Assembly (NCBI GenBank): GCA_041659765.1
Contig: JBAZXR010000001.1
Coordinates: 531,338 to 595,337, forward strand
DNA length: 64,000 nucleotides
Direction: 5' to 3'
DNA from: Patescibacteria group bacterium
Lineage (GTDB): Bacteria; Patescibacteriota; Patescibacteriia; UBA9934
A program made the translations under genes and the position numbers. Positions 1-64,000 of this stretch are shown in pieces (the first letter of the stretch is position 1; each line of letters begins with the position of its first letter). The notes under the pieces were generated by a model. That model made no database searches, had not been told where the DNA came from, and worked only from the letters and a program-made list of their open reading frames with translations.

Positions 1-226
1 GCCACGCATGGTAGCCACACGGTTATCAACCACATCGCACCAGTCCACGTTTGGCTTGCCGGTCACACCAATAGCGTTCAAGACAGCGTCAGGCTGGTAC
101 TTCTTAATCTCGGCCAAAGCATCCTCGCGACTTGAAATACGCTGATCAGAAAGAATCGCGTCATCTCCCCACGCACCCTTAGCGCGTGCGCCTAGGAAGC
201 CCTTACCCAAGATTAAAATCCTCATA
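1..226 (-). CDS. NAD-dependent epimerase/reductase, RmlD-like (dTDP-4-dehydrorhamnose reductase family). Partial: the C-terminus runs off the window. Start ATG at 224-226 overlaps the rfbB stop (ATGA).
   Basis: Reverse-strand translation MRILILGKGFLGARAKGAW...GKPNVDWCDVVDNRVAT. Rossmann GxxGxxG N-terminus; the PNVDWCE motif is typical of RmlD/NRS-ER reductases. Confidence 0.55.
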
Positions 227-1241
227 CTTTAATGTGTTCGTTGACGCCTTTTGATCGCTCTATTGCACGCGCAGCCCAATCCTGGTGCGCCAAGAACCAC
301 TCTACAGTCTCCTTCATACCCTGCTCAAATGTTTCGCGGCCATACTTAGGTTTCCAGCCGAGCTCGCGACGCAATTTTTCACTCGACAATGAATACCGGC
401 GGTCATGCGCAGGACGATCAGTCACATATGTCAGCAAATCTTCCGGCTTGCCGAGCATTTTCAAAATCATCTTGGCTAAATCAATATTCGCCCACTCGTT
501 GTCTGCGCCGATATTATAAACCCCGCCAAACTTTCCGCGCTCGAGAACGGCAAGAATGGCCGAACAATGGTCTTCAACATGCAGCCAATCGCGAACATAT
601 TTTCCGTCACCGTAGAGCGGAAGTTTTTCGTCGCGCAATGCACGCGTGATGAAAAACGGAATAATCTTTTCTGGAAAATGATACGGGCCGTAATTATTCG
701 CCGCGTGGGTGACAATCACCGGGAGGCCATAGGTTTGGTGATACGCGCGACACAGCAAATCCCCGCCAGCTTTACTGGCCGAGTACGGAGAATTCGGTTC
801 AAAGGTGTCAGTCTCCACTTTCGGAAAACCGGAATCAAGGTCTAACGCGCCATACACTTCGTCCGTCGAGATGTGTACGAACGCGGTGGTCTTATGTTTC
901 TTTACGGCTTCGAGCAAAACCTGAACGCCCTGCACGTTCGTTCGTACAAAGTCTGCAGCTCCCCCATGAATAGAACGATCAACATGCGTTTCTGCGGCGA
1001 AGTTGACGATGGCATCTGGCTTGAAATCTTCAAAAACTTTGTCGACAAATCCCGGAGCCGCAATATCGCCCTGTACAAACTTGTAGCGCGGATCCCCCTC
1101 GATGTCTTTCAAATTCTCCGGATTGCCCGCGTAGGTCAGAAGATCAAAGTTCAAAATCTGCACAAACCGGCGCTCGCGCAAAACATGGCGAACAAAGTTC
1201 GAGCCAATAAACCCCGCGCCTCCGGTAACGAGCAATTTCAT
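222..1241 (-). CDS. rfbB: dTDP-glucose 4,6-dehydratase
   Basis: 339-aa ORF starting MKLLVTGGAGFIGSNFVRH..., with extended SDR signatures (YxxxK region, dTDP-sugar dehydratase conserved blocks). Confidence 0.9.
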   Translation of the reverse strand: MKLLVTGGAGFIGSNFVRHVLRERRFVQILNFDLLTYAGNPENLKDIEGDPRYKFVQGDIAAPGFVDKVFEDFKPDAIVNFAAETHVDRSIHGGAADFVRTNVQGVQVLLEAVKKHKTTAFVHISTDEVYGALDLDSGFPKVETDTFEPNSPYSASKAGGDLLCRAYHQTYGLPVIVTHAANNYGPYHFPEKIIPFFITRALRDEKLPLYGDGKYVRDWLHVEDHCSAILAVLERGKFGGVYNIGADNEWANIDLAKMILKMLGKPEDLLTYVTDRPAHDRRYSLSSEKLRRELGWKPKYGRETFEQGMKETVEWFLAHQDWAARAIERSKGVNEHIKV

Positions 1242-1257
1242 ATCACCTGTTACGTTA

Positions 1258-1710
1258 CTAACCTTCTACTCGATCGTCAACTTCTGCGTAATGTTCGCCA
1301 TTTTTCATCCCCTCAAAAACAATCTTGAGCTTGGAAATGAGGTTGTCCGGCAAGGCGTCGTAACCGAACCAGCCGAGGTCATCGCACTTCTCCGGCTCAA
1401 TATTCTTCGGCTCCCCCTCCCACGCCTTGATTCTGAAGTACGCGTCGACTCTATCTCCGTCAGTCGCGAAAGGTCGGTGAAGTGTAAACACGAACTCCGC
1501 ATCTTCCGGCTTGATCGTAATGCCGAGTTCTTCGTGTGCCTCGCGTGCGACAGCTTCGCGAAGTGTCTGCCCGCCATCATGATGCCCGGCCGGCAAGCCG
1601 TACATACCATCCATGTATCCCGTATTAGCACGGCGCATCAAAAAAATCTGCCCGTCCCGCTCTAGAATCATGTACACGGCCACGATGCTTTTGAAGCGTT
1701 CTTTGGTCAT
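1258..1710 (-). CDS. NUDIX hydrolase
   Basis: Nudix box GGQTLREAVAREAHEELGI in the 160-aa ORF. Likely start is MTKERFKS (internal Met), which would avoid overlap with the HIT gene. Confidence 0.75.
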   Translation of the reverse strand: MTKERFKSIVAVYMILERDGQIFLMRRANTGYMDGMYGLPAGHHDGGQTLREAVAREAHEELGITIKPEDAEFVFTLHRPFATDGDRVDAYFRIKAWEGEPKNIEPEKCDDLGWFGYDALPDNLISKLKIVFEGMKNGEHYAEVDDRVEG

Positions 1711-1711
1711 A

Positions 1712-2287
1712 CTACAGCTTTGCCCGAATCTCATCAGCAACAGCTTGGAGCTCTTCCTTCACCGGGTGCGTCTTCACAAAACTGCGCACGTCGCCGTTAT
1801 AGCGGGGCATGATGTGGATGTGCGTGTGCAGCACTTCCTGGCCGGCGTCAAAGCCGTGATTCATGCCGAGGTTATAACCAGATGCGCCGACAGCTTTCAC
1901 AATCTTTGGCGCGAGGTCGTGGATTACTTTCATGAGCTCGAGGGAATCCTCGACGGAACCTGCGGCGAGATCGTTTGCATGGTTCTTCGGAATCACGAGC
2001 GTGTGGCCTTTTGCGACAGGGTTAATATCGAGGAAAGCGATAACCTTATCATTCTCGTAAATCTTAAGCGCGGGAATATTGCCAGCCACAATCTCACAGA
2101 AGATGCAGGACATAGTTTTTGGTTTAAAATTATTGGTTGAAAGAAAATAGAACAGCGCGGTCGCAAAGATGAGCCACGGAAACGGAAAGGCGTAACTCAC
2201 AAACCCCGGCGCACGCCATTCAATAAACAAGAAGACCGCGGTCGCGATGGCTGACACTTTAAAGGCAAAATCGTAAGTAGCTTTCAT
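1712..2287 (-). CDS. HIT-family (histidine triad) hydrolase, with a 58-aa hydrophobic N-terminal extension. An alternative start at MSCIFCEI would make the gene 1712..2113.
   Basis: HIT motif VLHTHIHIMPR and the CxxC-like N-terminus MSCIFCEIVAGNIPA, typical of HINT proteins. Confidence 0.8.
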   Translation of the reverse strand: MKATYDFAFKVSAIATAVFLFIEWRAPGFVSYAFPFPWLIFATALFYFLSTNNFKPKTMSCIFCEIVAGNIPALKIYENDKVIAFLDINPVAKGHTLVIPKNHANDLAAGSVEDSLELMKVIHDLAPKIVKAVGASGYNLGMNHGFDAGQEVLHTHIHIMPRYNGDVRSFVKTHPVKEELQAVADEIRAKL

Positions 2288-2288
2288 A

Positions 2289-3734
2289 TTACCAGATGAG
2301 GTCTTTCACGAATGCCTTGAGGGATGAGGCGAGCGAGCGGAACGTCAGGGGCGGTTTCTTGAAGGTGATGTCAATAGCGTGAATGTTCACTCCCCCGTCT
2401 TTTTCTTTCACGAGCGGCGCCGAAAGCACAAACTTGTAGGCTCCCCGTTCTTTGGCCAACGTTCTCAAATCGAATGTCGACGTCGCCACTCGCCAGTCAC
2501 CCTCTTTCATCTGCGGCGGGAAGTACGCGATCAATGCTTTAAAAGCCTCTGGCGCGGCGGTGAAGTTTGTAAACCCCGCGGGCTCTGGCGCGAAAAATAG
2601 CGCGTCAGCAAGCGCAAAGAACCCTTCACCCGTAACCTTCACGCTTCCTCCCGGAAGAATAATCGCCGAGATATCGCGCACTGCAGTGATGCCCGTCCGT
2701 TTGGCGCGCACGGTGTCTAGCGTGATAGGCGTAGCGCCAAAGATCGCGGAACCCAGCGCGTCCGCGGTAAGCGGTTCGACCGCAATCTTCTTAGCGTTTG
2801 TATTGAGAGCGACAGGACCAACATGCGCGGCGAGCGTGATGGAATTCTTAACGACCAGATAATTCTGTTTAGTAGTAAAAGTCGAAAACACCACGTCAGA
2901 CGTCCCCGAGAGCACGATGCGATATACACCTGCCGGCAAACCGTCAGGGGCGATCGTTACAGACTGGAGCGATCCCATTAAACCGTCAGCCGTGGCATTG
3001 CCGTCATCTGCAAATCCTTGTTCGGCAACCATCTCACCGTTCTTTGTGTAGACGCGAATTGCGCCTTCATCGGCACCGACGACTTGGTTCAGGTCAGACG
3101 CGTTAATGGTGATCTTCAGCGTCTCCCCATCTCCAATAGCCGTAAAAAGTTCATGCGGTCCCTGGAGCGAAAGAGAAAAAGTATGTTCTCTCTTTGAGCT
3201 CGTAGCTCCTCTGGGCGGGGCCCAGGGAAGTGCTGCCCGATAAACCCCAATTTCAGAATCCTTAATAGCTGAAGGGTCTGCACCCACAAATTCTTGGCGA
3301 ACAAAGGCATTGATATTTGCTCCGAGCTTGGCGACTGGTCTCCCCGTCCAGCCATTTGCCTCCAGATTTTCAACAACAGTATTAGCGAACGGGCGAAAAT
3401 CAAAAGCCTGAGCAAACAAATCCTTCAGCACGCCAAGCTCAAGGATGGCGTGACTGCCTGTGTTGAACGACAATTTCACGTCAGCCGTCTCCCAACCTCC
3501 TGGTGGAGCAAACACCGAAAAATAGACGGGCTCGTCGAGTAGCTTCACGGATCCATTTTCGACTTTGCCGACTCGCTCGCTCGGTAAAAGCGACTGAATA
3601 AAGGGCGAGGAATCGCCGACCACATAGCGGACCGTCTTCACGCCGGACAGTCCGAGATAATTATAAAGAAGACCGAGGAAGAGGATGATTGGAACGACAA
3701 CAACGCCTATTTTAACGAGCGGTGACTTTTTCAT
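2289..3734 (-). CDS. Hypothetical exported or membrane-anchored protein.
   Basis: Long ORF; signal-anchor MKKSPLVKIGVVVVPIILFLGLL; no recognisable catalytic motif. Lies downstream of the GT-C-like membrane protein. Confidence 0.6.
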   Translation of the reverse strand: MKKSPLVKIGVVVVPIILFLGLLYNYLGLSGVKTVRYVVGDSSPFIQSLLPSERVGKVENGSVKLLDEPVYFSVFAPPGGWETADVKLSFNTGSHAILELGVLKDLFAQAFDFRPFANTVVENLEANGWTGRPVAKLGANINAFVRQEFVGADPSAIKDSEIGVYRAALPWAPPRGATSSKREHTFSLSLQGPHELFTAIGDGETLKITINASDLNQVVGADEGAIRVYTKNGEMVAEQGFADDGNATADGLMGSLQSVTIAPDGLPAGVYRIVLSGTSDVVFSTFTTKQNYLVVKNSITLAAHVGPVALNTNAKKIAVEPLTADALGSAIFGATPITLDTVRAKRTGITAVRDISAIILPGGSVKVTGEGFFALADALFFAPEPAGFTNFTAAPEAFKALIAYFPPQMKEGDWRVATSTFDLRTLAKERGAYKFVLSAPLVKEKDGGVNIHAIDITFKKPPLTFRSLASSLKAFVKDLIW

Positions 3735-5400
3735 GTGAGAATTTATACAGGGACTCTTCATGCATGGTTTCCACAAGCTCGATCTTGAGGCCAAGGGCTT
3801 TCAGTTTATCGCCATTCAGGTAGTCGAGGTCTGCCTGTGGGAACGTAATGCCAAAGTAATACGTTGGCACGTCTTTCACAAGTTCCGGCAGTGCAGCGTA
3901 AGTTTTATCATCGCGCAACGGAACAATTACTCGACGATACGGGAACAAATATTTGTCCGAACGATCAACTACGATCACCGATTCCGGCTCGGTCAAAGTC
4001 ATGATCCGCGCGCGTTTGCCAATGAACGAATCCATCGCGCGACGCGAGGCCAAGATGCCGTCGTGGCCGAAGAAGACGAGGTTTACATTCGCGGTGAGAC
4101 CGGCCAAGACGGCGAGGATGAGGACGAGGCGCGCAAGTACTCGAAGCAACCGTCGCGCACCCTGACCACCCTGAGACTCCCCCGTAGCATCCTCTTTGAA
4201 AGAGGGGGAATTCCCCAATACCCGCCAGAGTGACAACACGAAGTACGCGGCGAAGGGAATGGAGAGCGCGAAAATCGGTAGCCAATAACGGACGTGAGAA
4301 TTACCAATTGTCACCAAGTCGGTGTTTGGATTATCGAAAAAGTTCCAACTGCCATAGAATGCAAACAAAGAGCCTGCGACAAGAATCGAAATCACCGTCA
4401 ATGTTTTCCACGCTTTGTTTTTGTCGAATCTCCGCAGGACAAGGAGCAAGAAACCAAACACCGACGCGATCGTCATCCATGGATACAGCACGATGCCGTA
4501 GTTCCAAACATTGTTCATCACCGCGCGGGGATGAAAACCGAAAGGCGTCGCGGTAGGGGTCGACCCTTGCGTCGACCCTCCTTCGACAGCGATCGCAGGT
4601 GTAGTCGGTGGAATGTTGTACCCCGTCACCAAAGGAGATCCGTAGACCCAAGAATTCGAGGCACCGATAGCCAACCCCATGAGGCCTAACCCAAAAAGAA
4701 AGGACGCGATATTCCGCCAACCAATAATGTTGCGATAGGCGATAAGGAGGCCGAGAGCGATTGGCAAAACCCAGGCGGCTTCGCTCAACCGGAAGAAAAG
4801 TGCGGTGCCGACCATGATTCCCGAAAGCACGAACTCGAGCCGGCGGAATTCTCGAGTAAAGAGTGACCTTGTCCCGAACGGTCGGGCGACGGCAAAGAAC
4901 ACCGCAAAAATCAAGAAGTCGACAAACGCCACGTTGTGCATCATGACGCGCCCAGAAAAATACAAATAGGCGGGATGCGCCATTAGAAACAACGCCGATA
5001 GATCAGCTAATCCGTCATCCTCAAACACTTTCTGCAGGACGGCTCGAAAAGCCAAGACACCTAACAGGGCGAGCACTGGAGTTAATAAGAGTCCGCCGGC
5101 ATCGCCAAAGCCCATCATTAAGACACCGGCTAAAAGTGGCAGACCAAGAAAACTGCCGGGTACTAAAAATTCGCCCATCACCGCTACACTCCGCGGATGA
5201 ATGAGACCGCCAAGTTTTTCATTAAAGGTTTCGTGAACGGCCAAAGAACCAATGTCGGCAAACTGTTTAGCAAAAAAGAAGGCCGCATTTTCATCCGGGG
5301 AAACGAACACTCGCTCGCCGTAGGCGCTCAAGCACAAAGTCGAAACAAAAAAAGAAACAATTATCAGGCCCTTCAAAAAATCCTTTAAAAATCGGCTCAT
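3712..5400 (-). CDS. Polytopic membrane protein, possibly a GT-C fold glycosyltransferase (ArnT/PMT-like).
   Basis: 562 aa with many predicted TM helices and large loops, located in a sugar-nucleotide/glycosyltransferase neighbourhood. Function is inferred, not supported by a motif. Confidence 0.45.
   Translation of the reverse strand: MSRFLKDFLKGLIIVSFFVSTLCLSAYGERVFVSPDENAAFFFAKQFADIGSLAVHETFNEKLGGLIHPRSVAVMGEFLVPGSFLGLPLLAGVLMMGFGDAGGLLLTPVLALLGVLAFRAVLQKVFEDDGLADLSALFLMAHPAYLYFSGRVMMHNVAFVDFLIFAVFFAVARPFGTRSLFTREFRRLEFVLSGIMVGTALFFRLSEAAWVLPIALGLLIAYRNIIGWRNIASFLFGLGLMGLAIGASNSWVYGSPLVTGYNIPPTTPAIAVEGGSTQGSTPTATPFGFHPRAVMNNVWNYGIVLYPWMTIASVFGFLLLVLRRFDKNKAWKTLTVISILVAGSLFAFYGSWNFFDNPNTDLVTIGNSHVRYWLPIFALSIPFAAYFVLSLWRVLGNSPSFKEDATGESQGGQGARRLLRVLARLVLILAVLAGLTANVNLVFFGHDGILASRRAMDSFIGKRARIMTLTEPESVIVVDRSDKYLFPYRRVIVPLRDDKTYAALPELVKDVPTYYFGITFPQADLDYLNGDKLKALGLKIELVETMHEESLYKFSHEKVTAR
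4178..4216. repeat. Palindromic micro-element, family P3 (CCCCGTAGCATCCTCTTTGAAAGAGGGGGAA), lying in-frame inside the CDS at 3712..5400.
   Basis: Near-identical 33-39 bp copy at 10311..10349. Encodes SPSFKEDATGES on the minus strand. Confidence 0.8.
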
Positions 5401-5412
5401 AACGGCCGTATC

Positions 5413-6000
5413 CTACAAGGAATAGGTCACAACTGCAATAAAGGCAAAGACGAGCGAAATCCCGAGCGTTACCTCGCCAAAACTGATCATCCCAGGGTTA
5501 TTCGTCATGATACCAATGAGCAGTACGGTCATGCTCAGCACCTGTAAAATCATCTTTGTTTTGCCCCACCAGTTAGCCATCATGACCACCATCCCGCGTT
5601 TAGTACTGGCCCAAAGAATGGACGGCATGACGTCGAGCACCAGGGCCAGAATGATAATAATCGGATGGTAGTAATTGATCGCGACCAGCAAAGCCGTTCC
5701 ACCGATCAACAGCTTGTCAGCCAGCGGGTCGAAAAATATACCCCACGGAGTAATCTGATTACGGACGCGGGCAAGCGAACCATCAAGTGCGTCAGTGAAG
5801 GCTGCGAAGATAAAAGCTGGAACGGCGAGGGTAAAATAACCCTTCATAAAAAGATAAAAAATGACCGGCGTAAACAACAGCCGGAACGCCGTGACGTAAT
5901 TCGGCTTCACAAAAGCCGGGACAAACGGCAGCACAAGCGCCTTCATCACTTTGTCATGCGGATAGAGCTTTGGGGCTGTAGTTTGCACTGTTTCTTCCAT
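5413..6000 (-). CDS. CDP-alcohol phosphatidyltransferase (PgsA-like).
   Basis: Signature DALDGSLAR(x)8GIFFDPLADK, i.e. D-G-x2-A-R...G-x3-D-x3-D; multi-TM, 195 aa. Confidence 0.8.
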   Translation of the reverse strand: MEETVQTTAPKLYPHDKVMKALVLPFVPAFVKPNYVTAFRLLFTPVIFYLFMKGYFTLAVPAFIFAAFTDALDGSLARVRNQITPWGIFFDPLADKLLIGGTALLVAINYYHPIIIILALVLDVMPSILWASTKRGMVVMMANWWGKTKMILQVLSMTVLLIGIMTNNPGMISFGEVTLGISLVFAFIAVVTYSL

Positions 6001-6019
6001 ACAAGTACCATCATTTTAC

Positions 6020-7990
6020 ATGTTTACCCGCTTTCTTCAAGCCATCATTTCCGCCGGTGCCGCCCTGGCTGTCTTTAGCATTCTAGCCACCGGAATGTAT
6101 TATGTCATGCCGGTAACAACCATCGGCCTGATTGTGTGTGCGGTGGCCGGCTCGGCGATCGTCGCCGTCATCCTGAGGAGCTCCGCGACGAAGGATCTGA
6201 TTGGCAGTGTCATCCCGATAACGGAGGGATCAGAACGGTTACCAATCAGATCCTTCGCTACGCTCAGGATGACTGCATTACTTTCAGTCTCCCTCCTCTC
6301 GCTCGGCCTCTGGTGGCACGCGGTGCTCACACATCCCATTCTCGAATCCGTACGGTCGCCGTGGCTGGTTATCAATTCGGCGAATTTGCTGTGGCTGTTT
6401 ATCCCGGCGGTTTGTGCGGCGGTTTTATTGATAGGAGGACGCGAGGACGGGGCGAGCCCCGTCCGTACAGCCGCGGGGTTCGGTGTAATCGTAATCACGT
6501 TATTTTCCGCGTTGTCATTTGCCGCTGCGGCATATCCCCTCGGTTTCGGTTTTGATCCGTTTCTGCATCGAGCGACCATCCAACATATCGCTGAGCATGG
6601 GACGATCACGCCGAAGCCGCTCTACTACATTGGCGAATATGTGATCGAATTGTTTGCGATGAAGGTGCTCCATTTGCCACTCATGTTGGTCGACGTATTC
6701 TTGGTGCCGCTCTTGGCGGCGACGTTGATTCCGGCGGCGGTGTTTTTGCGGGCGATACGCCAGGGCGGGGCAAGCCCCGCCCCTACCGCGGCGATTTTAT
6801 TATTTCTACCTATCGCCGCATTTGTCCAAACCACACCGCAGGCGTTGGCGTTCGTTTTTACAACGGTCGCGATATTGATCACGCAAAATACAAAAACCGA
6901 CAGCGGGGTTAAAAACCCCGCCTTCCCGATAATCCCATCGATCTTTGCCGTTGCGGCGCTGACCGCGCATCCGATTGCCGGACTCCTCGCCGTCTTCTTC
7001 GTCGTTTTGAATTTCTTGGCCGATAAGAAACGCGCGTGGTTCATCTGGACGTCCGTCTTGGCGACATTCGCCCTTCCCTTTGCATTTATTGCGCAGTCGT
7101 TCAAAGCACATCAGCCTTTTGGCATTCAAATCCCAGGGCTTCACGAAATTGCAGCCCTGCCCCTGTCCTCATTCTTTGGCACGCATTTCAACGCCTGGGG
7201 CGACACGGCGTATTTGGTGATCGGGAACATGTTCCTCGTCACGGTGACGATCGGGATTTTCGGTGCATGGCGAATGCACAAGGGGGCGCCGCAAGGGGCG
7301 TCCGTACGATGGATTCCCTTGATTTGCGCGGGGATTGCGTTTTCGAACTTCTTGATCTTGGGATTATTCTTTGAGTTCCCTTTCTTAATTTCGTACGAAC
7401 GGACGGATTTTGCGGCGCGGATGCTCACCCTGACGGTGTTGTTTTTGATGCCGTATATGCCGTACGCGATGACGCGTGCGAAGGGCGGGGCAAGCCCCGC
7501 CCTTACAGCGCGACGCGCGTTTGGTGTCGCCATTGTCGGCGTTGTATTTGTATCGTCGGTGTACGGCGCGTTCCCACGGTACGACGCATATGCATCTTCA
7601 GCGGGGTTCAATGTGACAAAGGCGGACTTTGACGCCGTTAAGGCCATCGAAGAATACGCCGCCGGACGGGATTACGTCGTTCTTGCGAACCAGGCCACAT
7701 CGTCCGCGGCCATCTCGACTCTCGGTTTCAAAAAATATTATCACGGCGACATCTACTTCTACCCTATCCCCACTGGCGGCCAGCTGTACCAACTCTATCT
7801 CGCCATGGCTGACAAACCGCGTGAAGCGATCATCGACAAAGCTCGTGCACTCACCGGCGCCCAACTGGTCTTCTTCGTCATGGACGATTATTGGTGGGAC
7901 TCCAAACGCGTCGTGGAACAAACAAAAACCATCACGGACATCACCTGGACCTTCGGCGACCACGAGGTGATGGTGATGGTGTTTGAGTAG
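6020..7990 (+). CDS. Large integral membrane protein of unknown function (about 14+ TM helices). Carries four in-frame palindromic micro-elements.
   Basis: 656-aa ORF, strongly hydrophobic, with a soluble C-terminal region. Function unknown; possibly envelope biogenesis or a GT-C-like protein. Confidence 0.7.
   Translation: MFTRFLQAIISAGAALAVFSILATGMYYVMPVTTIGLIVCAVAGSAIVAVILRSSATKDLIGSVIPITEGSERLPIRSFATLRMTALLSVSLLSLGLWWHAVLTHPILESVRSPWLVINSANLLWLFIPAVCAAVLLIGGREDGASPVRTAAGFGVIVITLFSALSFAAAAYPLGFGFDPFLHRATIQHIAEHGTITPKPLYYIGEYVIELFAMKVLHLPLMLVDVFLVPLLAATLIPAAVFLRAIRQGGASPAPTAAILLFLPIAAFVQTTPQALAFVFTTVAILITQNTKTDSGVKNPAFPIIPSIFAVAALTAHPIAGLLAVFFVVLNFLADKKRAWFIWTSVLATFALPFAFIAQSFKAHQPFGIQIPGLHEIAALPLSSFFGTHFNAWGDTAYLVIGNMFLVTVTIGIFGAWRMHKGAPQGASVRWIPLICAGIAFSNFLILGLFFEFPFLISYERTDFAARMLTLTVLFLMPYMPYAMTRAKGGASPALTARRAFGVAIVGVVFVSSVYGAFPRYDAYASSAGFNVTKADFDAVKAIEEYAAGRDYVVLANQATSSAAISTLGFKKYYHGDIYFYPIPTGGQLYQLYLAMADKPREAIIDKARALTGAQLVFFVMDDYWWDSKRVVEQTKTITDITWTFGDHEVMVMVFE
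6446..6470. repeat. Palindromic micro-element, family P1 (GGACGGGGCGAGCCCCGTCCGTACA), in-frame in the CDS at 6020..7990.
   Basis: Perfect palindrome GGACGGGGC-GAGCCCCGTCC. Same core plus the GTCCGTACA flank occurs at 23330..23354. Encodes DGASPVRT. Confidence 0.8.
6764..6783. repeat. Palindromic micro-element, family P1 (GGGCGGGGCAAGCCCCGCCC), in-frame in the CDS at 6020..7990.
   Basis: 20-bp perfect palindrome, identical to the copy at 7484..7503. Encodes GGASPAPT. Confidence 0.85.
6904..6922. repeat. Palindromic micro-element, P2 variant (GCGGGGTTAAAAACCCCGC), in-frame in the CDS at 6020..7990.
   Basis: Same stem as the P2 copies at 14921 and 36941 (GCGGGGTTAATAACCCCGC). Encodes SGVKNPA. 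Confidence 0.7.
7484..7503. repeat. Palindromic micro-element, family P1 (GGGCGGGGCAAGCCCCGCCC), in-frame in the CDS at 6020..7990.
   Basis: Identical to the copy at 6764..6783. Encodes GGASPALT. Confidence 0.85.
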
Positions 7991-8066
7991 GATGGATTGG
8001 TCCTGATCAGGATCCATCCTGAGCGCGAGCGAAGGATCAGACCCTCCCCTCCACCTCAGGAGAGCT
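7991..8066. repeat. Degenerate copy of an intergenic MITE/REP-like element (unit TCCATCCTGAGCGCGAGCGAAGGATC). Overlaps the 3' end of the GIY-YIG gene.
   Basis: Shares the unit with 8431..8455 and, in inverted orientation, with 57283..57311. Also contains the palindrome TCCTGATCAGGA. Confidence 0.7.
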
Positions 8067-8358
8067 CGACGAGCTTCTCAAACAGGTCTTCCCACTTCGG
8101 ATTCTTCGAGGTAACGAGCTCAGCCTTCCTCGCTCGGTTCCATCCCTTCAATTGTTTCTCTCGAAATAATGCCGTGTCTCGATCTGGAGTAGTTTCAAAA
8201 TAGACGAGCTTCACACAGTTATTCTTACTTGCAAATCCAGGCACGAGTTTATCTTTATGTTGCTGAATCCGTTCCGGCAATTGCGTGCTCATCCCAATAT
8301 ACAAAACATTGTTCGTTGGGCTCGCCATGATGTAGACGCCACATGAATCGTCATTCAT
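8056..8358 (-). CDS. Small GIY-YIG nuclease domain protein (URI/YhbQ-like).
   Basis: N-terminal GVYIMASPTNNVLYIGMS (GIY...YIG) and a conserved Glu region in a 100-aa ORF. Flanked on both sides by copies of the palindromic element. Confidence 0.8.
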   Translation of the reverse strand: MNDDSCGVYIMASPTNNVLYIGMSTQLPERIQQHKDKLVPGFASKNNCVKLVYFETTPDRDTALFREKQLKGWNRARKAELVTSKNPKWEDLFEKLVELS

Positions 8359-8377
8359 ACAATGCTTGGAGGTGAAA

Positions 8378-8533
8378 GTCTGACTCTTCGCTCTCGCTCA
8401 GAGTGGGGACCATGATAAATTCTCAAGCATTCCATCCTGAGCCATGCGAAGGATCAAACTTTCACCGGTGAGGGTCGGACTCTTCGCGCTCGCTCAGAGT
8501 GGAGACCGGAATAATTCGCAAGCGATCCATCCT
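8378..8533. repeat. Composite MITE/REP-like palindromic element. Contains a half arm (8382..8406), a full ~73-bp hairpin unit (8431..8503) and a truncated arm (8524..8533).
   Basis: Arms TCCATCCTGAGCCATGCGAAGGATC and GGACTCTTCGCGCTCGCTCAGAGTGGA are mutual inverted repeats. Homologous to 57239..57311 and 7991..8066. Confidence 0.8.
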
Positions 8534-9761
8534 ACCGCCCCACAATCATTCTCTCTTTCCGGTGCTTGATGGCTTCTGCACAAACACGCTCTAGTCGCTC
8601 TGCGTACTTCGGCAGCGAATAGTCGGCGACTGTTTTACTAGTCTCGTCGCGGCGCTGGGCGAATTCGTCCTTGCGTTGATCTAGGATTGTGAGCGCGCGC
8701 AAGAAGTCGCCTCGGTCGCCGGGGATAAACAGGAAGCCGTTTTTACCTTCCTCCACCAGTTCGCCCACGCCGCCAATTCTCGAAGCCAGAATCGGCAAAC
8801 CAGCCTGGAGGCCTTCGTAAATAACCGTTGGAGAATTCTCGTAACACAGGCTCGGCACGACGAGTGCGTCAACAACTCCAAACACGTTCACAATCTCCCC
8901 CGGCGGCATGTAACCCAAGTAAGTGATGCGTTCGTTTTCGCTGGCGTGCTTCTCTGTCCACTTTCTGAGCACCCCGTCACCCGCAATCATGAGGCGCGCA
9001 TCAATCGGCAAGGTCGAAATAGCGTCGACCAAAAAGGCTAGACCCTTATGCTGGGCGAGCTGGCCCACGAACAAAAGTTTCAGCGGTCCGCCAGAACGGC
9101 CTTTCTTTGGCGAAATATCATAGGTCGGTGCCGGGTTAGGCATCACCTCAATGTTAGTACCCGTGAAAAAGCCGGACCGGCGATACATGCGCTCAAGATA
9201 ATGCGACGGCGAAATAACGACGTCCGGATTCTTAAATTTAGCGCGACAAAAAAGCTGGTACACCTTATAGAACGGTTTAATGAACCACGGCGTCTGCTCT
9301 TTACCGAACATGACGAGGCCGGAGGGAACGATAAGCTGCAAATCGTGAATCACGTGCACATGCGGAATCTTCATCTGACGCATGACCTTCGGAATAGACA
9401 GGCCGAGTCCTTTTAGGTTATGCGTAATGACCACGTCCGGCTGTTCATTAACCATAACCTTGCGCACCACCTCCGCTCCATGTCCAGAGAAGCCGTCTAT
9501 TAGATGCCAAAATAATCTGATGAGCCACGGATATTTATAATCGTTCAACGTGAAGTACAAATTGCGCGGATAAAAACGATAAACACGCTCAACCGTTGAG
9601 CGATCCAAAATAATTCCCCTCCCTTCAGAGCGCGGCTGGCCGGTAATCACAAACACGTCATGTCCACGAGCCAGGAGTTCCTGGACCGTGCGAACAATGA
9701 CCGTTTCAGCTCCCCCGCGGGCGTGGGGCGGATAGAGATTTGTAATGATTCCTATCTTCAT
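8532..9761 (-). CDS. Glycosyltransferase family 4 (GT4).
   Basis: 409 aa. N-terminal MKIGIITNLYPPHARGGAETV and a C-terminal GT4 (GT-B) EX7E-like region. Confidence 0.8.
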   Translation of the reverse strand: MKIGIITNLYPPHARGGAETVIVRTVQELLARGHDVFVITGQPRSEGRGIILDRSTVERVYRFYPRNLYFTLNDYKYPWLIRLFWHLIDGFSGHGAEVVRKVMVNEQPDVVITHNLKGLGLSIPKVMRQMKIPHVHVIHDLQLIVPSGLVMFGKEQTPWFIKPFYKVYQLFCRAKFKNPDVVISPSHYLERMYRRSGFFTGTNIEVMPNPAPTYDISPKKGRSGGPLKLLFVGQLAQHKGLAFLVDAISTLPIDARLMIAGDGVLRKWTEKHASENERITYLGYMPPGEIVNVFGVVDALVVPSLCYENSPTVIYEGLQAGLPILASRIGGVGELVEEGKNGFLFIPGDRGDFLRALTILDQRKDEFAQRRDETSKTVADYSLPKYAERLERVCAEAIKHRKERMIVGR

Positions 9762-10834
9762 ACCTTGAGTACTCCGTTATACGCCTGGAGCAATTGGCGT
9801 GCAATAGCCCCGCTGTCATACCTTTCCATAACACGTACGCGAGCGGCTGAGCCCATGATTACTGCGTCTTCTGGGCGATCGGCGAACTTCTGAAGCTGGT
9901 ACGCCAAATCATCTACGTCACCAGGTTTGGCGAGGTAGCCCGTACGGCCTTTTTCGACGAGTGTCCTGACGCCAGGAAGGTCGCTGACAACCGAAGGCAG
10001 GCCTGAAGCAGCGGCCTCGAGGGTGACGAGACCGAAGGCTTCCCCGCCGTTAATGCTCGGCAGTACGTGCACATCTGCAGAGCGATAGACGTTCGGCAGT
10101 TCTGTGTCTGACACGCGACCGAGAAATTTCACGCGGTCGGCGATCATCAAGTCAGAGGCGAGGCGCTCGTAGAATGCCTTGAGGTCGCCATCGCCGGCAA
10201 TCACGAGTCGGGCACTCGGCGCAAGTTTAGCGAAGGCACGCAGAAGAATATCCACGCCTTTGAAGTCGTGCGCTTTGTCGAGGCCGCCGACGAAGAGGTA
10301 GACCACCGACTTCCCCGTAGCCCCCTCTTTGAAAGAGGGGGAACACGCCACACCCGGCGCGAAGCGCGTGCTGTCCACGCCGAAAGGCATTTCGGTCAGG
10401 CCGTCGTGAGAGAGACCGGAGGCTTCTGCGTACTCAAGCGAGCTCACGAAAATCTTTTTGGCGATGAGAAAAATAAATGGTTCGATGAACCAACGATGCA
10501 AGGTAAAAATAACGTTGCGCCAATCCTTTGTCACGGCCTTCATGTGATACGTGAGTACAAGAGGCGTTTTGTGAATTATCGACGCGAGCACAGCAAACAC
10601 GTCCATGCCGTAACACGGATAGTGAACGTGGATCACGTCGAAGCCTTTCAGCTTCATGACAAGTGACGGCATCAACGCTGCGTTGCCGTACGCAAAGAGT
10701 GACTTGGTCGTGCTCGGCTCAAAAACGACCACATCATGGCCAAGGGCTTTAAGAGCGTTGGTCTGGGCTTCGGCAACATGTCCAATACCCCCCTTATAAG
10801 GAGGGAAAACTGCGGAAACGACAGCAATTCGCAT
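9758..10834 (-). CDS. Glycosyltransferase family 4 (GT4). Start probably MRIAVVS; carries an in-frame P3 palindromic element.
   Basis: MRIAVVSAVFPPYKGGIGHV...; the C-terminal GT4 fold is retained. ATGA overlap with the upstream GT4 gene. Confidence 0.75.
   Translation of the reverse strand: MRIAVVSAVFPPYKGGIGHVAEAQTNALKALGHDVVVFEPSTTKSLFAYGNAALMPSLVMKLKGFDVIHVHYPCYGMDVFAVLASIIHKTPLVLTYHMKAVTKDWRNVIFTLHRWFIEPFIFLIAKKIFVSSLEYAEASGLSHDGLTEMPFGVDSTRFAPGVACSPSFKEGATGKSVVYLFVGGLDKAHDFKGVDILLRAFAKLAPSARLVIAGDGDLKAFYERLASDLMIADRVKFLGRVSDTELPNVYRSADVHVLPSINGGEAFGLVTLEAAASGLPSVVSDLPGVRTLVEKGRTGYLAKPGDVDDLAYQLQKFADRPEDAVIMGSAARVRVMERYDSGAIARQLLQAYNGVLKV
10311..10349. repeat. Palindromic micro-element, family P3 (CCCCGTAGCCCCCTCTTTGAAAGAGGGGGAA), in-frame inside the GT4 CDS.
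   Basis: Near-identical to 4178..4216. Encodes SPSFKEGATGKS. Confidence 0.8.
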
Positions 10835-10841
10835 AGATGCC

Positions 10842-11189
10842 CTATTCGTTGGGCTTTTTGACGTTCTCAATGGCTACCGCCCGCACAAGCGATGTCATCT
10901 CCGCGGACAGCTTCTGCTGGGCAATCATGAGCCGATACACGGTGAACGTAAGGACCACAATGGCAGAGTAGACAATGACGTCTGCGCCGCGGCCGATGCC
11001 AACAAAGTTAGCAACAATGTTCGCTAAGTTCGGCACGAGCGCGACCGCGATAACGACGATCCACAAAAGCGTGAAGGCGATGGCCCAATATTTGGAAGCT
11101 TCTTTTTTGGAATACTGCTTCCACGTTTTATAAATGGCGTACGCAGCGAATGAAACAAGGATGATTTGGAAAATCATATTAGCCAACAA
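10842..11189 (-). CDS. DUF2304-family small membrane protein (partner of a GT2 glycosyltransferase).
   Basis: About 3 TM helices; GIGRGADVIVY...YRLMIAQQKLSAEMTSLVRAVAIEN matches the DUF2304 pattern. Lies immediately downstream of, and overlaps, the GT2 gene. Confidence 0.65.
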   Translation of the reverse strand: MLANMIFQIILVSFAAYAIYKTWKQYSKKEASKYWAIAFTLLWIVVIAVALVPNLANIVANFVGIGRGADVIVYSAIVVLTFTVYRLMIAQQKLSAEMTSLVRAVAIENVKKPNE

Positions 11190-11856
11190 GTTTCTTTTTC
11201 AAAATATCGGTAGCCGTAGCCATTGCTTTTAGCGTTGATTGTCCCTTCTGCAACGTCTCCTCGCTGTAGCGAATGGTCACGGGACGCTCGACGTACTTTA
11301 AACGCTTGTTCACAATAATGTCGAGAATCTCTGAAGCATGCGCCATGCGGTCGAGTGAAATACGAACCGACAAACCGGCGTTCCTCGAGAAAGCTCGAAA
11401 GCCGTTATGAGTATCGGTCACTTTAATGCCAGAAAGTCCGCGCGTAAACAGAACTCCAAGCAGGATCATCGCTCGGCGAAGTCCTGGCATATTCTCCGCT
11501 TCGCGCCCAAGAAAACGAGAGCCGAGCACCACGTCAGCCTCGCCCTTCATGATTGGTTCGAGCATCAGCGGAATCTCACCTCCCCGCATCTGCCCATCAG
11601 CGTCAAAATGCACAATCGCCTCCGCGCCAAGAACGTTAAGCGCGTAGTCCATGCCAGTTTGGAGCGACGCCCCCTGGCCGCGGTTTAATATATGCGTCAG
11701 CACATGCGCACCGGCTTTACTAGCAACCTCGCCGGTCTTGTCTCGACTCCCGTCATCGACAACTACCGCGAATGGCACGTACGCCAAAGCATCGCGAACT
11801 GCGTCTGCAATCCGCGCTTCTTCGTTATAGCCAGCAATAACCGCCACCACGCGCAT
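11179..11856 (-). CDS. Glycosyltransferase family 2 (dolichyl/polyprenyl-phosphate hexosyltransferase-like).
   Basis: MRVVAVIAGYNEE...VVVDDGSRDKT...HFDADGQ. DxD and GT2 core motifs in 225 aa. Confidence 0.85.
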   Translation of the reverse strand: MRVVAVIAGYNEEARIADAVRDALAYVPFAVVVDDGSRDKTGEVASKAGAHVLTHILNRGQGASLQTGMDYALNVLGAEAIVHFDADGQMRGGEIPLMLEPIMKGEADVVLGSRFLGREAENMPGLRRAMILLGVLFTRGLSGIKVTDTHNGFRAFSRNAGLSVRISLDRMAHASEILDIIVNKRLKYVERPVTIRYSEETLQKGQSTLKAMATATDILKKKLVG

Positions 11857-11868
11857 AGATGGGGTTAT

Positions 11869-12888
11869 CTAACCTATATTTCCACCATTCGTCAAAAGAA
11901 CCTTATTAGCACGAACGTAATCTATTGCTTTCTTAAGTCCGTCCTCAGTCCTAACGAGCGGAATCCAACCAAGCTTTTCACGAGCTTTATTCAAGGATGG
12001 GAGACCAAGCGGCACCATGTGGGCTGCCTGAGCCTCATAACTAATCGCCACTTCCTCACTTTCCGTCAGCGTCATGATCTGTTTGGCGATATCTGAAATT
12101 TTCACCTCAACATCGCTGCCAAGATTTACGGGACCAATCCCCTTCTCCGCCCGCATCAGACGCGTCAAACCGTCTACCACATCTGTGACATAGGCCAGTG
12201 TTGTCGTTGAGTTCTCATCGCCCATGATTACAATTGGCTGTCCGTCAAGCACATTTAAAATAAAATCTGGAATCTGGTGGCCCTGGAACAACGGCATGCG
12301 CGGACCGAAGGTCCTAAAGATACGGGCAATCTTGCAATCCAATCCGTAAACATCCGCATAAGTGGTGAACATGGTTTCTGCGAAGCGTTTGCCTTCGTTA
12401 AAGCAGGCACGGGGGTTCAAATGATCTAGCACGCCGAGCTCTGACTCATCAATCCCTGCTTTTATGCTCGCATCACGGGCGCCATAAACTGTAGCCGAGG
12501 AAGTTAAAAGGGCACGCGACTTATATTTAACCGCCAAATCAAGAACATTTTTAGTACCCAATGAATTAGTGAGCAAAGCCGGCATCCGATACTTTTCAAA
12601 ACCTTTTACGGCTGTGGGCAGGGCCAAATGATAAATTTCCTGGACACCGAGAAATTTTACTTTAAATGGTTCGAGCTCCGGAAAGGTCTCAAGGTCGAAC
12701 GGAACGGAAATGTCGAGCTTCAAAAACTGGAAGTCGGGATTGCGCAAAAGCGATTCAATATTGCGAACATGCCCCGTAGAAAAGTCATCGACGCAGATGA
12801 CGTGATTCCCTTCTTTGAGAAGCACGTCGCACAAAAACGATCCAATAAATCCTGCGCCTCCCGTAACCAAGACATTTTTTTTATCCAT
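11869..12888 (-). CDS. NAD-dependent sugar epimerase/dehydratase (UDP-glucuronate decarboxylase / UXS-like).
   Basis: VLVTGGAGFIGSFLCDVLL...; extended SDR fold, 339 aa. Confidence 0.65.
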   Translation of the reverse strand: MDKKNVLVTGGAGFIGSFLCDVLLKEGNHVICVDDFSTGHVRNIESLLRNPDFQFLKLDISVPFDLETFPELEPFKVKFLGVQEIYHLALPTAVKGFEKYRMPALLTNSLGTKNVLDLAVKYKSRALLTSSATVYGARDASIKAGIDESELGVLDHLNPRACFNEGKRFAETMFTTYADVYGLDCKIARIFRTFGPRMPLFQGHQIPDFILNVLDGQPIVIMGDENSTTTLAYVTDVVDGLTRLMRAEKGIGPVNLGSDVEVKISDIAKQIMTLTESEEVAISYEAQAAHMVPLGLPSLNKAREKLGWIPLVRTEDGLKKAIDYVRANKVLLTNGGNIG

Positions 12889-12897
12889 ATTATTTAT

Positions 12898-14979
12898 TTA
12901 CCAAGCTCCAAGTGAAGTGCCCAAAGAGCCGATAAGTTTAGAGCCAAGTGTGCCCATTATATTCCCATGCGAAGTAAAAACCTGTACTTCACCGGCGCCA
13001 TGTTCTGGGGCCACCACAATATCCTCTTTACCGTCTACATCTATGTCTGAAACGGCTACCACCGCGCCGGTTTTAGAAGATTGATCACCCACCCAGAACT
13101 GTCCCCATACCGCACCAATCTTGTTAAAGATGCGGATATTGGAGGCCCCTGGCGCACGCGGGGCGGTCACAATCTCGTCTCGATCGTCGCCGTCAAAGTC
13201 GCCGGACGACAGTGAGATGCCATAAGTCATGGTTGGCGCATATGCCAAGAAATCCACCAAAGCTTTTCCATCATTATCATACACGGCTACACGGGGGATT
13301 CCAGACAAGGCGCCAAACACCATTTCTTGATCATAGTCCTCATCAATGTCAGCCACCGTGGCGGTGAGCGGAGTGTCGGCGGCGAACCCGACCACCGGAA
13401 ACCGGAATTTCTCTACACCATCTTGGCCGAACACCACAGCATCAGTGCTGACTCCGGCCCCAACCACGGCTACAATGTCATCCGAAAAATCCCCGTCCAC
13501 ATCACCCAGGGCCACAGAGACTCCTTGTCTTGTTTTCTCATCAAAAGCAAAGAACGAACGAATGAGTGCGCCAGTAGCGGTGAAAATTCGTATCTGTGGA
13601 CCGCCGCCTTTTCCAGCCGAAGCAATAACCTCAGGAACACCATCGCCCGTCAGATCAGCCAGGCCCACCCGAACACCGCCCAGAAAAGTTGGCGCAAAAA
13701 CATAGAACTCTGCATATGGCGTACCGTCAGCCTTATATACTCTGACGTTCGGCGGCTCGCCAGGCGCTGCGCCGAGGGCAATAAACGAATATGCCGAATC
13801 TCCAGTCAAACCGCCACTACTCGCCGCTGGCGGCTTAGTGGTTGAAGGAATTGGCGCAACTGGGAGTGGTCCGGCCGGGGCGGTGCCCGCCAATGATTGA
13901 GCCACGGATAGCGCGCGAGCGATATTCAATCGGCCGACGCCTAGCGAACCCGGACCAGATAAGGTCACTTTCACCGGGTCAACCGACAGCTTGATGGCAG
14001 TCCTGACTTGATCAACCGTCAGCGTTGGGAAAGCTGAAAGCATCAAGGCGGCGGCTCCGGCCACCATTGGGCTAGCGGCGGACGTGCCATCCCAAGAAAG
14101 CTGGGTACCAAATAATCCAGTGTCTCCGTCACTCAAAGTTAAACCCTGAATATTCGTGCCGGGCGCGCTTAAATCCGCACAGGCGTTTCCAAAATTAGTG
14201 AATTCAGTTTCAGAATCACTCTCGTCAGTAGCGGCCACGCCGATCACCCAATCCTCCGTTTCTGATCTGAAACAGGCCGGGTAGACCGGCGAGCTGTTCA
14301 CATCCCTTCCATCATTCCCGAGCGCGGCCGTAATGGTCACCCCGGCATGATAAGCATCAATCACCGCCTGCCGCAAAGCCGAACCAGACACGTCCCCCAC
14401 AAAACTGAGATTAATTACTTTCGCCCCATTTTTCACCGCGTAACGAATAGCGCTGGTCGCCTCCTCTTCTCCCCCGCCGCCTTGTTCATCTAAAATTCTG
14501 AGCGGCATGATACGAACGTGCCAATTAATTCCCGCGTAACCAATACTATTATTCGTGGCTGCTCCAATAATGCCGGAGATCAGAGTTCCGTGCGATGTAG
14601 CAAGCGCTGAAGAATTCGCGTCCGGAATAGTCCCCTTGGGAACCGGAGAATTGTCATGATCCACAAAATCCCAACCTTCGACATCATCAACATATCCGTT
14701 CCGATCATCATCCAGGCCATTGCCCGGAATCTCATTAGTGTTCTTCCAAAGATTGTGGACTAAATCTGGATGATCAAGATCCACCCCAGTATCAAGAACG
14801 GCCACGATCACCGAGCCATCACCGACCGACGTATCCCAAGCGGCCTCAACATTAATCAGGCGCAAGTACCACTGCTCAGCAAGATATGGATCGTTCGGGG
14901 TTTTTGCCAAGACGCACAAAGGCGGGGTTAATAACCCCGCCATCACAAAACAGATCGCGACGTTCCCAAGAAAGCGCAT
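12898..14979 (-). CDS. Secreted subtilisin-like (S8) serine protease with C-terminal FG-GAP/VCBS-like repeats.
   Basis: Catalytic triad blocks DTGVDLDHPDL, HGTLISGIIGA and GTSAASPMVAGAAAL. C-terminal repeats of the DxDGDGxxD type (LADLTGDGVPEVI etc.). Signal peptide present. Confidence 0.85.
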   Translation of the reverse strand: MRFLGNVAICFVMAGLLTPPLCVLAKTPNDPYLAEQWYLRLINVEAAWDTSVGDGSVIVAVLDTGVDLDHPDLVHNLWKNTNEIPGNGLDDDRNGYVDDVEGWDFVDHDNSPVPKGTIPDANSSALATSHGTLISGIIGAATNNSIGYAGINWHVRIMPLRILDEQGGGGEEEATSAIRYAVKNGAKVINLSFVGDVSGSALRQAVIDAYHAGVTITAALGNDGRDVNSSPVYPACFRSETEDWVIGVAATDESDSETEFTNFGNACADLSAPGTNIQGLTLSDGDTGLFGTQLSWDGTSAASPMVAGAAALMLSAFPTLTVDQVRTAIKLSVDPVKVTLSGPGSLGVGRLNIARALSVAQSLAGTAPAGPLPVAPIPSTTKPPAASSGGLTGDSAYSFIALGAAPGEPPNVRVYKADGTPYAEFYVFAPTFLGGVRVGLADLTGDGVPEVIASAGKGGGPQIRIFTATGALIRSFFAFDEKTRQGVSVALGDVDGDFSDDIVAVVGAGVSTDAVVFGQDGVEKFRFPVVGFAADTPLTATVADIDEDYDQEMVFGALSGIPRVAVYDNDGKALVDFLAYAPTMTYGISLSSGDFDGDDRDEIVTAPRAPGASNIRIFNKIGAVWGQFWVGDQSSKTGAVVAVSDIDVDGKEDIVVAPEHGAGEVQVFTSHGNIMGTLGSKLIGSLGTSLGAW
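14921..14946. repeat. Palindromic micro-element, family P2 (GGCGGGGTTAATAACCCCGCCATCAC), lying in-frame within the signal peptide of the S8 protease.
   Basis: Identical core plus ATCAC flank at 36941..36965. Encodes MAGLLTPP. Confidence 0.85.
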
Positions 14980-15000
14980 ATGCGCACAGTATACCCGAAC

Positions 15001-15753
15001 CTACTTCACAATACATGTCGTTTTCAGGGCCTGGAGTTCATCCGCAATACTTTGGTTCTTGGGCGAAAGAGTTTTGGCTACAGAAAAATGGTCAATAGCG
15101 CGTTGGCAATCTCCAGCGTTCTGATACCACCGACCAAGCTGCACCATGTTCCAGGAAGTCTGCCCGCGCTTGGCCACGTAAACTTCTAAAAGTTTTTTCA
15201 CCGAATCCTGGTCAGCCGGGAAATGCACCTCCAAGAGCTCGACTAAATTAATATAAAAACTTTCTGGTCCCTGGCCAGCACTGAGTTCTATAGCGTGCTC
15301 AAAGGCTTTTCTGGCACCAGAATAATCACCCATCTTGGCCAGTACGTTGCCGTAAGAATTGGTTGCCGCGTAGTTAAGCGGATTGCCTTTTAGTTCGGCT
15401 TCATATGCTTCACGAGAAGTGATCAGGTCGCCAAGAACCAAGGCATAGTTACCCACCGCATCATATCTATTCAAATTCACCTCTCCGCCATCAGCCTGAT
15501 CAGCCGCTAAAGCTGCCTGCGCGGTCCTCAATTGATTCTCAACATACGCCCGCGTAGCTGGATCCATATCAACCTGAACATAAGTGGTCAGTCCGCGATA
15601 TTTAGCCGACGGTCCAACCAAGAGGAAAACTCCATACCCTAAAGACAGGAGAAGAACGAGAGAAACGGCACCAATAATATAGTGTGTGCGAGTCAAAGCC
15701 ATATGGGCGAAAGTATAGAAAAACCTGGTAAAAAGAGCAACCCCGCGTTTCAT
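15001..15753 (-). CDS. TPR-repeat protein with an N-terminal membrane anchor.
   Basis: 250 aa. TM segment IIGAVSLVLLLSLGYGVFLLV followed by TPR-like helical repeats (AxxxxG...Y patterns). Confidence 0.65.
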   Translation of the reverse strand: MKRGVALFTRFFYTFAHMALTRTHYIIGAVSLVLLLSLGYGVFLLVGPSAKYRGLTTYVQVDMDPATRAYVENQLRTAQAALAADQADGGEVNLNRYDAVGNYALVLGDLITSREAYEAELKGNPLNYAATNSYGNVLAKMGDYSGARKAFEHAIELSAGQGPESFYINLVELLEVHFPADQDSVKKLLEVYVAKRGQTSWNMVQLGRWYQNAGDCQRAIDHFSVAKTLSPKNQSIADELQALKTTCIVK

Positions 15754-15803
15754 CCCTGTACCCTCAAGCGAGAGGGAGGATAAAACACGGGGTCACGATG
15801 GTC

Positions 15804-18764
15804 TCACTGTACGGTAGCTGCCCCGATCCACGCTTCGGTGAACCCGACCAGGTCAGTGGCCGTGACGCCACCGGCGCAGAGGACGAACCCTTCGGTCGTA
15901 TTCCCAGCGGTCAGCCAGGTCACCACCTGCCGATCCGTACCGGCAAGCACGGTCGACGTCGAGTAGAGCTCTGTAGCGGCCACATGATCAACCACGTAGT
16001 CAGACAACCGATACACTCGGAGGATCTGTCCGTTGGTCGACGACTGGTTAGCGTAGTCGAACGTCATGGCGTACTTGTTCCCTACGCCCGCGGTAAAGGT
16101 GTACGCACGACACTCGTCCGCAATACCGGCCGCACCACCAGTGTTGTCAAAGTACGCAGCGTTCCGCGTACTCCCGAGCGTGGTGGTGAAAGCGAGCGGT
16201 CCAGTAGGTCCCCAAGTGGAGGGTCGACCGAGCGTGTACGAGTACGTCGTCCAACTTGAGAGCGCCCCGCACCCCATCGTCACGTCACACGAGTTGCCAA
16301 TGAGGTTCGGTCCCGTGAACCGAGCGACGAGCGCGCTGCCGGAAACTGCAAAGGTGGTCACTCCGTCCGTGTGGGCAAAGGTACCGTCACAGTTGTCATC
16401 AGACGCCGTCTTGGACGACTCCGCCACGCCCGGGTGGACGAACGGCGCACGGTCGTCACAGTCACCGGCGGCCGAAGCGTAGCCAACGGGCGCACTGCAC
16501 GCTTGCTTGGTTGGCGCAGATGTTCCGTACCCATCAGCGTCAAGGTCCTGGAAGAATGTCGGCATAACGCCTTCGTCAATCCCGGACCCGCAGTTGTTGT
16601 CTACCCCGTCGCAGACCTCTACGGCCCCGGGGTTCACGAACTTGTCAGTGTCATTGCAGTCCGTCGAGACGCTGGCGAACCCGGCCGGAGCCGAGCAAGC
16701 AGCAATAGTCGACGTCGGAATTCCGTACGCGTCTCCGTCACCATCCTGGTAGTAGGTGTTCTTCACGCCTTCGTCAACTGCAGTATCGCAGTCATCGTCG
16801 GCCCCGTTGCACGCCTCAGCGGCCACGGGATTGATCAGGCTCTTCGTGTCGTCGCAGTCCGTGCTGTTGGCTGCGAAGCCGACGGGCAGGCTGCAGGCGA
16901 GCGTGGTGACGAGCACGTTGCCGTACTGATCACCGTCTGTATCCGCGAAGTAAGTGTTCTTCACGCCTTCGTCAATTCCGCCTTCGCAGTCGTCGTCCAC
17001 CCCGTTACAGACTTCCGTCTTCCCGGGATTTACGCCGCTCTTGGCGTCATCGCAGTCAGTCGCGTTGAGCACATAACCCGCGGGCGGGCTGCACTGACTG
17101 ACGGATTTGGAGCTGTCCCCATAACCGTCATTGTCACTGTCCCGATAGTACGTGGCACTGCCAGTGGCGCCGTTATCCACGGAGCCGTCGCAGTTGTCGT
17201 CCTTACCGTTGCAGACTTCCGTTCCGGCAGGGCTGACGAGCGCAGTTGCGTCATCGCAGTCCGTGGAGGCGGCTACATACCCGGCCGGAGCCGAGCACGC
17301 TTTGGTCGAGGTGACTCCCCCGTACCCATCTTTGTCGCCATCCAAGTACCACGTCTTTGCGTCAGCAGCGTTGTCGTCGATCTTGCCATCGCAGTTATCG
17401 TCGAGACTGTTGCACACCTCCGTGGCGCTCGGGTTCACAGACTTGCTCGCGTCGTTGCAGTCGCTCTCATTGGCCACGTACCCGGCGGGCGGCGTGCAGG
17501 CTTCCGTAGAAGTCCCGCCGCCAAACCCGTCACCGTCCGTGTCCTTGTAGAACGTCAGCAAGACGCCTTGATCGATGACGCCGTCACAGTCGTCATCACG
17601 GTCGTTGCAGACTTCGCTCTCGTCCGGGTTAACGGCCGGACGGGCGTCATCGCAATCACCGTTCACGAGCGTGTACCCGGCCGGAGCCGAGCACGCCTGT
17701 TTGAACACGTCAGAACCGTAGTTGTCCTTGTCCGTGTCCTGGTAGAACGCGATGAGCGTCCCTTCGTCGATCCCATCCGCGCAGTTGTTGTCCACCCCAT
17801 CGCACACCTCTGTGGCGGCAGGGTTGACCTCAAACGCAGAGTCGTCGCACTCGAGACAAGCAAAGAAGCCGTCTCCGTCACCGTCCTCTGCGCCGTAAAA
17901 GCCGTCGCAGTTGAGGTCCTCCGGGTCCGTGCAACTCTCGGCCGCACCCGGATAGACTGCGGCATTCCCGTCATCACAATCCTTACTCTGGGCTGCGTAC
18001 CCTTCCGGCATCTCACAGGCCAGAATCTGACCAGACTTGCTGTTCGTACCAACTCCGTCCTGGTCAGCGTCCTTGTAGAACTTGTCCTGACCGATCACGG
18101 AAGCGTCTTCGTCGTCCACGAGCAAGTCGCAGTCGTTATCAATGAGGTCGCAGACCTCCTGTGCGACCGGATTGACGGTGGGGTTGTTGTCATCGCAGTC
18201 AACAAAGCCATCGAACCCGTCTTCGTCATCGTCTTTGATCTCCACCTCCGTCGTCTTGCCGTCGCAGTTCCGGTCGACACCGTCGCCAGGAAAGTCAGGA
18301 ATACTCGGGTTGATGTCAGGATCCGTGTCATCGCAGTCATCGGCGTTGTACACGAGTCCCTCAACTCCGTAGACCTCACAGCCCCAGAGCTCGGCACTGC
18401 CGTCTCCAAAACCATCACTATCTTTGTCCGCGTAGCGCGGCAAACGCTGATCGCTGCCCGCGTCTCCCTCCTCGCAGTCATTATCAATCCCGTCACACGG
18501 AATTTCCTCGACTGCCGGGAGGTCATTCTCCTCATCGGTATCACCATCCCAAACGTTCGGGTGAACCAACGCGTCATTGTCGTCGCAGTCATCAATTTCC
18601 ACGAAGAATCCATCGCCGTCCGCATCAACTAGCGGAATGTGATCCGGCAGGATCAACGCGCAACCAGAGAACATGAACGAAGCCATAACCAAACAGTTGC
18701 TGTAACGCATTGAAGCACCCCTAAAAGCTGTGGCTTGATAGCCGTTTTCGTAACTCAAGGCCAA
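15804..18764 (-). CDS. Large secreted Cys-rich protein with about 13 tandem MopE-like putative metal-binding repeats (CxDxDxxVNPxAxEVCNGxDDDCDGxxDEG). Lipoprotein-like signal peptide; the likely start is at an internal Met near 18710.
   Basis: Strongly periodic repeats are visible in both DNA and protein. The antisense 753-aa ORF is an artefact of the GC-rich repeats. Confidence 0.8.
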   Translation of the reverse strand: MALSYENGYQATAFRGASMRYSNCLVMASFMFSGCALILPDHIPLVDADGDGFFVEIDDCDDNDALVHPNVWDGDTDEENDLPAVEEIPCDGIDNDCEEGDAGSDQRLPRYADKDSDGFGDGSAELWGCEVYGVEGLVYNADDCDDTDPDINPSIPDFPGDGVDRNCDGKTTEVEIKDDDEDGFDGFVDCDDNNPTVNPVAQEVCDLIDNDCDLLVDDEDASVIGQDKFYKDADQDGVGTNSKSGQILACEMPEGYAAQSKDCDDGNAAVYPGAAESCTDPEDLNCDGFYGAEDGDGDGFFACLECDDSAFEVNPAATEVCDGVDNNCADGIDEGTLIAFYQDTDKDNYGSDVFKQACSAPAGYTLVNGDCDDARPAVNPDESEVCNDRDDDCDGVIDQGVLLTFYKDTDGDGFGGGTSTEACTPPAGYVANESDCNDASKSVNPSATEVCNSLDDNCDGKIDDNAADAKTWYLDGDKDGYGGVTSTKACSAPAGYVAASTDCDDATALVSPAGTEVCNGKDDNCDGSVDNGATGSATYYRDSDNDGYGDSSKSVSQCSPPAGYVLNATDCDDAKSGVNPGKTEVCNGVDDDCEGGIDEGVKNTYFADTDGDQYGNVLVTTLACSLPVGFAANSTDCDDTKSLINPVAAEACNGADDDCDTAVDEGVKNTYYQDGDGDAYGIPTSTIAACSAPAGFASVSTDCNDTDKFVNPGAVEVCDGVDNNCGSGIDEGVMPTFFQDLDADGYGTSAPTKQACSAPVGYASAAGDCDDRAPFVHPGVAESSKTASDDNCDGTFAHTDGVTTFAVSGSALVARFTGPNLIGNSCDVTMGCGALSSWTTYSYTLGRPSTWGPTGPLAFTTTLGSTRNAAYFDNTGGAAGIADECRAYTFTAGVGNKYAMTFDYANQSSTNGQILRVYRLSDYVVDHVAATELYSTSTVLAGTDRQVVTWLTAGNTTEGFVLCAGGVTATDLVGFTEAWIGAATVQ

Positions 18765-18816
18765 ATAAAAATAGCAAAAAAATGCTGTTTTGTCAAGTAT
18801 TTTACCTAATGTTAGC

Positions 18817-18862
18817 GAAGAAAAACCAAAATCCCCCTCAGCTTTCGCTTTGGGGGATTTTG
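18817..18862 (-). terminator. Rho-independent terminator for the giant surface-protein gene.
   Basis: Hairpin AAATCCCCCTCAGCTTTCGCTTTGGGGGATTT followed on the minus strand by TTTGGTTTTTCTT. Confidence 0.6.
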
Positions 18863-18900
18863 CTGTCTTAAACCTTTTGGCTTAGGACGTCACACTAGTC

Positions 18901-21900
18901 TTAGAAGACCAATGTTCCGCCGGAGACCGTGAGGCTGTCGACCAAGTACGAACCCCAGTAATCACCGGTGTTCGTAGCCGAAGCTGCGGAGTTAGTTCCA
19001 TCATCCTGCCAGAGCAAGGTGCCCGGGAGGCGCTGGATGTCGTCCGTAAGATCGTATGCCGTACCAGTGAGCGTAGCATCAGATGTGTAGATTCTGGAAC
19101 CAAGGTATCCACGAACAACGTAGAGGTTGTGAGTTGCGATACCGGTCACCAACATCTTTTCATCTGTAGAAGCCACCGTCGTAGCATCAGCCGTGCTGTA
19201 GTTGATCACATCGCCTACCTTGAAGGCAGTGCCGTCATCAACTGCGAGCGTGTTAGCCGTTTCCAAGAGATCCGTCACGTTCGAAGCGTCAGCAACGTTC
19301 AAGTACGTTGAAACGATTGGATCGGTCGGAAGATCGAAACGGATAGAGTCGTCGTTGGCTGAGCTTGCACCAGTTGAGTCAAAGTACACAGCGAAGTTAT
19401 TCGAGGTGCCCTTAGCTACAACCTCAGCAACTGGGAGCGCGATGCCCACAAAGCTGAGATCCTGGGTGAAGTTCGTAGTGTCACAAGCTGCACCTGTTGA
19501 CTGGTAAAGTGTCCAGTCAGCATCTGCAGTGTCCAACGTCTGAGACGTGCCATCCATCGTCAAGTTGTATAGATCGAAGTCGGCAGTCGTCGTTGCGACA
19601 GCTGGGTTATCCGTGTCACATTCGTTCCAGTCAACACTGGTAGCGTCTGTGTTGGAAGTGTCGTTATCCGTCAAAGTCACCTTGAAGAGCAGCTTGTTCA
19701 ATACTACGTCTTCGTTAGAAGAAGCAGCAACTGAGAAGCGGAGCACTTCAGAGCGGCCTGGAACAGCGCTACCGGAAGGTGAAGAGGAGCTGAGTGTAAC
19801 CACCGGCTTAGTTTCCTTAACCACGAAGGTAGGAACACTGTCGGTTGCGAACACATCATCACCAAGATCAGCAATTCCTGAAGCTGCCTCGTCAAGCGTG
19901 AAGCCAGAACCGGCTCCAGTTGCCTTGAACGATTCGCTGCCGGAGTTGTCTCCATCAGAGAAGGCCATACGGATCTTTTCGTTGCTGGTAGCGGAACCAC
20001 CAGAATCACGATCCGTAGGAGGCAAGTTCACGTAGACCTTAACATCCTTAGGTGTACCAACCGGTACGTACATCAATAGACCAGAGAACGTCGCAGCGTT
20101 TCCAGACATAGAGGCCGTAGCCGTACCCGTGGTGCCGTCGGCCTTAGGGTAAGAGAGGGTCACGAGAGAGATGTTGTTAGCGTAGACACTGGAATCAGCT
20201 GTAGAAGCCGTTCCAAGCATATCGTCTTCAGCCTGTTCTTCCGTGAAAGACAGCGTCTGAACGTTGAAGGATTCAAGTGTCGCTGCGAAGCGATACTGAG
20301 CTACTTCTACGTTGTTGGTACCTGTCAGCGCGAAGTCTGCGCTTGGGGTGCTTGAACCAACAGTCACTGAAAGCGTACCGGAATCAGATACCGTGACAGT
20401 GCGAGTAGGTGCAGTTCCACCGTTCACCGCGTTGCCCGTAGCTGTAACCGAGTTGCTTGAAGAATCTTCAGCTGTAATGTTGGTACCAGCCAAAGCGATG
20501 TCGAATGCGAAGAACGCATCGCCAGTCGTTGAGGTGTTAGCAAAGTTACACTGAACAGTCATGTTCTTAACGGCACCGGCTGCAATAGTCCAGCTCATGG
20601 TGCTGAAACGAATAGTCTGACCGTTAGTTGCTGGAGCTTCTGGACCGGCTACGCGCGTAACACCGTCATAGAGCGAGCAGGAGTCAACGTAATCGTTAAC
20701 GTCTGCGCTCTCAGAGGTTGTGCTAACGCCACCACCGATATCGTAAGTACCGCTCACAGACGTGTCCTGACCGTAAGCAGAAAGCGTCAGGTCAGTGATC
20801 GTTACTGGAGAAGCCAAACCAGTAGTCATAGTGAAGCCGACCACAGATACGTTCTGTGTACCGTCAACAGTGGTGACGCTGGTTGGCGTGCTGGCCAAGG
20901 AAACTACCAAGGAAGCCTGTCTGGCAACCTGGGTGTAACCAGTGATGTCTGAACCAGGGATGATATCCGCGGTAGCAAGAGCATCGCCGTTCGTGTCTTC
21001 CGTAACAAGACCACTCATGTCAAAGATGGCAGCAAGGGATTCACCAGAGGTGAGGCCGTTGTCTACGTCAGCCGTGACCGCCAAGTTCAATGTCTCACCG
21101 GCGTTCAAGGAGAAGTCATCTGTGAAGTCAATGATCTGAAGAGCGTCTTCTGCAGTACCAGTCAAGCTGGTTTCTGAAGAAGCGTCATCCGTAGTCGTGT
21201 CAAGCTCCAAAGGACCCATGATTACAGCGCCGGTGTCAGCGTTGATGATCTTGATGTCCTTCAAGTTAGCTTCAGAACCGGAGTTAATCAAACCGTCATC
21301 ATCAGCGTCACCAGTTTCCTGACCTTCTGTAACGGTGCCATCGTCGTCATCATCAGCAGCTACCTGGATGTCCAGGTCCTTAATGGTGATGAACTGAGTA
21401 GCCGTGACCGAGAATTTCAAGAGGGTCTGGTCCTGAGAATCTACCTGGACGTCGCCAGCAGCTGGGCCATTGAAAGCAAACGTAAGTTTGCCGCCCTTAA
21501 CCGTGCTGAAGGAACAGTTACCAGATGAAGATGTGCAGGAAGCACCGTCATAAGTACCAACGGTTCCGGTATCAACCGTGAGGCCGAATCCGAAGTCACC
21601 GCCGATAGCTACGATGTCAACATTGTTGTCGATGAACACCTTAACGGTGTCAGCTGACTGTCCACCAATATCCGCGGATACTGAGAAGATGTTGTTGCCA
21701 CCTTCATTGATGTGGAAAGGATGTGCGGAGAGATCAAAGACCACCCAGTCACCGGAGGAGTTAACACCAGTGGTAAGAAGAACACTGCCATCCCACAGAC
21801 GGAAGTCTGAGTGATCAGAAGCGTTGTCTACCTTAACGGTGATAGCGGAGATGTCAGCTGCTTCGGAGCCGTTAGCGGCTGCCTTGAAGGAACCGATTTC

Positions 21901-23154
21901 TGCATCCTGAGCGCCAACCGTTGGGTCAGCGATCGTGCCGGACTTTGTGATCAAGAGAGTTCCAGCATCAGCACCAGTGAAGGTGAAGATGTTACCCGTG
22001 ATTGGGAAGGAACCGCTCACTGATCCTGCAGACACTACGTCAGCAGAGTTGGCAACCTTGAAGCCGAACGTATCAGCTGCTACCTGGGAGGTGGAAGTGG
22101 TCACGCGCACCGTGTAGGTGTGCATGCTGTTGGCAGCGATGGAGCGGTTCAAGTTGTTGAAAGATACCTGGCGAGTGGAGGAGTTCACAGTGCGTGATTC
22201 CGTCAAACGCGTGCTACCTTCGTACAAGTAAACGCTAGAAATGTTGTTGGTGGAACCAGCTCCAATCATGGAGAGGGTTACGCCGCTAAACGTTGCTGCT
22301 GCGCTACCTGCCTGTACGTTGAAAGAAAAGACCTGCACGGAGTTCGATCCACCTGGGAGCGAAGCGCCGGCTGGCATGGAAGAAGCTGCGGAGACCGTCA
22401 GGCCGCCCGTAGAAACTACCGTACCAGTTACCGTCTGTGCGTCATCGGACACCGAAGCTTCCTTCGTGGTCAAATCTGCACCAGCGGACAAGGCACTATC
22501 TACAACACCGGCGCCATCCATGACGTACATGGACTGGAGACCGTTAGCTGACATACCAGCTGAGGATACCAAGCGCTTTGCACCATCCCAGTTAAGGTAG
22601 GTGTTTCCAGCACTCGAGTACATCATGCCGTTGTAAGCTGTTGCACTCATAAGAGATGCACCAACCGTGTAGTCCGTGAAGAAGACATCTGGCACGTCCA
22701 TGATGCGCTGGTTCCAGTCGGATCCAGCGTAAGCGACGGCCACTGCTTCTGTTTCAATCCAGTAAATCTTACCGTTGCGGCCTACTGCGTAGGTCTTCGG
22801 GTCAGAGGTCACCTTGATCCATGAAGAACCTGGGCGGAACACGATGTTGCCACCAAGAGTAATGTCAGAGATCGTGCTGTCAGAGACAGTCATGACGCCG
22901 CTGAAATCAGCTACGCCAGAGCTGTTGGAGTGCCAGCTTGAGTATGTTTTGAGGTTAGGGTACGTGTAGCGCATACCGTCATAACCGTAGTAGTAAACCG
23001 TAGAGAGCGAAGCGCTCCGGATACGGTCACCAGCGGCTGCAGCGTGCGTCACGGCTGGGCTCATAAGAGCACCGGCGCCAATCGAGAAAGCGATCGTCGC
23101 TGCAGCTACTGCGGCAGAGAGAGCGCGCTTTCCTGTTTCTAGAACATGTTGCAT
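18901..23154 (-). CDS. Giant (~1417 aa) secreted surface protein, rich in T/S/G/D and probably beta-rich. Putative adhesin or S-layer-like. The true start is likely MQHVLETGKRA at 23154.
   Basis: Long ORF with signal peptide AFSIGAGALMSPAVTHA and low-complexity, Ig-like repetitive composition. The ORF-track N-terminal extension (to 23355) runs through intergenic palindromes. Confidence 0.75.
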   Translation of the reverse strand: MQHVLETGKRALSAAVAAATIAFSIGAGALMSPAVTHAAAAGDRIRSASLSTVYYYGYDGMRYTYPNLKTYSSWHSNSSGVADFSGVMTVSDSTISDITLGGNIVFRPGSSWIKVTSDPKTYAVGRNGKIYWIETEAVAVAYAGSDWNQRIMDVPDVFFTDYTVGASLMSATAYNGMMYSSAGNTYLNWDGAKRLVSSAGMSANGLQSMYVMDGAGVVDSALSAGADLTTKEASVSDDAQTVTGTVVSTGGLTVSAASSMPAGASLPGGSNSVQVFSFNVQAGSAAATFSGVTLSMIGAGSTNNISSVYLYEGSTRLTESRTVNSSTRQVSFNNLNRSIAANSMHTYTVRVTTSTSQVAADTFGFKVANSADVVSAGSVSGSFPITGNIFTFTGADAGTLLITKSGTIADPTVGAQDAEIGSFKAAANGSEAADISAITVKVDNASDHSDFRLWDGSVLLTTGVNSSGDWVVFDLSAHPFHINEGGNNIFSVSADIGGQSADTVKVFIDNNVDIVAIGGDFGFGLTVDTGTVGTYDGASCTSSSGNCSFSTVKGGKLTFAFNGPAAGDVQVDSQDQTLLKFSVTATQFITIKDLDIQVAADDDDDGTVTEGQETGDADDDGLINSGSEANLKDIKIINADTGAVIMGPLELDTTTDDASSETSLTGTAEDALQIIDFTDDFSLNAGETLNLAVTADVDNGLTSGESLAAIFDMSGLVTEDTNGDALATADIIPGSDITGYTQVARQASLVVSLASTPTSVTTVDGTQNVSVVGFTMTTGLASPVTITDLTLSAYGQDTSVSGTYDIGGGVSTTSESADVNDYVDSCSLYDGVTRVAGPEAPATNGQTIRFSTMSWTIAAGAVKNMTVQCNFANTSTTGDAFFAFDIALAGTNITAEDSSSNSVTATGNAVNGGTAPTRTVTVSDSGTLSVTVGSSTPSADFALTGTNNVEVAQYRFAATLESFNVQTLSFTEEQAEDDMLGTASTADSSVYANNISLVTLSYPKADGTTGTATASMSGNAATFSGLLMYVPVGTPKDVKVYVNLPPTDRDSGGSATSNEKIRMAFSDGDNSGSESFKATGAGSGFTLDEAASGIADLGDDVFATDSVPTFVVKETKPVVTLSSSSPSGSAVPGRSEVLRFSVAASSNEDVVLNKLLFKVTLTDNDTSNTDATSVDWNECDTDNPAVATTTADFDLYNLTMDGTSQTLDTADADWTLYQSTGAACDTTNFTQDLSFVGIALPVAEVVAKGTSNNFAVYFDSTGASSANDDSIRFDLPTDPIVSTYLNVADASNVTDLLETANTLAVDDGTAFKVGDVINYSTADATTVASTDEKMLVTGIATHNLYVVRGYLGSRIYTSDATLTGTAYDLTDDIQRLPGTLLWQDDGTNSAASATNTGDYWGSYLVDSLTVSGGTLVF

Positions 23155-23330
23155 AAAGTTACAGAAACCATTTTCCCCTTTTAAGGGGTAAAGAGATAGA
23201 GGTTTGCACGGGCCTGCGGCCCCGACCTTTGAAGCGTGCTTACCCGGGATGCGTTGAACGCAGTCCCTTTCGGGAGGGCATCGTGCGATGCCCTGCCTGA
23301 AGGAAATGCCTTGCTCTATTCTGAGACGGG
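23155..23330 (-). other. Structured leader / intergenic region containing five consecutive GC-rich stem-loops.
   Basis: Palindromes CCCCTTTTAAGGGG (23177..23190), GGGCCTGCGGCCC, GCGTTCAACGC, GGGCATCGTGCGATGCCC (23276..23293) and the P1 element (23330..23349). Confidence 0.5.
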
Positions 23331-24476
23331 GACGGGGCAAGCCCCGTCCGTACAACTCGCTTCGCTCGTTGCCGCTTCGGCTTTGGCGGCTTCTTCCGCG
23401 GCCTTAGCGTCGGCTTCGGCCTTAGCTTCGGCGTCAGCCCTGGTCTGCATAATGAGGATTTCTGTTTCCGCAATGTTCGCCTCAAGTTTGAGCAGTTCTG
23501 CGTCTATCCCCTGGAGCGTAGCGAAGGCGCTTCTGTAACCACCGGCGGCGAAACCGTTCATAGCCTCCGGAATCTGTAGCTTGGTTTGCTTAATCACGTA
23601 GCTCAGTCTCTTTAGGTCATCGCCGGAAGGAATCCCCTTCACTCCGTCAAACATCTTCACTCCGAGCACCGTCTTGCTAATAGTGTCTAACCGATGCTCA
23701 TCGAAGGTTTGTCTGGCCTCTATAGATCCGAGCTCCTTAGTGAACATGGCCTTCAGTTCAACGGTTGATTTCTCTGTAGCTCCTTGCTCATGGACATCTA
23801 CCGCAACGGTAGTTGCGACAGTCTGCGCCTCCTTCACGGCCTGCTTTGCGTCAACGGTTTCCGTGCCGGCTGCTGAAGTTGAGTTGGTCGATGCCGTTTC
23901 TTCGATCACTGCCTTCATCGAGTCGATCTTATTCTGCACGTCAGTCACGACGGCGAGTGCCGTGGACGAACCAACACTGTCTTTCAAGTTTTTCAAATCG
24001 GCTGAGGCCTGAGAAAGTTCCGAGGCGTATTCCACCATGGCTGTCTTAGCGAGTGCCTGATGGCCCTCGTCCGTAGATCCTGATGAGCGAAGTTCTGCCG
24101 CTTCTCGCAATCTGCGCTCGGCGAACTCGGTATGGAGCACAGCGCGACGATCGAGCGACGCCAACCGAAGCTGAGCCTGTTCCGTAATACGTTTTACTGA
24201 GTAGAGGGTTTCGCCCGGCAAGCTCGACGAAGCCGCGCTCACCGTAGAAAGACTACCGGCAAAAAGAGTAACTGAAGCCACACCGATAGTTACCGGCTTA
24301 GAAATAAAAGAACTGACATACCAAGAGACGTAAGACTTGGAAGTCTGGCGAACTGGCAAGTCAGCGCTCACACGTGAAAGGAGGCGGGACTTAGCCGCGC
24401 CGTGCTCAGAAAGAGAAAGGGCCCCTGCTCGGGGATTATTTTTCAAACTCTTAAGTTGTGATAGAAGGTTCGACAC
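23316..24476 (-). CDS. DUF5667-like membrane protein, a candidate anti-sigma factor. It has a cytoplasmic N-terminus, one TM helix and a long helical extracytoplasmic domain.
   Basis: Motif PGETLYSVKRITEQAQLRL follows the TM helix. 26-nt overlap with the upstream ECF sigma gene. Confidence 0.6.
   Translation of the reverse strand: MSNLLSQLKSLKNNPRAGALSLSEHGAAKSRLLSRVSADLPVRQTSKSYVSWYVSSFISKPVTIGVASVTLFAGSLSTVSAASSSLPGETLYSVKRITEQAQLRLASLDRRAVLHTEFAERRLREAAELRSSGSTDEGHQALAKTAMVEYASELSQASADLKNLKDSVGSSTALAVVTDVQNKIDSMKAVIEETASTNSTSAAGTETVDAKQAVKEAQTVATTVAVDVHEQGATEKSTVELKAMFTKELGSIEARQTFDEHRLDTISKTVLGVKMFDGVKGIPSGDDLKRLSYVIKQTKLQIPEAMNGFAAGGYRSAFATLQGIDAELLKLEANIAETEILIMQTRADAEAKAEADAKAAEEAAKAEAATSEASCTDGACPVPVSE
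23330..23354. repeat. Palindromic micro-element, family P1 (GGACGGGGCAAGCCCCGTCCGTACA), forming the last codons (TDGACPV) of the anti-sigma-like gene.
   Basis: Same core and GTCCGTACA flank as 6446..6470. Confidence 0.8.
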
Positions 24477-25002
24477 AAAGTTCTTGGAGTGCTTTTTTGG
24501 CCCGGTGAAGGGTTACTCTGACATTATTCGGTGTCTGTTCAAGCGTACTCGCGATCTCGCTAATACTTAGCTCGTTCAAATACCTGAGCACTAGCACCTC
24601 ACGGTATTCATCCTTGAGAAGTTTCATCTTCTCTATAAGGTCATCGCTCTCCCCTTTCTGCGTGACTTCTTCAACCAAGGAACCGCTCGCAGGAACCTGT
24701 TCTAGCACCGAGTCCTCGACCACCTCCACCGGCGTATTCTTCCTATAGAAGTCCGCGGTGATGTTTCGGGCGATCCGGAAGAGCAAAGCTCCTACGTTAT
24801 CTACCGCACTCGACGTCATGTATTCCCAACCGCGGAGAAACACCTCGCTCGTGATCTCCTCGGCGTCCTCTTTGCGAGGGACCTTAAAGACCAGGAACCG
24901 ACGAATGCGGTCAGCATGGATGTCATACAACTCTCCGTACGCGTCCGTGTCCTTGAACCGGTACACGCGGAAGGCGAGGAATTTTTGACGGTAAGCTGAC
25001 AT
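24451..25002 (-). CDS. RNA polymerase sigma-70 factor, ECF subfamily.
   Basis: Region 2 (ITSEVFLRGWEY...LFRIARNITADFYRK) and region 4 (LKDEYREVLVLRYLNELSISEIASTLEQTPNNVRVTLHRAKKAL). Likely start MSAYRQKF. Confidence 0.85.
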   Translation of the reverse strand: MSAYRQKFLAFRVYRFKDTDAYGELYDIHADRIRRFLVFKVPRKEDAEEITSEVFLRGWEYMTSSAVDNVGALLFRIARNITADFYRKNTPVEVVEDSVLEQVPASGSLVEEVTQKGESDDLIEKMKLLKDEYREVLVLRYLNELSISEIASTLEQTPNNVRVTLHRAKKALQELCVEPSITT

Positions 25003-25089
25003 GTATGAAGTCGTTGTTAATCGGAAAACATTACAGTCTAGAGAAAATGTTGGCAAGATTAGCCACATGCCTCCTCTTGACCAGCTTTC

Positions 25090-25148
25090 TGAGTTTGTCT
25101 ACACTAGTATGGACAAGTAAAAAAGTTTGTCCACGCTAGTGTAGCATT
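25090..25148. promoter_or_regulatory. Two direct copies of an imperfect palindrome (TTGTCYACRCTAGTRTRGACAA-like, centred on ACTAGT), lying in the divergent sigma/HTH promoter region. Candidate operator.
   Basis: GTTTGTCTACACTAGTATGGACAAG ... GTTTGTCCACGCTAGTGTAGCA, immediately upstream of, and overlapping, the ATG of the HTH gene. Confidence 0.4.
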
Positions 25149-25424
25149 ATGCAAACGCCCATTCGCCTCTCCGTTTCTGAAGCTTCGAAGCTATTCGGTG
25201 TCAGCCCGCGGACTGTTCGCCGTGCAGTCTCCGATGGAGCTGTAACCTATATAGTCGTTCAAGGGCGGTATAAAATTACATTCGAGTCCTTGCTCAAGTG
25301 GAGCCAAGAAACCACGACCGTCAAAAACAAGCTGAACAAGTCCGGTCTTGGCCAGTACGTTGGCCAGTGGAAGATCAAAAACAAACTCTACTCCCCCAAC
25401 CCAAAATCGCTTGAAAATGAGTAA
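25149..25424 (+). CDS. Small HTH DNA-binding protein (excisionase/MerR-like HTH_17). Its last 12 codons are identical to the end of the orphan RHS fragment.
   Basis: LSVSEASKLFGVSPRTVRRAVSDGAVTYI, a helix-turn-helix. The C-terminus is YSPNPKSLENE. Confidence 0.6.
   Translation: MQTPIRLSVSEASKLFGVSPRTVRRAVSDGAVTYIVVQGRYKITFESLLKWSQETTTVKNKLNKSGLGQYVGQWKIKNKLYSPNPKSLENE
25388..25424 (+). repeat. Left copy of a 37-bp perfect direct repeat (CTACTCCCCCAACCCAAAATCGCTTGAAAATGAGTAA).
   Basis: Identical sequence at 32185..32221. Both copies encode the ORF end ...YSPNPKSLENE* and are followed by a terminator hairpin. Confidence 0.9.
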
Positions 25425-25426
25425 TT

Positions 25427-25468
25427 AAAACCCGCCTGTCCGGCACAACTGGAAGGCGGATTTTTGTT
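25427..25468 (+). terminator. Rho-independent terminator after the HTH gene.
   Basis: AAAACCCGCC-loop-GGCGGATTTTTGTT. Confidence 0.5.
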
Positions 25469-25537
25469 ATCCACATCAACCAACCTTTAGAGGCCGCTTT
25501 CGTGTTAGAACGAGCATAAGAATTAAATGAACGCTCT

Positions 25538-28500
25538 ATGAGAAAGCTGCTTCGTTCGGGATTCATAGCAACACTCTGTGTGCTCGCAACTACCCTGCCG
25601 GTGCGTGCGATAGAACAAGACAGTTCGCCGTTTATCGCATCCACACCAGTTCGTGTTGCTCCAGAAGACTCTTCGGGGTCTTTTTCATATTCCTATCCCA
25701 TCTCCGTTCCACCCGGACGCAATGCCATGCAGCCAAACATTTCGCTATCTTATAACAGCGGCGTCGCGGATGACGCTAGTATTACGGGCTACGGCTGGAG
25801 CCCCTCAATCCCAAAGATTGAGCGGGTCAACAAACGCGGGGTCGACAAGCTTTACAACAGACACGACTTCACTTCTTCGCTTGGCGGAGAGCTGGTCGAC
25901 GTATTGTTGTCCGATGGTTCGCACGGAACCTATGCGGTCAAAGTCGAAAATGGAAATTTCCTTACCTACGTTTACAACACGAACGAAACCTGGACGGTGA
26001 CGGACATGCTTGGCACGCAATACACCTTCGGCGGGAGCAGCAACTCGCGGGTCATTGACCCTGCCAACAGTTCTCACGTCTTCTCTTGGTACCTCACAGA
26101 AACTCGTGACACGAATGACAACGTCGTCACCTACTCATATTCCAGTACCAATAACCAGGTTTATCCGAGCAACATTAACTATACTGGACACGCCAACACT
26201 GCCGGTATTTTTGACATCGCCTTTACTCTGGAAGCAAGCTCGACCACAAACGAATCATTCGCCACGGGATTCTCTGTAAAAACCGGCCAGCGAATTTCCG
26301 CGATTACCGTAAAAGTGAATAATACAAATGTTCGTATCTACGACATTAACTATACGGTCGGAGACAACACCACCCGACCGCTTCTTTCAAGTATCACAGA
26401 GACCGGGATAGACGAGGCTAGCAACAGCATCACTAAACCCGCTACCACGTTTACATATTCCGCAAGCCACCGGACCTGGACGGAAGATACGACTGCCTCT
26501 ATTCCTATTGCCATAGCGGCAGGAGGCGCGTCTAGCATCGGCACGTTTGTCTTTGATGTAAATGGAGATTCGCTGCCAGACATCGTAAAATCATTAATAA
26601 TTGACAACGGCGGCACGCCCATCATTGAACGTGGAGTATATCTGAACGATGGAAATAACAACTGGGTAGAAGATGCAGGCTACACCATTCCAGTCTATTT
26701 CGCTGGTAATGGCTATGACCAAGGCGTGCGCATCGCCGATTTTAACGGTGACGGCTATCAGGACATTTTGAAAGCGCGGAGAGATCAGAACACCGGTGTT
26801 TTATACAGCGAAGTCTATATCAACGATGGCGATGGAACTGGGTGGACCCAAGATACTACAGTTGTCATTCCTACAGCCTTTGATAACTCAACAAGGATTT
26901 TTGATGTGAACGGAGATGGTCTTCCTGATATTGTCTATGGACGAATGAATCAATGGACAGCTGCGATCGAGAGCGAGTTCTACATCAACAATGGCGACGG
27001 AACTGGCTGGACCCTGGATGGAAATTATGTACTGCCGATAAACATTTCCACTGAAAAGGGAAAAGATGCGGCGTTCCGAACGGCCGACGTCAACGGCGAT
27101 GGGTTAACAGACCTCCTGCAAGCCGTATCAACAACCAACGAGGTCTATATCAATAAGGGGAACGGAACTGGGTGGATCAAAAACACCAGCTACGTCATTC
27201 CCGCAACCTTCCTCGCGACAGGAAAAGATACCGGCACGCGGCTTCTTGATATTAACGGAGATGGTCTCACGGACGTCTTCCACTCTCGTCTTGACTCAAC
27301 AGGAAACCCTGAAAGCAACCTCTACATCAACCGGGGAGGAGAGGAGGGATGGGTTGAAGATACAAACTTTCAAGGAGCGCCGGTCGCCATGACTACCAGC
27401 GCTGGCGCTGACCGTGGCGTCCGAGAAGATAATTTCTCTGGATCGATGTTGACGGACTTCATGCACTCCGTTAGAACCGGAACGCCCGAGGTTCTCTATA
27501 CCTACCTGTTCGTCCAAGACGGAGGCAGGGGCGATCTTCTAACTAGCGTCTCATCAACAAGCGGAGCGACGACAGATGTAGCCTACACCTCTTCCACCGT
27601 TCCCAACCCCTCACTTCCTTTCTCTCTTCAAGTTGTCGATACCATCACGACGGATGACGGATTCGGGAATGTTTCAACGCAATCTTATACATACGAAAAT
27701 GGTTCATTTTACTACAACAATGAATACGACAGAAAGTTCGCTGGGTTCGGAAAAGTAACGACAACGGACGGGCTTGGAAATGTGACGATTAGCTATTACC
27801 ATCAGGGAAATACTTCGGACTCCGCTCATGGCGAAGCAACGGATGACGTCAGCAAGCTCCTACATCGCTATCGCGAAGAACAATACGACAGTAATGGAAA
27901 CCTCTATCGCACGACAATTGACACGTGGGTTAATACTGACATCGGAAATGGCAGAGACTTTGTCTACAAAACGCAGACACTGGTCATGGACTACGATGGT
28001 GATGCCGATCACCGGGATACTGCCGTTCGGTATACATACAATACGAACAACGGAAACCTCGTTGAGAAAATCGAGTATGGTCTTGGCACTGGAAACGATA
28101 ACGGATCCTTTACGGATTCTGGCACGGATGATCGGACGACTGCCTACGCCTACGCGCAGTGGACGAGCGGTGAATCCGGCTACCTGGCCTCCGAAACGCT
28201 CACGGATCATGTCATTGACACCATTCGCCGAACTACCAGGTTCTATGACGGGAACACGACTAACGCCGTAAGCATTGGCAACGTTACGCGAGAGGTGAAA
28301 AAGATTTCGGCTACTGAAAATGCGGAAACAAACTTCGCCTATGACGCGTATGGTTTCCGTACGGCAGTGATTGATGCAAATGGCAATACTACAACCATTA
28401 CTCCCGACGCAGTGGAACTCTATCCGGCGAGCGTCACAAACGATCTCAGTCAAGTCACTGAGTACGTCTATGATTACTCGTCAGGCAAGGTTATAGAGAC

Positions 28501-31210
28501 CACGGATGCGAACGGCTTCATCAGCCAGACGGTGCTGGACGGATTCGATCGTCCTATCACAGAAAAGAAACCAAATCCGTCATCGCCGGCGTCACTCTTG
28601 AACGTTCGCACGTTCTCATATGACGACGTAAGTTTCCCTTCTTCGATCCATGAATCAGACCTGTTCGACGGTTTAATACAGAAAGAAACCTACACGTATT
28701 TTGACGGTTTCAGCCGGCCAGTGCAGACCCGCGAAGAAGCGGCCAGCAGCTACAGCGTGATCGACACCGCGTATGACGAACGTGGAGATGTGAAGAAGGC
28801 CTCCCTTCCCTATTCTTCTGCCGGCTCAGGCCACACGAGCCCAACCACTACCGTCGCGCTCTACGAGACTTACGCCCGTGACGCACTACATCGTCTCACC
28901 AGCAAAACAAATGCTGCAGGAAGCACCGTCACGAGTTACGACGAAGGTATTTCAACAGAAACAGACGCGGAAAATAACACCAAGAAATATCACTGGGATG
29001 GTTTCGGTCGGCTCGAGAGTGTCATTGAAGTCATCGATGCGACCGAGCTCGAAACGTCTTACGAGTACGATGCTGCCGGAAATCTTACCGGACTAACAGA
29101 CGCGGAAAATAACATTCGCACGTTTGCATACAACGGCCTTGGCAACCGGACTGCGATGACTGATCTCCACGCAAGCGGCGATATTTATTTTGGCGAATGG
29201 AGCTACGGTTTCGATCCCCTGGGCAACATGATTCAAGCCGTGAGCCCGAACGGTGTCACCACTACCTACGCGTACGACGAGCTCAATCGCCTTAAAACAG
29301 AAAACGCCTCCGGCACTAGCGGCACAGACCTCACGTACACCTATGATTCCTGCACGAACGGTGTTGGCAAGCGTTGCTCCGCTGCGGTTCTGGGAGGCGC
29401 AACCACCGCCTACACGTATGACGCGTTGGGACGCACGGCGACTGAAGTAAAAACCATCAGCGGCATTGGCTACACCACCGCCTACGCGTACGATCGCCAG
29501 AACAACGTGTCGACCGTCACCTACCCAGACACCAGCACGGCAACCTACGCGCTCAATAGCGCCGGGCAGATTACTTCTGCAGCGTTCGATGACGTTCACG
29601 GAGCTCCCGTCACCGAAGTCAGCAGCATTACCTACGGTCCGCACGGCAAAGTGACGGCAGCTACTTACGGCAACGGAGTTACTTCCACCTGGAGCTATGA
29701 TGCAGCAGAGCTCTATCGCCTCCAGAACAAGACCACCACGTCAGGCACGAATGGCATCGAAAACTTCATCTACGGTTATGATAACGTAGGCAATCTTGCA
29801 ACACTCGCAGACGCTTCATCGCTCTACGGCAGCCTGGCCATCACCTACGGCTACGATGACCTCTACCGCCTCACGGGTGCCGACTCCGTCAGCGCAGACA
29901 GTGCGCTCGACTACACAAAAACCTGGTCCTACACGGACATTGGCAACATTGTCTCTTCCTCAGACAAGGGTTCTTATACGTACGGCGGCACAGCCTCCGG
30001 CAACTACGCCAACCCTCACGCCCCTACTCACATTGGCAGCAGCACCACGCTGACGTACGACTACAATGGCAACATGACCGGTGACGGGACGTGGACAAAT
30101 ACTTGGGATCATCGGAATCAGCTTCTCACTTCAGTAGACGGAACAACGACGGTCACTTATCAGTACGACGACGCTGGTAACCGTGTGGTCCAGGATGGCT
30201 CGGGTGCGACCAGAATCTATCCGAATTCGTATTACTCCGTAGACGGATCCAACGTCGATCGCAACATTCTCGTCGGCGCCCTCGGCTCCGTAGCCACCTC
30301 AAACTGGAATGGTACAGTCGACAGCATCACCTACCATCACACTGACCACCTCGGTGGAACCCATATTGAAACCAACGAAAACGGGGCTACGGTTGAGTAC
30401 ATCATCTATTCTCCATTCGGTGGAACGCTCGTTGACGTAAAAACCGGAGCGTATGAGAACAAAAACAAATACACAGGAAAAGAAAAGGATATAGATACAG
30501 GTTGGTATTATTACGGTGCACGTTATTACAATGCGGAGAATGGAGTATTCTTGAGTGAGGACCCGGTGTTCTTGAACATGGGAACTTCGAATCATGAGTC
30601 CGAACAGAAACGTGTACTTACAGATCCTCAGCTTGGCAACAGTTACGCATACGCACGTGAGAATCCAATCACATATGTGGACCCCAACGGAGAGTTCATC
30701 CCTGTACTGGTGGCCGGACTTCTAGCAATGGCTCCTGAGATCGCTACAACGAGTGCGATCATAGCGAGTGGCGTTGGAGTTGCGGTCTTGGGCAACGCCC
30801 TAGACGTCGCCAGAAATCCGAATTCAAGCATGGTCGAGAGGCTGATGGCTGGAGCAGACGTAGCGGGCATAATTACCCCGTTTGGTGCGACCGAAAGACT
30901 CGGCACCCAAGGCTTCAGATCATTCACCGCATTCAAACGATTTGCCGGAGCGGCGGGCGAAGGACGGCAATGGCACCATATCGTCGAACAAAGTGCATCT
31001 AATATTGAACGATTTGGAGGGCAGGCAATCCACAGTACAGACAACCTCATCAGTCTTCCAAAAGAAATCCATCAACAAGTCAGTGGATATTATTCTTCAA
31101 AAATTCCTGAACTAACCGGAAATCAAACGGTTCGAGAGTGGCTCAGGCCACAATCCTTCGAAAAACAGGTAGAATTCGGCAAACGGATGCTCGATAAATT
31201 CACCAAGTAA
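25538..31210 (+). CDS. RHS/YD-repeat polymorphic toxin, 1890 aa. Architecture: signal peptide, SpvB-like N-domain, FG-GAP/integrin-like repeats, YD repeats, an RHS core ending YAYARENPITYVDPNGE, then a C-terminal WHH-type HNH nuclease toxin tip.
   Basis: SFSYSYPISVPPGRNAMQPNISLSYNS...GYGWS (SpvB); repeated FDVNGDGLPDIV; many YDxxGN YD repeats; tip contains GRQWHHIVEQ...N...H. Confidence 0.85.
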   Translation: MRKLLRSGFIATLCVLATTLPVRAIEQDSSPFIASTPVRVAPEDSSGSFSYSYPISVPPGRNAMQPNISLSYNSGVADDASITGYGWSPSIPKIERVNKRGVDKLYNRHDFTSSLGGELVDVLLSDGSHGTYAVKVENGNFLTYVYNTNETWTVTDMLGTQYTFGGSSNSRVIDPANSSHVFSWYLTETRDTNDNVVTYSYSSTNNQVYPSNINYTGHANTAGIFDIAFTLEASSTTNESFATGFSVKTGQRISAITVKVNNTNVRIYDINYTVGDNTTRPLLSSITETGIDEASNSITKPATTFTYSASHRTWTEDTTASIPIAIAAGGASSIGTFVFDVNGDSLPDIVKSLIIDNGGTPIIERGVYLNDGNNNWVEDAGYTIPVYFAGNGYDQGVRIADFNGDGYQDILKARRDQNTGVLYSEVYINDGDGTGWTQDTTVVIPTAFDNSTRIFDVNGDGLPDIVYGRMNQWTAAIESEFYINNGDGTGWTLDGNYVLPINISTEKGKDAAFRTADVNGDGLTDLLQAVSTTNEVYINKGNGTGWIKNTSYVIPATFLATGKDTGTRLLDINGDGLTDVFHSRLDSTGNPESNLYINRGGEEGWVEDTNFQGAPVAMTTSAGADRGVREDNFSGSMLTDFMHSVRTGTPEVLYTYLFVQDGGRGDLLTSVSSTSGATTDVAYTSSTVPNPSLPFSLQVVDTITTDDGFGNVSTQSYTYENGSFYYNNEYDRKFAGFGKVTTTDGLGNVTISYYHQGNTSDSAHGEATDDVSKLLHRYREEQYDSNGNLYRTTIDTWVNTDIGNGRDFVYKTQTLVMDYDGDADHRDTAVRYTYNTNNGNLVEKIEYGLGTGNDNGSFTDSGTDDRTTAYAYAQWTSGESGYLASETLTDHVIDTIRRTTRFYDGNTTNAVSIGNVTREVKKISATENAETNFAYDAYGFRTAVIDANGNTTTITPDAVELYPASVTNDLSQVTEYVYDYSSGKVIETTDANGFISQTVLDGFDRPITEKKPNPSSPASLLNVRTFSYDDVSFPSSIHESDLFDGLIQKETYTYFDGFSRPVQTREEAASSYSVIDTAYDERGDVKKASLPYSSAGSGHTSPTTTVALYETYARDALHRLTSKTNAAGSTVTSYDEGISTETDAENNTKKYHWDGFGRLESVIEVIDATELETSYEYDAAGNLTGLTDAENNIRTFAYNGLGNRTAMTDLHASGDIYFGEWSYGFDPLGNMIQAVSPNGVTTTYAYDELNRLKTENASGTSGTDLTYTYDSCTNGVGKRCSAAVLGGATTAYTYDALGRTATEVKTISGIGYTTAYAYDRQNNVSTVTYPDTSTATYALNSAGQITSAAFDDVHGAPVTEVSSITYGPHGKVTAATYGNGVTSTWSYDAAELYRLQNKTTTSGTNGIENFIYGYDNVGNLATLADASSLYGSLAITYGYDDLYRLTGADSVSADSALDYTKTWSYTDIGNIVSSSDKGSYTYGGTASGNYANPHAPTHIGSSTTLTYDYNGNMTGDGTWTNTWDHRNQLLTSVDGTTTVTYQYDDAGNRVVQDGSGATRIYPNSYYSVDGSNVDRNILVGALGSVATSNWNGTVDSITYHHTDHLGGTHIETNENGATVEYIIYSPFGGTLVDVKTGAYENKNKYTGKEKDIDTGWYYYGARYYNAENGVFLSEDPVFLNMGTSNHESEQKRVLTDPQLGNSYAYARENPITYVDPNGEFIPVLVAGLLAMAPEIATTSAIIASGVGVAVLGNALDVARNPNSSMVERLMAGADVAGIITPFGATERLGTQGFRSFTAFKRFAGAAGEGRQWHHIVEQSASNIERFGGQAIHSTDNLISLPKEIHQQVSGYYSSKIPELTGNQTVREWLRPQSFEKQVEFGKRMLDKFTK

Positions 31211-31213
31211 TAC

Positions 31214-31609
31214 ATGAATATGAGTAATCAACTATCTCCATCAAACAAAAAAACGCTTCTCTTGAGCCTCAATACACTCATTCGAAAGAACGGTGCGGAA
31301 TCACTAAATAGGATCGCTAATAATGAATACGAGAAGCTATTCTTTTATCCTCCAAATGAAAAGCTAACGGGAACAGAATCAGAAATGTTAATAGCCCTCC
31401 AGAAGAATCCGGCCATCTATCCTGTACTTCAAAAAATTATCACAAACGAATCTGCACGGGTAATTTTTGAACTACTCAATTGGGTGGATGGAACCGGCGA
31501 TCCAGATGGACCATGGAGCGGAGTAGCTCTCGTCGATAGAACGAGTGATGAAGACACGGAGATGCTGCATGATGCATTCTTGGAGGCTTACTGGGAGACA
31601 CAATCCTGA
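31214..31609 (+). CDS. Candidate cognate immunity protein for the RHS C-terminal nuclease.
   Basis: 131-aa ORF starting 4 nt after the RHS stop, co-directional, acidic and small. Position and size are typical of polymorphic-toxin immunity genes; no family recognised. Confidence 0.5.
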   Translation: MNMSNQLSPSNKKTLLLSLNTLIRKNGAESLNRIANNEYEKLFFYPPNEKLTGTESEMLIALQKNPAIYPVLQKIITNESARVIFELLNWVDGTGDPDGPWSGVALVDRTSDEDTEMLHDAFLEAYWETQS

Positions 31610-31639
31610 TCCACCAAACACAAAACCACCCTCATGATC

Positions 31640-32220
31640 TCTACCTCCTCACAAATGCCGACTCCGTCAGCGCAGACAGTGCGCTCGACTACACAAAAAC
31701 CTGGTCCTACACGGGCATTGGCAACATTGCCTCTTCCTCAGATAAGGGTTCTTATACGTACGGCGGCACAGCCTCCGGCAACTACGCCAACCCTCACGCC
31801 CCTACTCACATTGGCAGCAGCACCACGCTGACGTACGACTACAATGGCAACATGACCGGTGACGGGACGTGGACAAATACTTGGGATCATCGGAATCAGC
31901 TTCTCACTTCAGTAGACGGAACAACGACGGTCACTTATCAGTACGACGATGCCGGTAGTCGTGTTCTTCGGGACGGCTCGGGTGCAGCGAGAATCTATCC
32001 GAACTCTTATTACTCGGTAGACGGCACGAATGTTGATCGCAACATCCTCGTCGGCGCTCTCGGATCCGTCGCAACATCGACTTGGAACGCTTCTACTGCC
32101 ACGACCATCTACCATCACACGGACCACTTTGGTGGAACACACGTCGAAACGGATGAGAACGGTGATGCAATCGAATACAACATCTACTCCCCCAACCCAA
32201 AATCGCTTGAAAATGAGTAA
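31640..32220 (+). pseudogene. Orphan RHS core fragment. It duplicates main-gene region 29860..30420, has no start codon at the homology boundary and carries only a 9-aa tip.
   Basis: About 330 bp are near-identical to the main RHS, then diverge. Ends EYNIYSPNPKSLENE*. The in-frame ORF 31852..32220 begins at an internal Met. Confidence 0.75.
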
Positions 32221-32221
32221 A
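32185..32221 (+). repeat. Right copy of the 37-bp perfect direct repeat.
   Basis: Identical to 25388..25424. Confidence 0.9.
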
Positions 32222-32224
32222 CAG

Positions 32225-32256
32225 AAAACCGTCGAGCTGAGCTCGACGGTTTTCGT
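32225..32256. terminator. Bidirectional hairpin terminator between the orphan fragment and the convergent GT4 gene.
   Basis: AAAACCGTCGAGCTGAGCTCGACGGTTTTCG. Confidence 0.6.
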
Positions 32257-33425
32257 TATCGGGTTGCGAGAACGGGCTTTGCTTGGCTCGCGTGCTCTTC
32301 GTAGACATGAAGCGTCTTCTTCGAAATCGCGTCCCAGTTGAACGTGTCCTCTACATAATGACGAGCCACGTGTCCCATGGAGGCGGCCTTCATAGGGTCC
32401 TCTGTTAGCTCGATAATCTTCTCGGCGAGTTCGTTAATATTTCCCGGCTTGAATGGAATACCGTGGTCACCAATTGCCTCCATGTTCTCCGGAATACTCG
32501 CGGCAATCACAGCCTTGCCGTAGCTCATCGCTTCAAGAATGGCGATCGAGAGGCCTTCGCTGATGGAAGGGTGCACGATGAACCGGGAGCCCATGAAGAT
32601 GGACTCAAGCGTTTCTCCGCGCTGGTAACCGGTGAAGATAATTGAATCATCGCCCTTTGCCATCTCCTTCAGTTCTCGAACATACGCGTCCGTAAAAGCT
32701 GAGTCTCCCACGATTGCGAGCTTCAAATCTTTGAAAAGCTCTGGTCGGAGTTCGCGGGCCTTCTTCCAGCCAGAAATAAGCGTGTGCTGGCCCTTGTGGC
32801 GGACAAGTCGCGACACCATGGCGATGTACCCAAATGGCTCAAGCTTAAATGGCTTGAGTAAAATTGGGTCAGCGGAGGCTCGACGTGGCGAAATACCGTT
32901 AGGGATATACGTGGCAGTGACGCCGTATTCTTTCTTCACGTAGTCGCGAAGAACTTTCGATACTGTGATCGTTTCGTGCGGAAAAGTAATGGCGCAGTAT
33001 TCACCCAAATGCAACATCAAACGCGCCAACGGATTCCATTTATCATGGAAGCGGTCAATGGCGTGGAATGTAACCACCACGCGGGCGCGAGGGGCTAGGA
33101 CGCGAGGAATCCACGAGAGCAGGGACTGCCCGACTCCGTGAAAATGGTAGACGTCCGGACGTACAAAGAAACAGGCGTGCATGGTTGAAAGAAAAGTATG
33201 CGAAATTGCGTCCAGCATCTTCGTCTTAATGCTCGGCAAGCGAACAACCCGGATACCGTTAAACATTTTTGTACCGCGCGGCGTATACCAAAAACGCGCG
33301 TAAGCAATTACGGTGTTGTCGAGTCTCACCAAGCGGGTAGCCAACTCCGTGACATGCGTTTCCACGCCGCCGAAAATATTTGGCACTCCCTTTTGTCCAA
33401 TCATGGCAATTTTCATAACCGCCAA
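32256..33425 (-). CDS. Glycosyltransferase family 4 (GT4).
   Basis: MKIAMIGQKGVPNIFGGVETHV... N-terminus and a C-terminal GT-B GT4 region; 389 aa. Confidence 0.8.
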   Translation of the reverse strand: MAVMKIAMIGQKGVPNIFGGVETHVTELATRLVRLDNTVIAYARFWYTPRGTKMFNGIRVVRLPSIKTKMLDAISHTFLSTMHACFFVRPDVYHFHGVGQSLLSWIPRVLAPRARVVVTFHAIDRFHDKWNPLARLMLHLGEYCAITFPHETITVSKVLRDYVKKEYGVTATYIPNGISPRRASADPILLKPFKLEPFGYIAMVSRLVRHKGQHTLISGWKKARELRPELFKDLKLAIVGDSAFTDAYVRELKEMAKGDDSIIFTGYQRGETLESIFMGSRFIVHPSISEGLSIAILEAMSYGKAVIAASIPENMEAIGDHGIPFKPGNINELAEKIIELTEDPMKAASMGHVARHYVEDTFNWDAISKKTLHVYEEHASQAKPVLATR

Positions 33426-33507
33426 TCTTAGCAGAAAAATGGCTTTCTGTCAACCCAAAACTCGCCTTTTTTCGCTAGGTTCAGCGGTAAGTATAGCCTA
33501 CTTTTGG

Positions 33508-33536
33508 TTGACTTTTCGCTCAAAAAATGGTACTGT
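33508..33536 (+). promoter_or_regulatory. Sigma70-like promoter: TTGACT, 17-nt spacer, TACTGT.
   Basis: GGTTGACTTTTCGCTCAAAAAATGGTACTGT upstream of 33580. The -35 context GTTGACTTTT is shared with the promoter at 39420. Confidence 0.5.
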
Positions 33537-33579
33537 GTGTAGTCGACCTCGCGTTGAGGTTGCACATTAAGGAGACGTC

Positions 33580-34026
33580 ATGAAAGTGCTCACCTGTGAC
33601 AAAGTTCTTGGTTGGCCGACGCGAGCAAACAACCTGTACCTCGCGCTCCAGTACACAATCGAGATCCTACAGCTCTCGATCACCGCGTCGAAACGCGCAA
33701 AAAAGGCGAACATCGAGTTCGTCTGGCAGCTGATCGAGAAGTCCGAGGTCGAGTACCTGAATGAAGAGATTTTTACCAAGAAAGACCTGTCGGAAATAAA
33801 AGAGAGTCTGGGCAAGGATGGGCCGAAACTGGGCGTGCAGCTCTCCTGGGAGCTCAAGATCGCGCTCGGGATCCCAACCAATGGCACGGAACCACGCGAA
33901 CGCGCAATTCCGAGCGAAGCCCTGCCCACGGTCAAAGAGCTGAACGAACGGATCAACCGTCTCATCTGGCTCCGCGACAACTACGACGCCGTGAAAGCGG
34001 GGCTGAAGGCCTTCGACAGTCCGTGA
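33580..34026 (+). CDS. Hypothetical small protein (148 aa).
   Basis: SD AAGGAGA lies 6 nt upstream of the ATG, and the gene is followed by the conserved nested-hairpin terminator. No recognisable domain. Confidence 0.6.
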   Translation: MKVLTCDKVLGWPTRANNLYLALQYTIEILQLSITASKRAKKANIEFVWQLIEKSEVEYLNEEIFTKKDLSEIKESLGKDGPKLGVQLSWELKIALGIPTNGTEPRERAIPSEALPTVKELNERINRLIWLRDNYDAVKAGLKAFDSP

Positions 34027-34049
34027 CGCTCAAGCATACGACAACAAAA

Positions 34050-34108
34050 CACCCCACCCTCTCACCGGCACGAGCCGGAACGTTGAGAGAACGGGGTGTT
34101 GTTTTTTT
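34050..34108. terminator. Nested-hairpin rho-independent terminator, family T copy 1. Bidirectional; overlaps the C39 gene stop.
   Basis: ACACCCCaccCTCTCAccggcacgagccggAAcgtTGAGAGaacGGGGTGTtgttttttt. Confidence 0.7.
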
Positions 34109-34931
34109 ATTTTGGCTCAATGACGACTACTCGAGTAGCACCGTTGGCTGGGTCGCCGTTGTTCCAGTCACCGATGGCGGACATGAAGATGCCTTCGTTA
34201 TAGGAGTAGTTTTCGCCGTGGCGGGTGCCGGGATCGTTCGTGATAAATTTTCCGTCTTTGGTGTAGCCGCGGATAACTAGCATGTGATAGAGCGGGCCCT
34301 CGCCTGTAAAGAACGGATTGCCGAGCTCTCGACCGGCGGCGGGAACAATGATGGGATAGCCTTTGCGCAAAAGTTCCTTGAGTTCTTCCGCGGTCGGATC
34401 CTCAACTACACGCGCCGAAAAATCAGAATATTTTTGAATAGTGTCGACCGTCTGTTCGGCCGTCATACTTAGACCGTAACTCAAAGATTCTTCGAGCGTG
34501 GTCATCTTCAAATATTGGTCATCAGCAAATTGTGGGTCAACTGTTTTGGCTCCGCGGTAAAACTCGAGTGTCATCAAGATTGAAGCCTCCTCACAGGTTT
34601 CTTCATGATACGGATCCCAAATCATAAAGGGCGCCTGGGAGGCGAACGGGACCGCGAGATTGAATTCGATGGGAGACGCGGGAACATCGGCAGGCGGGGT
34701 TTCTAACCCCGCATCTGGTGTTCCCGTCGGGAGCGGCGCCGAAGGTGCGACAGGCTCCACAACTGGCGTCTCAACAATTTGGTCATGCGCCACGGAAGGA
34801 ACGGTGGCCGTGGGGACATCGGGCTGAGATAGATAGGATTTTACTTTTAATCCTCCAGCGATCACGACGATGATCAAAATCGGCCAAAAAGATTTCCACG
34901 TCAGTGATCGCTTTGCTTTGTATGGTTGCAT
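34107..34931 (-). CDS. Membrane-anchored C39-like (papain-fold) peptidase domain protein.
   Basis: IEFNLAVPFASQAPF...WDPYHEETCEEASILM (catalytic Cys context), an N-terminal TM helix and a proline-rich linker. Contains an in-frame P2-variant palindrome. Confidence 0.6.
   Translation of the reverse strand: MQPYKAKRSLTWKSFWPILIIVVIAGGLKVKSYLSQPDVPTATVPSVAHDQIVETPVVEPVAPSAPLPTGTPDAGLETPPADVPASPIEFNLAVPFASQAPFMIWDPYHEETCEEASILMTLEFYRGAKTVDPQFADDQYLKMTTLEESLSYGLSMTAEQTVDTIQKYSDFSARVVEDPTAEELKELLRKGYPIIVPAAGRELGNPFFTGEGPLYHMLVIRGYTKDGKFITNDPGTRHGENYSYNEGIFMSAIGDWNNGDPANGATRVVVIEPK
34694..34712. repeat. Palindromic micro-element, P2 variant (GCGGGGTTTCTAACCCCGC), in-frame within the C39-like gene linker.
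   Basis: Same stem as the other P2 copies. Encodes AGLETPPA. Confidence 0.7.
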
Positions 34932-34932
34932 A

Positions 34933-36321
34933 CTATTTCAAGTTCTTCTCGGCCCATTCTTTCAAGAGGAGCGTAGCACGAACGTCATCTTCGTTGTACT
35001 CGATGATATCTTTAAGCGCAGCTTCATCACCCTTGGTCAGCCATTCGTTAAACCAGAGCACCGAGTTCAAGCCGGACGCGTCCTGGTGCCGCCACTTAAA
35101 GCCGAGGAACTGTGCAATGTCTTTTAGCGAATAGAACGAGAGCGGAAAGACGACCGCTTCGCGCAAACGAATCAGAAGATCAACGCCCTGTTCTTCGAGC
35201 ATCTGCAGCGTGTCGATGGGTGTTCCGTATTTCTCGCCGAGATCCTTGAATGTTGCCTGCTCGCTCCAACCGTAATGATAAATCGGCACGCCAGGATAAT
35301 TTTTCATGAACGCCACAAAATCTTCCCACGCCCTGCGCTCGTCCTTTGGATCTTTGGCTAGGAACGAATGGTACACGTCGATGCCATCGCCCTTCTCAAG
35401 CACGCCGAAGAGATAATGCACGTCGCGGAGTGGATCAGACTCGACGTCAACAATCAACGCGAGATCGCTCTTGGGAAGATCCACGGAACCGACCTTGAGA
35501 AATCTATTTTCGAGCAGTGCCCGAGCCTGCAGATGCAAAAAAGTTAGACGTTCGCGCGTGATGCCTGTCACCCTTCCCGCAATGAGATCCAGATGAAGAC
35601 GTGCGAAGTCTGTAACGGTCTTAAATCCCGCAGCTTCCAGCTCTTTCACCTCGCTCCGCCAGATTCTATTCAGACGCGACAAGGAATCACACTCGATAGC
35701 TTCTACTTTGCACGCGGAAAACCACGGCGACTGTTTGCAGTCGCTCGTCAAAAAATGCGGCTCCTCCTCCCCGTCCATAATTCTCTCAATCGAGTCGAGC
35801 GTCAGACGGTATTTCACCGCGGTCTCTTCGAGCAAGTAGCTCTCGACCTCTTTGTTGGGATGCATGATGTAACCCTGTAGTGGCCGAGTGCTCTGAATTA
35901 GGTTCAATAACTCTGCGTAGAAACACCCTTGAAGTCTATATTCATCTTTTAGTCGGCTAGACCGTTTAATGTCACAGGCTACGTAGTAATAGTCGCCAAG
36001 TTTTGACCGTCCCTCAACTCGCTCGAGAAGATCTGGTTCGGCAACAAATCGACCATGAACCAAGACTCCTCCGTAAATAGTCGGCGTGCCCTTCCTCATC
36101 TCTTCGAGAGTTTTTTCGAAGGCCTCCCCAACCTCCCCAACCCTCTCGACCTCCACCACCTTCTTCCCTTTTAGCATCTCCTTTTCATGCGATGGCAAAA
36201 GACCGTCCTGTTGGAGGCGGTCTTTTAGCTGATTCTCTGCCCTCGCCTCTTTAGCGTCATGAGAAATCCACGAGGGGCATTTGAGATACTGATAGAAATG
36301 TTTTTGAGTTATTCGTTTCAT
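34933..36321 (-). CDS. TM0106-family putative RecB-like nuclease with a C-terminal RNase H-like (YprB-type) 3'-5' exonuclease domain.
   Basis: 462 aa. N-terminal Cys cluster and a PD-(D/E)xK-like segment (YYYVACDIKRS); C-terminal VDVESDP...YHYGWSEQ...EYNEDDV. Confidence 0.5.
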   Translation of the reverse strand: MKRITQKHFYQYLKCPSWISHDAKEARAENQLKDRLQQDGLLPSHEKEMLKGKKVVEVERVGEVGEAFEKTLEEMRKGTPTIYGGVLVHGRFVAEPDLLERVEGRSKLGDYYYVACDIKRSSRLKDEYRLQGCFYAELLNLIQSTRPLQGYIMHPNKEVESYLLEETAVKYRLTLDSIERIMDGEEEPHFLTSDCKQSPWFSACKVEAIECDSLSRLNRIWRSEVKELEAAGFKTVTDFARLHLDLIAGRVTGITRERLTFLHLQARALLENRFLKVGSVDLPKSDLALIVDVESDPLRDVHYLFGVLEKGDGIDVYHSFLAKDPKDERRAWEDFVAFMKNYPGVPIYHYGWSEQATFKDLGEKYGTPIDTLQMLEEQGVDLLIRLREAVVFPLSFYSLKDIAQFLGFKWRHQDASGLNSVLWFNEWLTKGDEAALKDIIEYNEDDVRATLLLKEWAEKNLK

Positions 36322-36989
36322 TTTACGTCTTCGACCGTCACTTTTACTATCTTCTGCTCAGCGAGCGGACGGTCGCCGCCATCAACCGTTGTTCCTGCAA
36401 TCGCATCAACGAACTCCAAGCCGGAAGTCACTTTGCCAAAAATGGAATAAAGATGAGGGAGCGGAACGTCCTGGTGCATGATAAAGAACTGGCTGCCGTT
36501 TGTATTCGGACCAGAGTTAGCCATGGCCACCGTGCCGCGCTCGTATGTATGGGTATCATTAAGTTCGTCTTCAAACTTATATCCCGGGCCGCCCATACCG
36601 GTACCGGTAGGATCTCCGCCCTGGATCATGAAGCCCTTAATAACACGGTGAAAAATTAGTCCGTCATAGTAACCCTTGCTCGCCAGCGAGACAAAGTTGG
36701 AAACTGTCAGCGGAGCAGTGTCTGGATAGAGCTGGATGACAATATCGCCCTTCGCAGTCGTTAAACGAATCTGCTTGTTTTCGATCTCGCTAGGGGTTAG
36801 TTTGCCTGGAAACGTGTTGGCCATAGGAGCAGTTGTTTTTGAAGATGAAAAATCCGACGATGGTTTTACCACAGCGTCGGAAGATTCGGAAGGGGTCGGT
36901 AACGTAACCGAACCCTGCACACAACCCGCGCCGAGAAAAAGCGGGGTTAATAACCCCGCCATCACGAAAGCAACAGGAGCAATGCGCAT
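36318..36989 (-). CDS. Cyclophilin-type peptidyl-prolyl cis-trans isomerase, exported (lipoprotein-like).
   Basis: GYYDGLIFHRVIKGFMIQGGDPTGTGMGGPGYKFEDE...GTVAMANSGPNTNGSQFFI. Signal peptide with Cys; in-frame P2 element. Confidence 0.9.
   Translation of the reverse strand: MRIAPVAFVMAGLLTPLFLGAGCVQGSVTLPTPSESSDAVVKPSSDFSSSKTTAPMANTFPGKLTPSEIENKQIRLTTAKGDIVIQLYPDTAPLTVSNFVSLASKGYYDGLIFHRVIKGFMIQGGDPTGTGMGGPGYKFEDELNDTHTYERGTVAMANSGPNTNGSQFFIMHQDVPLPHLYSIFGKVTSGLEFVDAIAGTTVDGGDRPLAEQKIVKVTVEDVK
36941..36965. repeat. Palindromic micro-element, family P2 (GCGGGGTTAATAACCCCGCCATCAC), in-frame in the signal peptide of the cyclophilin.
   Basis: Identical to 14921..14946. Encodes VMAGLLTPL. Confidence 0.85.
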
Positions 36990-36994
36990 AGAAT

Positions 36995-37306
36995 TTACTG
37001 TTGGTAAGTGAGTTGGGTCTTCAGCTGAGCTACCTCTGCGTGGGAGAGGTTCAGCGCGTAAACCGTAGTGAACAACACGGCTGACAACGAGAACACTAAC
37101 ACCAGCATGAGCGCCGTCAAATCCATACTGCCAACCGGCAAAAGGTGGCAGCTACGGCACACAGTTCCTGAGTGCGGCATGTTTGATGCCGTAGACATTA
37201 CTTTCGTCTTCATAGATTTTGCACGTGGCTTTTTTGCAGTTTGAATTGGCGTGGACATATCCTCCGACATAGAAGTATTCTTATGACTACCGCCCAAGTA
37301 TAACAT
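36995..37306 (-). CDS. Hypothetical small membrane protein (one C-terminal TM helix).
   Basis: 103-aa ORF co-directional with ppi; the start is uncertain. Confidence 0.3.
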   Translation of the reverse strand: MLYLGGSHKNTSMSEDMSTPIQTAKKPRAKSMKTKVMSTASNMPHSGTVCRSCHLLPVGSMDLTALMLVLVFSLSAVLFTTVYALNLSHAEVAQLKTQLTYQQ

Positions 37307-37696
37307 ATGCGCCCACGCGACATCAGATTAAAATCCCCACACACCCGCGCGCTTGTTCCCTGGCTATTTTTCTCGTTCGCCTCGGCTTTATTAATTGGAA
37401 ACTACTTTCATTTTTCGTGGTTGCTTGCACTTTTTATCGGTCTCAACATCGGCGCCTTCCTGTTGTACGGTCTCGACAAAATGATTGCCGGCACCGGAAG
37501 CCAACGCATCCCCGAGCGTATTCTTTGGCTCTCAGCATTTCTTGGCGGATCGATCGGCGCCGTTACTGGCATGTATTTATTTCGCCATAAAACAAAGAAG
37601 ACGAGTTTTCAGCTCGTCCTCGCCATCCTTGTCCTTGTCCAAATTGCGCTAGTAGTTCTGTATCTCAAATATCACACGTCCATTCTTACCCAGTAA
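37307..37696 (+). CDS. DUF1294-family membrane protein.
   Basis: LYGLDKMIAGTGSQRIPERILWLSAFLGGSIGAVTGMYLFRHKTKKTSF matches the DUF1294 conserved core. Confidence 0.7.
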   Translation: MRPRDIRLKSPHTRALVPWLFFSFASALLIGNYFHFSWLLALFIGLNIGAFLLYGLDKMIAGTGSQRIPERILWLSAFLGGSIGAVTGMYLFRHKTKKTSFQLVLAILVLVQIALVVLYLKYHTSILTQ

Positions 37697-38733
37697 CTAT
37701 TCCTCCCATGGCACCCCCTCTCGGCCGAACATGCCGTATGTGGCACATGACGTATAAAAAGGGCGGCGCAAGTTAAAGCGTTCGACAATTGCTTCTGGAC
37801 GAAAGTCGAAGCGGTCTTTGACGACCTGGGAAAGGTCTGTTCCGTCACCCGCACGAGCCGACAATAAAACTGGGTCAGCGAGACCCACGGCGTAAACGGC
37901 GTGAACGAGGACGTTGCTCGCTAAACCTTCTTTGACTAGCTCGCGCGCGGCGTAACGGGACATGTAGGTGCCGGCGCGGGCGGGCTTGAGCGGATCTTTG
38001 CCGGCGAGCGCAACTCCCCCGTGCGGAAGAAGTCCACCATATGCGTCAGCGAGAATTTTTCTGCCAGATACGCCGGCGTTCAATGCAAAACCACCGTTCG
38101 TAAACGGACCGCTCGGGTTAATAAATAATTTTACTCCTTCGACGTTTCCAAGAACCGGAGCGACAGCATGCTCGAGCAACAGCGACTGCACCTGCGACAC
38201 ATCCATGTTCGCGTCGTGCTCGGCGATCACGGTTACATGCTCGACGCTCTTGCCGTCCATGACTAACTGAATCTTCCCGTCGGGCTTGAGCCAAGAAAAT
38301 CGAGGATCGGTTTGTCTGAGGTCGTCGATGCGTCGCGCGAGTGCGTGAACAAGAACAACAGGCAACGGCAAAAGTTCGCGCGTTTCTTTTGTTGCGTATC
38401 CGTAAATGATCGCCGTCCCCTGTGCTCCCCCGCCACGCTGACGTGGGACATCGCCGACGCCGTTCACCGACGGCTTTTCAATGTTCACAAAAAATTCGAG
38501 CGAGTCTGTATAGCCAATCCCGCCGTACGCTTTGCGCGCAACTTCCGCCACATCGAAATCGGCTTTCGAATCTGCCACGCCGCCCATCATCACCATACCG
38601 TTACTGCCGAGCGCCTGAATGTCGAGCTTGCTCAAGGGATCACGACGCAAATACTCGTCCACAATAGACTCAACCAAAATATCGCAGATTTTATCCGGAT
38701 GTCCGGACAGTGGCGCTTCGACTGCTTTGAACA
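37697..38733 (-). CDS. metK: S-adenosylmethionine synthetase (divergent MetK). The start is near MFKAVEAPL and may be off by a base or so.
   Basis: GHPDKICDILVESIVDEYL N-terminal motif; the C-terminal MetK blocks are retained loosely. Confidence 0.6.
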
Positions 38734-38849
38734 TAAGTGACCTGAGTTTAAAGAGTAAAGCGTAAAGAGTAAAGAACGGAAGTGAACATTGACTTCCTAC
38801 CCGTCTTCTGACATGATTATTCGTTACTCGTTCCCTCAAAACTCGCCCT

Positions 38850-39341
38850 TTGGAGACGCTCGTGGACACCGCAGTCACCATCAAAATTTACGACAAAACC
38901 ATCGATCTCCCAGATATCAAGCTATCCGACATACCACTCGAGAAACTTGTCGCGCTCCTCGAGCAGACATCGCACGTGACGTTCACCGTGCGTTCGACAC
39001 CGAAAGCCGTGAAGATCGTACAAGAGCTCGCCCACCTGAACGGAATGTCTAACCTGTCTCACAAGCAGCTCCTAACTCTCGCATCGCCGATCGAGCAACT
39101 ATCGCTCGACACTCGTTGCAAGACCAGCCTCATCATCGACGCGGAACCGCCCCATCTGCTCCAGCTAGAGTTCATCTGGGAACTGTGCGAAAAGACGGAA
39201 TCGGAAGTCAGGCGGATCAAACGTATCGGCGCGAAATCCCTCACCCGCATCGTGGAATCCCTGGCAAAACAGAATCTTACGCTGGGCATGAAAGATGAGA
39301 TCGGCAAGATCAGGCATCTCCTCCCGAAGCGCGAACCGTGA
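38850..39341 (+). CDS. Standalone RNA polymerase alpha-subunit C-terminal-domain-like (HhH) protein.
   Basis: IEQLSLDTRCKTSL...EVRRIKRIGAKSLTRIVESLAKQNLTLGMK aligns with the RpoA alphaCTD (LSVRSANCL...[21 protein letters not shown]). Confidence 0.55.
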   Translation: METLVDTAVTIKIYDKTIDLPDIKLSDIPLEKLVALLEQTSHVTFTVRSTPKAVKIVQELAHLNGMSNLSHKQLLTLASPIEQLSLDTRCKTSLIIDAEPPHLLQLEFIWELCEKTESEVRRIKRIGAKSLTRIVESLAKQNLTLGMKDEIGKIRHLLPKREP

Positions 39342-39355
39342 TTTAACCACCGCAA

Positions 39356-39419
39356 CCCGCCCCGCACCTCTCGCCAGCTCGAAGCTGGAACGATTGAGAG
39401 CGCGGGGTGTTTATTTTTG
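39356..39419 (+). terminator. Nested-hairpin terminator, family T copy 2.
   Basis: CCCCGCaccTCTCgccagctcgaagctggaAcgatTGAGAGcGCGGGGtgtttattttt. Confidence 0.7.
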
Positions 39420-39448
39420 TTGACTTTTTAGCTGACATTTGCTACAAT
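39420..39448 (+). promoter_or_regulatory. Sigma70-like promoter: TTGACT, 17-nt spacer, TACAAT.
   Basis: TTGACTTTTTAGCTGACATTTGCTACAAT. A leader motif CGTTACTCGTTC follows, which is also present upstream of the gene at 38850. Confidence 0.6.
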
Positions 39449-39492
39449 TATCCGTTACTCGTTCTGTTATAACCCTTTGTTTTGGAGGATAC

Positions 39493-40338
39493 ATGCCTGA
39501 AATTACGAAAGAACAGCTGGACCTCATCCGCACACGCTGTAGCTGGCTCCTGACCGCGGTTCGTCAAGGGCAAGTGTCGCCTGAGCTGGCACTCAAGGGA
39601 CTGGAAGAGCTCATTGGCGCGGAGGCCCTCAAGGCCCGCCAAACGCTCCCGAAAAATCCCTACAGAATCTCCGTGAAGGCGGCCATCACGCAGCTACGCA
39701 GAATGAACAAGACGCTCAACCTCGGCTTCTCTGAAGATGAGGTCATTGAGCTCGAAGACACCGCGCCGGCCTGGCCCGATGGAAAGTACATGTTTCGCGT
39801 GATGCGCCCGCGTCTGGACACTGGCGACAACAAAGTCCTCGACACGTTCAACATGCACCTCGCGTGCATCGACAACGTGCGCGGACTGTCCGGAGTGTGG
39901 AAGAAAAAAGACCTCCGTCGGACGGACTTCAAGCTCTCCTTGGCCGGCGGGGACGCTACGCATACGCGCGGGCTCAGCTGGGCCATCATCAATGCGCATG
40001 GACGGCTGCGACTCACTGCGGAAAACAAGATTCCGCCGGAAGCTGCGGCCGACGAAGCCTTGGCGCTCGCCTGGCAATTCCCGAAATACATGACCGAAAA
40101 CGCCGGACTCCGGCACTGGCTCATGGGCTACCAGATGAGTCAGAGACCCTTCGAAGAAAGCGATCTGGCCGCTAGGGAGCCTGGCAACGAAGAACAACAG
40201 CACTTCCTCGCCGTGAGCGTCGGAAAAGTAGGACAGCAAATCCGTCTCAACAACGAATGGACCTACCCTGGCAAACGCGAACAGTACAAGGCACTGAGGT
40301 CAGAGGCCGGCCAATGCTTCCCCGTCATTGCCGGTTAG
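39493..40338 (+). CDS. Hypothetical protein (281 aa).
   Basis: GGAGGA SD before ATGCCTGAA, followed by the conserved terminator. No recognised domain. Confidence 0.65.
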   Translation: MPEITKEQLDLIRTRCSWLLTAVRQGQVSPELALKGLEELIGAEALKARQTLPKNPYRISVKAAITQLRRMNKTLNLGFSEDEVIELEDTAPAWPDGKYMFRVMRPRLDTGDNKVLDTFNMHLACIDNVRGLSGVWKKKDLRRTDFKLSLAGGDATHTRGLSWAIINAHGRLRLTAENKIPPEAAADEALALAWQFPKYMTENAGLRHWLMGYQMSQRPFEESDLAAREPGNEEQQHFLAVSVGKVGQQIRLNNEWTYPGKREQYKALRSEAGQCFPVIAG

Positions 40339-40349
40339 ATCACCCAACA

Positions 40350-40409
40350 CGCCCCGCCTTTCTCACCAGCCACTGCTGGAACCATGAGAGTGCGGGGTGT
40401 TTATTTTTG
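40350..40409 (+). terminator. Nested-hairpin terminator, family T copy 3.
   Basis: CCCCGCctttCTCAccagccactgctggAAccaTGAGAGtGCGGGGtgtttattttt. Confidence 0.7.
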
Positions 40410-40418
40410 GGCTAAAGT

Positions 40419-40447
40419 TTGACTATTTACTGGGTATAGTGTATACT
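40419..40447 (+). promoter_or_regulatory. Sigma70-like promoter: TTGACT, 17-nt spacer, TATACT. It precedes an approximately 100-nt leader of the DEAD-box helicase gene.
   Basis: TTGACTATTTACTGGGTATAGTGTATACT. Confidence 0.55.
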
Positions 40448-40548
40448 TCCGCCTTAGATATTTGTGCCATTTCAGGCACCTCGAACTCCGGTTTTTTGCA
40501 GATTTTGCAGCGAAATCATAGGGGTCCGGGTATCAATCTAATACCCTT

Positions 40549-42096
40549 ATGGTTAATGCCACCGAGGCGCAAAGCGTAAGCTTTGACGATCTCCCTTTGG
40601 CTCCGCAGATGAAAGAAATCTTGCGTAGCTACAAGTTTGTAACGCCTACTCCTATTCAAATCAAAGCCATCCCAGTCGCCATGACTGGTGGTGATGTTAT
40701 TGGCATTGCGCAAACTGGTACCGGTAAGACTCTGGCTTTCGGCTTACCGATGATTGAACGACTCGCCCGCCACAAGGGCCGTGGTCTAGTTATTTTGCCG
40801 ACCCGTGAACTCGCCCTCCAAGTTGAGGAAGAGTTAAACAAACTTGGCAGCAAGCTTGGCATGAAAACTGTGGTCCTGATTGGCGGCGCCAACATGGGCA
40901 AACAAATTCGTGATCTTAAAGCTAAGCCCCACGTTATTGTTTGCACTCCAGGTCGTCTAATTGACCACATGGAGCAAAAGACACTCAGTCTAGCTGACGT
41001 GAAAATTTTAGTACTCGACGAAGCTGACCGCATGCTTGATATGGGTTTTGCTCCGCAGTTGGCGCGCATCATGACGGCCGTTCCTAAGGATCGCCAAACG
41101 CTTTTGTTCTCCGCCACCATGCCGCAAGACATTGTGACTATTGCGAACAAGCATATGAAGACACCGGTGCGCATTGAAGTTGCCCAACAGGGCACAGCTT
41201 CTGAGCGCGTGTCTCAGGAGCTCATCATTGTTCACAAAGCTGAAAAGTTGTCGCTCTTAAAAACTATCTTGAGCGAATACAAGGGAACCATCTTGGTCTT
41301 CTCTCGTACTAAGCACGGCGCCAAGAAAATTTGTGCTGCTGTGAAAGTTATGGGCCACACGTCGGCTGAACTGCACGCGAATAAATCCTTGAGCCAACGC
41401 CGCGAAGCACTTGAAGGCTTCAAGATTGGCCGCTATCGCGTCTTGATCGCTACGGATATTGCTGCTCGTGGAATTGACGTTAAGGGCATTGAGCTCGTCA
41501 TTAACTATGACTTGCCAGATGCTTCTGAAGACTACGTCCACCGCATTGGCCGCACCGGCCGTGCTGGTAAAGAAGGCAAGGCAATTTCTTTTGCTACACC
41601 TGATCAAACTACGGATGTTCGCTCTATTGAACGCTTGATCCGCATGAAGTTGCCAGTCAGCAAGCGCACAGGCCTGACGCGCATTGAATTCCCAGCGGGA
41701 TCTGATGACCGTTACCCATCCCACGGTGCGCGCCCATTCTCTGGACCACGCGCCGGCTCTGGCTCTTCAGCCATCAAGCCTTACAGCAAGTACCGCGCTC
41801 AGGGTTCTTCTTCCTCACGCCCAGCTGCTCGCACACCATACGTAGGCAAGTCTTACCCGGTGCCAGCGCCAAGTGCGTTTGGTGCCCCTAAAGTAGCGAG
41901 CACGAGCGAATACTCGACACCAGCTCCTCGCCCCGCAACAAGCTCTCGCCCTCCCTTCAAAAAGGACGGCTTCAAGGGTCGCAGCGGTGCTAAGGGCAAG
42001 GCTCGCGGTTTCCGCAAGTACGAACCAGCCGAACGTTTTGACAAAGACGATTCCGCACCCGCGACCGGTCAGTACTCGTTCAAAACAACGATCTAA
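40549..42096 (+). CDS. DEAD-box ATP-dependent RNA helicase with an R/S/G-rich C-terminal tail.
   Basis: Q-motif FDDLPL...TPTPIQ, Walker A AQTGTGKT, DEAD motif (VLDEADRML), SAT, HRIGRTGRAG. Confidence 0.9.
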   Translation: MVNATEAQSVSFDDLPLAPQMKEILRSYKFVTPTPIQIKAIPVAMTGGDVIGIAQTGTGKTLAFGLPMIERLARHKGRGLVILPTRELALQVEEELNKLGSKLGMKTVVLIGGANMGKQIRDLKAKPHVIVCTPGRLIDHMEQKTLSLADVKILVLDEADRMLDMGFAPQLARIMTAVPKDRQTLLFSATMPQDIVTIANKHMKTPVRIEVAQQGTASERVSQELIIVHKAEKLSLLKTILSEYKGTILVFSRTKHGAKKICAAVKVMGHTSAELHANKSLSQRREALEGFKIGRYRVLIATDIAARGIDVKGIELVINYDLPDASEDYVHRIGRTGRAGKEGKAISFATPDQTTDVRSIERLIRMKLPVSKRTGLTRIEFPAGSDDRYPSHGARPFSGPRAGSGSSAIKPYSKYRAQGSSSSRPAARTPYVGKSYPVPAPSAFGAPKVASTSEYSTPAPRPATSSRPPFKKDGFKGRSGAKGKARGFRKYEPAERFDKDDSAPATGQYSFKTTI

Positions 42097-42101
42097 TGAA
42101 A

Positions 42102-42130
42102 AGCGCCTCGCAAGAGGCGCTTTTCTATTT
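42102..42130 (+). terminator. Rho-independent terminator after the helicase gene.
   Basis: AAGCGCCTCGCAAGAGGCGCTTTTCTATTT. Confidence 0.7.
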
Positions 42131-42132
42131 CA

Positions 42133-42161
42133 TTGACATTTTGCTCTCTTTCCGCTAGAAT
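42133..42161 (+). promoter_or_regulatory. Sigma70-like promoter: TTGACA, 17-nt spacer, TAGAAT.
   Basis: TTGACATTTTGCTCTCTTTCCGCTAGAAT. A GGAGGA SD and a TTG start follow at 42200. Confidence 0.55.
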
Positions 42162-42199
42162 AATCAGTCGACCTTCATCCCGTCGGCACAGGAGGACGT

Positions 42200-42601
42200 T
42201 TGAAAAACTGGATTGAACTTTATATTGCGTGGTACGGCCGCGACCCACATGACGATCATGATCGTTGTCGCGGTCAGGAGACGCTGAACTTCTACGCGGA
42301 GCCGCTTCCGTTTCACGAGCGTACGCTCGACCGCATCCGTCATCTGGCGATGATCGACTTCGACTTCGGTGAAAACCCCCTCCACGCTGACGAACCCCCG
42401 GACGAGGAGCGCGTCATTATCCAGGAAATTGCCTTCCGCGTCGTCGGCAGCGAACTGCCCACACCGAACGGAGACACCAGCATCCCGGAGGCCTACGTCG
42501 AGGCGCTTCTATATCTGCGGAATACCTGCCACGAAAAACTGCAGATGATGATCGATGATACGATCTGGTGGCTCTTACACACCTATCGGATCGGCAACTG
42601 A
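42200..42601 (+). CDS. Hypothetical acidic protein (133 aa, TTG start).
   Basis: SD GGAGGA 6 nt upstream; terminator downstream. Confidence 0.55.
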   Translation: MKNWIELYIAWYGRDPHDDHDRCRGQETLNFYAEPLPFHERTLDRIRHLAMIDFDFGENPLHADEPPDEERVIIQEIAFRVVGSELPTPNGDTSIPEAYVEALLYLRNTCHEKLQMMIDDTIWWLLHTYRIGN

Positions 42602-42602
42602 T

Positions 42603-42642
42603 CCCGCCCCGCGACCATGTCGTGCGGGCGGATTCTTTTTTA
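42603..42642 (+). terminator. Rho-independent terminator.
   Basis: CCCGCCCCGCgaccatgtcGTGCGGGCGGattctttttt. Confidence 0.65.
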
Positions 42643-42808
42643 TCCACACCTCGATTACGTGTGGCTCGGAAACGTGGTGCAATAGAAGGGTAAGAAATCA
42701 AACTCCCCATTAACTTGGCGGGGTTTATTTTTTTGAAAAATCTTAATAAACGGAGGGCCTATGTGAACAAATAACGGTGCGGTATACTTTATTCAATAAC
42801 TGTTTTCT

Positions 42809-43069
42809 ATGAACGAACAGAAATTCAGGGAATCGCTCACGCAGGACTTCAAGGGAATCCTCATACAGGCACTTACCGACCAATCTCGCGATATGCGCGA
42901 TTACACAGATGAACGGGTCGCGGTGTCCGAAGCTCGTCTCGAAAAAAGAATCGACGAATCGGAAAATAGAATTCTTGACGCAATCGCCGAAACACAAGAT
43001 ATGTTCATCAAGCCCAAACTTGAGGATCATGAACGACGCCTCCTGAAACTAGAAGCAAAAATTGCCTAA
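42809..43069 (+). CDS. Small coiled-coil protein (86 aa), hypothetical.
   Basis: Heptad-rich sequence ending LLKLEAKIA, followed by a strong terminator. Confidence 0.5.
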   Translation: MNEQKFRESLTQDFKGILIQALTDQSRDMRDYTDERVAVSEARLEKRIDESENRILDAIAETQDMFIKPKLEDHERRLLKLEAKIA

Positions 43070-43074
43070 CAGAA

Positions 43075-43112
43075 AACCCGCCGTCCCCAAGGGACAGGCG
43101 GGTTTTTCTATT
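43075..43112. terminator. Bidirectional terminator between convergent genes.
   Basis: AAAACCCGCCGTCCCCAAGGGACAGGCGGGTTTTTCTATTT. Confidence 0.7.
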
Positions 43113-43623
43113 TAATCTTGAACGAGTCAAAGATCGACGAGATATCTTTCATCGGCTCTGCATAAACGTCCTGTCGGCCATCATACAAATACGACCATTC
43201 CTGACTATTCCTGGTGACTACTCCGCCGTAAAAAGCGCTTAAGGAGTTCTGACCGAGGAACGTATCCTCTGCGGGAATTGATTTGTGACCTTTATACTTA
43301 AGATCAACTTTTATCACGGCAAAAAGTGGCACCATGTCTGCCCCAAAACCAAAAGTTCTAACTTTTCCCGGCACATCAAAATCTGGTGGTCCGCTCTCGC
43401 CTACGTATCCACCAAAATCCTCGACGCTCTCCACACCAAACCAGCTATTGGGAAAGGTTAACGAATAACTCAGATCTCCCGTATATTCAAACGTGACCGG
43501 GCCTAACTCTGACTCGTCTGCCGGCATGGAGGTTTCTGTACTTGGCGACGGAGCGGTCGGTGAATTAGTGCAGCCCGCACCGAGAAGCGAGAGTACGAAG
43601 AGAGAAAAATAAATCTTTTTCAT
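43108..43623 (-). CDS. Hypothetical lipoprotein.
   Basis: Lipobox MKKIYFSLFVLSLLGAGCTNS. About 170 aa; function unknown. Confidence 0.6.
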   Translation of the reverse strand: MKKIYFSLFVLSLLGAGCTNSPTAPSPSTETSMPADESELGPVTFEYTGDLSYSLTFPNSWFGVESVEDFGGYVGESGPPDFDVPGKVRTFGFGADMVPLFAVIKVDLKYKGHKSIPAEDTFLGQNSLSAFYGGVVTRNSQEWSYLYDGRQDVYAEPMKDISSIFDSFKIK

Positions 43624-43675
43624 ATGCAAAGATGGTAGCACGACCAAGAGACGACAACTTATCCCCACGAACTTC

Positions 43676-43692
43676 TTGCGTTCGGTTCCTGT
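43676..43692. promoter_or_regulatory. Candidate LexA operator (CGAAC-N7-GTTCG inverted repeat) upstream of lexA.
   Basis: CGAACTTCTTGCGTTCG. The spacer differs from the canonical Cheo box (N4), so this is speculative. Confidence 0.25.
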
Positions 43693-43737
43693 TCGGCTAT
43701 GATCAAGACAAGACCGAACGTAATACAGACATAAACT

Positions 43738-44358
43738 ATGACCTCACTTCCCCCGCTGACCAAGAAGCAACGCGAAGTACTAGATTGCATTGAAGCTTTC
43801 GTACGGAAAAACAGCTACACGCCGTCGTACCGAGAGATCGCCGAGGAATTAGGTCTATCGTCCCCCGCCACGGTACATCAGCACATTCGCGCGCTGTGCG
43901 ATAAAGGCGTGATCAACACAGGAGAACATGGCATTGCGAGATCAATTGAAGTAGTCGAGACCGAACCATTGTCCCCAATGGCGATCATGCTGCCGCTCGC
44001 CGGACTCATCACCGCTGGCGAGCCGATCGAAGCCATAGAGACTCGAGAGACTATCTGCGTGCCGACAGACTTTGTACTGGATTCAATGAACTCGTATGTG
44101 CTCAAGGTCAAAGGCAGATCGATGATCGAGGATGGCATCTTTGACGGAGACTTTGTGGTCATTGAACGGAATCCTTCGCCAAAAAATGGAGACATCGTTG
44201 TAGCCTTGCTCGATAACGCTTTTGCCACACTCAAAAGATTCTACCGAGAAAAAGACCACATCCGCCTGCAGCCAGCCAACAGCACCATGAAGCCATTCAT
44301 CATCAAAGGTGACCTTAACATTCAGGGAGTCGTCCGCGCAGTACTGAGAAAGTTCTAA
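43738..44358 (+). CDS. lexA: LexA repressor (S24 peptidase).
   Basis: N-terminal wHTH (LTKKQREVLDCIEAFVRKNSYTPSYREIAEELGLSSPATVHQHIRAL), Ala-Gly cleavage site, Ser (KGRSMIEDGI) and Lys (ATLKRF) catalytic dyad. Confidence 0.9.
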   Translation: MTSLPPLTKKQREVLDCIEAFVRKNSYTPSYREIAEELGLSSPATVHQHIRALCDKGVINTGEHGIARSIEVVETEPLSPMAIMLPLAGLITAGEPIEAIETRETICVPTDFVLDSMNSYVLKVKGRSMIEDGIFDGDFVVIERNPSPKNGDIVVALLDNAFATLKRFYREKDHIRLQPANSTMKPFIIKGDLNIQGVVRAVLRKF

Positions 44359-44609
44359 TTCTACAACTTTATAACTTTACAACTCTAGAACTCCTCACTA
44401 TGTCCATATTAGCTCTTCGCCACATTCAAGTGGCGCCTGATTATCGCGTCTCAGTGGTGACTGTTCGTGACCGAAACAAACGCATTTCAAAACTCCGCAT
44501 TCATCGCCGTAAGATCAAACAACATTTCAGAACAATCCTAGCTCAGCTTTCTCTACCGAGAACGATCCATCTTCGTTACAAGCTTCGATAATTCCTAAAG
44601 GAGGACCAT

Positions 44610-44855
44610 ATGCACGAATATCTCAATGACCCAGTTGACGTAGACGTAGCGTTTGCGGGACGGAAAGTGCGACCAAGCAAAGTCACTTGGGGCAAGCGAG
44701 AGTATGCAGTTAATAAAGTAAATTTAGTTCACGGCGCTCGTGAGGGAGCAAAGCGGATATTCTATTTCTCCGTTTCGGACGCCGTTAACTTCATGAAGCT
44801 GAGACTTGATACAGAAACTTTAGAGTGGAGGCTGGTTGAGATGTATTCGTCGTAA
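44610..44855 (+). CDS. Small hypothetical protein (81 aa) between lexA and dinB; possibly a YolD-like accessory protein.
   Basis: SD AAAGGAGGA upstream; ends 2 nt before the dinB ATG. Confidence 0.5.
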   Translation: MHEYLNDPVDVDVAFAGRKVRPSKVTWGKREYAVNKVNLVHGAREGAKRIFYFSVSDAVNFMKLRLDTETLEWRLVEMYSS

Positions 44856-44857
44856 GT

Positions 44858-46132
44858 ATGCGTATCATCCTGCACGTCGACTTCAATTCATTCTTTGCGT
44901 CAGTCGAGCAGCAGGCCAACCCCTTTCTTCGAGGGAAACCGATTGCGGTTGCGGGAAAGGGACGGGAATCGATTGATGTGTCAGCGACTCATGCGGGACG
45001 GGCGAGGGTCGACATCGGGCAACTGAGATACACGAGAAGCGTGGTCACTACTGCCTCGCGCGAGGCGAAGAAACGGGGAGTTAAGACAGCCATGGCTACT
45101 TGGGAAGCCAGAAAGCTGTGCCCCGAACTTATCATCATTCCAGGCGATCCGCACAAATACAGTGTGATCACCGCACGACTGATGAAACTTCTTCGCTTAA
45201 CCGCCGACGCGGTAGAACAGTTCAGTACGGACGAGGCCTTTGCTGACATTACCGCAGCGAGCGGCGGGGACTACTTTGGCGCAACATTACTCGCCGAGCA
45301 GCTGCGATCCGATATTCGTCGAGATTGCGGCGAGTACTGCACGGCTTCAATTGGCATCGCACCAAATCGCCTAATAGCCAAACTAGCTTCTGAATCCCAT
45401 AAGCCGGATGGCCTCACGGTTGTCCGGCCAGAAGCCGTTCTTGATTTTATTGACTCACGTCCGCTTGGGGACTTTTGTGGCATTGGTTTTAAAATCGAAA
45501 AACATCTAAACATGCTCGGCGCGACTACCACAAAAACAATGCGCGAGCTTTCTTACGCCCAACTCCGTACCGAATTCAAAAGTTACGGTGATTTTTTGTA
45601 CGCCGCCGCTCGAGGCCTGGGCGATGATTCAGTTTTCAACGACACCGACGATCCTAAGTCCGTCGGTCACTCTTACACCTTCCCCACCAGCCTAGACAAT
45701 GACCGGGACGTCCGCCGGCATCTCCTCGCCCTCGCTGACCGGGTTTCCTGGCGCATGCGCAAACAAGGACTAGCTGGCACGCATGTCACCACCTACGCGA
45801 GATATGATGACATGGGCGGCGTGGGCTTTGGCAAACAATTTAAGGAACCAATGTTCGATGGGCTCGCTATTGCTAATACAGCGCTATCAATTCTGCTCCC
45901 AAACCTTTCAATCCCCCGAGGCATCAGGCTCCTCGGCGTCAGCGTAAGCGGACTCGTCAAGCTGGCCGGAGCCAACCCCCTCCTTCCAAGGGACATCAAA
46001 AACCGAAACGCGCTCATCTCGCTCGATAAAATATCGACTAAATATGGAGGTGGCACCTGGCAACGACTCTCAACCCTCGGCACTGTCTTCAAAGAACGCG
46101 TTAGCGGATGGCACTATGACCATGAAGTCTAA
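44858..46132 (+). CDS. dinB: Y-family DNA polymerase IV (DinB) with a roughly 25-aa insertion in the N-terminal region.
   Basis: MRIILHVDFNSFFASVEQQANPFLRGKPIAV..., catalytic D/E motifs (STDEAF), and little-finger domain conserved blocks. Confidence 0.85.
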   Translation: MRIILHVDFNSFFASVEQQANPFLRGKPIAVAGKGRESIDVSATHAGRARVDIGQLRYTRSVVTTASREAKKRGVKTAMATWEARKLCPELIIIPGDPHKYSVITARLMKLLRLTADAVEQFSTDEAFADITAASGGDYFGATLLAEQLRSDIRRDCGEYCTASIGIAPNRLIAKLASESHKPDGLTVVRPEAVLDFIDSRPLGDFCGIGFKIEKHLNMLGATTTKTMRELSYAQLRTEFKSYGDFLYAAARGLGDDSVFNDTDDPKSVGHSYTFPTSLDNDRDVRRHLLALADRVSWRMRKQGLAGTHVTTYARYDDMGGVGFGKQFKEPMFDGLAIANTALSILLPNLSIPRGIRLLGVSVSGLVKLAGANPLLPRDIKNRNALISLDKISTKYGGGTWQRLSTLGTVFKERVSGWHYDHEV

Positions 46133-47394
46133 CTGTCCACCTCTTCTTCAATCTCAAGTAGCCGATTGTATTTCGCGAGACGCTCCGAACGTGATGGCGC
46201 GCCAGTCTTAATGTATTCAGCGTTCACGGCAACGGCCAGATCGGCAATGGTCGTATCGGTCGTCTCCCCGGAACGGTGTGAGATAACCATTTTGTATTTT
46301 TGTTTCTGACCGTATTCGATGGTGTCGATCGTTTCCGAGAGCGTGCCGATCTGGTTAGGTTTGATAAGCACTGCGTTTGCGCAGTGTTCGGCCACCCCGC
46401 GTTTAACGCGTTCTATGTTAGTTACGAACAAGTCGTCACCGATCAAAAGAAGTTTATCGCCTAGTCGTTTGGTCAGCTTCTGCCAGCCGCTCCAAGCATC
46501 CTCCGCCAAACCGTCTTCAACAGACAACATGGGATACTTTTCCAGCCACTCTTCATACAAACCGATCATCTCATCTTCCGCCATCTTTCGCCGATCAGTA
46601 TTTAATATGTATCTGCCGGTTCGCTCGTCGAAAAACTCACTCGCGGCCACGTCAATTCCAAAGTGTATCTGTTTGCCTAGTTTGTAACCCGCAGCTTTAG
46701 TTGCTTTTACTAGGTACTCGAGCGCCGCTTCGGTCTTGCCAACGTCTGGAGCATATCCGCCCTCGTTCCCTACGTCTGTATCGAGTCCGTCTTTACGAAG
46801 AACATCGCCGAGAGCATGAAAGATCTCACTGCCAGCCTGAAGTTGCTTCGAGTATTTTTTAATGCCATCAGGCACAATAATAAACTCCTGCATGTCTAAG
46901 TTCGTATCCGCATGCCGTCCCCCGTTAAACACGTTCATGAGCGGAGTTGGAAGATTCCAAGTCTTGTGGTTAATACCAAATATTGCCCGCAGATGAACAT
47001 ATAACGGAGTGCCAGCTCGACGAGCTCCGGCGTGCACACAAGCCATCGATACACCAAGAATCGCGTTAGCACCCAGCTTGGCCTTGTTATCAGTCCCGTC
47101 AAGAACTCTCATTACATCGTCAATCTTCCGCACATCAAAAACGTCCATTCCACGAATAGCTTTTGCAATGGGACCGTTCACGTTATTCACGGCCTTCATG
47201 ACGCCAAGGCCTCGATACCGCTTCTTGTCGCCATCGCGGAGTTCAAGCGCCTCATGTACCCCCGTTGACGCACCCGAAGGAACCGAAGCCGATCCCCTCG
47301 TGCCATTTCTGAGCGTAACCGTAACGTTGACCGTCGGATTTCCACGGGAGTCCAGAATCTCATGAGCGTGAACCTCGGAAATCCTGTCTAACAT
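46129..47394 (-). CDS. eno: Enolase.
   Basis: ILDSRGNPTVNVTV...SVPSGASTGVHEALELRDGD. Confidence 0.95.
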   Translation of the reverse strand: MLDRISEVHAHEILDSRGNPTVNVTVTLRNGTRGSASVPSGASTGVHEALELRDGDKKRYRGLGVMKAVNNVNGPIAKAIRGMDVFDVRKIDDVMRVLDGTDNKAKLGANAILGVSMACVHAGARRAGTPLYVHLRAIFGINHKTWNLPTPLMNVFNGGRHADTNLDMQEFIIVPDGIKKYSKQLQAGSEIFHALGDVLRKDGLDTDVGNEGGYAPDVGKTEAALEYLVKATKAAGYKLGKQIHFGIDVAASEFFDERTGRYILNTDRRKMAEDEMIGLYEEWLEKYPMLSVEDGLAEDAWSGWQKLTKRLGDKLLLIGDDLFVTNIERVKRGVAEHCANAVLIKPNQIGTLSETIDTIEYGQKQKYKMVISHRSGETTDTTIADLAVAVNAEYIKTGAPSRSERLAKYNRLLEIEEEVDS

Positions 47395-47396
47395 AT

Positions 47397-48182
47397 TTAT
47401 TCGATGGCAAACTCGATCTGCACGGTCTTAGAAACCTCGGTCTGACCGGGCTGCAAACTAGGAGCCTCGCCAGCACCGCCCATGGCTTTCATACTATCAA
47501 AAGCGTAAGGATAGGGAGACGGTGAATTGTCATATTCTGAATAAGAAATTACGCCGCCAAGTCTAGCGTGCATAGCAGTTGCGATAGCCGCTGCCTGTTC
47601 ATAGGCTTTAGCGATGGCATTCTTACGAGCTTCCGCCTCTACCGCGGCCGGTTCCTCAACCGTATATCGTAAACCGCTGATGTTAGTCGCGCCGAGCGAC
47701 AAAACTTTAGCTAAAACGCTGCCGGCAATATCAGTATTACGAATTTTAACCGTCAGGGTCTCATTCGCGTCATAACCAACAACTCTGGCAGGAGAAACGT
47801 CATAGTCATAGGACGGATTAACGCTGTAATTGGAAGTTTGGATATCCTTAGCATCTACGCCGAGCGCTTTCACCGCTGCAATAATCGCGTTAGCCTTACT
47901 GGCGTTATCAAATCCCGCTTTATCCGGAGTGCTCGCCGTATTGCTCACACCCAGGTCTACCGTAGCCACGTCGGGAGCAACACTGGCTGTATCAGTCGCT
48001 GACACAGAAATAGATGGCGGCTGACGATCAGCAACTCCAATTCTATTTGTCTCAGCCAAGGACTTCCTAATCAGCACGCCCGTATACACAATTCCGTAGA
48101 CAAGAAAAATAGCGAGCAGAAGCGCAAACAATTTATTCTCACTCCACTGCGGCCAAAATCCGCCCGAAGATTCTTTAGGCAT
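47397..48182 (-). CDS. SIMPL/DUF541-family periplasmic protein with an N-terminal TM anchor.
   Basis: KANAIIAAVKALGVDAKDIQTSNYSVNPSYDYD pattern and the C-terminal SIMPL region. Confidence 0.55.
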   Translation of the reverse strand: MPKESSGGFWPQWSENKLFALLLAIFLVYGIVYTGVLIRKSLAETNRIGVADRQPPSISVSATDTASVAPDVATVDLGVSNTASTPDKAGFDNASKANAIIAAVKALGVDAKDIQTSNYSVNPSYDYDVSPARVVGYDANETLTVKIRNTDIAGSVLAKVLSLGATNISGLRYTVEEPAAVEAEARKNAIAKAYEQAAAIATAMHARLGGVISYSEYDNSPSPYPYAFDSMKAMGGAGEAPSLQPGQTEVSKTVQIEFAIE

Positions 48183-48235
48183 AAAACGTAAAGAAAAAAG
48201 TATTAAAGCGTAAAGTACTAAGTGAATAATACCAT

Positions 48236-49363
48236 CTATGCCTGGAGAGCTTCGAGTCCGGGGAGTTTTTCTCCAGACAGAAGGGCGAGCATAGCACCGC
48301 CACCCGTCGACACATGCGTGAAGCCCTTGAGGAGATCCAATGACTCAAGAAACTCGACGGTGTCTCCCCCGCCAACGATTGCAGTTTTTGGCAGAGCGTC
48401 ACCAATAGCTTTGGCAACAGCCTTAGTTCCCGCTCGAGCCCCAGGTTCTTCGATTATGCCCATCGGGCCATTCCAGAGGACGCTCATCGCGCCGGCAATT
48501 TTTAATGCATACAACTCAGTCGTCTTAGGGCCGATGTCGATCACGCGTGAAGCACCCTCTATGTGCAGGTCCTCGGGCAGAATAATTTTCTCCATGTATC
48601 TTCGTAACAGACTCTCCGCCGCCTTCACGTCTTCTACTTTCATGTCTTTCTTCACTTTCTCGGGAAGTGGTCTATCAAGCGCATGCAAGAGCGGCAAACA
48701 GAGCGCTCCGCCCACGAGAACGACATCCGCCGGCTCGGCCAGGTGTTCGACTAGCGGCAACTTCGTCGCAAGCTTGGCCCCGCCGAGCACAACGACGTAT
48801 GGATGACTGTGCTGCTTCTCGAGCGTCCTTACTTCACGAACAACGAGTTCGCCCGCAAAGCTCGGAAGCTCGCGGGTAATGGCGTCGACCGACGCATGCG
48901 CCCGATGACACACGCCAAAGGCGTTATTCACGTACACATCCGCCAAGCGCGCGAGGGATTTTGCGAAAGCAACGCTATTTTCTTCTTCGCCAGGATCAAA
49001 ACGTAGATTTTCGAGCATGAGAATCTCGCCTGCGTCAGCACCAAGCACCTCGCGCTCGACAGCCTGCCCGACGATACCAGATAACACGCGCACAGGCTTG
49101 CCAAGCTTCTCCGCGAGCAGTCTAGCAATGGGCACAACCGACAATTGATCGTCGACTTTTCCGCCGGGGTCGCCGAGATGCGTCGCCAAGATGATTCGGG
49201 CTCCATGCGCCCTAAGCTTCACAATCTCCGGAATCGTTTGTTGCAACCGCCCATACGCGCCATCCTTTGCCTGGCCTCGAACCACCGGGACATTACCGTC
49301 GATACGCAAAAAGACCCGCGTGCCTAATGTAATATCGGAAGATGTCCAAGTTCGGAGATGCAT
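48236..49363 (-). CDS. pgk: Phosphoglycerate kinase.
   Basis: FLRIDGNVPV..., ILATHLG and GGGDT motifs; 375 aa. Confidence 0.85.
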   Translation of the reverse strand: MHLRTWTSSDITLGTRVFLRIDGNVPVVRGQAKDGAYGRLQQTIPEIVKLRAHGARIILATHLGDPGGKVDDQLSVVPIARLLAEKLGKPVRVLSGIVGQAVEREVLGADAGEILMLENLRFDPGEEENSVAFAKSLARLADVYVNNAFGVCHRAHASVDAITRELPSFAGELVVREVRTLEKQHSHPYVVVLGGAKLATKLPLVEHLAEPADVVLVGGALCLPLLHALDRPLPEKVKKDMKVEDVKAAESLLRRYMEKIILPEDLHIEGASRVIDIGPKTTELYALKIAGAMSVLWNGPMGIIEEPGARAGTKAVAKAIGDALPKTAIVGGGDTVEFLESLDLLKGFTHVSTGGGAMLALLSGEKLPGLEALQA

Positions 49364-49365
49364 AA

Positions 49366-50628
49366 CTAATCATTCTTATTATACAAAACAATTCCTTTTA
49401 GCCATTTCCGCAGGGCGTATGGCCAAGGGAGGATAGAAAAGAAATAGCGGCCATCAACTAGCCGACGAAGATAAAAGGCTAGCGGGCCTTTAATAGAAAG
49501 GCCAAAGACGTAACCAACGCCGTATGTACCGCCAACGGCAATCAAAGAATCCCAACGCGCTCTAAAGGGATACGCCGTCATCGAACGACCGGTGAGTTGC
49601 GCAATAAGATTCTTAGCGATCCATTTCGCTTGAGCAACTCCGCTCTGCGCAGTCATTGGCTCGACTGAATTAGAAAGCGGATTCATAAGCGAAGCACAGT
49701 CCCCGGCGCAATAGACATTCTTCTTACCCTTCACGGCAAACATCGGATCAACCAGAATTCTGCCTTTTGGATCCAGTGGCAGACCCAGGCTCTTGATAAC
49801 AGAAACCGGCGCGACTCCCCCGCTCCAAATCGCCAAATCACAGGGATGAACCATGGCGTCACCCGCGGCATTCTTGAGCTCAATTACTTTCTGGTTAACA
49901 GACATAACCGCCAGATTGCACAGCACATTAACACCTAGTTTTTCTAAACGCTTCGTAGCTGCGCGCGTTAGCGAATCCGGAAAGGCCCCGAGCGGACATT
50001 TTCTATCGATCAATGACACTTTTACTGCGCCAGTTGCAAGCTCGCCACGTTCTATTTGTTTTCGAATAGACATCATGAACTCACCGGCAAATTCAACTCC
50101 GGTTGGTCCGGCGCCGATAATAGAAATGTTCTTTTGGTTAGCTGATGAAGCATCAACCAGCAAATCCCTAACCTGTCTCTCAATATCTACCGCATCAGAT
50201 GCAGATTTCAGCGGCGAACAATGTTCCGGCAAGCCGGGAATACCGAAATAATTAGACTCAGTTCCGAGCGCAATAATCAAAATGCTATAACGAACTGTTA
50301 AACCGTCAGCCAGAAATACTGAACGCGATCGAAAATCAACACCGGTAATCGCTTCCTGGCGAAAACGGACATCCTTGTATCCCGGGATCCCCACAAATGG
50401 CACGCTCGCCGAAGTGTAGAGCTGGCAACGGCCCTTCCGACCATCATTCCTCGACAAATAGCCTGAGCTCACCTCATACAGCCAGGGTGTATAGGTGTGC
50501 GACGAAGATTTATCGATCACAGTCACTTCACAAGACTTCCCAACCACCCCCGCTTTAACAAGTCTCCGCGCCAAAGTAAGGCCGACAAAGCCCCCGCCTA
50601 AAATAACAATATTCTCCTTCTGGCTCAT
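49366..50628 (-). CDS. Type II NADH dehydrogenase / FAD-dependent pyridine nucleotide-disulfide oxidoreductase.
   Basis: IVILGGGFVGLTLARRL (FAD GxGxxG), a second dinucleotide site ISIIGAGPTGVEFAGE and a hydrophobic C-terminus. Confidence 0.65.
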   Translation of the reverse strand: MSQKENIVILGGGFVGLTLARRLVKAGVVGKSCEVTVIDKSSSHTYTPWLYEVSSGYLSRNDGRKGRCQLYTSASVPFVGIPGYKDVRFRQEAITGVDFRSRSVFLADGLTVRYSILIIALGTESNYFGIPGLPEHCSPLKSASDAVDIERQVRDLLVDASSANQKNISIIGAGPTGVEFAGEFMMSIRKQIERGELATGAVKVSLIDRKCPLGAFPDSLTRAATKRLEKLGVNVLCNLAVMSVNQKVIELKNAAGDAMVHPCDLAIWSGGVAPVSVIKSLGLPLDPKGRILVDPMFAVKGKKNVYCAGDCASLMNPLSNSVEPMTAQSGVAQAKWIAKNLIAQLTGRSMTAYPFRARWDSLIAVGGTYGVGYVFGLSIKGPLAFYLRRLVDGRYFFSILPWPYALRKWLKGIVLYNKND

Positions 50629-50631
50629 ATG

Positions 50632-51039
50632 TTAGGAAAAGAGGAACTTAACGACCGCACTGGGGTTTTTAATGTTACGAAGAATCAAACCGTTGAGTCC
50701 GAAGGCGTTACCCAGACCGCCAGCAAGTCCCATAAGGGCCACACTCACTACTATAAGCTGTGGCCAGATGAGCATCTTCAGCATGGGGAGCGGCATAAGC
50801 ATAATATCGAGCACGATCAAGGCCAGGAGCACGACTAGGCTAGCGGGTCTCACAAGAAGTCCGGCGATGAATAGAACACCGATCACGAGCGCGAATGGTT
50901 CAAGCCAAAATAGAAACGTGGTGTGATAAGACATGACGAGTATAGCGCCGAAAGCTATGCGCAGAAGCACGAGCGCCGGCCCAAAAAGCTGTTCATTCGT
51001 TCCTGCTATGATTCGACCAAGCATTGTTTGCACTCTCAT
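50632..51039 (-). CDS. DoxX-family small membrane protein.
   Basis: Four predicted TM helices, 135 aa; DoxX-like. Confidence 0.45.
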   Translation of the reverse strand: MRVQTMLGRIIAGTNEQLFGPALVLLRIAFGAILVMSYHTTFLFWLEPFALVIGVLFIAGLLVRPASLVVLLALIVLDIMLMPLPMLKMLIWPQLIVVSVALMGLAGGLGNAFGLNGLILRNIKNPSAVVKFLFS

Positions 51040-51041
51040 AC

Positions 51042-52052
51042 TTAGAGTTTATGTGCGGCAGCCATGAGAACAACTTCAACCAGTCTGTTTGAATAGCCCC
51101 ACTCGTTGTCATACCAAGCGACGACTTTTACGAGGTTGCCAGCGACGACATTTGTGAGTTCGGCGTCGACGATTGCCGATCGAGAGTCGCCAACATAATC
51201 ACTCGAAACGAGCGGCTCAAAACTGACACCGAGAATGCCTTTGAATCTTGGCGTCTCGCTCGCCTTTACGAGCGCGTCATTCACTTCTTCAATAGTCACA
51301 TCGCGTTTGAGGACGAAGGTCATATCGGAAAGCGAGACCGTCGCGAGCGGGACACGAATAGATAGGCCGTCAAACTTTTCTTTAAGTACTGGAATAGTTT
51401 CGGTGACCGCAATAGCGGCACCGGTTGAAGTTGGCACCAGGTTCTCAGCCGCGGCTCGACCCTCCCGAAGATCCTTTCTCGGCGAATCAACAAGAGCCTG
51501 CGAGGCGGTGTAACCATGAACCGTGGTCATGATCGCTTTTTCTATGCCAAAGGCTTCCTCAATAACCGCTGTAACCGGAGCGACGCAATTAGTAGTGCAC
51601 GACGCATTATTGATCACGGCATGGCGATCAGTGGCTATGCCGTCACAATTCACGCCTCGAACATAAGTAGGCACATCTCCCCCCTTGGCTGGGGCCGACA
51701 AAACTACGCTCTTAGCGCCGGCCTTAATATGAGCCTCAGCTTTTTCCTGAGTAGTGAAAAAACCGGTTGATTCAATAACCACATCAATACCCAGTTTCTT
51801 CCAGGGCAACATGGCCGGATCTTTCTCGGCTAGTAACTCGACTTTCTTCCCGCCAATCACGAGCGAGTTGCCCTCAGCTACAACCTCCACGTCCCACAAA
51901 CCATAATTAGTATCGTGCTTCAGCAAGTAAGCCAAGGTCTTAGCGTCAGTTAAATCATTAATCGCCACAACATCGAATCCATTCTTACCCCAACCCACCT
52001 TCAGCGCGCTTCGACCGATTCGCCCAAAACCATTGATTGCAATTTTTGCCAT
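51042..52052 (-). CDS. gap: Glyceraldehyde-3-phosphate dehydrogenase.
   Basis: MAKIAINGFGRIGR...ASCTTNCVAPV. Start at the internal Met (cat at 52050..52052). Confidence 0.9.
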   Translation of the reverse strand: MAKIAINGFGRIGRSALKVGWGKNGFDVVAINDLTDAKTLAYLLKHDTNYGLWDVEVVAEGNSLVIGGKKVELLAEKDPAMLPWKKLGIDVVIESTGFFTTQEKAEAHIKAGAKSVVLSAPAKGGDVPTYVRGVNCDGIATDRHAVINNASCTTNCVAPVTAVIEEAFGIEKAIMTTVHGYTASQALVDSPRKDLREGRAAAENLVPTSTGAAIAVTETIPVLKEKFDGLSIRVPLATVSLSDMTFVLKRDVTIEEVNDALVKASETPRFKGILGVSFEPLVSSDYVGDSRSAIVDAELTNVVAGNLVKVVAWYDNEWGYSNRLVEVVLMAAAHKL

Positions 52053-52109
52053 AAAAAAGAAAAGCCTTCGGAGGTATTTTACCACGAAGGCTCTCTTTTT
52101 ATTCGTCAC

Positions 52110-52703
52110 TTATGCGCCCAACTGCATTCTCACGAAGCGGCCAATCTTCAGACTCTCGCCAATGGAGAGCACTTTGCTTTCCATGAGCTGCTGAACCGTC
52201 ATTGAATCGTCTTTCACGAAGGGCTGATCCATGAGACAGATTTCTGCGAAGTACTTGGCCAGTTTACCCTCAATGATCTTCTCGGCTACCTCAGCCGGCT
52301 TGCCTTCAGCGGCCAGCTGCTCCATGTAAATCGCCTTTTCGCGATCAACCGTTTCCTGCGGGACGTCCTCGCGTGAGCGATAGATTGGACCGGCAGCGGC
52401 GATATGCATAGCTAAGTCCTGACAAAGGGACTGGAACTGTTCAGTACGCGCCACGAAGTCCGTTTCGCACATAACTTCTACGAGTACTGAGAGCTTACCG
52501 TTGCCGTGCGTGTACGCATGGACGCGGCCTTCGCCCGTCACGCGATCAGATTTCTTGGCGGCCTTCATGGCTCCACTCTTGCGAAGTCCGTCAATGGCCT
52601 TTTCCATGTCACCGTCAGCCTCCGTGAGCGCTTTCTTGGCATCCATCATGCCTGCGCCCGTCATGTCGCGAAGTTTTGCGACGTCACCTGCGGTAAATGC
52701 CAT
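52110..52703 (-). CDS. tsf: Elongation factor Ts.
   Basis: VAKLRDMTGAGMMDAKKALTEADGDMEKAIDGLR...TDFVARTEQF. Confidence 0.9.
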   Translation of the reverse strand: MAFTAGDVAKLRDMTGAGMMDAKKALTEADGDMEKAIDGLRKSGAMKAAKKSDRVTGEGRVHAYTHGNGKLSVLVEVMCETDFVARTEQFQSLCQDLAMHIAAAGPIYRSREDVPQETVDREKAIYMEQLAAEGKPAEVAEKIIEGKLAKYFAEICLMDQPFVKDDSMTVQQLMESKVLSIGESLKIGRFVRMQLGA

Positions 52704-52714
52704 ATCTGTAGGGA

Positions 52715-53560
52715 TTATTTCTTTACTTCAGCTACTTTCTTAGCAGCCAGTTCTTCTTTCACCTTTTCGTCAATGTCCTGGACAGCGTCATGAGACTTTT
52801 CGGAAACCTTCACATCATCTGCTTCGGCATCAAACTTTTTGATTGGCGCCAGAGCCGCTGCACGTAGTGTAGCATTCTTGGTCTTACCTTCCTTCACTGC
52901 TTCAGAAATCATCTTGGTGATGAGGTCAATGCTGGCGGAAGCGTCGTCGTTGCCAGGGATAACGTACTGGATACCTGTGGAGTTTACGTTGCTGTCTACC
53001 AAAGCGACGATTGGTACTTTAACCGTTGTAGCTTCGCGGACAACCGTCTTTTCAATGCGCGCGTCCAAAATGAACACAGCTTCTGGCAAGCGAGTCATGG
53101 TGGAGATACCACCGATCTTCTCATCAAGTTCAGCAATTTCACGATCAAACTGGAGCTGTTCCAGCTTGGTGTACTTGCGGAGTTCACCCTTCTCGCGCTT
53201 ATCCTTCAAATCCAAGTAGTGGCGGATGAGGCGCTGGATCTGTGGGAAGTTTGTGAGCGTACCGCCCAACCAGCGAACGTTCACGTACGGCATACCGCAC
53301 TCCTTACCGTACTTAGCAATAATATCCTGAGCCTGGCTCTTAGTGCCGACGAGCAAAATGCTGCCGCCCTTAGCCACCACGTCAGTGACGAAAGTCATAG
53401 CCTTCTCAAGCTGAGCCTGAGTCTTCTCTACGTCAATTACGTGCACGCCCTGGCGAATTCCGAAAATAAACGGTCTCATCTTTGGGTGCCACTTAGCGGA
53501 CTGGTGTCCAAAGTGCACGCCCGACTTCAACATCTCTTCAATGCTTGGCATTTTAGCCAT
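52715..53560 (-). CDS. rpsB: 30S ribosomal protein S2 with a K/E-rich C-terminal extension.
   Basis: LKSGVHFGHQSAKWHPKMRPFIFG...RWLGGTLTNF. Confidence 0.95.
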   Translation of the reverse strand: MAKMPSIEEMLKSGVHFGHQSAKWHPKMRPFIFGIRQGVHVIDVEKTQAQLEKAMTFVTDVVAKGGSILLVGTKSQAQDIIAKYGKECGMPYVNVRWLGGTLTNFPQIQRLIRHYLDLKDKREKGELRKYTKLEQLQFDREIAELDEKIGGISTMTRLPEAVFILDARIEKTVVREATTVKVPIVALVDSNVNSTGIQYVIPGNDDASASIDLITKMISEAVKEGKTKNATLRAAALAPIKKFDAEADDVKVSEKSHDAVQDIDEKVKEELAAKKVAEVKK

Positions 53561-53749
53561 AATGTTTCCTTTTTAACCTCGATTCCCTGCTACCGGGCCC
53601 CGTCGATTACTCGACAAGGGAAGGTTCGATAGCGTTTGTAGTGGGAATCTGTGAATTAATAGTTTCTAAATCCCTAACGGGACGGCGGTAGAGTACTTGA
53701 TCAAAAAGCTCCGGTCAAGTAGGATCCGGGGGTCTTTTAGGGGGATAAG

Positions 53750-54055
53750 ATGTCTGAGGTTAGCGCAAAAAAGAAACCAAGCCGCCCCGGCGCACAGTTT
53801 GTGGTTCGCTGCGAACCAGAGCTCGCCACAAAGGTTAAGGAAAGGGCGAAAGCTCACGGACGGAAAACAGAGCCGTATATCCGAGAGCTTCTCATGGAGG
53901 ACGTGACAAAACCCGCTCCCGTAGCTCCCCCGGTTCCCTTACACCCGCTCGAGGCGCGGATCGAGCTCATGCTCAAAGCGATGCGCCTCCAAGAAATGTT
54001 TCGCGGGATCGAGATTCCGCTCACACTCCCGGGCGATGCAGTGTCAGTGAGATGA
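53750..54055 (+). CDS. Ribbon-helix-helix (CopG/Arc-like) small DNA-binding protein.
   Basis: FVVRCEPELATKVKERAKAHGRKTEPYIRELL, the RHH beta-alpha-alpha pattern. Confidence 0.5.
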   Translation: MSEVSAKKKPSRPGAQFVVRCEPELATKVKERAKAHGRKTEPYIRELLMEDVTKPAPVAPPVPLHPLEARIELMLKAMRLQEMFRGIEIPLTLPGDAVSVR

Positions 54056-54063
54056 CTCCAATT

Positions 54064-54110
54064 CGCGAACCCCGTACTGGCCACATGCCGGTGCGGGGTC
54101 TTTTTTTTTA
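54064..54110. terminator. Bidirectional terminator between the RHH gene and rdgB.
   Basis: AACCCCGtactggccacatgccggtgCGGGGTcttttttttt. Confidence 0.65.
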
Positions 54111-54662
54111 GAGGGTGATGCCGGCTTCCTGGAGTTTTTCTTTCATGGCGAGGAAGGCTTTTGTGCGGTGGGAGATTTGGATCTTTCGTTCGGGTCCCAT
54201 TTGGGCGAAGGTTTCGGTCTGGCCGTCGGGAATGAAGTAGAAATCAAATCCCCAACCTTTGCCGTCTGTTTTTGCTACATGACGGCCGTAGAGCGTTTCG
54301 AGCACAATGATCTCATGTTCTGCATCTTTGTAGGCTACAGCGCACAACACTTTTGCTTTGCTATTACCCGTCTTTTCAATATTCGCCATGACGCCGTCAT
54401 GCAGGCCGGCTTTTTCCCAAAATTTTACAAAAGGCCCTGGAAAGCCATTAACGGCCTCGACCTCATAGGAGACATCTTCGACGAGCACAGGTGCGCCGAC
54501 CCACTTAAAGGCGGCCTGAAGTTTCTCGGTCACGATCTCCTTGAGATCCATCGATTGTTTTTCGGGGAGATCAATCTTTGTACTCATGAGTCCGGGCATG
54601 TCCAAAATGGCAGCCACTTCTCGGCGTTTGTTTTCGTTACCGGTGACGAAGGTGATATTCAT
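54108..54662 (-). CDS. rdgB: Non-canonical purine NTP pyrophosphatase (RdgB/Ham1, ITPase).
   Basis: MNITFVTGNENKRREV..., FDFYFIPDGQTETFAQM and SHRTKAF. Confidence 0.85.
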   Translation of the reverse strand: MNITFVTGNENKRREVAAILDMPGLMSTKIDLPEKQSMDLKEIVTEKLQAAFKWVGAPVLVEDVSYEVEAVNGFPGPFVKFWEKAGLHDGVMANIEKTGNSKAKVLCAVAYKDAEHEIIVLETLYGRHVAKTDGKGWGFDFYFIPDGQTETFAQMGPERKIQISHRTKAFLAMKEKLQEAGITL

Positions 54663-54689
54663 ACAAGGTGTTAGGTGATAGGTGGTAGG

Positions 54690-55697
54690 TTACCTGATGA
54701 ACATCGCGTCGCCGAAGGAGAAGAAACGATAGTCGTTTGTCTTGGCAGCTTCGTATGCAGCGAGCATACGCTCTCGGCTGGAAAATGACGAGACGAGGAC
54801 AAGCAACGTTGATTTTGGGAGGTGGAAGTTGGTAATCAAACCATCAATCACTTTAAACTCGAACCCTGGCGTAATGAAGATATTGATCTCGCCTTCGTAG
54901 CCCACGAGCGAACCCCGCGTCGACGCAATGCCCTCGAGCACTCTTGTCGTCGTTGTCCCGACCGCGATCACGCGACGTCCCTCGGATTTGGCGGCATTGA
55001 TCCGTTCGGCGGTCTCTTTCGAAAGACTCACCCACTCGCTGTGCATTTCGTGCTCTTCAAGGGTTTCTGTTTTTACCGGACGAAAAGTGCCAATGCCGAC
55101 ATGAAGCACGACTTCCTCGATTTGTACGCCTTTTGCTTTTATCTTTTCGAGGAGTTCTGGCGTAAAGTGAAAGCCTGCGGTTGGAGCGGCGACGGAGCCA
55201 ACTTGCTTAGCGTAAATGGTTTGATACTTCGACTCGTCCTTGAGAGAACCTTCGACGTACGGCGGTGTTGGGATATCCCCATATTTGTCACAGAAGACGA
55301 GCATCTCCGCGGCGGTCATCCCTGTTCTCAAAATAACGACCCCGTCGGTACTTTTTTCTTGCACGATGAATTCGTGCGCTGCGACGTTAATAACGTCGCC
55401 TTCTCGAAATTTGCGACCGGGTTTTAATAACACCTCGGCCTCGCCCTCTTTTATTCGAAGAACGAAAATCTCCAATCCCTCCTTTAAAAGACGGGCCTTA
55501 AATACCTTCGAGGTATTAAAAACCAGCACGTCACCGGCTTTTAGCTCCTCGATAATATTGAAAAACTGCTTATGTTGGACCTCTCCTGTTGCCCGGTCGA
55601 CAACCATCAATTTGGAGTGATCCCGGGGTTCAACTGAAGATTGGGCGATAAATCGCTCGGGGAGATCGTAGTCGAATAAGCTGATGGGGGTATTCAT
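54690..55697 (-). CDS. queA: S-adenosylmethionine:tRNA ribosyltransferase-isomerase.
   Basis: LFDYDLPERFIAQ...LVFNTSKVFKARL...HFT conserved blocks. Confidence 0.85.
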   Translation of the reverse strand: MNTPISLFDYDLPERFIAQSSVEPRDHSKLMVVDRATGEVQHKQFFNIIEELKAGDVLVFNTSKVFKARLLKEGLEIFVLRIKEGEAEVLLKPGRKFREGDVINVAAHEFIVQEKSTDGVVILRTGMTAAEMLVFCDKYGDIPTPPYVEGSLKDESKYQTIYAKQVGSVAAPTAGFHFTPELLEKIKAKGVQIEEVVLHVGIGTFRPVKTETLEEHEMHSEWVSLSKETAERINAAKSEGRRVIAVGTTTTRVLEGIASTRGSLVGYEGEINIFITPGFEFKVIDGLITNFHLPKSTLLVLVSSFSSRERMLAAYEAAKTNDYRFFSFGDAMFIR

Positions 55698-55743
55698 TTG
55701 ACAAAGACTAGCCCATTTTGTACTATTTGGCCAATCTTTTCTT

Positions 55744-56055
55744 ATGAAAGCCGATATCCACCCAACGTATTTTGAGAACGCCGTAATCGCTTGCGCTTGC
55801 GGAGCTAACTATAAGACCGGTTCTACCCAGGAACGGATCGATATTGAATTGTGCGCCGCTTGTCACCCATTCTTCACCGGTAAGCAGAAGATTGTAGATG
55901 CTGCTCGCCGTGTGGAAAAGTTTGCTACTCGTTCTACTGAGAAGGCTGCTTCCGTAAAAACCTCAGCTGACAAGACCGCTGAAAAGGCCGCTCGCTCCAA
56001 AGCCAAGGCCACTAAGAAAGCTGCCCGCGATACTTCCATTAAAACAGCACGTTAG
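55744..56055 (+). CDS. rpmE: 50S ribosomal protein L31 (zinc-binding type) with a roughly 30-aa Lys/Ala-rich C-terminal extension.
   Basis: MKADIHPTY...CACG...[13 protein letters not shown]. Confidence 0.85.
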
Positions 56056-56061
56056 GAAAAC

Positions 56062-56095
56062 ACAACGCCTGGTCGCCAACGCGACGGGCGTTTTT
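56062..56095 (+). terminator. Rho-independent terminator after rpmE.
   Basis: CGCCTGGTCGCcaacGCGACGGGCGTTTTTGTTT. Confidence 0.55.
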
Positions 56096-56127
56096 GTTTA
56101 TCTGTAATGTTCAATGTTGAATGTGTA

Positions 56128-57228
56128 ATGTACGATACCTCTACTATGGATTTCGCTTCGGCAATTGCCGTGAAAAGACAAGAATTTCAGAAGCTTGAAC
56201 AGGCCCTCATGGACCCGGCTGTTTTGGCTGACCGTAAAAAGTTGAAGGAAACCAACCAGGCTTACCAGGGCATGCGCAAAACCATGGAAGCTGCGGCGGC
56301 CTACGAGAAAGTCGCAAATGACCTCGATGGCGCAAAGAAGACCCTCCATGATACGGATCCAGACATGCGAGCAATGGCAGAGGCCGAAGTCGCAGAACTA
56401 GAACCTAAGTTGCCCGCACTTGAACGTACCCTCGAACTTGAACTCGTGCCAAAAGACCCAATTGACGAGAACGACGCTATTGTGGAAATCCGTGCTGGCG
56501 CAGGAGGAGATGAAGCTGCACTTTTTGCATCTGAACTTTTCCGCATGTATGTGCGCTATGCAGAACGCCACGGCTGGAAGGCGAGCGTTATCTCTCAGAG
56601 CCAGAGCGACTTGGGCGGTTTCAAAGAGGTAATCTTCGAGATCGGGGGTCCAGGTGCATACGGTACAATGAAACTTGAAAGTGGAGTTCATCGCGTACAG
56701 CGCGTGCCGGATACGGAGAAAGCTGGTCGAGTTCACACCTCAACAATTACCGTCGCCGTTCTTCCTAAACTTGAGGAGGAAGACTTCGAGCTCAATCCGA
56801 AGGACCTCACCATCGAAGCGACCACGTCGCAGGGAGCTGGCGGACAGAGCGTGAACACCACATATTCCGCATGTCGCATTGTCCACGTGCCAACGGGTCT
56901 CACGGTGCACTGTCAGGACGAACGTTCGTTCTCCCAGAACCGCGAACGTGCCTTATCGGTTCTCCGCGCCCGTGTGTATGCCGCCGAGCAGGAAAAGAAG
57001 CGTGCCGCCCTGGAAGCCGAACGCCGAGGACAGATTGGAACGGGTGATCGATCGGAGAAAATCCGCACATATAACTTTCCTCAGGACCGCATTACCGACC
57101 ACCGTCTGAAGCAGTCATGGCACGGCCTTCCAGGAATCATGGACGGAGATATTGAGGATATTATCGAAGCCCTCCGTCTGGCCAGCCGAGATGAGAAGTT
57201 TGGAGCGATTATCGAGGATGAAGAGTAA
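56128..57228 (+). CDS. prfA: Peptide chain release factor 1. The start is uncertain (56107, 56128 or 56146).
   Basis: [11 protein letters not shown]...[20 protein letters not shown] (GGQ motif); PxT-type RF1 decoding region. Confidence 0.9.
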
Positions 57229-57238
57229 TCAGGACGTC

Positions 57239-57311
57239 TCCACTCTGAGCCATGCGAAGAGTCCGACCCTCAGAGGGGAAAGTCGGATCCTTCGCTCTCG
57301 CTCAGGATGGA
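57239..57311. repeat. Solo MITE/REP-like palindromic element (~28-bp imperfect inverted arms, 14-nt loop) lying between prfA and prmC.
   Basis: TCCACTCTGAGCCATGCGAAGAGTCCGAC-cctcagaggggaaa-GTCGGATCCTTCGCTCTCGCTCAGGATGGA. Homologous to the units at 8431..8503 and 8013..8038. Confidence 0.85.
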
Positions 57312-58230
57312 GACACTCGATCACATGACCATCTTCGAAGCACTAACGGTTGGTGCTGACAGACTCAAATCGACTCAGCACGAAAAACTACAGGCGCCGG
57401 GGAGCCCCAAGCTCGACGCGCAAGTTTTGCTTTCGTTTGTGCTCGGCAAACCATCGAGCTATCTGTTTGCACATGGAGACGATGCTGTCGATGCGCCCGC
57501 ACTCGACCGGTACCTCGCATTCATCGAACGGCGCATAACGCATGAACCGATTGCGTACATCACGGGCGAAAAAGAATTCTTCAAGCGTCCATTCATCGTG
57601 ACACCGGCAACATTAATCCCTCGACCCGACACGGAGGTTCTCGTCGAAGAAGCATTGAAGGCCGCTAAGCCAGACTCGGTCTTTCTCGACATCGGCACGG
57701 GCAGCGGTGCGATCGCAATTACGCTCGCAGCAGAATCTTCGAGCGGGGTCTTCGCGACGGACATTTCAGCCGAGGCACTCGACGTTGCAGTGCGTAATGC
57801 AAACAAACTCGGCGTTGCTGACCGTGTCATATTCCTGCATGGCGACCTGCTTAAACCATTCATCGAGAAGCTCAGAGAATGGAAAGATAAGGCTAGTATT
57901 CCTTCCCTCATTATCACGGCAAATCTTCCCTACATCGCCCGCCGACAATACGAAGGGCTAGACCCAGACGTGCTCAACTTTGAACCAAAAAGCGCGCTCC
58001 TCGCAGGAATTGACGGGCTTGATCTCTACGATCAATTGCTCGACGAACTCTACGAATCACGCGCTCTTTTCCCAGCCGACCTTCAATTACTTATCGAGAT
58101 CGATCCCTCGCAAGCATTTTCTGCCGAACGCTTGATCAAACACTACTTCCCGAAAGCGTCGATCTCACTTATTGCTGATTTGTCACGTCAACCGCGGGTG
58201 CTTTTGGCTGTGATTCCGACACGTTCTTAA
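57307..58230 (+). CDS. prmC: Release factor glutamine methyltransferase (PrmC/HemK). The annotated ATG lies inside the repeat arm; the true start may be MTIFEAL at 57325.
   Basis: IAYITGEKEFFKRPFIVTPATLIPRPDTE, DIGTGSGAIAI and NLPY (an NPPY variant). Confidence 0.8.
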   Translation: METLDHMTIFEALTVGADRLKSTQHEKLQAPGSPKLDAQVLLSFVLGKPSSYLFAHGDDAVDAPALDRYLAFIERRITHEPIAYITGEKEFFKRPFIVTPATLIPRPDTEVLVEEALKAAKPDSVFLDIGTGSGAIAITLAAESSSGVFATDISAEALDVAVRNANKLGVADRVIFLHGDLLKPFIEKLREWKDKASIPSLIITANLPYIARRQYEGLDPDVLNFEPKSALLAGIDGLDLYDQLLDELYESRALFPADLQLLIEIDPSQAFSAERLIKHYFPKASISLIADLSRQPRVLLAVIPTRS

Positions 58231-59329
58231 GGTCAGGAACAACTTCCATCCAGGTCTTTCCGGCGTTCATAGCAATTTCTGAACCTCCAAGGTCAATAAA
58301 GCGTAGGCGGTCAGTCCGCTCGTGTTTTACCCATCTTGCCTCAAGACCCTGCTCACCGTTCTGATACACAAGCGCCAGCGACTCACCCTCCCCCGTTGTG
58401 CGAATATGGCGTCGACCAGTGGAGTCCACAACAGAAATATCACTTGCAAAAACGATGACGTTATTTGCCGTGATGTTTGCGCCCGAGCTGGTCTTCATCA
58501 TCTGTTTGCCCTGGTAGCGAATATACAAATTCGTAGCTTTGTCATACTCCCACGTCACGTCATACGTTGAGCCGCTCTCCCAGTCGATCACCGGTGAGAT
58601 CTCCTTGCCAGAGGCCTCTCCGTCAACAAACAACCACGACGTGTAGGCCTTCGTACTCCTACCAATCTCGTCTAACGAACTCATGAGCAGATCCATCGAC
58701 GTGTAGACGTTATGCGGAGCAAAGCGCCCCACATTATCGCGCCAGAAATATTCGCTCTGGAAAAACTGGTCAAAATCACGCGTCGTTCCATTCTTATGAA
58801 TGAGGTCGAGTGCCTCTGGGCTGCCGCCAACGTGTGCGTAAATAGATTCAAACTCATCTGCCCAGTCCAAGTAATACGGACGAGCCGAACGTACTGGACC
58901 GATCTTCTTTGAAACCGCTCCTTCCTCAAAGAAGGTGATGAACCGCGGAATATTTCCTTCCACTGGTGCTTCAATCACAAAGAACGCCTGGTCAAGTCCA
59001 GACAACGGCCACGCTTCATACGAGTTCTCGATCATGACAGCAAATACTTGTGGAAGCGTGGTGAGAGGTGCGGGAATAACAAGGCCGGTCAAGGGATCCC
59101 GAGGGAACGCATCAGCCGATTCAGCGATGACCGGTACCGGAGCGATCTTGGCGGTAAATGACCGTCTGATCACGAGCGCAGAAACGCCAACGGTCATGAT
59201 GGCCACGATCGCTAACACCGGAAGAACGCGTGACCAGCTGGCTTTCCTAGCGACGCCAACAAAAGCGCCCCGCAATTCCGGGATAGTCTGTTTAAAACGT
59301 CCTTTAATATATTTGAGTCGGGATTGCAT
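58169..59329 (-). CDS. DUF3048-family exported protein (YerB-like).
   Basis: VFAVMIENSYEAWPLSGLDQAFFVIEAPVEGNIPRFITFF...IGPVRSARPYY with an N-terminal TM anchor. Its 3' end overlaps the prmC 3' end by 62 nt (convergent). Confidence 0.6.
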   Translation of the reverse strand: MQSRLKYIKGRFKQTIPELRGAFVGVARKASWSRVLPVLAIVAIMTVGVSALVIRRSFTAKIAPVPVIAESADAFPRDPLTGLVIPAPLTTLPQVFAVMIENSYEAWPLSGLDQAFFVIEAPVEGNIPRFITFFEEGAVSKKIGPVRSARPYYLDWADEFESIYAHVGGSPEALDLIHKNGTTRDFDQFFQSEYFWRDNVGRFAPHNVYTSMDLLMSSLDEIGRSTKAYTSWLFVDGEASGKEISPVIDWESGSTYDVTWEYDKATNLYIRYQGKQMMKTSSGANITANNVIVFASDISVVDSTGRRHIRTTGEGESLALVYQNGEQGLEARWVKHERTDRLRFIDLGGSEIAMNAGKTWMEVVPDLKNVSESQPKAPAVDVTNQQ

Positions 59330-59349
59330 AGGTCTTATTTAGTATACCA

Positions 59350-59390
59350 ATTGAAAATCCCCCTTCGCCAAGCTTCCGGGGGACTTTCTT
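59350..59390 (-). terminator. Terminator for rplY.
   Basis: AAATCCCCCTTCGCCAAGCTTCCGGGGGACTTT hairpin with a T-run on the minus strand. Confidence 0.5.
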
Positions 59391-59393
59391 TGC

Positions 59394-60101
59394 TTACTTT
59401 TTGTCTGACTTTTCTTTCTTCTCTGGCTTTGCGTCAGCCGGAGCAGCACCTTCAGCACCAGGTTCTTCTTTCTTCTCTGTAAGAACCTCTACCTTGGACA
59501 CGTCAGTGTCAACGGCTGCATCAAGAGCGGCCATTTCAGCTTCAGAACGAGGCGGCTGAACCGTAGCTACAGTTTGCTCGGCCCAGGTCTTGACTTCAAT
59601 ACCTTCTGGCAACTTCACATTCTTCACGCGGATCATATCATCAAAGGTCACAAGAGCGGAGATATCTACCTCGATCTCATGCACGAGCGCATCTGGAAGA
59701 GAGAGCACTTCCACTTCCTCCAAGGACTGAACGAGGGTACCACCGAGAGTTTTCACGGCTGGCGCTTCGCCCACGAGCTTGAGTGGAATCTTGGCTTCAA
59801 TCTTGCGCTTCAAGTCCACGCGGCGGAAGTCCACATGCGTGAAAAAGTCCGTGAGAACGTTGCGCTGAATGTCAGCAATAAGCACTGGGTGCGTCTTGCC
59901 ATCAATCTCCAGGTCAACGACCATGGATTCGCCGGCCTTAGCGTAAATTTTATTAAAGGCGTTGCGGTCAACGGTCACAGAGACCGGAGCCGTTACTTCG
60001 AAACCGTACATAACTCCTGGAACTTTTCCTTCAGCGCGAAGGATATTCGTCTTTCGGCCCTTCTCCTGTCGGAGCCCGGCGGTAATTTGAGCGTGTTGCA
60101 T
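59394..60101 (-). CDS. rplY: 50S ribosomal protein L25/Ctc with an acidic/Lys-rich C-terminal tail.
   Basis: RQEKGRKTNILRAEGKVPGVMYG...HPVLIADIQRNVLTDFFTHVDF. Confidence 0.85.
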   Translation of the reverse strand: MQHAQITAGLRQEKGRKTNILRAEGKVPGVMYGFEVTAPVSVTVDRNAFNKIYAKAGESMVVDLEIDGKTHPVLIADIQRNVLTDFFTHVDFRRVDLKRKIEAKIPLKLVGEAPAVKTLGGTLVQSLEEVEVLSLPDALVHEIEVDISALVTFDDMIRVKNVKLPEGIEVKTWAEQTVATVQPPRSEAEMAALDAAVDTDVSKVEVLTEKKEEPGAEGAAPADAKPEKKEKSDKK

Positions 60102-60141
60102 AGTGGCGGTATTTTACTGATTTCTGCGGAGAAGTCAAGCC

Positions 60142-61215
60142 TTATCCCCTAGTTTTAGACGCCACGCTCTCAACCATACCCAAGAGAGCCAAAGAAAGCA
60201 TAAGCGAGGTGCCGCCGTAGCTAACCAAAGGAAGCGGGATGCCCGTAGCGGGCATGAGGGCTAGGTTCGCCCCCACATGAATGACGATTTGCATGAAAAA
60301 GAGAGCTAGCACTCCTATAACAAGGTAAGAGCCGAAGAAATCCCGGCCCCTGTAAGCTAATAGGAGCATGCGAGAAAGAAGGAGGAGAAACCCGCCAAAA
60401 AGCAGCATGATGCCCACAAACCCTAACTCCTCTCCAATAACCGCAAAGATAAAGTCTGACTGACTCTCAGGAAGGAATCGAAGCTGGCTCTGGCTCCCCC
60501 CGCCAAGACCTCGACCAATGATGCCACCGGAACCGATGGCCACCAGCGCCTGCGTCACGTTGTAGCCGGAACCCTGAGGATCAGAAGCGGGATTCATAAA
60601 AGTCAGAATGCGTTCGCGCTGGTAGCTAGCAAACAAGGCAAACCAGCCGATCAAAAATCCGCCGAGTAGAATTCCGGAAACTGTAGCGACGTGCTGGGCA
60701 CGCAAGCCGGCAAAAAAAGCCATCACAAACCAGATACCACACAACAAAAGCGCACTGCCAAAGTCTGGTTGTAGTAGGACGAGAAATACAGGAAGGCCGA
60801 GGCGAATACCACTCCCAAAAAATTCTCGCCAAGCGAATGGTCTCTCGGCGTCGTCAGCGAAATACCGGGCGAGCTCCAGAATAAGGCCAAGCTTCATAAT
60901 CTCCACCGGCTGAAAAGCGAATCCGCCAACAATGTACCAACCTGTCGTACCGTTCAACGTCGAGCCGAGCACAAAGAGACCAAGGAGCGAGAGAACTCCC
61001 ACGCCATACATAATGCGGGCGTACGAACGAAAAATTTGATAATTCGCCCGAGCGGCGAGCACGGCAACGACTAAGCCGAGAACAAGTGCGATCAGCTGCT
61101 TCTCGACGAACGCCGAATGTCCGCCACGAGACAACTCGACGGAAGCAATAGCCGCAATGCCAATAGAAAAAAGCAAAAAACCCGCAAGCACTAATAGCCA
61201 ATCAAAGCGGCGCAT
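60142..61215 (-). CDS. SEDS-family cell-wall polymerase (FtsW/RodA).
   Basis: About 10 TM helices in 357 aa; conserved SEDS blocks (GxxxNGAxxWxxxG..., PLPxxSYGGSS-like C-terminus). Confidence 0.8.
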   Translation of the reverse strand: MRRFDWLLVLAGFLLFSIGIAAIASVELSRGGHSAFVEKQLIALVLGLVVAVLAARANYQIFRSYARIMYGVGVLSLLGLFVLGSTLNGTTGWYIVGGFAFQPVEIMKLGLILELARYFADDAERPFAWREFFGSGIRLGLPVFLVLLQPDFGSALLLCGIWFVMAFFAGLRAQHVATVSGILLGGFLIGWFALFASYQRERILTFMNPASDPQGSGYNVTQALVAIGSGGIIGRGLGGGSQSQLRFLPESQSDFIFAVIGEELGFVGIMLLFGGFLLLLSRMLLLAYRGRDFFGSYLVIGVLALFFMQIVIHVGANLALMPATGIPLPLVSYGGTSLMLSLALLGMVESVASKTRG

Positions 61216-61227
61216 ACTCTGCCTCTT

Positions 61228-62136
61228 TTACTCTCCTAGCGGATTCATGTAAACGCCGTCATCAAAAAAGTTTATGGCCGGGGTAATTTTTACGCCGGCT
61301 CCGGCTGGAACGGGCTGAAACCACCTGACGCTTACAGGCCTAGACTCGCCGGCCATGAAAGATGAAACCGTAACCTCCTGAATGGCAACCGGATTACCAC
61401 CGCGAACTAATTGAATAATAAATTTTGGTTCCCAATAGCTATAGGCGGTACGATTTTCCACCGTAAAATCCGTCCGAGCTACTGCGCTCTTCCCAATCAC
61501 AATATCAGCGGCCGAAACAATATTAGAGACAGGAAACTCATTGTGGTTGGTCAGAAAGGCAGCCGTATCCGCAATCAGATGACGATTAACTCTGTGCCAA
61601 ACGATATCTCTGAGGACAATCTGTGGATTCTTAGCTAGGCTGTCTGTTTTTACATGAAGCACAGTCAGCGGCCGGGATTCGCCGGGATTCAAAAAACTGA
61701 TCACTGGCTCTGTTTCACCGCCATCATAAGAAAAGGCGTAAGAAAAAGTTACATACCACTCGCTATTTGGGTTAGTCGCGTCAGCCAGGAAGTCTGTGGT
61801 TCCAGTGTCTCCGGCCAAGGCCTTAGCATTACCCACCTCCAGCGACTCGGCGGCCTGAGCCAAAACGAGCGCATGGGTGTTGCCACTGTTCGCTAACATC
61901 CCCGCCGCCTGTCTGGAATCGGCAAAACTGCCAGAAATTATGTAGACCGGTACGGTGGCCACGAAAATGATCAGCAAAATCACATCTGCCATGCCCCACA
62001 GAATAATCCCCCACTGTTTTATTTTGGGCGCAGCCTCAAGAATGGTCACGTCCCGGCGGTACGCGCCCTCAATAGCCCTATACTCGCCCGCCAACGGATT
62101 TGGGGGAACGGTTTTTTCGTTCGCCTGCTCAGCCAT
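61228..62136 (-). CDS. Hypothetical membrane-anchored protein.
   Basis: 302-aa ORF with an N-terminal TM helix; no motif recognised. Confidence 0.5.
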   Translation of the reverse strand: MAEQANEKTVPPNPLAGEYRAIEGAYRRDVTILEAAPKIKQWGIILWGMADVILLIIFVATVPVYIISGSFADSRQAAGMLANSGNTHALVLAQAAESLEVGNAKALAGDTGTTDFLADATNPNSEWYVTFSYAFSYDGGETEPVISFLNPGESRPLTVLHVKTDSLAKNPQIVLRDIVWHRVNRHLIADTAAFLTNHNEFPVSNIVSAADIVIGKSAVARTDFTVENRTAYSYWEPKFIIQLVRGGNPVAIQEVTVSSFMAGESRPVSVRWFQPVPAGAGVKITPAINFFDDGVYMNPLGE

Positions 62137-62243
62137 ATTTCATCAAACATTTTACCACATCCCGGGGTTGTTCGGCATCCGTTAACGTGATACGATGGAC
62201 GCCGAACGAGGGTCGACACCTGGGTCGACCCCTACCTCAAAAT

Positions 62244-64000
62244 ATGGCCTCAAAACCCGACGCAAAATCATCCGACTACAGCGCGAAAAATATTACAGTC
62301 CTGGAGGGACTTGATCCGGTGCGCAAGCGCCCGGGCATGTACATTGGCTCAACCGGCCCCGAAGGTCTCCACCATCTTATTTGGGAGGTGGTAGACAACT
62401 GTTTTGATGAAGCCATGGCCGGCCACGCCTCCATGATCACTGTCCATGTCCAACCGGACAACTGGATTAGTGTTGAAGATGACGGCCGCGGTATCCCTGT
62501 AGACATTCACCCCGAGCAAAAGATTTCGGCTCTCGAACTTGTCCTGACCAAGCTGCACGCCGGAGGTAAATTTGGTGGCGAAGCTTCTGGATATAAGGTG
62601 TCTGGTGGTTTGCACGGTGTTGGCGTATCTGTCGTGAACGCACTTTCCGATCATCTGAAGGCCGAGGTTCATCGCGACGGCGAAATTTGGGTGCAGGAAT
62701 ATAAGAAAGGCATCCCAGTAGCAAAAGTGAAGGCTATTGGCAAAACCAAAAAGCGCGGAACCATCATCAGTTTTCACGCTGACAAAACAATTTTTGAGTC
62801 TATCGAGTTCAAGCTCGACACTATCATTGACCACTTGCGCCAGCAGGCATATCTAACCGCCGGGATTCACCTTGAAATTATCGACGAAACCGGCGCCACA
62901 CCAAAGCCCTACGGCTTCTTCTTTGAAGGAGGCGTAGCCTCATACGTTCGCCATCTTAACGAACGCAAAGAGGCCAAGCACCCGAGCGTGTTCTACGTGC
63001 ACAAGGCCGTAGAAAACTGTGATGTCGAAGTCGCCTTGCAATACACGACGGAGTACCACGAGAGCGTGTATTGTTACGCAAACAACATCGTGAACCCTGA
63101 AGGCGGTACCCACATGAACGGCTTTAAAACCGCGCTCACTCGCGTCTTGAATAGCTACGCACGCGTGAAGGGTTATCTCAAAGAGAAAGACCCAAGCCTG
63201 ACTGGCGATGATGCTCGAGAAGGCCTGACGGCAGTGATCAGCGTCAAGATTCCTGAACCGCAGTTTGAAGGTCAAACCAAGGGCAAACTTGGCAACCAGG
63301 AAGTAAAAACCGCGGTTGACGCCGTCTTTGGCGAAGCGCTCCAAATTTTCCTAGAGGAACACCCGCGTGATGCCGAAGAAATAATCGGTAAATGTTTATT
63401 GTCCGCTCGTGCCCGCGCGGCTGCCCGCGCCGCCCGCGATACCGTACTCCGTAAGGGTGTGCTCGACGGCCTGACTCTTCCCGGTAAGTTATCCGACTGC
63501 TCAAGCAAAGACTCCACGAGCACCGAGCTATTCATCGTTGAGGGAGACTCCGCAGGCGGCTCAGCTAAACAAGCTCGCAACCGCGAGTTCCAAGCCATTC
63601 TTCCTCTGCGCGGTAAAATCCTGAACGTTGAACGCGCTCGGCTCGATAAACTCCTGGCCAACAATGAAGTAAAGAACCTGGTCATTGCGCTCGGTACAAA
63701 CATCGGCGAAGCTTTTGACATTACGGCCATGAGATATGGCCGAGTAGTCATCATGACCGACGCTGACGTGGACGGCGCGCACATTCGCACACTTCTGTTG
63801 ACGCTCTTCTATCGTCACTTCCCACAACTAGTTAGCAACGGCAACATCTACATTGCCATGCCTCCACTCTTCCGAATCCAAGTTGGCAAGGAAGTTCGCT
63901 ATGCCTTCGCCGAAGAGGAAAAAATTCAGTTCGTCAAAGAAATGACCGGCGGCAAGGGCGAAGAAGCGCTAAAAAATCATGGCGAGACCACACCGCTTGA
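62244..64000 (+). CDS. gyrB: DNA gyrase subunit B. Partial: continues past the window end.
   Basis: Translation MASKPDAKSSDYSAKNITVLEGLDPVRKRPGMYIGSTGPEGLHHLIWEVVDNCFDEAMAGHA... (GHKL ATPase), with the TOPRIM region later. Not in the ORF track because there is no stop codon within the window. Confidence 0.9.
   Translation, partial: MASKPDAKSSDYSAKNITVLEGLDPVRKRPGMYIGSTGPEGLHHLIWEVVDNCFDEAMAGHASMITVHVQPDNWISVEDDGRGIPVDIHPEQKISALELVLTKLHAGGKFGGEASGYKVSGGLHGVGVSVVNALSDHLKAEVHRDGEIWVQEYKKGIPVAKVKAIGKTKKRGTIISFHADKTIFESIEFKLDTIIDHLRQQAYLTAGIHLEIIDETGATPKPYGFFFEGGVASYVRHLNERKEAKHPSVFYVHKAVENCDVEVALQYTTEYHESVYCYANNIVNPEGGTHMNGFKTALTRVLNSYARVKGYLKEKDPSLTGDDAREGLTAVISVKIPEPQFEGQTKGKLGNQEVKTAVDAVFGEALQIFLEEHPRDAEEIIGKCLLSARARAAARAARDTVLRKGVLDGLTLPGKLSDCSSKDSTSTELFIVEGDSAGGSAKQARNREFQAILPLRGKILNVERARLDKLLANNEVKNLVIALGTNIGEAFDITAMRYGRVVIMTDADVDGAHIRTLLLTLFYRHFPQLVSNGNIYIAMPPLFRIQVGKEVRYAFAEEEKIQFVKEMTGGKGEEALKNHGETTPL

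Follow-up and report, generated by a model that had tools for sequence, protein, structure and literature searches.

The analyzed Patescibacteria DNA, a 64-kb stretch referred to here as the window, contains two near-identical palindromic segments inside two different genes. This raises the question of whether the shared sequence, termed P3, is a peptide motif or a piece of DNA copied into unrelated genes, and, if it is DNA, to which class of repeats it belongs and which enzyme could be its partner.

The host genes and the parts of both copies are listed in Table 1. The sequence-only reading had placed P3 in frame on the minus strand in two unrelated proteins, a GT-C-like membrane protein and a GT4 glycosyltransferase, and the ORFs and Pfam searches agree with this placement. 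The GT4 product matches PF00534 (E value, 6.8e-38) and also PF13692, and it is 100% identical to a Patescibacteria protein (P0001). The membrane protein itself has no Pfam match, and PF13231 PMT_2 (GT-C) is present in some of its homologs. Both hosts are unrelated cell envelope genes of a Patescibacteria bacterium with a tiny genome. The two sites have CCCCGTAGC(A/C)(T/C)CCTCTTTGAAAGAGGGGGAA in common, with 31 of 33 nucleotides identical in a pairwise comparison, and this identity covers third codon positions too, despite the unrelated host genes. Both copies lie in the minus-strand ORFs in identical codon phase, reading SPSFKEDATGES and SPSFKEGATGKS. A repeat search of the window returned the pair as 43 nt (4175-4217 and 10308-10350) with 86% identity, and the 15-nt core, allowing up to 2 mismatches, had five matches in the window versus 0.18 expected, a number reached by none of 100 shuffles. 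In addition, an nhmmer profile trained solely on copies from other genomes and then run on the window matched 10302-10351 (E value, 2.6e-15) and 4169-4217 (E value, 4.7e-12), both on the minus strand, with no further match. The near identity of the pair was therefore confirmed by pairwise identity, repeat search, and profile, and the profile extents give a unit of about 50 to 57 nt in place of the 33 to 39 bp read at first.

Table 1. Coordinates of the P3 copies, their parts, and their host genes in the window
Feature	Position	Strand	Description
GT4 glycosyltransferase gene	9758..10834	-	Annotated 358-aa product MFA5946962.1; ORF extends to 10870
P3 copy in GT4 gene	10301..10357	-	Solo triplex-hairpin element, coding PGVACSPSFKEGATGKSVV
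Flank	10301-10307	+	GACCACC
Third strand	10308-10316	+	GACTTCCCC
Loop 2	10317-10320	+	GTAG
Hairpin	10321-10341	+	9-bp stem, 3-nt loop
Inner flank	10342-10357	+	AACACGCCACACCCGG
Polytopic membrane protein gene, GT-C/PMT_2-like	3712..5400	-	562 aa (translation)
P3 copy in membrane protein gene	4155..4217	-	Coding NSPSFKEDATGESQGGQGA
Flank repeats	4155-4174	+	GCGCACCCTGAC + CCACCCTGA
Third strand	4175-4183	+	GACTCCCCC
GTAG	4184-4187	+	
Decayed hairpin	4191-4205	+	6 bp

P3 is copied as DNA into unrelated genes

A genome scan detected six exact-core P3 copies in the Patescibacteria MAG JBAZWW01 and two in "Candidatus Uhrbacteria" CAWGHH01. P3 is in frame in at least nine further unrelated genes of related genomes, which encode MnmA, an RluA-type synthase, PheT, LeuRS, an ACL-like protein, an ABC-F protein, a CopA-type ATPase, a NifU_N protein, and Ddl; this count is limited to Pfam-confirmed genes, with long-ORF calls in high-GC metagenome contigs judged unreliable for distinguishing genic from intergenic copies. 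Tandem arrays of two and three units occur in the relatives, and nested insertions are seen at the junction of the hairpin and loop 2 (L019 and L143). A scan of viral contigs gave one partial chance match, which lacks the third strand, and a 35-aa peptide from the window, searched against 1.84 billion protein representatives, matched one spurious LRR protein, the query being too short. Rfam at the gathering threshold found only tRNAs in the window and nine loci, and a literature search on in-frame palindromes in Patescibacteria/CPR found nothing specific.

Translated P3 is a short peptide rich in Ser, Pro, Gly, and Glu, and such a linker-like composition would suit a conserved or convergent protein motif, for example, a flexible linker selected as a peptide, instead of inserted DNA. 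The reading direction would suit it as well, since one sense frame (SPSF[QK]EG..) is used by 9 of 11 independent copies. However, the other two copies, in ABC-F and IscU-like genes (L004 and L017), are read antisense (other stop-free frames, 0), and related elements are translated in a different frame, as in L002 and P0246 (PPPYEGGGQG in a GT4 ortholog). P3 DNA is also found untranslated upstream of DUF559. The orthologs likewise argue against a peptide motif. A homologous SPSFKEGATG segment across GT4 orthologs had been named beforehand as the observation that would speak for conservation, and it is present in 0 of 25 GT4 homologs (46 to 83% identity); therefore, it is no conserved motif. Taken with the third-position identity of the window copies in unrelated genes, this makes a protein motif highly improbable.

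In distant GT4 homologs, the usual LRxxxG linker helix is found where the P3 peptide sits, and the closest homologs have other palindrome-derived peptides at this position; the GT4 copy takes the place of the ancestral linker and adds no length. Structural modeling of GT4, proposed as a check with the first reading, placed the P3 segment in a low-confidence interdomain loop; in the AlphaFold2 model (mean pLDDT, 88), residues 171 to 190 form a coil with a pLDDT of 65 to 69 between the domains. The membrane protein copy is located in a variable loop after the W..P.F motif helices and is common to a single ortholog (72% identity, SPSFQEGARG), and the whole P3-bearing loop is absent from distant homologs in the alignment. 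For the other palindrome families of the window, P1 and P2, two of four copies in ORF 6020-7990 are missing from an ortholog, and different palindrome families occupy identical sites in orthologs.

P3 similarity thus lies at the DNA level: many unrelated genes have received P3 as copied DNA, and the visible copies in these gene-dense genomes are in frame, stop-free, and positioned in interdomain linkers or loops. The first reading had proposed a process that places hairpin-forming DNA in ORFs while keeping the frame. This reading is supported, with the refinement that the survival of in-frame insertions, and not a frame-aware mechanism, is the simplest account of the preserved frame. The strong frame bias is explained solely by a selection argument. 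We infer the mobility of P3 from its distribution only, because no transposition event, target site duplication, or empty/filled polymorphism was observed.

Triplex architecture and repeat class

On the coding strand, the P3 clade consensus consists of an inner flank (TCAGGRTGGGCG), TT, a pyrimidine arm (CCCCCTCTT), a 3-nt loop, a purine arm (AAGAGGGGG), CTAC, a second purine block (GGGGGAG(TC)), and an outer flank (TCAGGGTGG or GGTGGTC). The second purine block mirrors the purine arm, with G opposite G and A opposite A or T. By sequence rules, this mirror pattern corresponds to a purine-motif intrastrand DNA triplex, which P3 is predicted to form. Such an architecture characterizes the BoxC/PIT (potential intrastrand triplex)/TM-TMECO repeats of Escherichia coli, cyanobacteria, and others (Holder et al. 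2015, PMC4666352, citing Bergler 1992 and Hoyne & Maher 2000), which have been known for about 30 years with no known function or mobility gene; in E. coli, TMECO is reported to be always intergenic and without an associated mobility gene (PMC4666352). Under the ITxF criteria (PMC4666352), the arms have at least 6 to 8 nt with at most 1 mismatch and the first loop has 1 to 6 nt, and class II is defined by a third purine block that mirrors the purine arm after a loop of 1 to 6 nt, with G.G, A.A, or T.A triads. P3 has arms and loops of this kind, the third purine block, and multiple dispersed similar copies (2 in the 64-kb window and at least 9 in the fetched parts of the JBAZWW01 genome).

The GT4 copy has a perfect 9-bp stem (CCCCCTCTT/AAGAGGGGG) with a 3-nt loop, identical to the consensus of the relatives, and a DNA minimum free energy (MFE) z score of -2.1 to -2.75. 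It passes an 8-nt triplex motif scan with 1 mismatch (0 matches in 30 shuffles), and the AAGAGGGGG-CTAC-GGGGGAG of the relatives fully fits the triplex rules. A metagenome scan yielded 129 elements, in which 87% of the arm/third-strand positions fit G:G or A:A/T, compared with a mean of 75% and a maximum of 79% for permuted partners (200 permutations) and 38% for shifted registers. In addition, the window GT4 element and that of its L002 ortholog differ by one extra base in all three blocks at once (C in arm 1, G in arm 2, and G in the third strand). In the membrane protein copy, the stem is down to 6 bp and the DNA MFE z score is about 0; the orthologous copy in L001 retains an intact 9-bp hairpin, and the tail ...GGGGGAGTCTCAGGGTGG is identical in the copies of relatives. 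A structure-dependent role is not maintained in the window, because both copies are partly decayed (the 6-bp stem and a third-strand mismatch in GT4).

Three narrower assignments do not describe P3. TMECO sensu stricto (CCCTCNCCC N3-6 GGGNGAGGG N3 GGGNGAGGG) differs from it in the arms (CCCCCTCTT/AAGAGGGGG in P3) and in loop 2, which has 4 nt, and P3 is a different family of TMECO's class. P3 does not combine terminal inverted repeats with a target site duplication, as a MITE does; the apparent direct repeat TCAGGRTGG is part of the element, not a duplicated target, because it is constant across host genes and cassette ends. Rickettsia palindromic elements (RPEs), at about 100 to 150 bp, have a different architecture from the 50- to 57-nt P3.

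On the plus strand, both window copies also read as GTAG, one base, and a 6- to 9-bp hairpin with a 3-nt loop, which fits the definition of a GTAG-REP, and CTAC follows two other hairpin families of the window. Members of the GTAG-REP class are palindromes of 20 to 40 nt, most of which conserve an unpaired terminal GTAG (or GTRG). Intragenic REPs have been documented in tRNA synthetase and pseudouridine synthase genes (PMC3733652). On these grounds, P3 could be a set of GTAG-tagged REPs moved by the Y1 HUH transposase RAYT, in which case its purine tail and its DUF559 neighborhood would be incidental. However, GTAG, which the two window copies share with the majority of close relatives, occupies a variable loop: CCAG/CTGG is present in L001, L002, and L141, TTAC (GTAA) in L007, and TTA, TCA, CCA, or CTA, as well as TAA/TGA/TAG, in the wider family. 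The third block covaries with the stem, which REPs do not require, and the inverted copies enclose DUF559 instead of a Y1 transposase gene. On the 7% of the genome covered here and its relatives, a REP origin of P3 is accordingly quite unlikely.

DUF559 genes beside the repeats

The DUF559 (PF04480) genes were identified with Pfam E values of 5.5e-29 to 5.6e-45 and a match to PDB 3HRL (E value, 6e-15). DUF559 is a YcjD-like nuclease of the Vsr/PD-(D/E)XK fold. Three genomes (L011, L140, and L141) share a syntenic cassette in which two inverted P3 copies, with their third strands outward, enclose a single DUF559 gene, whose ORF continues across the element on the right, translating it in the SPSFQEGATGES frame. 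Both flanks of the window GT4 copy match the terminal repeats of this cassette and other solo copies, and flanking repeat copies are found at DUF559 in L011, L140, L141, L142 to L145, and at E. coli ycjD. A PF04480 gene bracketed by the same repeat variant is present in relatives but not in the 64-kb window, where DUF559, rlmH, and the upstream neighbor of the cassette were not found. The 897,219-bp source contig is not represented among the best 120 DUF559 homologs, and the source genome may be without DUF559.

In 856 kb of hairpin-selected loci, 7/7 DUF559 motifs were 150 to 315 nt from a hairpin, and all four DUF559 genes chosen by protein homology alone were flanked by such motifs. Within DUF559 loci, 13 of 17 triplex motifs were within 150 nt of the gene. 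At E. coli ycjD, a degenerate motif at the gene end is followed by a perfect TMECO, and this spacer has a median of 13 matching places per E. coli genome. The solo copies in a genome are the sequence variant of the pair flanking that genome's DUF559, and they include about 12 to 15 nt matching the 3' end of the DUF559 coding region, because of which they look derived from cassette ends.

We consider it probable that both P3 sites in the window represent solo copies of a repeat family that is specific to this lineage and belongs to the dispersed bacterial repeats of the BoxC/PIT/TM class, in which DUF559 would nick the hairpin/triplex structure and the nick would seed copying of the element end into new sites. 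By analogy, DUF559 and the triplex repeats would parallel RAYT transposases and REP/REPIN repeats. New copies would land preferentially in existing elements, and this would account for nesting and for the turnover of families at the same codon position in orthologs.

The DUF559 gene itself does not look mobile, because the cassette is at a conserved syntenic locus, and the repeats flanking it could be regulatory or could simply accumulate there. Such vertical inheritance would fit repeats that spread by another route, such as replication slippage or template switching at structured DNA, or recombination. DUF559 would then be a selfish or homing nuclease gene that targets pre-existing repeats, lodges between them, or employs them for regulation or termination. 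In E. coli, the 3' end of a second DUF559 gene survives as a remnant adjacent to ycjD and the repeats, and in L080, the LeuRS gene contains a complete in-frame DUF559 unit, including both hairpins, which looks as though it had entered an existing element; in addition, Holder et al. tie the motifs to local rearrangement without a mobility gene (PMC4666352). Such a route is nevertheless unlikely: the DUF559 3'-end sequence carried by the solos points to derivation from the cassette, and the agreement between the variant at DUF559 and that genome's solos is a RAYT/REPIN-like signature of a dedicated partner.

DUF559 with copying from its cassette ends, our preferred reading, may provide the long-missing partner enzyme of triplex repeats. 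No paper tying the nuclease to the repeats emerged from literature searches on DUF559, ycjD, and follow-up work on the triplex motifs, and the link, which we infer, is new to the searched literature. We tentatively extend it to the possibility that bacteria ranging from E. coli to Patescibacteria have DUF559/YcjD-type nucleases as dedicated BoxC/PIT partner enzymes, which would form a second counterpart to RAYT-REPIN, one that does not use an HUH enzyme, and that in gene-dense Patescibacteria, the peptides are written into essential proteins and the sites are reused. Consistent DUF559 bracketing provides a concrete candidate enzyme for these repeats, testable in E. coli with ycjD, and such a test would also address a very widespread, uncharacterized protein family. 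The P3 locus shows that the BoxC/PIT/TM class can live within coding sequence in an RPE-like manner, in relatives within LeuRS, PheT, MnmA, Ddl, and other core genes. Through P3, Patescibacteria proteins acquire loop insertions that are specific to a lineage, which calls for caution in annotation and alignment-based phylogeny.

Comparison with known systems

P3 resembles the BoxC/PIT/TM repeats in its pyrimidine arm, complementary purine arm, and mirrored purine third strand, in its short loops (3 to 7 nt and 3 to 4 nt), and in being G/C rich, with many dispersed copies per genome and local sequence turnover nearby; the E. coli copy at ycjD has the same gene-repeat arrangement. It differs from TMECO in that its copies are inside ORFs and translated, in its Patescibacteria host lineage, in its arm (CCCCCTCTT versus CCCTCNCCC), in its CTAC loop 2, and in its extra conserved flanks (TCAGGRTGG). 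RPEs (Ogata 2000 and 2002, summarized in PMC10969869) are likewise selfish palindromic DNA carried in frame by unrelated genes, often essential ones, in a small genome that is densely packed with genes, giving a family-specific peptide where the fold tolerates it. However, RPEs are longer and have neither a triplex third strand nor a flanked partner gene, and no sequence relationship between them and P3 was seen.

GTAG-tagged REPs and REPINs with their RAYT transposases (PMC3733652; Nunvar 2010; Ton-Hoang 2012) share with P3 20- to 40-nt hairpins with an unpaired tetranucleotide, which occur as solos, doublets, and clusters, and a single-copy, vertically inherited nuclease gene between two inverted copies, as well as occasional in-frame intragenic copies in tRNA synthetase and pseudouridine synthase genes. 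In contrast, the bracketed gene of the P3 system encodes a DUF559 PD-(D/E)XK-fold protein, the tag position varies across the family, and a covarying third strand is present. The mobile GC clusters of yeast mitochondria and the very small dispersed repeats of cyanobacteria are also short G/C-rich palindromes that enter coding regions with the frame unbroken, and they adjoin free-standing endonuclease ORFs. To our knowledge, no triplex architecture has been described for them, and their hosts and sequences differ from those of P3, the likeness being a lead.

Two translated P3 copies and their insertion sites

The sequence-only reading had described near-identical sites at 4178-4216 and 10311-10349, and both are present as it stated; they lie in the same codon phase within minus-strand ORFs. 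The two copies of this triplex-hairpin repeat, P3, share CCCCGTAGC[A/C][T/C]CCTCTTTGAAAGAGGGGGAA and extend to a 43-nt pair with 86% identity in a repeat search of the window (family D17), and the 15-nt P3 core has five matches there against 0.18 expected. A profile built from copies in relatives, with the window copies left out, recovered both of them and no third match in the full 64 kb. The stem of the GT4 glycosyltransferase copy is a perfect 9 bp with a 3-nt loop, and this copy satisfies an 8-nt triplex scan with one mismatch (0 of 30 shuffles did so). The membrane-protein copy is down to a 6-bp stem and now fails the scan.

The peptide SPSFKEGATG, whose conservation in GT4 orthologues would have spoken against an insertion, was found in 0 of 25 aligned GT4 homologues. 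Distant homologues have a normal linker (…LRxxxG…) equal in length to the query segment, and the nearest ones (75 to 83% identity) have either a shorter linker or other odd peptides at the exact P3 site, PPYEGGG and SPVGRSTPEG among them. On these alignments, the P3 element has replaced the ancestral GT4 linker rather than lengthened it. In the L002 locus, the GT4 orthologue carries a related element (TTCCCCCTCCTTACGAAGGAGGGGGCCAGGGGGTGGTC) in a different reading frame, followed by a second palindrome. One membrane-protein orthologue (n = 1; 72% identity) has SPSFQEGARG at the equivalent position, and in the L001 orthologue DNA (TTCCCCCTCTTTCCAAGAGGGGGCCAGGGGGAGTC) the K-to-Q substitution maps to the hairpin loop. 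The loop containing P3 is missing in more distant membrane-protein homologues in the alignment. In an AlphaFold2 model of the GT4 protein (mean pLDDT of 88), residues 171 to 190 form a coil with a pLDDT of 65 to 69 that separates two Rossmann domains, in keeping with the proposed surface loop. The alignments and the model therefore favor the insertion reading; the sequence-only interpretation of P3 holds, and the finding is genuine.

Coordinates of the repeats and host genes (window positions unless a locus from another genome is named)
Feature	Location	Remarks
P3 copy, GT4 gene	10302-10351	profile E value, 2.6e-15
P3 copy, membrane-protein gene	4169-4217	profile E value, 4.7e-12
GT4 host ORF	9758-10870	minus strand; Pfam PF00534, 6.8e-38; 100% identity to MFA5946962.1 (Patescibacteria MAG)
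Membrane-protein host ORF	3712-5400	minus strand; 562-aa polytopic protein; PF13231 (PMT_2, GT-C) in some homologues
P1 palindromes	6445-6464, 6763-6782, 7481-7504	within ORF 6020-7990 (+)
P2 palindrome	6903-6921	within ORF 6020-7990 (+)
Further hairpin family, GGGTCGAC-N6-GTCGACCC	4557-4578, 62210-62231	first copy within ORF 3712-5400
P2-type palindromes (GCGGGGTTAATAACCCCGC)	14921-14941, 36941-36959, 34694-34712, 55381-55399	
48-76 nt repeat (GGTGAAAGTCTGACTCTTCGCTCTCGCTCAGAGTGGGGAC…)	8371-8418, 8467-8514, 57275-57322; also 8431-8506 / 57239-57314	
Large surface-protein genes with internal repeats	16525-18440; 26806-27270; 29258-29493; 29856-30155 / 31634-31933	
MnmA and RluA-type pseudouridine synthase	L007	Pfam
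PheT	L008	Pfam
LeuRS	L012	Pfam
ATP-citrate-lyase-like protein	L015	three tandem units; Pfam
CopA-type P-ATPase	L019	second palindrome nested within element; Pfam
Ddl	L011	Pfam
ABC-F ATPase	L017	antisense-read element; Pfam
NifU_N/IscU protein	L004	two tandem units; antisense-read element; Pfam
ycjD-fabI spacer, E. coli K-12	L146, NC_000913 1351040-1351830	degenerate motif, DUF559 remnant, TMECO

P3 in relatives and its triplex architecture

P3 is a DNA-level repeat that has been copied into many unrelated genes, and its surviving copies are in frame within tolerant loops. A scan with the exact core, covering one genome per species, found six copies in the Patescibacteria MAG JBAZWW01, two in "Ca. 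Uhrbacteria" CAWGHH01, and scattered matches elsewhere, and the relatives' copies gave the longer consensus (TCAGGRTGGGCG) TT CCCCCTCTT TCC AAGAGGGGG CTAC GGGGGAGTC (TCAGGGTGG or GGTGGTC). Host genes in these relatives were counted where confirmed with Pfam. Nine independent insertions are read in the sense direction and two in the antisense direction (as DSPVAPSWKEGE, in L017 and L004), and the remaining stop-free frames, which encode FPLFPRGGYGGV and PPLSKRGLRGS, are unused. The sense-frame peptide is rich in Ser, Pro, Gly, and Glu, and the frame bias may reflect selection for the most benign peptide. Among hosts with mapped domain boundaries, P3 inserts between domains or in loops.

Apparent in-frame members of the same superfamily were also read from ORF translations of three metagenomic loci outside Patescibacteria (L084, L052, and L024), the apparent hosts being a Der/EngA-like GTPase with an inverted doublet in its interdomain linker, a DnaE-type polymerase, and an RsmB-like methyltransferase. 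In a further fetched locus (L145:1856-3319), a head-to-head triplex-motif doublet (PPPLTKGRIEEG…DPHPASPLSRGR) links GATase and TatD domains in a single 487-aa ORF, which may be a gene fusion that arose when in-frame repeats occupied what had been a spacer.

The looser metagenome pattern TTCCCCCTC-N5-11-GAGGGGG-N4-GGGG returned at least 129 instances. Across the matches listed (n = 129), the architecture is constant, comprising a hairpin, a 3-nt YYA loop, and a purine block mirroring the 3' arm, as in GGAGAGGGGG-TCA-GGGGGTGAGG, AAGGAGGGGG-CTA-GGGGGAGGTT, and TAAGAGGGGG-TTA-GGGGGAGTTA. In the same matches, with the pattern-fixed G-run excluded, 87% of positions follow the G:G or A:A/T rule, compared with a mean of 75% and a maximum of 79% when arms were combined with other elements' tails (200 permutations) and 38% in shifted registers. 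P3-type elements have a three-block architecture with covariation, in which the pairing of arm and third strand follows a purine-motif code for a predicted intrastrand triplex. No Rfam family matches P3, and the class has already been described: first named BoxC and then PIT elements, it goes by "TM" motifs in Holder et al. 2015 (PMC4666352).

Re-use of sites and other repeats in the window

Elements nest and replace one another at fixed sites. Nested palindromes occur at the junction of the hairpin and loop 2, the short spacer before the third strand, in L019 and L143. ORF 6020-7990 encodes a 656-aa membrane protein in which four palindromes of the P1 and P2 families are read as (E/Q/K)(D/G)GASP..TA and SGVKNPAF. 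Its L002 orthologue is without two of the four (8- and 12-aa gaps), and the other two sites carry a different family: a P2-like GVNNPAF and, in place of the window's P1, a triplex-type PPSYEEGGQGG; codon positions are therefore re-used by different palindrome families.

The hairpin copy at 4557-4578 is translated as GGSTQGSTPTAT within another variable loop of the membrane-protein host and is followed by CTACCGCG, resembling P1 (GCCCCGCCC-CTAC-CGCG); this family and P1 may both be REP-like elements with a GTAG tag, separate from P3. The P2-type palindromes encode MAGLLTP(P/L) 10 to 20 codons into ORFs, and these segments may belong to signal peptides or precede the actual start codons. The GGTGAAAGTCTGACTCTTCGCTCTCGCTCAGAGTGGGGAC repeat has internal inverted symmetry, is apparently intergenic, adjoins the GT4 operon, and recurs 49 kb away. 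The surface-protein regions include one with Asp/Cys-rich units of about 198-nt periodicity, FG-GAP units in a neighboring subtilase, YD-like units, and two copies of a 300-nt segment that lie 1.8 kb from each other and are 97% identical.

DUF559 genes and comparison with known systems

Triplex repeats bracket DUF559 genes. In L011 (JBAZWW01), two inverted P3 elements with outward third strands enclose a DUF559 gene (PF04480, 5.5e-29; PDB 3HRL, 6e-15), whose ORF reads through the right-hand element in the frame of the solo copies and ends …RSPSFQEGATGESQGG. Its two nearest homologues (L140, 69% identity; L141, 53%) share both the cassette and its locus, with convergent rlmH on one side and a gene ending …DPFEGEE on the other. 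A DUF559 motif occurs in seven of the 139 loci (856 kb) that were selected only by the hairpin pattern, each time 150 to 315 nt from a hairpin. Hairpin-plus-mirror-tail motifs flank four of four further Patescibacteria DUF559 genes picked by protein homology only (Woesebacteria, Giovannonibacteria, Nomurabacteria, and one other). In seven Patescibacteria loci with such flanking motifs, the zone within 150 nt of the DUF559 gene makes up about 14% of the sequence and holds 13 of the 17 triplex motifs. Roughly half of the DUF559 proteins sampled have C-terminal peptides typical of reading into a C-rich arm. E. coli K-12 ycjD, also a DUF559 gene, ends …RRSPSP within a degenerate triplex motif overlapping its stop codon, and is followed first by a ~60-nt vestige of another DUF559 3' end and then by a perfect TMECO (GGGAGAGGGTTAGGGTGAGGGG). 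Across 5,426 E. coli genomes, the ycjD-fabI spacer matches a median of 13 sites per genome, and only 3,345 of the genomes keep it at full length.

Within a genome, the solo copies and the pair around its DUF559 gene belong to one variant, variants differ between genomes, and the solo copies contain about 12 to 15 nt identical or similar to the end of the DUF559 coding sequence on its 3' side. DUF559 might nick a structured element and so seed copying of the cassette end, with existing elements as preferred targets. The cassette is syntenic with no visible mobility, and neither insertion polymorphism nor target duplication was seen; the 64-kb window has no DUF559 gene, and none of the best 120 homologues listed was traced to the source contig. 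In a metagenomic, Bacteroidota-like LeuRS (L080:39-3380), a whole DUF559 domain (PF04480, 1.7e-34), flanked on each side by a triplex hairpin, has been inserted in frame immediately ahead of the editing domain; this domain is no intein, and LeuRS is apparently translated with it included.

In E. coli K-12, the 23 TMECO copies are "always located intergenically," and genetic-mobility activities were "never found" close to TM motifs (PMC4666352). Like GTAG-REPs (PMC3733652), the window P3 copies have GTAG and a hairpin on the plus strand. Family-wide, a variable loop occupies the GTAG position, so the resemblance to REPs is probably architectural and not one of membership. The element kind (BoxC/PIT/TM) is already known, as is in-frame palindromic insertion from RPEs and intragenic REPs, so P3 is no new category. 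New relative to the searched literature are the intragenic, translated copies that this class has in Patescibacteria, some of them in essential genes, the re-use of sites by different palindrome families, and the DUF559 association, which was absent from the searched papers mentioning DUF559 or ycjD and from follow-ups of the triplex paper. The association has the same pattern as that of RAYT genes with REP/REPIN populations, with a nuclease fold that differs from that of RAYT. It puts DUF559 forward as a candidate, open to testing, for the partner enzyme that triplex repeats have lacked.

Follow-up and report, generated by a model that had tools for sequence, protein, structure and literature searches.

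In-frame hairpin repeats in genes of a Patescibacteria genome, probable members of the GTAG-tagged REP superfamily

A short repeat in two genes

The window analysed here is a stretch of 64 kb from a Patescibacteria genome of ~0.9 Mb, of which about 94% is coding. It holds four copies of a short repeat (P1), three of them in a gene for a membrane protein and the fourth in the terminal part of a gene for a DUF5667 protein (Table 1). The 20-mer at the core of the repeat, GGRCGGGGCRAGCCCCGYCC, has 4 exact matches in the window against 0.01 expected from dinucleotide shuffles. Together with the adjoining 3' NTAC it makes four 24-mers (0.00 expected in the window), and no further copy of the 24-mer within 3 mismatches was found in the window. 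The four copies named in the original prediction are thus present, with correct translations in the membrane-protein gene (EDGASPVRT, GGASPAPT and GGASPALT); the start coordinates of the first three were each off by one. The probability that at least three of four copies fall in this gene, 1971 bp in length, is 1.1e-4, and such a clustering is not predicted by random transposition. All four copies are gene-internal and share a common reading frame, G-GRC-GGG-GCR-AGC-CCC-GYC-C; given the first copy, the chance of a shared frame is 0.037.

Table 1. Repeat units, related hairpins and host genes in the window
Feature	Coordinates	20-mer	Strand	Hairpin and tag	Product or context
Host gene of copies 1-3	6020..7990		+		Polytopic membrane protein, 656 aa; no Pfam match; conserved in Patescibacteria
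P1 copy 1	6445..6468	6445-6464	+	GGACGGGGCGAGCCCCGTCC + GTAC	In frame; DGASPVRT, residues 143-150; short predicted inter-helix loop
P1 copy 2	6763..6786	6763-6782	+	GGGCGGGGCAAGCCCCGCCC + CTAC	GGASPAPT, residues 249-256; inter-helix loop
Possible decayed unit	7283..7311		+	GGGGCGCCGCAAGGGGCGTCC + GTAC	GAPQGASV, residues 422-429, loop; arms unpaired
P1 copy 3	7483..7506	7483-7502	+	GGGCGGGGCAAGCCCCGCCC + TTAC	GGASPALT, residues 489-496; inter-helix loop
P1 copy 4	23330..23353	23330-23349	+	GGACGGGGCAAGCCCCGTCC + GTAC	Antisense to the minus-strand gene 23316..24476; read TDGACPV
Host gene of copy 4	23316..24476		-		DUF5667 protein
Related hairpin, different stem	4553..4578		-	GGGTCGACGCAAGGGTCGACCC + CTAC	In frame, gene 3712..5400 (-); GSTQGSTPT, variable linker
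Related hairpin	62210..62235		+	GGGTCGACACCTGGGTCGACCC + CTAC	Extragenic; end 10 nt before the gyrB start codon (62245)

Besides the three P1 copies, the membrane-protein gene contains a hairpin from a second family and a unit that may have decayed. All of them lie in short loops, and every insert site of the protein is a hydrophilic turn between predicted membrane helices. Copy 4 is located in the hypervariable C-terminal tail of the DUF5667 protein; at the orthologous loci, the gene of this protein is preceded by one for an ECF-type sigma factor. The JGI call of the DUF5667 gene is shorter (351 aa). The minus-strand reading TDGACPV was predicted correctly, but these residues are not the very last ones of the protein, because four further codons (PVSE) precede the TAG stop. 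The copy is missing from an 87%-identical orthologue (L128), and in L129, a close Patescibacteria relative, a different tagged hairpin follows immediately after the stop codon of the orthologue. The two related copies of GGGTCGAC in the window both have canonical tags, and when they are counted, five of six units lie inside genes and in frame. At the site of the related hairpin in gene 3712..5400, the orthologues in L121 and L123 have non-palindromic sequence.

Architecture of the unit

The P1 unit spans 8 codons (24 nt); its arms of 9 bp are separated by 2 nt, and an NTAC tail remains unpaired. It had been described as a perfect 20-bp palindrome; this does not hold, because the AA/GA centre between the 9-bp inverted arms is non-palindromic and the reverse strand of the 20-mer therefore matches only with 2 mismatches. 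When folded as RNA, each copy forms an 8-bp stem closed by a CAAG/CGAG tetraloop, and the stem of copy 3 is lengthened to 11 bp by flanking AA/TT. On the complement strand the units read GTAG, GTAC or GTAA followed by the hairpin; among the four, GTAG occurs once (copy 2 only), GTAC twice and GTAA once. The 3' flank GTCCGTACA, noted earlier as common to two copies, is indeed shared, and the NTAC within it belongs to the element. In sense orientation the unit has no stop codon, and no inverted doublets were seen in the window. The repeat is real and has a tag-plus-hairpin architecture. MITEs are elements of 70-300 bp with terminal inverted repeats of 15-30 bp, and this class was rejected for P1, a single 24-nt hairpin.

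Variation of the loops among orthologues

In codon alignments with orthologues of the membrane protein at 69-76% identity, the same loops are empty, hold a P1 unit or hold a different hairpin. The unit of copy 1 is present in P0002 and P0004, while P0003 and P0005 are short of 7 codons at this site. The site of copy 2 is empty in P0003 and is occupied by GGGTCGACGCCAAGGTCGACCC+CTAC in P0004 and by GCGGGGTTAATAACCCCGC in P0005, and that of copy 3 holds GGGTCGACGCGCGGGTCGACCC+CTAC in P0004. At the position of the possible decayed unit, the hairpin of P0004, GGGCCGATACATGGATCGGCCC+GTAC, is perfect; decay of copies differs by lineage, as at site 1 in P0004 and site 2 in P0002. As judged from these alignments, presence and absence vary among orthologues and the same loops hold different hairpins, five inter-helix loops carrying different variants in different lineages. 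The orthologues compared, none of them from a closely related strain, showed neither a clean empty site nor the exact boundary of an insertion. Alignment had been proposed as a check of the original prediction, and it supports the predicted insertion: the membrane-protein segments are variable or empty and lie in loops, and the closest DUF5667 orthologues have no C-terminal copy. That loops can be empty or filled with the same or a different hairpin also agrees with the earlier view of a defined DNA-level element and argues against a conserved peptide or GC-rich codons that arose by chance.

Canonical tagged hairpins number 13 in five membrane-protein orthologues (9.6 kb) against 3 in ~132 kb elsewhere, and 13/13 are in sense orientation. 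Between the window and P0002, four-fold sites are identical at 16/19 positions inside the units and at 128/265 elsewhere (Fisher p = 0.003), and stem position 3 covaries (GGAC/GTCC versus GGGC/GCCC). Conservation of the units at the DNA level exceeds the demands of the encoded protein.

The same sequence in other phyla and RAYT-like genes

The identical 20-mer is present in at least 120 loci of species genomes from other phyla, including Acidobacteriota, Planctomycetota, Chloroflexota, Armatimonadota and Oscillospiraceae. Among the matches listed from these phyla, CTAC directly follows the 20-mer in 96 of 130 copies, and 86 of the 130 are intergenic by a crude gene call. Two of the loci, one from Terriglobia (L057) and one from Chloroflexota (L020), have a RAYT-like ORF that follows the 24-mer at a distance of 15-25 nt. 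In L057 this ORF has a match to Pfam Y1_Tnp, and among NCBIfam models it fits the REP-associated tyrosine transposase best.

In the relative L129, a RAYT-like ORF of 176 aa contains NHFHGII as HUH motif and NYIRENP as tyrosine motif. It shares 40% identity with the L057 ORF; its score with the NCBIfam RAYT model is 58.8 bits, under the 80-bit cut-off. Upstream of this ORF are tag-like hairpins whose GGGCCG stems resemble hairpins inside the membrane-protein orthologues; the stems beside the gene differ from those of the four P1 copies. No RAYT-like gene is present in the 64-kb window, the L129 cassette is missing at the syntenic spot of the window, and the best 120 matches to the L129 protein include no homologue above 43% identity on the 897-kb contig.

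Comparison with known repeat systems

GTAG-tagged REPs are associated with RAYT (TnpAREP), and their short group-3 type is exemplified by SMAG of Stenotrophomonas maltophilia (Nunvar 2010; PMC3733652; PMC8266576). A group-3 REP is composed of GTAG, an 8-bp perfect palindrome and a 3-nt loop, 23 nt in all (Corneloup 2021, PMC8266576), and GTAG REP families have 6-13-bp stems with 2-3-nt loops (Di Nocera 2013, PMC3733652). P1 is similar in its unpaired four-base tag, GC-rich perfect stem of 8-9 bp, very short loop, length of 23-24 nt and stem variants occurring side by side. The likeness extends to the 24-mers of other phyla, which are mostly intergenic and can lie just upstream of RAYT-like genes, and to the sister genome L129 with its RAYT-like gene behind tag-like hairpins. 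GTAG REPs are GC-rich stem-loops of 20-40 bp, as is P1, dispersed in many copies within a genome and associated with a RAYT gene that is flanked by cognate REPs (a REPtron). They are mainly extragenic and downstream of genes, unlike the P1 copies in the window. Their published tag degeneracy concerns positions 2 and 3, whereas three of the four P1 tags differ at the fourth base, and the inverted doublets and RAYT gene of GTAG REPs were not seen in the window.

Gene-internal copies are documented for the superfamily as recognised exceptions, reported in 2013 (Di Nocera et al., PMC3733652). In Opitutus terrae and others, GTAG-type REPs lie wholly within long ORFs, sometimes two per gene, and encode short extra peptides, as P1 does (Di Nocera 2013, Figure 7, Additional file 3). 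More than half of these inserts are dimers or groups of 20-30 residues and many are in DNA repair genes, while P1 inserts are 8 codons long, occur singly and affect membrane and envelope proteins. The supplementary files of PMC3733652 contain neither the core sequences nor any of the peptides GGASP, GASPAP, GAGLAP and GACPA. An undescribed kind of element is not supported. The GTAG-tagged REP architecture of P1, the 20-mer common elsewhere and twice beside RAYT-like genes, and the gene-internal REPs of PMC3733652 speak against this; if the copies belong to the known GTAG-tagged REPs, what is new is the host and the uncommon degree to which the units sit inside genes, rather than the type of element.

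The likeness to Rickettsia palindromic elements (RPEs) drawn in the original prediction is apt, as these are also in-frame palindromic repeats in intact genes of a reduced genome, encoding peptides in tolerant surface or loop positions with presence and absence varying among orthologues (Ogata et al. 2000, 2002, cited in PMC3733652). RPE-4 and RPE-6 are equated with short CGTC-tagged REPs in PMC3733652, while the tag of P1 is of the GTAG type. The classic RPE-1 is much longer than P1, about five times according to the earlier estimate, and RPEs have no sequence similarity to P1 and occur in a different phylum. Membership of P1 in the RPEs was rejected in view of the 24-nt unit, the GTAG-type tag and the Patescibacteria host, RPEs being specific to Rickettsia. 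We know of no link between RPEs and RAYT. In IS200/IS605 elements, an HUH tyrosine transposase recognises a single-stranded hairpin, and a four-base guide at the hairpin foot picks the cleavage site, a similarity to the presumed REP system of P1. These insertion sequences span ~0.7-2 kb and have two unlike hairpin ends that enclose a transposase gene of their own, whereas P1 is a lone 24-nt hairpin.

Origin and maintenance of the copies

We consider it likely that all four copies belong to the GTAG-tagged REP superfamily, short hairpin-forming repeats thought to be spread by RAYT, and that they survive in tolerant sites of genes. RAYT, an IS200/IS605-like HUH tyrosine transposase, would spread such repeats through single-stranded DNA, and presumably it was the mover of the four copies. 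Because the genome is so largely coding, nearly any insertion would hit a gene. Insertion of the stop-free 24 nt would add a small neutral Gly/Ala/Ser/Pro peptide; since the unit is exactly 8 codons, copies would therefore survive where such a peptide is tolerated, which may be the short loops between membrane helices and the disordered C-terminal tail. The shared frame is probably due to selection on the encoded peptide. The copies tagged GTAC and GTAA may be now-immobile relics, because the window has no RAYT gene and just one of the four tags is canonical. The S. maltophilia enzyme no longer cleaves when the tag is GTAC (PMC8266576).

A rather unlikely alternative is that the hairpins are kept for a function in the mRNA or DNA of their host genes, such as translation pausing after a membrane helix, mRNA stabilisation or a protein-binding or recombination site, their REP-like appearance being secondary. 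The unusual conservation of synonymous sites and the covarying stems would fit, as would the position of each membrane-protein site in a short loop just past a predicted membrane helix, the crowding of sense-oriented tagged hairpins in the five orthologues and the related copy close to the gyrB start codon. However, the hairpin is not needed, because some orthologues keep the gene intact with empty loops; copies have decayed in some lineages (P0004 site 1, P0002 site 2), the identical 24-mer is intergenic in other phyla, and the conservation is also explicable by recent common ancestry or homogenisation between copies. Related to this is the idea, to which we give slightly less credence, that in this Patescibacteria clade REP-type hairpins have been recruited as functional parts of the coding sequence and are kept in mRNA or DNA after the membrane helices of a conserved envelope protein. 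They could make translation pause and thereby help membrane insertion, or be hot spots of recombination through which exposed loops become diverse, and repeated refilling of the same loops by different hairpin variants would then be expected. Such a use of REPs, if true, would be without earlier description.

Patescibacteria encode competence-like machinery, and the motif could be a DNA uptake or other genome-wide signal that sits in the least harmful coding frame, as in Neisseria and Pasteurellaceae; the single frame of all four copies and their bland Gly/Ala/Ser/Pro peptide would suit this. Uptake sequences are a fixed word of 9-12 nt, evenly spread at ~1 per kb, whereas the window has just four copies, three of them in one gene. 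The several stems with the same tag and shape in relatives suit hairpin recognition rather than a fixed word, and the identical sequence occurs in many unrelated phyla and adjoins RAYT-like genes, making this explanation very improbable. We find it harder still to credit that the segments are GC-rich codons arisen by chance or a peptide motif conserved since ancient times, with incidental palindromy, although GGASP-type peptides occur three times in one protein and are retained in P0002 and P0004. The shuffles speak against it, other hairpin-encoded peptides or nothing are found at the same sites in orthologues, the unit also lies on the opposite strand of an unrelated protein's gene, and the peptide is restricted to the three closest relatives among the 120 homologues listed.

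Implications

REP/RAYT systems have been described for the most part in Proteobacteria, besides a few other phyla, and Patescibacteria genomes are usually viewed as poor in mobile DNA. Our literature search found no report linking REP or RAYT with Patescibacteria, and it is plausible that a REP-type element is new for this kind of genome. Together with the RAYT-like gene of the sister genome, it would extend the host range to the ultra-small genomes of Patescibacteria. The copies would also be an independent parallel to Rickettsia, in which selfish hairpin repeats add peptide segments to proteins where intergenic space is scarce. Loops reused by variant hairpins may offer a natural system for insertion tolerance and target choice, and the 24-mer common to many phyla raises the question of how REP/RAYT pairs spread. 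For the annotation of genomes of this group, hairpin-encoded peptides would have to be expected.

The repeat unit and its reading frame

A repeat of defined architecture is present in the window. Four exact copies of GGRCGGGGCRAGCCCCGYCC were observed against 0.01 expected from dinucleotide shuffles, and once the next four bases are included all four copies fit GGRCGGGGCRAGCCCCGYCC-NTAC (0.00 expected), a unit of 24 nt or eight codons. No further copy of GGRCGGGGCRAGCCCCGYCC-NTAC was found in the window with up to three mismatches allowed. The original prediction had described a perfect palindrome, with starts for the first three copies that are each off by one. The core is not perfectly palindromic: 9-bp inverted arms flank an AA or GA centre, because of which a match to the reverse strand requires two mismatches. 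RNA folding of each copy gives an 8-bp GC stem with a tetraloop of CAAG, CGAG or CUUG.

As originally predicted, three copies lie in frame within the ORF at 6020..7990, where they are translated as DGASPVRT, GGASPAPT and GGASPALT. The fourth was correctly placed antisense to the DUF5667 ORF at 23316..24476 and read as TDGACPV, but these are not the last codons of the gene, which ends in PVSE followed by the stop. All four copies are read in a common frame, G|GRC|GGG|GCR|AGC|CCC|GYC|C, the frame in which the core is self-symmetric (p = 0.037 once the first copy is fixed), and the presence of three of them within one 1971-bp gene is likewise unexpected (p = 1.1e-4). The common frame yields a neutral Gly/Ala/Ser/Pro peptide, and another frame would yield GRGKPRPY.

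The membrane protein of 656 residues matches, at 100% identity, a hypothetical protein encoded on an 897,219-bp contig of a metagenome-assembled Patescibacteria group bacterium. In its hydropathy profile, each of the five element sites coincides with a short hydrophilic turn between two predicted membrane helices. The gene at 3712..5400 has a related copy (4553-4578) in a variable linker, and copy 4 is within a disordered tail. The window is ~52% GC and, by greedy ORF calling, ~94% coding, so that a gene is the default landing place for any insertion.

Nine hairpins in the window are directly followed by NTAC, as compared to 2.05 expected. Six of them are of the canonical type GGG...CCC+NTAC, namely the four copies, the copy at 4553-4578 and a unit at 62210-62235 which ends 10 nt ahead of the start codon of gyrB. 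Five membrane-gene orthologues (9.6 kb) contain 13 canonical units, all in sense orientation, and the remaining ~132 kb of Patescibacteria sequence examined contains three; the membrane-protein gene is clearly a hot spot for the units, even though the orthologous copies are not independent. The GTAG-hairpin strand is the minus strand in five of the six related window copies, and GC skew and gene orientation suggest that strand to be the template of the lagging strand; the number of copies, six, is too small for significance.

Comparison with orthologous loci

Codon-by-codon alignment with four syntenic loci (L121 to L124), which encode proteins of 69-76% identity to that of the window, reveals that the units are polymorphic insertions. 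The orthologous sites are empty, carry the 24-nt unit or carry another hairpin, which bears out the original reading of a DNA element and not a conserved peptide. Sites 1 and 2 are short loops in more distant homologues of the membrane protein. In a set of 120 homologues, only the three closest relatives have the GGASP-type peptide, and GSTxxSTPT peptides are found out to homologues of 47% identity. The C-terminus of the DUF5667 family is a hypervariable Ala/Glu/Lys/Pro tail in which the TDGACPV segment occurs only in the window protein. Copy 4 is absent at the DNA level from the 87%-identical orthologue (locus L128), and in a further Patescibacteria locus, L129, a different hairpin, GTAC-GGGCTTGGCCGCGCTAGGCCC-CTAC, lies directly past the DUF5667 stop codon. 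A chance origin and a conserved peptide motif were both rejected on account of the shuffles, the contents of the orthologous sites and the restriction of GGASP to the closest relatives.

Where present, the units are conserved at the DNA level. Between the window and orthologue P0002, 16 of 19 four-fold degenerate sites match within units and 128 of 265 elsewhere (Fisher p = 0.003). The stem covaries at its position 3 (GGAC/GTCC versus GGGC/GCCC), and site-specific variants of the unit are common to orthologues. Taken together, these observations indicate that the units have been passed on vertically and maintained as hairpins, some decayed copies aside.

Occurrence in other phyla

A scan for the 20-mer with one genome per species returned at least 120 loci. 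The matches listed come mostly from Acidobacteriota, with Planctomycetota, Chloroflexota, Armatimonadota, Oscillospiraceae, Actinomycetota and others also represented, and include no Patescibacteria locus. Of 130 copies among the matches listed, 110 are GGGCGGGGCAAGCCCCGCCC, 96 are directly followed by CTAC, the complement of which is GTAG plus a GC-rich hairpin, and 86 are intergenic by a crude gene call, most others being near ORF ends. In other phyla, several copies pair up with another GTAG-tagged hairpin as inverted doublets. A metagenome scan with the variant GGACGGGGCRAGCCCCGTCCGTAC gave only three matches, all intergenic on contigs of ~59-60% GC and not from Patescibacteria; the window's own genome was not recovered in that scan.

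An architecture of GTAG followed by a GC-rich hairpin defines the GTAG-tagged REPs, of which 24 families have been described in more than 80 species of 8 phyla, with stems of 6-13 bp and loops of 2-3 nt (Di Nocera et al. 2013, PMC3733652). Group-3 REPs consist of GTAG, an 8-bp perfect palindrome and a 3-nt loop (PMC8266576). None of GGASP, GASPAP, GAGLAP, GACPA or the two core sequences occurs in the tables that supplement Di Nocera 2013 (PMC3733652). No Rfam family matched the window at gathering thresholds, with only a chance-level match near copy 4, and a tRNA scan found no tRNA.

Association with RAYT-like genes

In other phyla, the same 24-mer is associated with genes resembling those for REP-associated tyrosine transposases (RAYTs). 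In a Terriglobia locus (L057:1771-2486), it is found 24 nt upstream of an ORF of 222 aa that carries HUH and tyrosine motifs, matches Pfam Y1_Tnp and has the REP-associated tyrosine transposase as its best NCBIfam model. In a Chloroflexota locus (L020), it lies ~15 nt upstream of an ORF homologous to that of L057. A second 24-mer copy is seen in frame within the RAYT-like ORF of the Terriglobia locus, after the HUH motif, encoding VGAGLAPP.

The Patescibacteria clade itself contains a RAYT-like gene, in L129. Its product matches Y1_Tnp (1.9e-10) and shares 40% identity with the L057 ORF. With the NCBIfam RAYT model it reaches 58.8 bits, below the cut-off of 80, and with the IS200 model 30 bits; solved structures gave only marginal matches. 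Two hairpins, one of them GTAA-tagged, lie upstream, and their GGGCCG stems resemble hairpins within the membrane-protein orthologues of L123 and L124. Gene and upstream hairpins form a ~600-bp cassette (L129:11197-11800) with a terminator on one side and a promoter on the other. The corresponding syntenic positions of the window (18765-18900) and of L128 lack the cassette. No RAYT-like sequence was found in the window by tblastn with the E. coli RAYT (approximate sequence) and the L057 and L129 ORFs, and the best 120 matches listed for the L129 protein include no homologue of >43% identity on the 897-kb contig.

Other hairpins and neighbouring features

Two further hairpin families are present. 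Members of the second lack a GTAG-type tag, and two of them have in common a longer identical stretch, GTGATGGCGGGGTTATTAACCCCGC, encoding FVMAGLLTP within the signal-peptide regions of an S8 peptidase and a cyclophilin, where the orthologues have unrelated sequence. The third encodes PPSYEEGG-like peptides within genes, and its stem holds an AAGGAGG-like run; CTAC directly follows its window copy. Intergenic long perfect hairpins at 32224-32254 and 42098-42125, with stems of 14-15 and 12 bp and flanking A/T runs, look like ordinary bidirectional terminators unrelated to the 24-nt unit.

The ~150 nt downstream of the DUF5667 gene are strongly conserved and include four hairpins; a leader or regulatory RNA may lie here, with no Rfam match found. 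The ORF listed as 18901..23355 probably extends too far at its 5' end. On the plus strand, gyrB has its start at 62245 and extends past the window end; the three listed minus-strand ORFs that overlap it are spurious. Gene orientation changes at ~62.15 kb (region 62100-64000), which may mark a nearby replication origin. At 25538-31210 the window encodes a toxin-complex- or Rhs-like protein of 1890 aa with SpvB, TcdB-middle, FG-GAP and RHS-repeat domains, notable for a genome of ~0.9 Mb.

Coordinates of the repeat units and associated features (P0002-P0005, orthologues of the membrane protein; coordinates are of the window unless a locus is named)
Feature	Location	Content
GGRCGGGGCRAGCCCCGYCC, exact copies	6445-6464, 6763-6782, 7483-7502, 23330-23349	
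Element sites, 656-aa protein	residues 143-150, 249-256, 295-302, 422-429, 489-496	
Site 1	6445	24-nt unit: window, P0002, P0004; 7 codons fewer: P0003, P0005
Site 2	6763	24-nt unit: window, P0002; 9 codons fewer: P0003; GGGTCGACGCCAAGGTCGACCC+CTAC: P0004; GCGGGGTTAATAACCCCGC: P0005
Site 3	7483	24-nt unit: window, P0002; GGGTCGACGCGCGGGTCGACCC+CTAC: P0004; other sequence: P0003, P0005
Position 6903	6903	GCGGGGTTAAAAACCCCGC: window; GGGTCGAC-type hairpins with CTAC: P0002, P0004; empty: P0003, P0005
RAYT-like ORF of a close Patescibacteria relative	L129:11268-11798	176 aa; NHFHGII and NYIRENP motifs
Second hairpin family	6903-6921, 14922-14940, 34694-34712, 36941-36959; L124:1985-2003	GCGGGGTTAAnAACCCCGC
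Second hairpin family, variant	55381-55399	
Third hairpin family	10317-10341; L124:2671-2693, 6046-6068; L121:5245-5265, 5652-5672	CCCCCTC...GAGGGGG
Conserved intergenic stretch, ~150 nt	~23150-23315 (minus strand); L128:8081-8257; L129:6750-6878	DUF5667 gene to downstream ~1410-aa gene

Origin of the units

The best explanation of the window copies is that they are GTAG-type REP units. A transcription terminator was rejected, as the unit has no T-run and is located within genes, and a MITE was rejected because the unit is too short. Rickettsia RPE-4 and RPE-6 have been equated with CGTC-tagged REPs (PMC3733652). Membership of an RPE family was rejected, the size and the tag of the window unit both being wrong for it. 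The main rival is that the hairpins were recruited for a function at the RNA or DNA level. This is disfavoured by the empty alleles in orthologues and by decayed copies, which are seen at site 1 of P0004 and site 2 of P0002.

As REP units, the copies would have spread, now or formerly, by a RAYT working on single-stranded DNA. In-frame retention would follow because a 24-nt unit adds eight harmless residues in tolerant loops of a genome with almost no intergenic space. This mechanism of mobilisation, a selective origin of the common frame and any judgement on whether the copies can still move are inferences. The tag is GTAC or GTAA in three of the four window copies, and a GTAC tag abolishes cleavage in the S. 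maltophilia system (PMC8266576). These tags and the lack of any RAYT gene in the window raise the possibility that the copies are relics.

The element class, its wide spread across phyla and its occasional gene-internal location are already published, REPs wholly within ORFs having been documented in 2013, mostly in Opitutus terrae (PMC3733652). Our literature search found no paper linking REP or RAYT with Patescibacteria or the Candidate Phyla Radiation. What is distinctive here is that nearly all copies are gene-internal, that the same membrane-protein loops hold different hairpin variants and that the host genome is very small.

Follow-up and report, generated by a model that had tools for sequence, protein, structure and literature searches.

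A short GC-rich palindrome, here called P2, recurs in frame in four unrelated genes of the 64,000-nucleotide stretch of Patescibacteria DNA that we analysed (the window, approximately 7% of a MAG of about 897 kb that is ~93% coding). The explanation that we favour, with somewhat better than even confidence, is that P2 is a dispersed miniature palindromic repeat of REP-like type, which spreads between sites by copying or conversion and persists only where the segment is unconstrained. P2 is a repeat that is defined at the DNA level and not a protein motif. This Patescibacteria lineage has at least four such hairpin families, the others named here being P1, P3 and P4. Hairpins living inside genes are already known from a few other bacteria, with the intragenic REPs and the Rickettsia RPEs as precedents. 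A previous sequence-only reading had proposed a mobile or recombining element, and the DNA-level nature, the lineage specificity and the recurrence at non-orthologous sites agree with that proposal; the mobility itself, and any enzyme behind it, we infer.

P2 has the structure GCGGGGTT-NNN-AACCCCGC, with a perfect stem of 8-9 bp and a 3-nt loop (19-21 nt in total). Exact matches to GCGGGGTTNNNAACCCCGC recover all four sites in four genes that had been listed in the sequence-only reading, two of them with variant loops (Table 1), where shuffled sequence predicts 0.00-0.04 copies per 64-kb window. When up to two mismatches are allowed, 197 kb of Patescibacteria DNA contains 14 copies, and shuffled versions contain 0-1. 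The palindromes stem from codon choice and are not a by-product of the protein sequence: six hairpin-bearing genes contain nine perfect hairpins (stems of 8 bp or more), whereas 300 shuffles of the synonymous codons within each gene gave 0.51 on average and never more than 3. The sequence following P2 is usually C/T-T-T (the flank is mostly CTT[C/T] across the 14 copies), and most copies carry a T-rich tail on the sense strand in which the T tract is partial, short or absent. All four window copies, and all copies in close syntenic relatives, are in frame within ORFs; in distant Patescibacteria, P2 is found in open frames at loci L019 and L067, and L058 is uncertain. Two of the three reading frames are used (a stop codon would fall in the third): frame A yields AGLLTP, AGLETP, AGFVTP or AGLVTP, and frame B yields GVKNPA, GVNNPA or GVSNPA. 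Every copy is located in a signal peptide, linker, loop or tail, as expected from the earlier suggestion that the element is tolerated where the peptide is unconstrained. A bias towards coding sequence cannot be claimed from four out of four copies: this is the chance level, since the window is ~93% coding.

Table 1. Hairpin copies of the four families in the window, and the genes that host P2
Feature	Position	Strand	Match to GCGGGGTTNNNAACCCCGC (loop)	Description
P2 copy, membrane protein	6902..6922	+	6903-6921 (AAA)	Loop AAA; encodes SGVKNPA, in a frame unlike that of the other three copies
Host gene	6020..7990	+		656 aa, polytopic, GT-C glycosyltransferase-like fold
P2 copy, S8 protease	14921..14946	-	14922-14940 (AAT)	GGCGGGGTTAATAACCCCGCC; 9-bp stem, 3-nt loop, plus CATCAC flank common to the cyclophilin copy
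Host gene	12898..14979	-		Secreted S8 peptidase with FG-GAP repeats
P2 copy, C39-like peptidase	34679..34726 (core 34694-34712)	-	34694-34712 (TCT)	Sense-strand loop AGA; encodes DAGLETPP
Host gene	34107..34931	-		Membrane-anchored Peptidase_C39_2-like protein
P2 copy, cyclophilin	36940..36965	-	36941-36959 (AAT)	25 nt identical to the S8 copy
Host gene	36318..36989	-		Cyclophilin-type PPIase, lipoprotein signal peptide
P1 copy	6445..6464	+		GGACGGGGCGAGCCCCGTCC, then GTAC tag; encodes DGASPV; clean 8-9-codon gap in L125 and L123
P1 copy	6763..6782	+		GGGCGGGGCAAGCCCCGCCC, then CTAC tag; encodes GGASPA
P1 copy	7481..7504	+		10-bp stem, then TTAC; encodes GGASPA
P1 copy	23330..23349			GTAC next; C-terminal tail of DUF5667 gene
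P3 copy	4557..4578	-		GGGTCGAC-N6-GTCGACCC, sense-strand CTAC; encodes GSTQGSTP in a 562-aa membrane protein
P3 copy	62210..62231	+		CTAC next; 12 nt upstream of gyrB ATG (62244)
P4 copy	10321..10341	-		CCCCCTCTTTGAAAGAGGGGG, sense-strand CTAC; inside GT4 glycosyltransferase gene

The P2 copies occupy codons 10-20, 73-80 and 295-301 of their host ORFs. In the S8 protease the element spans codons 12-20 (FVMAGLLTP), where VMAGLLTP (residues 13-20) forms the hydrophobic core of the N-terminal signal peptide; in the cyclophilin it spans codons 9-17, with VMAGLLTP (residues 10-17) again in the signal-peptide core, upstream of the conserved LGAGC lipobox. The identical block in these two genes had been given as 26 bp. 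The block and the MAGLLTP in both signal peptides are indeed there, but its length is 25 nt (GCGGGGTTAATAACCCCGCCATCAC, 14922-14946 = 36941-36965), as the preceding base is G (14921) in one and A (36940) in the other. The C39 hairpin is the inner part of a longer, imperfect palindrome (48 bp) whose outer arms, GGGAACA and TGTTCCC, pair over 7 bp; the peptide encoded by the hairpin belongs to the Pro-rich linker from the membrane anchor to the Peptidase_C39_2 domain. The fourth copy lies in an inter-helix loop of the 656-aa membrane protein, the flanking helices being 274-287 and 304-316. This protein is a hairpin hotspot (three P1 and one P2): in its structural model (mean pLDDT 89.7) all four hairpin-coded segments are in inter-helix coils at dips of the pLDDT, and the SGVKNPA loop has the lowest value of the model (62).

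The sister families extend this picture. A [C/G]TAC tetranucleotide directly adjoins 16 of 21 P1/P3 copies, and the tag on P1, P3 and P4, read on the opposite strand as GTAG/GTAC, corresponds to the signature of REP elements; this places the phenomenon in a known class. Among the P1-P4 copies seen in the 64-kb window, 10 out of 11 are intragenic, the P3 copy in the gyrB leader being the sole non-coding one; no copy of P1-P3 was found inside the housekeeping genes at 37-62 kb. Different families are found at the same membrane-protein loop in different relatives. The 6763..6782 site holds P3 in L122 and L123, P2 in L152 and nothing in L125, and the 6902..6922 site holds P3 in L146, L122 and L123 and nothing in L125 and L152. 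Likewise, the C-terminal tail of the DUF5667 protein has P1 in the window and P2 in the L148 orthologue. Such occupancy fits random insertion only if very few sites are permissive.

Comparison with orthologues shows that P2 is lineage-specific, most cyclophilin, S8 and C39 orthologues having no hairpin. For the cyclophilin, L145 shares the hairpin within 30 identical nucleotides with zero synonymous change (though the whole gene is only 78% identical) and L147 has a covarying stem variant (GCGGCA/TGCCGC against GCGGGG/CCCCGC in the window); the hairpin is missing from L148 and at least six other orthologues, and the hairpin-free signal peptides (L148, P0124/P0126-P0129) are 3 aa shorter. It is also missing from five S8 orthologues (L122, L123, L157, P0242 and P0243). 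L157 shares its sample of origin with the closest relative. The sequence-only reading had named orthologues with the same signal-peptide sequence in non-palindromic codons as evidence against its proposal: absence from most S8 and cyclophilin orthologues is in its favour, but the S8 gene of L149 encodes MAGLLMP from non-palindromic codons, which can be read either as a decayed P2 copy or as a precursor.

The C39 orthologue in L147 has a 6-codon gap at the hairpin position, and clean gaps are seen at the membrane-protein loops in L125. The net length relative to hairpin-free orthologues is -2 codons for S8, +3 for the cyclophilin, +6 for C39 and +2 to ~+14 for the membrane protein, which does not agree with the clean 8-residue insert proposed earlier. 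In addition, no target-site duplication or other flanking direct repeat is evident between filled and empty orthologous sites. These results are incompatible with a simple insertion model; the events resemble replacement of a patch, gene conversion or formation of the palindrome in place. Stem-breaking changes at site 1 in L122 and at sites 2 and 5 in L146, together with the MAGLLMP of L149, are signs of decay and turnover.

It might be argued that the hairpins are functional cis-elements in coding sequence, kept by selection as RNA or DNA structure for a shared partner, with incidental peptides. An RNA element could serve envelope-protein mRNA stability, translation-coupled attenuation or termination, or processing; a DNA element could be a structure or binding site, for instance for gyrase or a nucleoid protein as for REP/BIME. 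Synonymous differences are rarer in palindrome codons (3 of 33) than in the other codons of the genes concerned (290 of 626; Fisher p = 7.7e-6), and a site-specific P1 variant is kept between the window and L146. Both observations suggest that purifying selection acts on the nucleotide sequence or that the copies are continually re-copied, and the hairpins would then not be neutral junk. Selection would also fit the identical cyclophilin block in L145, the covarying stem pairs in L147, the terminator-like tail at most P2 copies and the stable predicted folds of -15 to -28 kcal/mol (-17.4 kcal/mol for the RNA centroid of the S8 copy; -27.6 kcal/mol, z = -5.4, for the C39 copy). The same holds for the presence of hairpins at the same loops in every relative despite the differing sequence families, and for carriers that are nearly all exported or membrane proteins. 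Nonetheless, exceptions to the latter exist (the cytoplasmic GT4 enzyme and the gyrB leader), copies decay or are lost without effect on the gene (L122 site 1, L146 sites 2 and 5, L149), and most orthologues in the wider families have no hairpin. The four or more unrelated stem sequences would require four partners. Given the known length of the ribosome tunnel, a hairpin at codons 10-17 would probably come too early for a ribosome pause to aid recognition of the signal peptide by SRP/Sec. Rfam 15 covariance models, run over the whole window at gathering score, gave no match, nor a tRNA or tmRNA. On balance we regard a selected cis-element as rather unlikely, though it deserves serious consideration.

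Less probable still is an origin in place at each site, in which nothing is copied between sites. Template switching on chance quasi-palindromes in low-complexity sequence coding for G/A/L/T/P would duplicate a neighbouring arm in inverse, and copies would resemble each other by convergence from similar starting peptides. Such peptides exist: hairpin-free cyclophilins have AALLLTT for AGLLTP in the window, and S8 orthologues have AMGAVF or MAGLLMP for MAGLLTP. The small and variable length changes (-2 to +6 codons) amount to about one arm, and template switching is known, according to PMC8604942, to homogenise inverted-repeat arms and to invert spacers in coding DNA. This process, of which the coding palindromes of Nematomorpha (PMC6649704) are another example, accounts for perfect arms, covarying stems, loop inversion and small multi-nucleotide replacements in ORFs. 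It is local, however, and by itself leaves unexplained why different loci carry identical sequences with common flanks. Three loop subfamilies each recur in different genes and genomes at non-orthologous sites, in two reading frames, and the identity includes the unconstrained loop: ATT/AAT (window S8, window cyclophilin and loop 2 of the L152 membrane protein), AAA (window membrane-protein loop 3 and L146 loop 5, 28 nt with two mismatches) and AGA (window C39 linker and L148 DUF5667 tail, 21 identical nt, GCGGGGTTAGAAACCCCGCCT). The identity also continues beyond the palindrome, over 6 nt (GTGATG) within the 25 nt of S8 and cyclophilin and over CCTTC(C/G)CG in the AAA pair. Moreover, the 16-nt stem is present at no fewer than eight independent non-orthologous sites in the 197 kb of related DNA where ~0.1 is expected, and the conserved unpaired tag of P1/P3 is not something that template switching would create. 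Discrete families with shared flanks, which would be at odds with pure convergence, are already seen here on a small scale. A motif at the protein level, for example a lineage-specific signal-peptide or sorting motif (V)MAGLLTP with incidental palindromic DNA, seems hardly credible to us. It would explain why FVMAGLLTP is found at the same signal-peptide position in two exported proteins, and why L149 has MAGLLMP without a palindrome. Against this, the remaining copies use a different frame (GVKNPA) or are located in linkers, loops and tails, a frame usage that contradicts a motif; the codon choice is specifically palindromic, and most orthologous signal peptides have no such motif and still keep the lipobox or cleavage region.

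If P2 is a dispersed repeat, as we favour, its location inside genes follows from a genome that is ~93% coding. Copies would survive where the frame stays open and the segment tolerates almost any short peptide rich in G/A/L/T/P/S/V: signal-peptide cores, Pro/Thr linkers, inter-helix loops and C-terminal tails of envelope proteins. New copies may arise by copying that replaces a short patch rather than by insertion of a fixed unit. Palindromes are fragile sites, and one plausible route would be gene conversion over short tracts, or break repair, with another copy as the template. Another plausible route would be a single-strand nuclease of the HUH/RAYT type acting on hairpins; enzymes of this type use a GTAG/CTAC guide tag, which is present in the sister families. 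Template switching within the palindrome could subsequently keep the arms complementary, flip loops and yield covarying stems; the observed AAT/ATT loop flip and covarying stems match this output as described in PMC8604942. The encoded peptides would be by-products.

Several known systems resemble P2. Rho-independent terminators also combine a GC-rich stem with T-rich sequence after it, and the same hairpin (GCGGGGTTnnnAACCCCGC) forms an A-tract/T-tract terminator in unrelated bacteria (L037, L053, L095 and L108). We rejected P2 as an intrinsic transcription terminator, its copies being within ORFs near the 5' end or mid-gene with a partial T tract; the true terminators of the window (32224-32254 and 42098-42125) look unlike P2. 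A MITE, which would be an insertion of fixed length with terminal inverted repeats and a target-site duplication, was likewise rejected, as filled and empty sites differ by -2 to ~+14 codons with no flanking direct repeat evident. The Rickettsia palindromic elements are a further comparison. Ogata and colleagues reportedly described in 2000 selfish palindromes (RPE-1) that reside in frame in unrelated protein-coding genes and are said to be tolerated because the extra peptide falls at exposed, unconstrained positions; they are reported to measure ~100-150 bp and to add 30-50 residues. P2 shares the in-frame residence in unrelated genes at permissive positions, but it is only 19-26 bp long, and its 6-8 encoded residues often take the place of existing sequence instead of extending it; moreover, the sequences are dissimilar and the host is unrelated to Rickettsia. 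Rickettsia palindromic elements are also mentioned in PMC3733652 and PMC1779305.

The strongest resemblance is to the REP superfamily. REPs tagged with GTAG/CGTC are GC-rich palindromes of 20-40 bp with stems of 6-13 bp (mostly 6-9) and loops of mostly 2-3 nt (PMC3733652), a geometry to which the 8-9-bp stem and 3-nt loop of P2 conform. Published REPs are mostly extragenic and downstream of ORFs, whereas P2 copies are intragenic. They often form inverted dimers (BIME/REPIN), whereas the P2 copies in the window are singletons with kilobases between them (L067 has two direct copies at 84 bp spacing). REPs are typically dispersed in tens to hundreds of copies per genome; the 64-kb window has four P2 copies, and 197 kb of related DNA has 14. 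A REP tag ([C/G]TAC/GTAG or CGTC/GACG) is adjacent to none of the 14 P2 copies. The ~60 window proteins, from about 7% of the genome, and Pfam tables covering ~150 kb at related loci gave no Y1/HUH transposase (RAYT, IS200/IS605). In the literature searched, REPs are not described in the small-genome Patescibacteria (CPR) lineage of the host. The group 3 REPs of Stenotrophomonas maltophilia (REPtron) have an 8-bp perfect palindrome with a 3-nt loop and require a perfect stem for activity (Corneloup et al. 2021, PMC8266576); P2 has the same geometry and strikingly perfect stems. Unlike P2, group 3 REPs depend on a GTAG next to the palindrome and on a CT cleavage site close by, and they are linked to a tnpA_REP (RAYT/TnpA_REP) gene (PMC8266576), of which no counterpart was found in the window or the related loci examined. 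Among the tagged REPs, stem subfamilies covary and some copies are intragenic, in linkers and loops, for example in Opitutus terrae and as RPE-4/RPE-6 in Rickettsia conorii (Di Nocera, De Gregorio & Rocco 2013, PMC3733652). It is these that our hairpins resemble most: GC-rich palindromes with 6-9-bp stems and 2-4-nt loops, several families per genome, covarying stems, in-frame copies that often fall at N-termini or in flexible linkers or loops, and occupation of approximately the same gene site by different REPs in related species.

The pattern GCGGGGTTNNNAACCCCGC matches exactly four times in the window; dinucleotide-preserving shuffles give 0.00-0.04. The hairpin family P2 proposed by the sequence-only reading is real and non-random. 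The two copies with an AAT loop share 25 identical bases (14922-14946 and 36941-36965); 26 bp had been claimed, but the 26th base is mismatched (G at 14921, A at 36940). Both copies translate as V-M-A-G-L-L-T-P, inside the signal peptide MRFLGNVAICFVMAGLLTPPLCVLA (followed by KTPNDP) of the S8/FG-GAP peptidase and inside the lipoprotein signal peptide MRIAPVAFVMAGLLTPLFLGAGC of the cyclophilin. Two reading frames are in use, about equally, and the third would hold a stop codon (TNN-NAA); P2 is thus defined at the DNA level, with translation acting only as a filter. After shuffling of synonymous codons in six hairpin-bearing genes (300 trials), perfect hairpins with a stem of at least 8 bp numbered 0.51 on average and 3 at most, against 9 observed, and the palindromy is due to codon choice. 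The predicted RNA stability of the hairpins lies between -15 and -28 kcal/mol, and the C39 copy is nested within a longer palindrome (34679-34726; fold z = -5.4).

Hairpin copies of families P1 to P4 in the window, with sequence features and context
Family	Position	Sequence or loop	Context
P2	6903-6921	+ strand loop AAA	GT-C protein; frame differs from other copies, SGVKNPA
P2	14922-14940	+ strand loop AAT	S8/FG-GAP peptidase gene, minus strand
P2	34694-34712	+ strand loop TCT	membrane-anchored Peptidase_C39_2 protein; DAGLETPP in its Pro-rich linker
P2	36941-36959	+ strand loop AAT	cyclophilin gene, minus strand
P1	6445-6464, 6763-6782, 7481-7504, 23330-23349	GG[A/G]CGGGGC[A/G]AGCCCCG[T/C]CC then GTAC, CTAC or TTAC	
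P3	4557-4578	GGGTCGAC-N6-GTCGACCC then CTAC	in frame, GSTQGSTP, 562-aa membrane protein
P3	62210-62231	GGGTCGAC-N6-GTCGACCC then CTAC	12 nt upstream of the gyrB ATG (62244)
P4	10321-10341	CCCCCTCTTTGAAAGAGGGGG, CCCCCTC...GAGGGGG	GT4 glycosyltransferase gene; CTAC next on the sense strand

The sister families P1, P3 and P4 were found by scanning the window for perfect hairpins. Of the P1 copies, which encode DGASPV or GGASPA, three lie in the gene of the GT-C protein and the fourth in that of the DUF5667 protein, at the C-terminal tail. Because gyrB, the gene downstream of the second P3 copy, continues beyond the window, the ORF listed at 62349..62834(-) is spurious. Taking the window and its relatives together, [C/G]TAC, which is GTAG on the complementary strand, directly follows 16 of the 21 P1/P3 copies, and TTAC follows two more. 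A GTAG-type tag was found at 0 of 14 P2 copies, where the 3' flank is usually CTT[C/T]. Relatives also carry a P4-related composite of two hairpins (GCGCGGGnGTGCCCGCGC, a spacer of ~17 nt, CCCCCTCCTTCnnnAGGAGGGGG) in two different genes, the C39 linker of locus L148 (12278-12335) and the GT4 gene of locus L152 (6011-6068). Long perfect palindromes between genes, at 32224-32254 (14-bp stem) and 42098-42125 (12-bp stem), are flanked by A/T tracts and, unlike P1-P4, look like the real bidirectional terminators of this genome.

About 93% of the window is coding, and a CDS bias of P2 is therefore not inferable here. The first 37 kb encode cell-envelope functions (glycosyltransferases, large membrane or secreted proteins, an ECF sigma factor with its DUF5667 protein), and 37-64 kb housekeeping functions (MetK, a DEAD helicase, LexA/DinB, glycolysis enzymes, ribosomal proteins, RF1, FtsW, gyrB); relatives of these proteins carry the label Patescibacteria or Uhrbacteria. 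Adjoining the sigma factor/DUF5667 pair are three predicted envelope proteins of very large size: one of 986 aa with 11 MopE metal-binding repeats (15804-18764), and two of 1484 aa (18901-23355) and 1890 aa (25538-31210) with no Pfam match. The LexA and DinB (IMS family) SOS pair is present both at 43738-46132 and at 1-2148 of L148, in a different surrounding gene order.

The GT-C protein (656 aa, 6020-7990), a polytopic membrane protein, has no Pfam match, is conserved across Patescibacteria and is encoded in a glycan-synthesis cluster. Its AlphaFold model (mean pLDDT 89.7, pTM 0.93) is nearest, at modest TM-scores, to the GT-C glycosyltransferases AftA (0.44) and PglB (0.40) in the PDB. In this model all four hairpin-coded segments are predicted to fall in inter-helix coils with dips in pLDDT, the P2 loop being lowest (62). 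Between the GT-C and GT4 genes lies a stand-alone GIY-YIG nuclease gene (100 aa, 8056-8358, minus strand) that is seen in this genome only; at its place two related loci (L122, L123) have nothing and two others (L146, L152) an unrelated ORF of ~302 aa. It might be a small gene of mobile or homing type.

Syntenic loci from at least eight related genomes (L-numbers) were compared with the window. The cyclophilin gene is 78% identical to that of L145 at the nucleotide level, yet both contain the identical 30-nt block GTGATGGCGGGGTTATTAACCCCGCTTTTT, with no synonymous changes against six in 17 flanking identical-residue codons. L147 carries a hairpin of 19 nt at the same place, in which two pairs covary (GCGGCATTAACGTTGCCGC). 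The hairpin is absent in L148 and at least six other orthologues, in which the signal peptide is 3 residues shorter (MRLAPVALAALLLTTIGAGC). For the S8 peptidase, the signal peptide of five orthologues is unrelated (...AAMGAVF...) and similar in length, that of the window being 2 codons shorter; one of the five, L157, comes from the sample that also contains the closest relative. A P2 hairpin stands at the same position in L150 (loop TGT, MAGFVTP) and is lacking in its sister L123; L149 encodes MAGLLMP with the non-palindromic codons ATG GCT GGA TTA CTA ATG CCG. In L147 the C39-like gene is 6 codons short precisely where the hairpin lies, and the linker of L148 holds palindromes, but different ones. 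The DUF5667 tail carries P1 in the window and P2 in L148.

The variable loops of the GT-C protein contain hairpins in nearly all relatives, but the family at a given loop varies. Loop 2 holds P1 in the window and L146, P2 in L152 and P3 in L122 and L123, and is empty in L125. At loop 3 the window has P2, and L146, L122 and L123 have P3, with L125 and L152 empty. Loop 4 carries P1 (window, L146), P3 (L122), a 14-bp GTAG palindrome (L123), a P4-like hairpin (L152) or a composite hairpin (L125). At loop 5, P2 is found in L146 and L123 and a P2/P3-like hybrid in L122, the window, L125 and L152 being empty. The hybrid (~5395-5425, GGGTTAATACATGGATCGACCCCTAC) resembles the P2 left arm and loop joined to the P3 right arm and CTAC, and may have been left by recombination between families at a single site.

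Non-orthologous sites share every one of the P2 loop subfamilies, with identity reaching past the palindrome. The ATT/AAT loop is shared by the S8 and cyclophilin genes of the window (with a GTGATG flank in common) and by GT-C loop 2 of L152 (GVNNPA). The AAA loop connects loop 3 of the window with loop 5 of L146 over 28 nt with 2 mismatches (GCGGGGTTAAAAACCCC[G/T]CCTTC[C/G]CG), and the AGA loop connects the C39 linker of the window with the DUF5667 tail of L148 over 21 identical nt (GCGGGGTTAGAAACCCCGCCT). In-frame P2 is also present in Pro/Thr-rich regions of distant Patescibacteria (AGLVTPP in a 1857-nt ORF of L019, GGVSNPA twice in L067), and the linkers of other cyclophilins contain AGLQTP and GSTETSTP.

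These observations largely bear out the earlier idea of a copying or recombining DNA element that is tolerated in unconstrained segments; its 8-residue insertion falls away. Filled and empty orthologous sites differ by a net -2 to about +14 codons and show no evident target-site duplication, and the events look as if a short patch had been replaced. For some copies, formation or conversion of a quasi-palindrome in place is plausible, because the peptide encoded there by hairpin-free orthologues is often similar (e.g. AALLLTT against AGLLTP). Template switching is described as homogenising the arms of inverted repeats and inverting their spacers (PMC8604942), and the AAT/ATT loop flip and covarying stems are consistent with it. 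As to what maintains the hairpins, synonymous differences in identical-residue codons between the window and its closest relatives amount to 3/33 in palindromes and 290/626 in the rest of the same genes (Fisher p = 7.7e-6), and a site-specific P1 variant (GGAC...GTCC then GTAC) is kept between orthologues. This points to purifying selection on the nucleotide sequence or to continual re-copying, and the synonymous-site conservation speaks against neutrality. A strict function is in turn counted against by decaying copies (L122 site 1, L146 sites 2 and 5, L149) and by the homologues of the wider family, most of which lack a hairpin.

A wider scan mainly showed that the P2 hairpin sequence itself is generic. 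Scanning genome contigs with GCGGGGTTNNNAACCCCGC gave at least 120 matches; among those listed, most are Poribacteria REP-like repeats (CTGCAG-hairpin-CTGCAG or hairpin-CTAC) and terminators in many phyla, and three loci are from Patescibacteria. REP-like repeats, often flanked by CTAC or CTGCAG, also occur in Lentisphaerae and other groups. In Poribacteria MAGs the same hairpin is found in high copy as GCGGGGTTnnnAACCCCGC (L003-L121, Poribacteria and other phyla), usually within CTGCAG-hairpin-CTGCAG or hairpin-CTAC and in L055 in 57-bp tandem arrays; it looks like a REP/BIME-like family that may be undescribed. All 19 metagenome contig matches to the AAT-loop P2 are unrelated. IMG/VR gave 0 matches for P2 with a CTT tail and four for P3 with CTAC, in unrelated high-GC contigs, with no sign of phage carriage. 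Neither Rfam nor ARAGORN reported a known RNA or tRNA-derived element in the window, and a likeness to the tRNA T-arm (CGGGG-TTNNNAA-CCCCG) was set aside, as the conserved positions C56/A58 are missing from the loop. A translational pause for secretion was rejected on geometry, since at codons 10-17 the signal peptide is still within the ribosome. Copy spacing, sequence and context are unfit for a DNA uptake sequence, parS, a CRISPR repeat or a DGR cruciform. Neither the window nor the Pfam tables of related loci contain a Y1/HUH transposase. About seven hairpins with an 8-bp stem are expected by chance in 64 kb, and a palindrome in queA (55381-55399, GCGACGTTAATAACGTCGC), which shares its loop and outer stem with P2, has two inner pairs that look "covarying" and codes GDVINV in an otherwise ordinary enzyme stretch, is therefore probably a chance palindrome.

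REP-type palindromes are classically extragenic, and their mode of spread is still unresolved; inside genes they have, to our knowledge, been reported only as a curiosity in a few species. The Patescibacteria genome studied here is ultra-compact, has hardly any intergenic space, and apparently keeps several hairpin families almost entirely in coding sequence, concentrated in envelope proteins at loops, linkers and signal peptides. Close relatives swap families at the same sites, and synonymous sites of the copies are unexpectedly conserved. A bolder reading, to which we give only a slim chance, is that the hairpins are not passive junk but exchangeable cassettes swapped at fixed, tagged positions of envelope-protein signal peptides, linkers and loops. 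A hairpin-specific single-strand nuclease or recombinase (RAYT-like or novel), or break repair triggered by the hairpin, would then exchange families at one site and keep the sequences conserved at synonymous sites. Such swapping might diversify surface-exposed peptide segments, or supply RNA/DNA structural signals within genes, in an episymbiotic CPR bacterium. If confirmed genome-wide, the pattern would provide a natural system for studying movement or re-copying of REP-like elements, in which filled, empty and swapped sites can be aligned by codon, and a possible source of rapid change in exposed protein segments. It would also call for caution when CPR surface proteins are annotated or their evolution is analysed: short peptides in common, such as MAGLLTP, GGASPA and GSTxxSTP, would be products of DNA repeats, not homology or sorting signals.

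The literature searched yielded nothing relevant on such elements in CPR/Patescibacteria. A close known system is the GTAG-tagged REP superfamily, defined by its tag; in published members the stems measure 6-13 bp (mostly 6-9), the loops are mostly 2-3 nt long, and the stems of subfamilies covary (PMC3733652). RAYT/TnpA_REP nucleases use the GTAG tag for recognition or guidance (PMC8266576). Precedents for both intragenic REPs and RPEs are on record (PMC3733652). P2 is one of a population of REP-like hairpins; its sister families are GTAG-tagged, and its geometry (8-bp perfect palindrome, 3-nt loop) is like that of group 3 REPs, from which it differs in lacking the tag. What distinguishes P2 is that it is untagged and almost wholly intragenic, that it resides in a CPR genome, and that family swapping at fixed sites goes together with conservation at synonymous sites.
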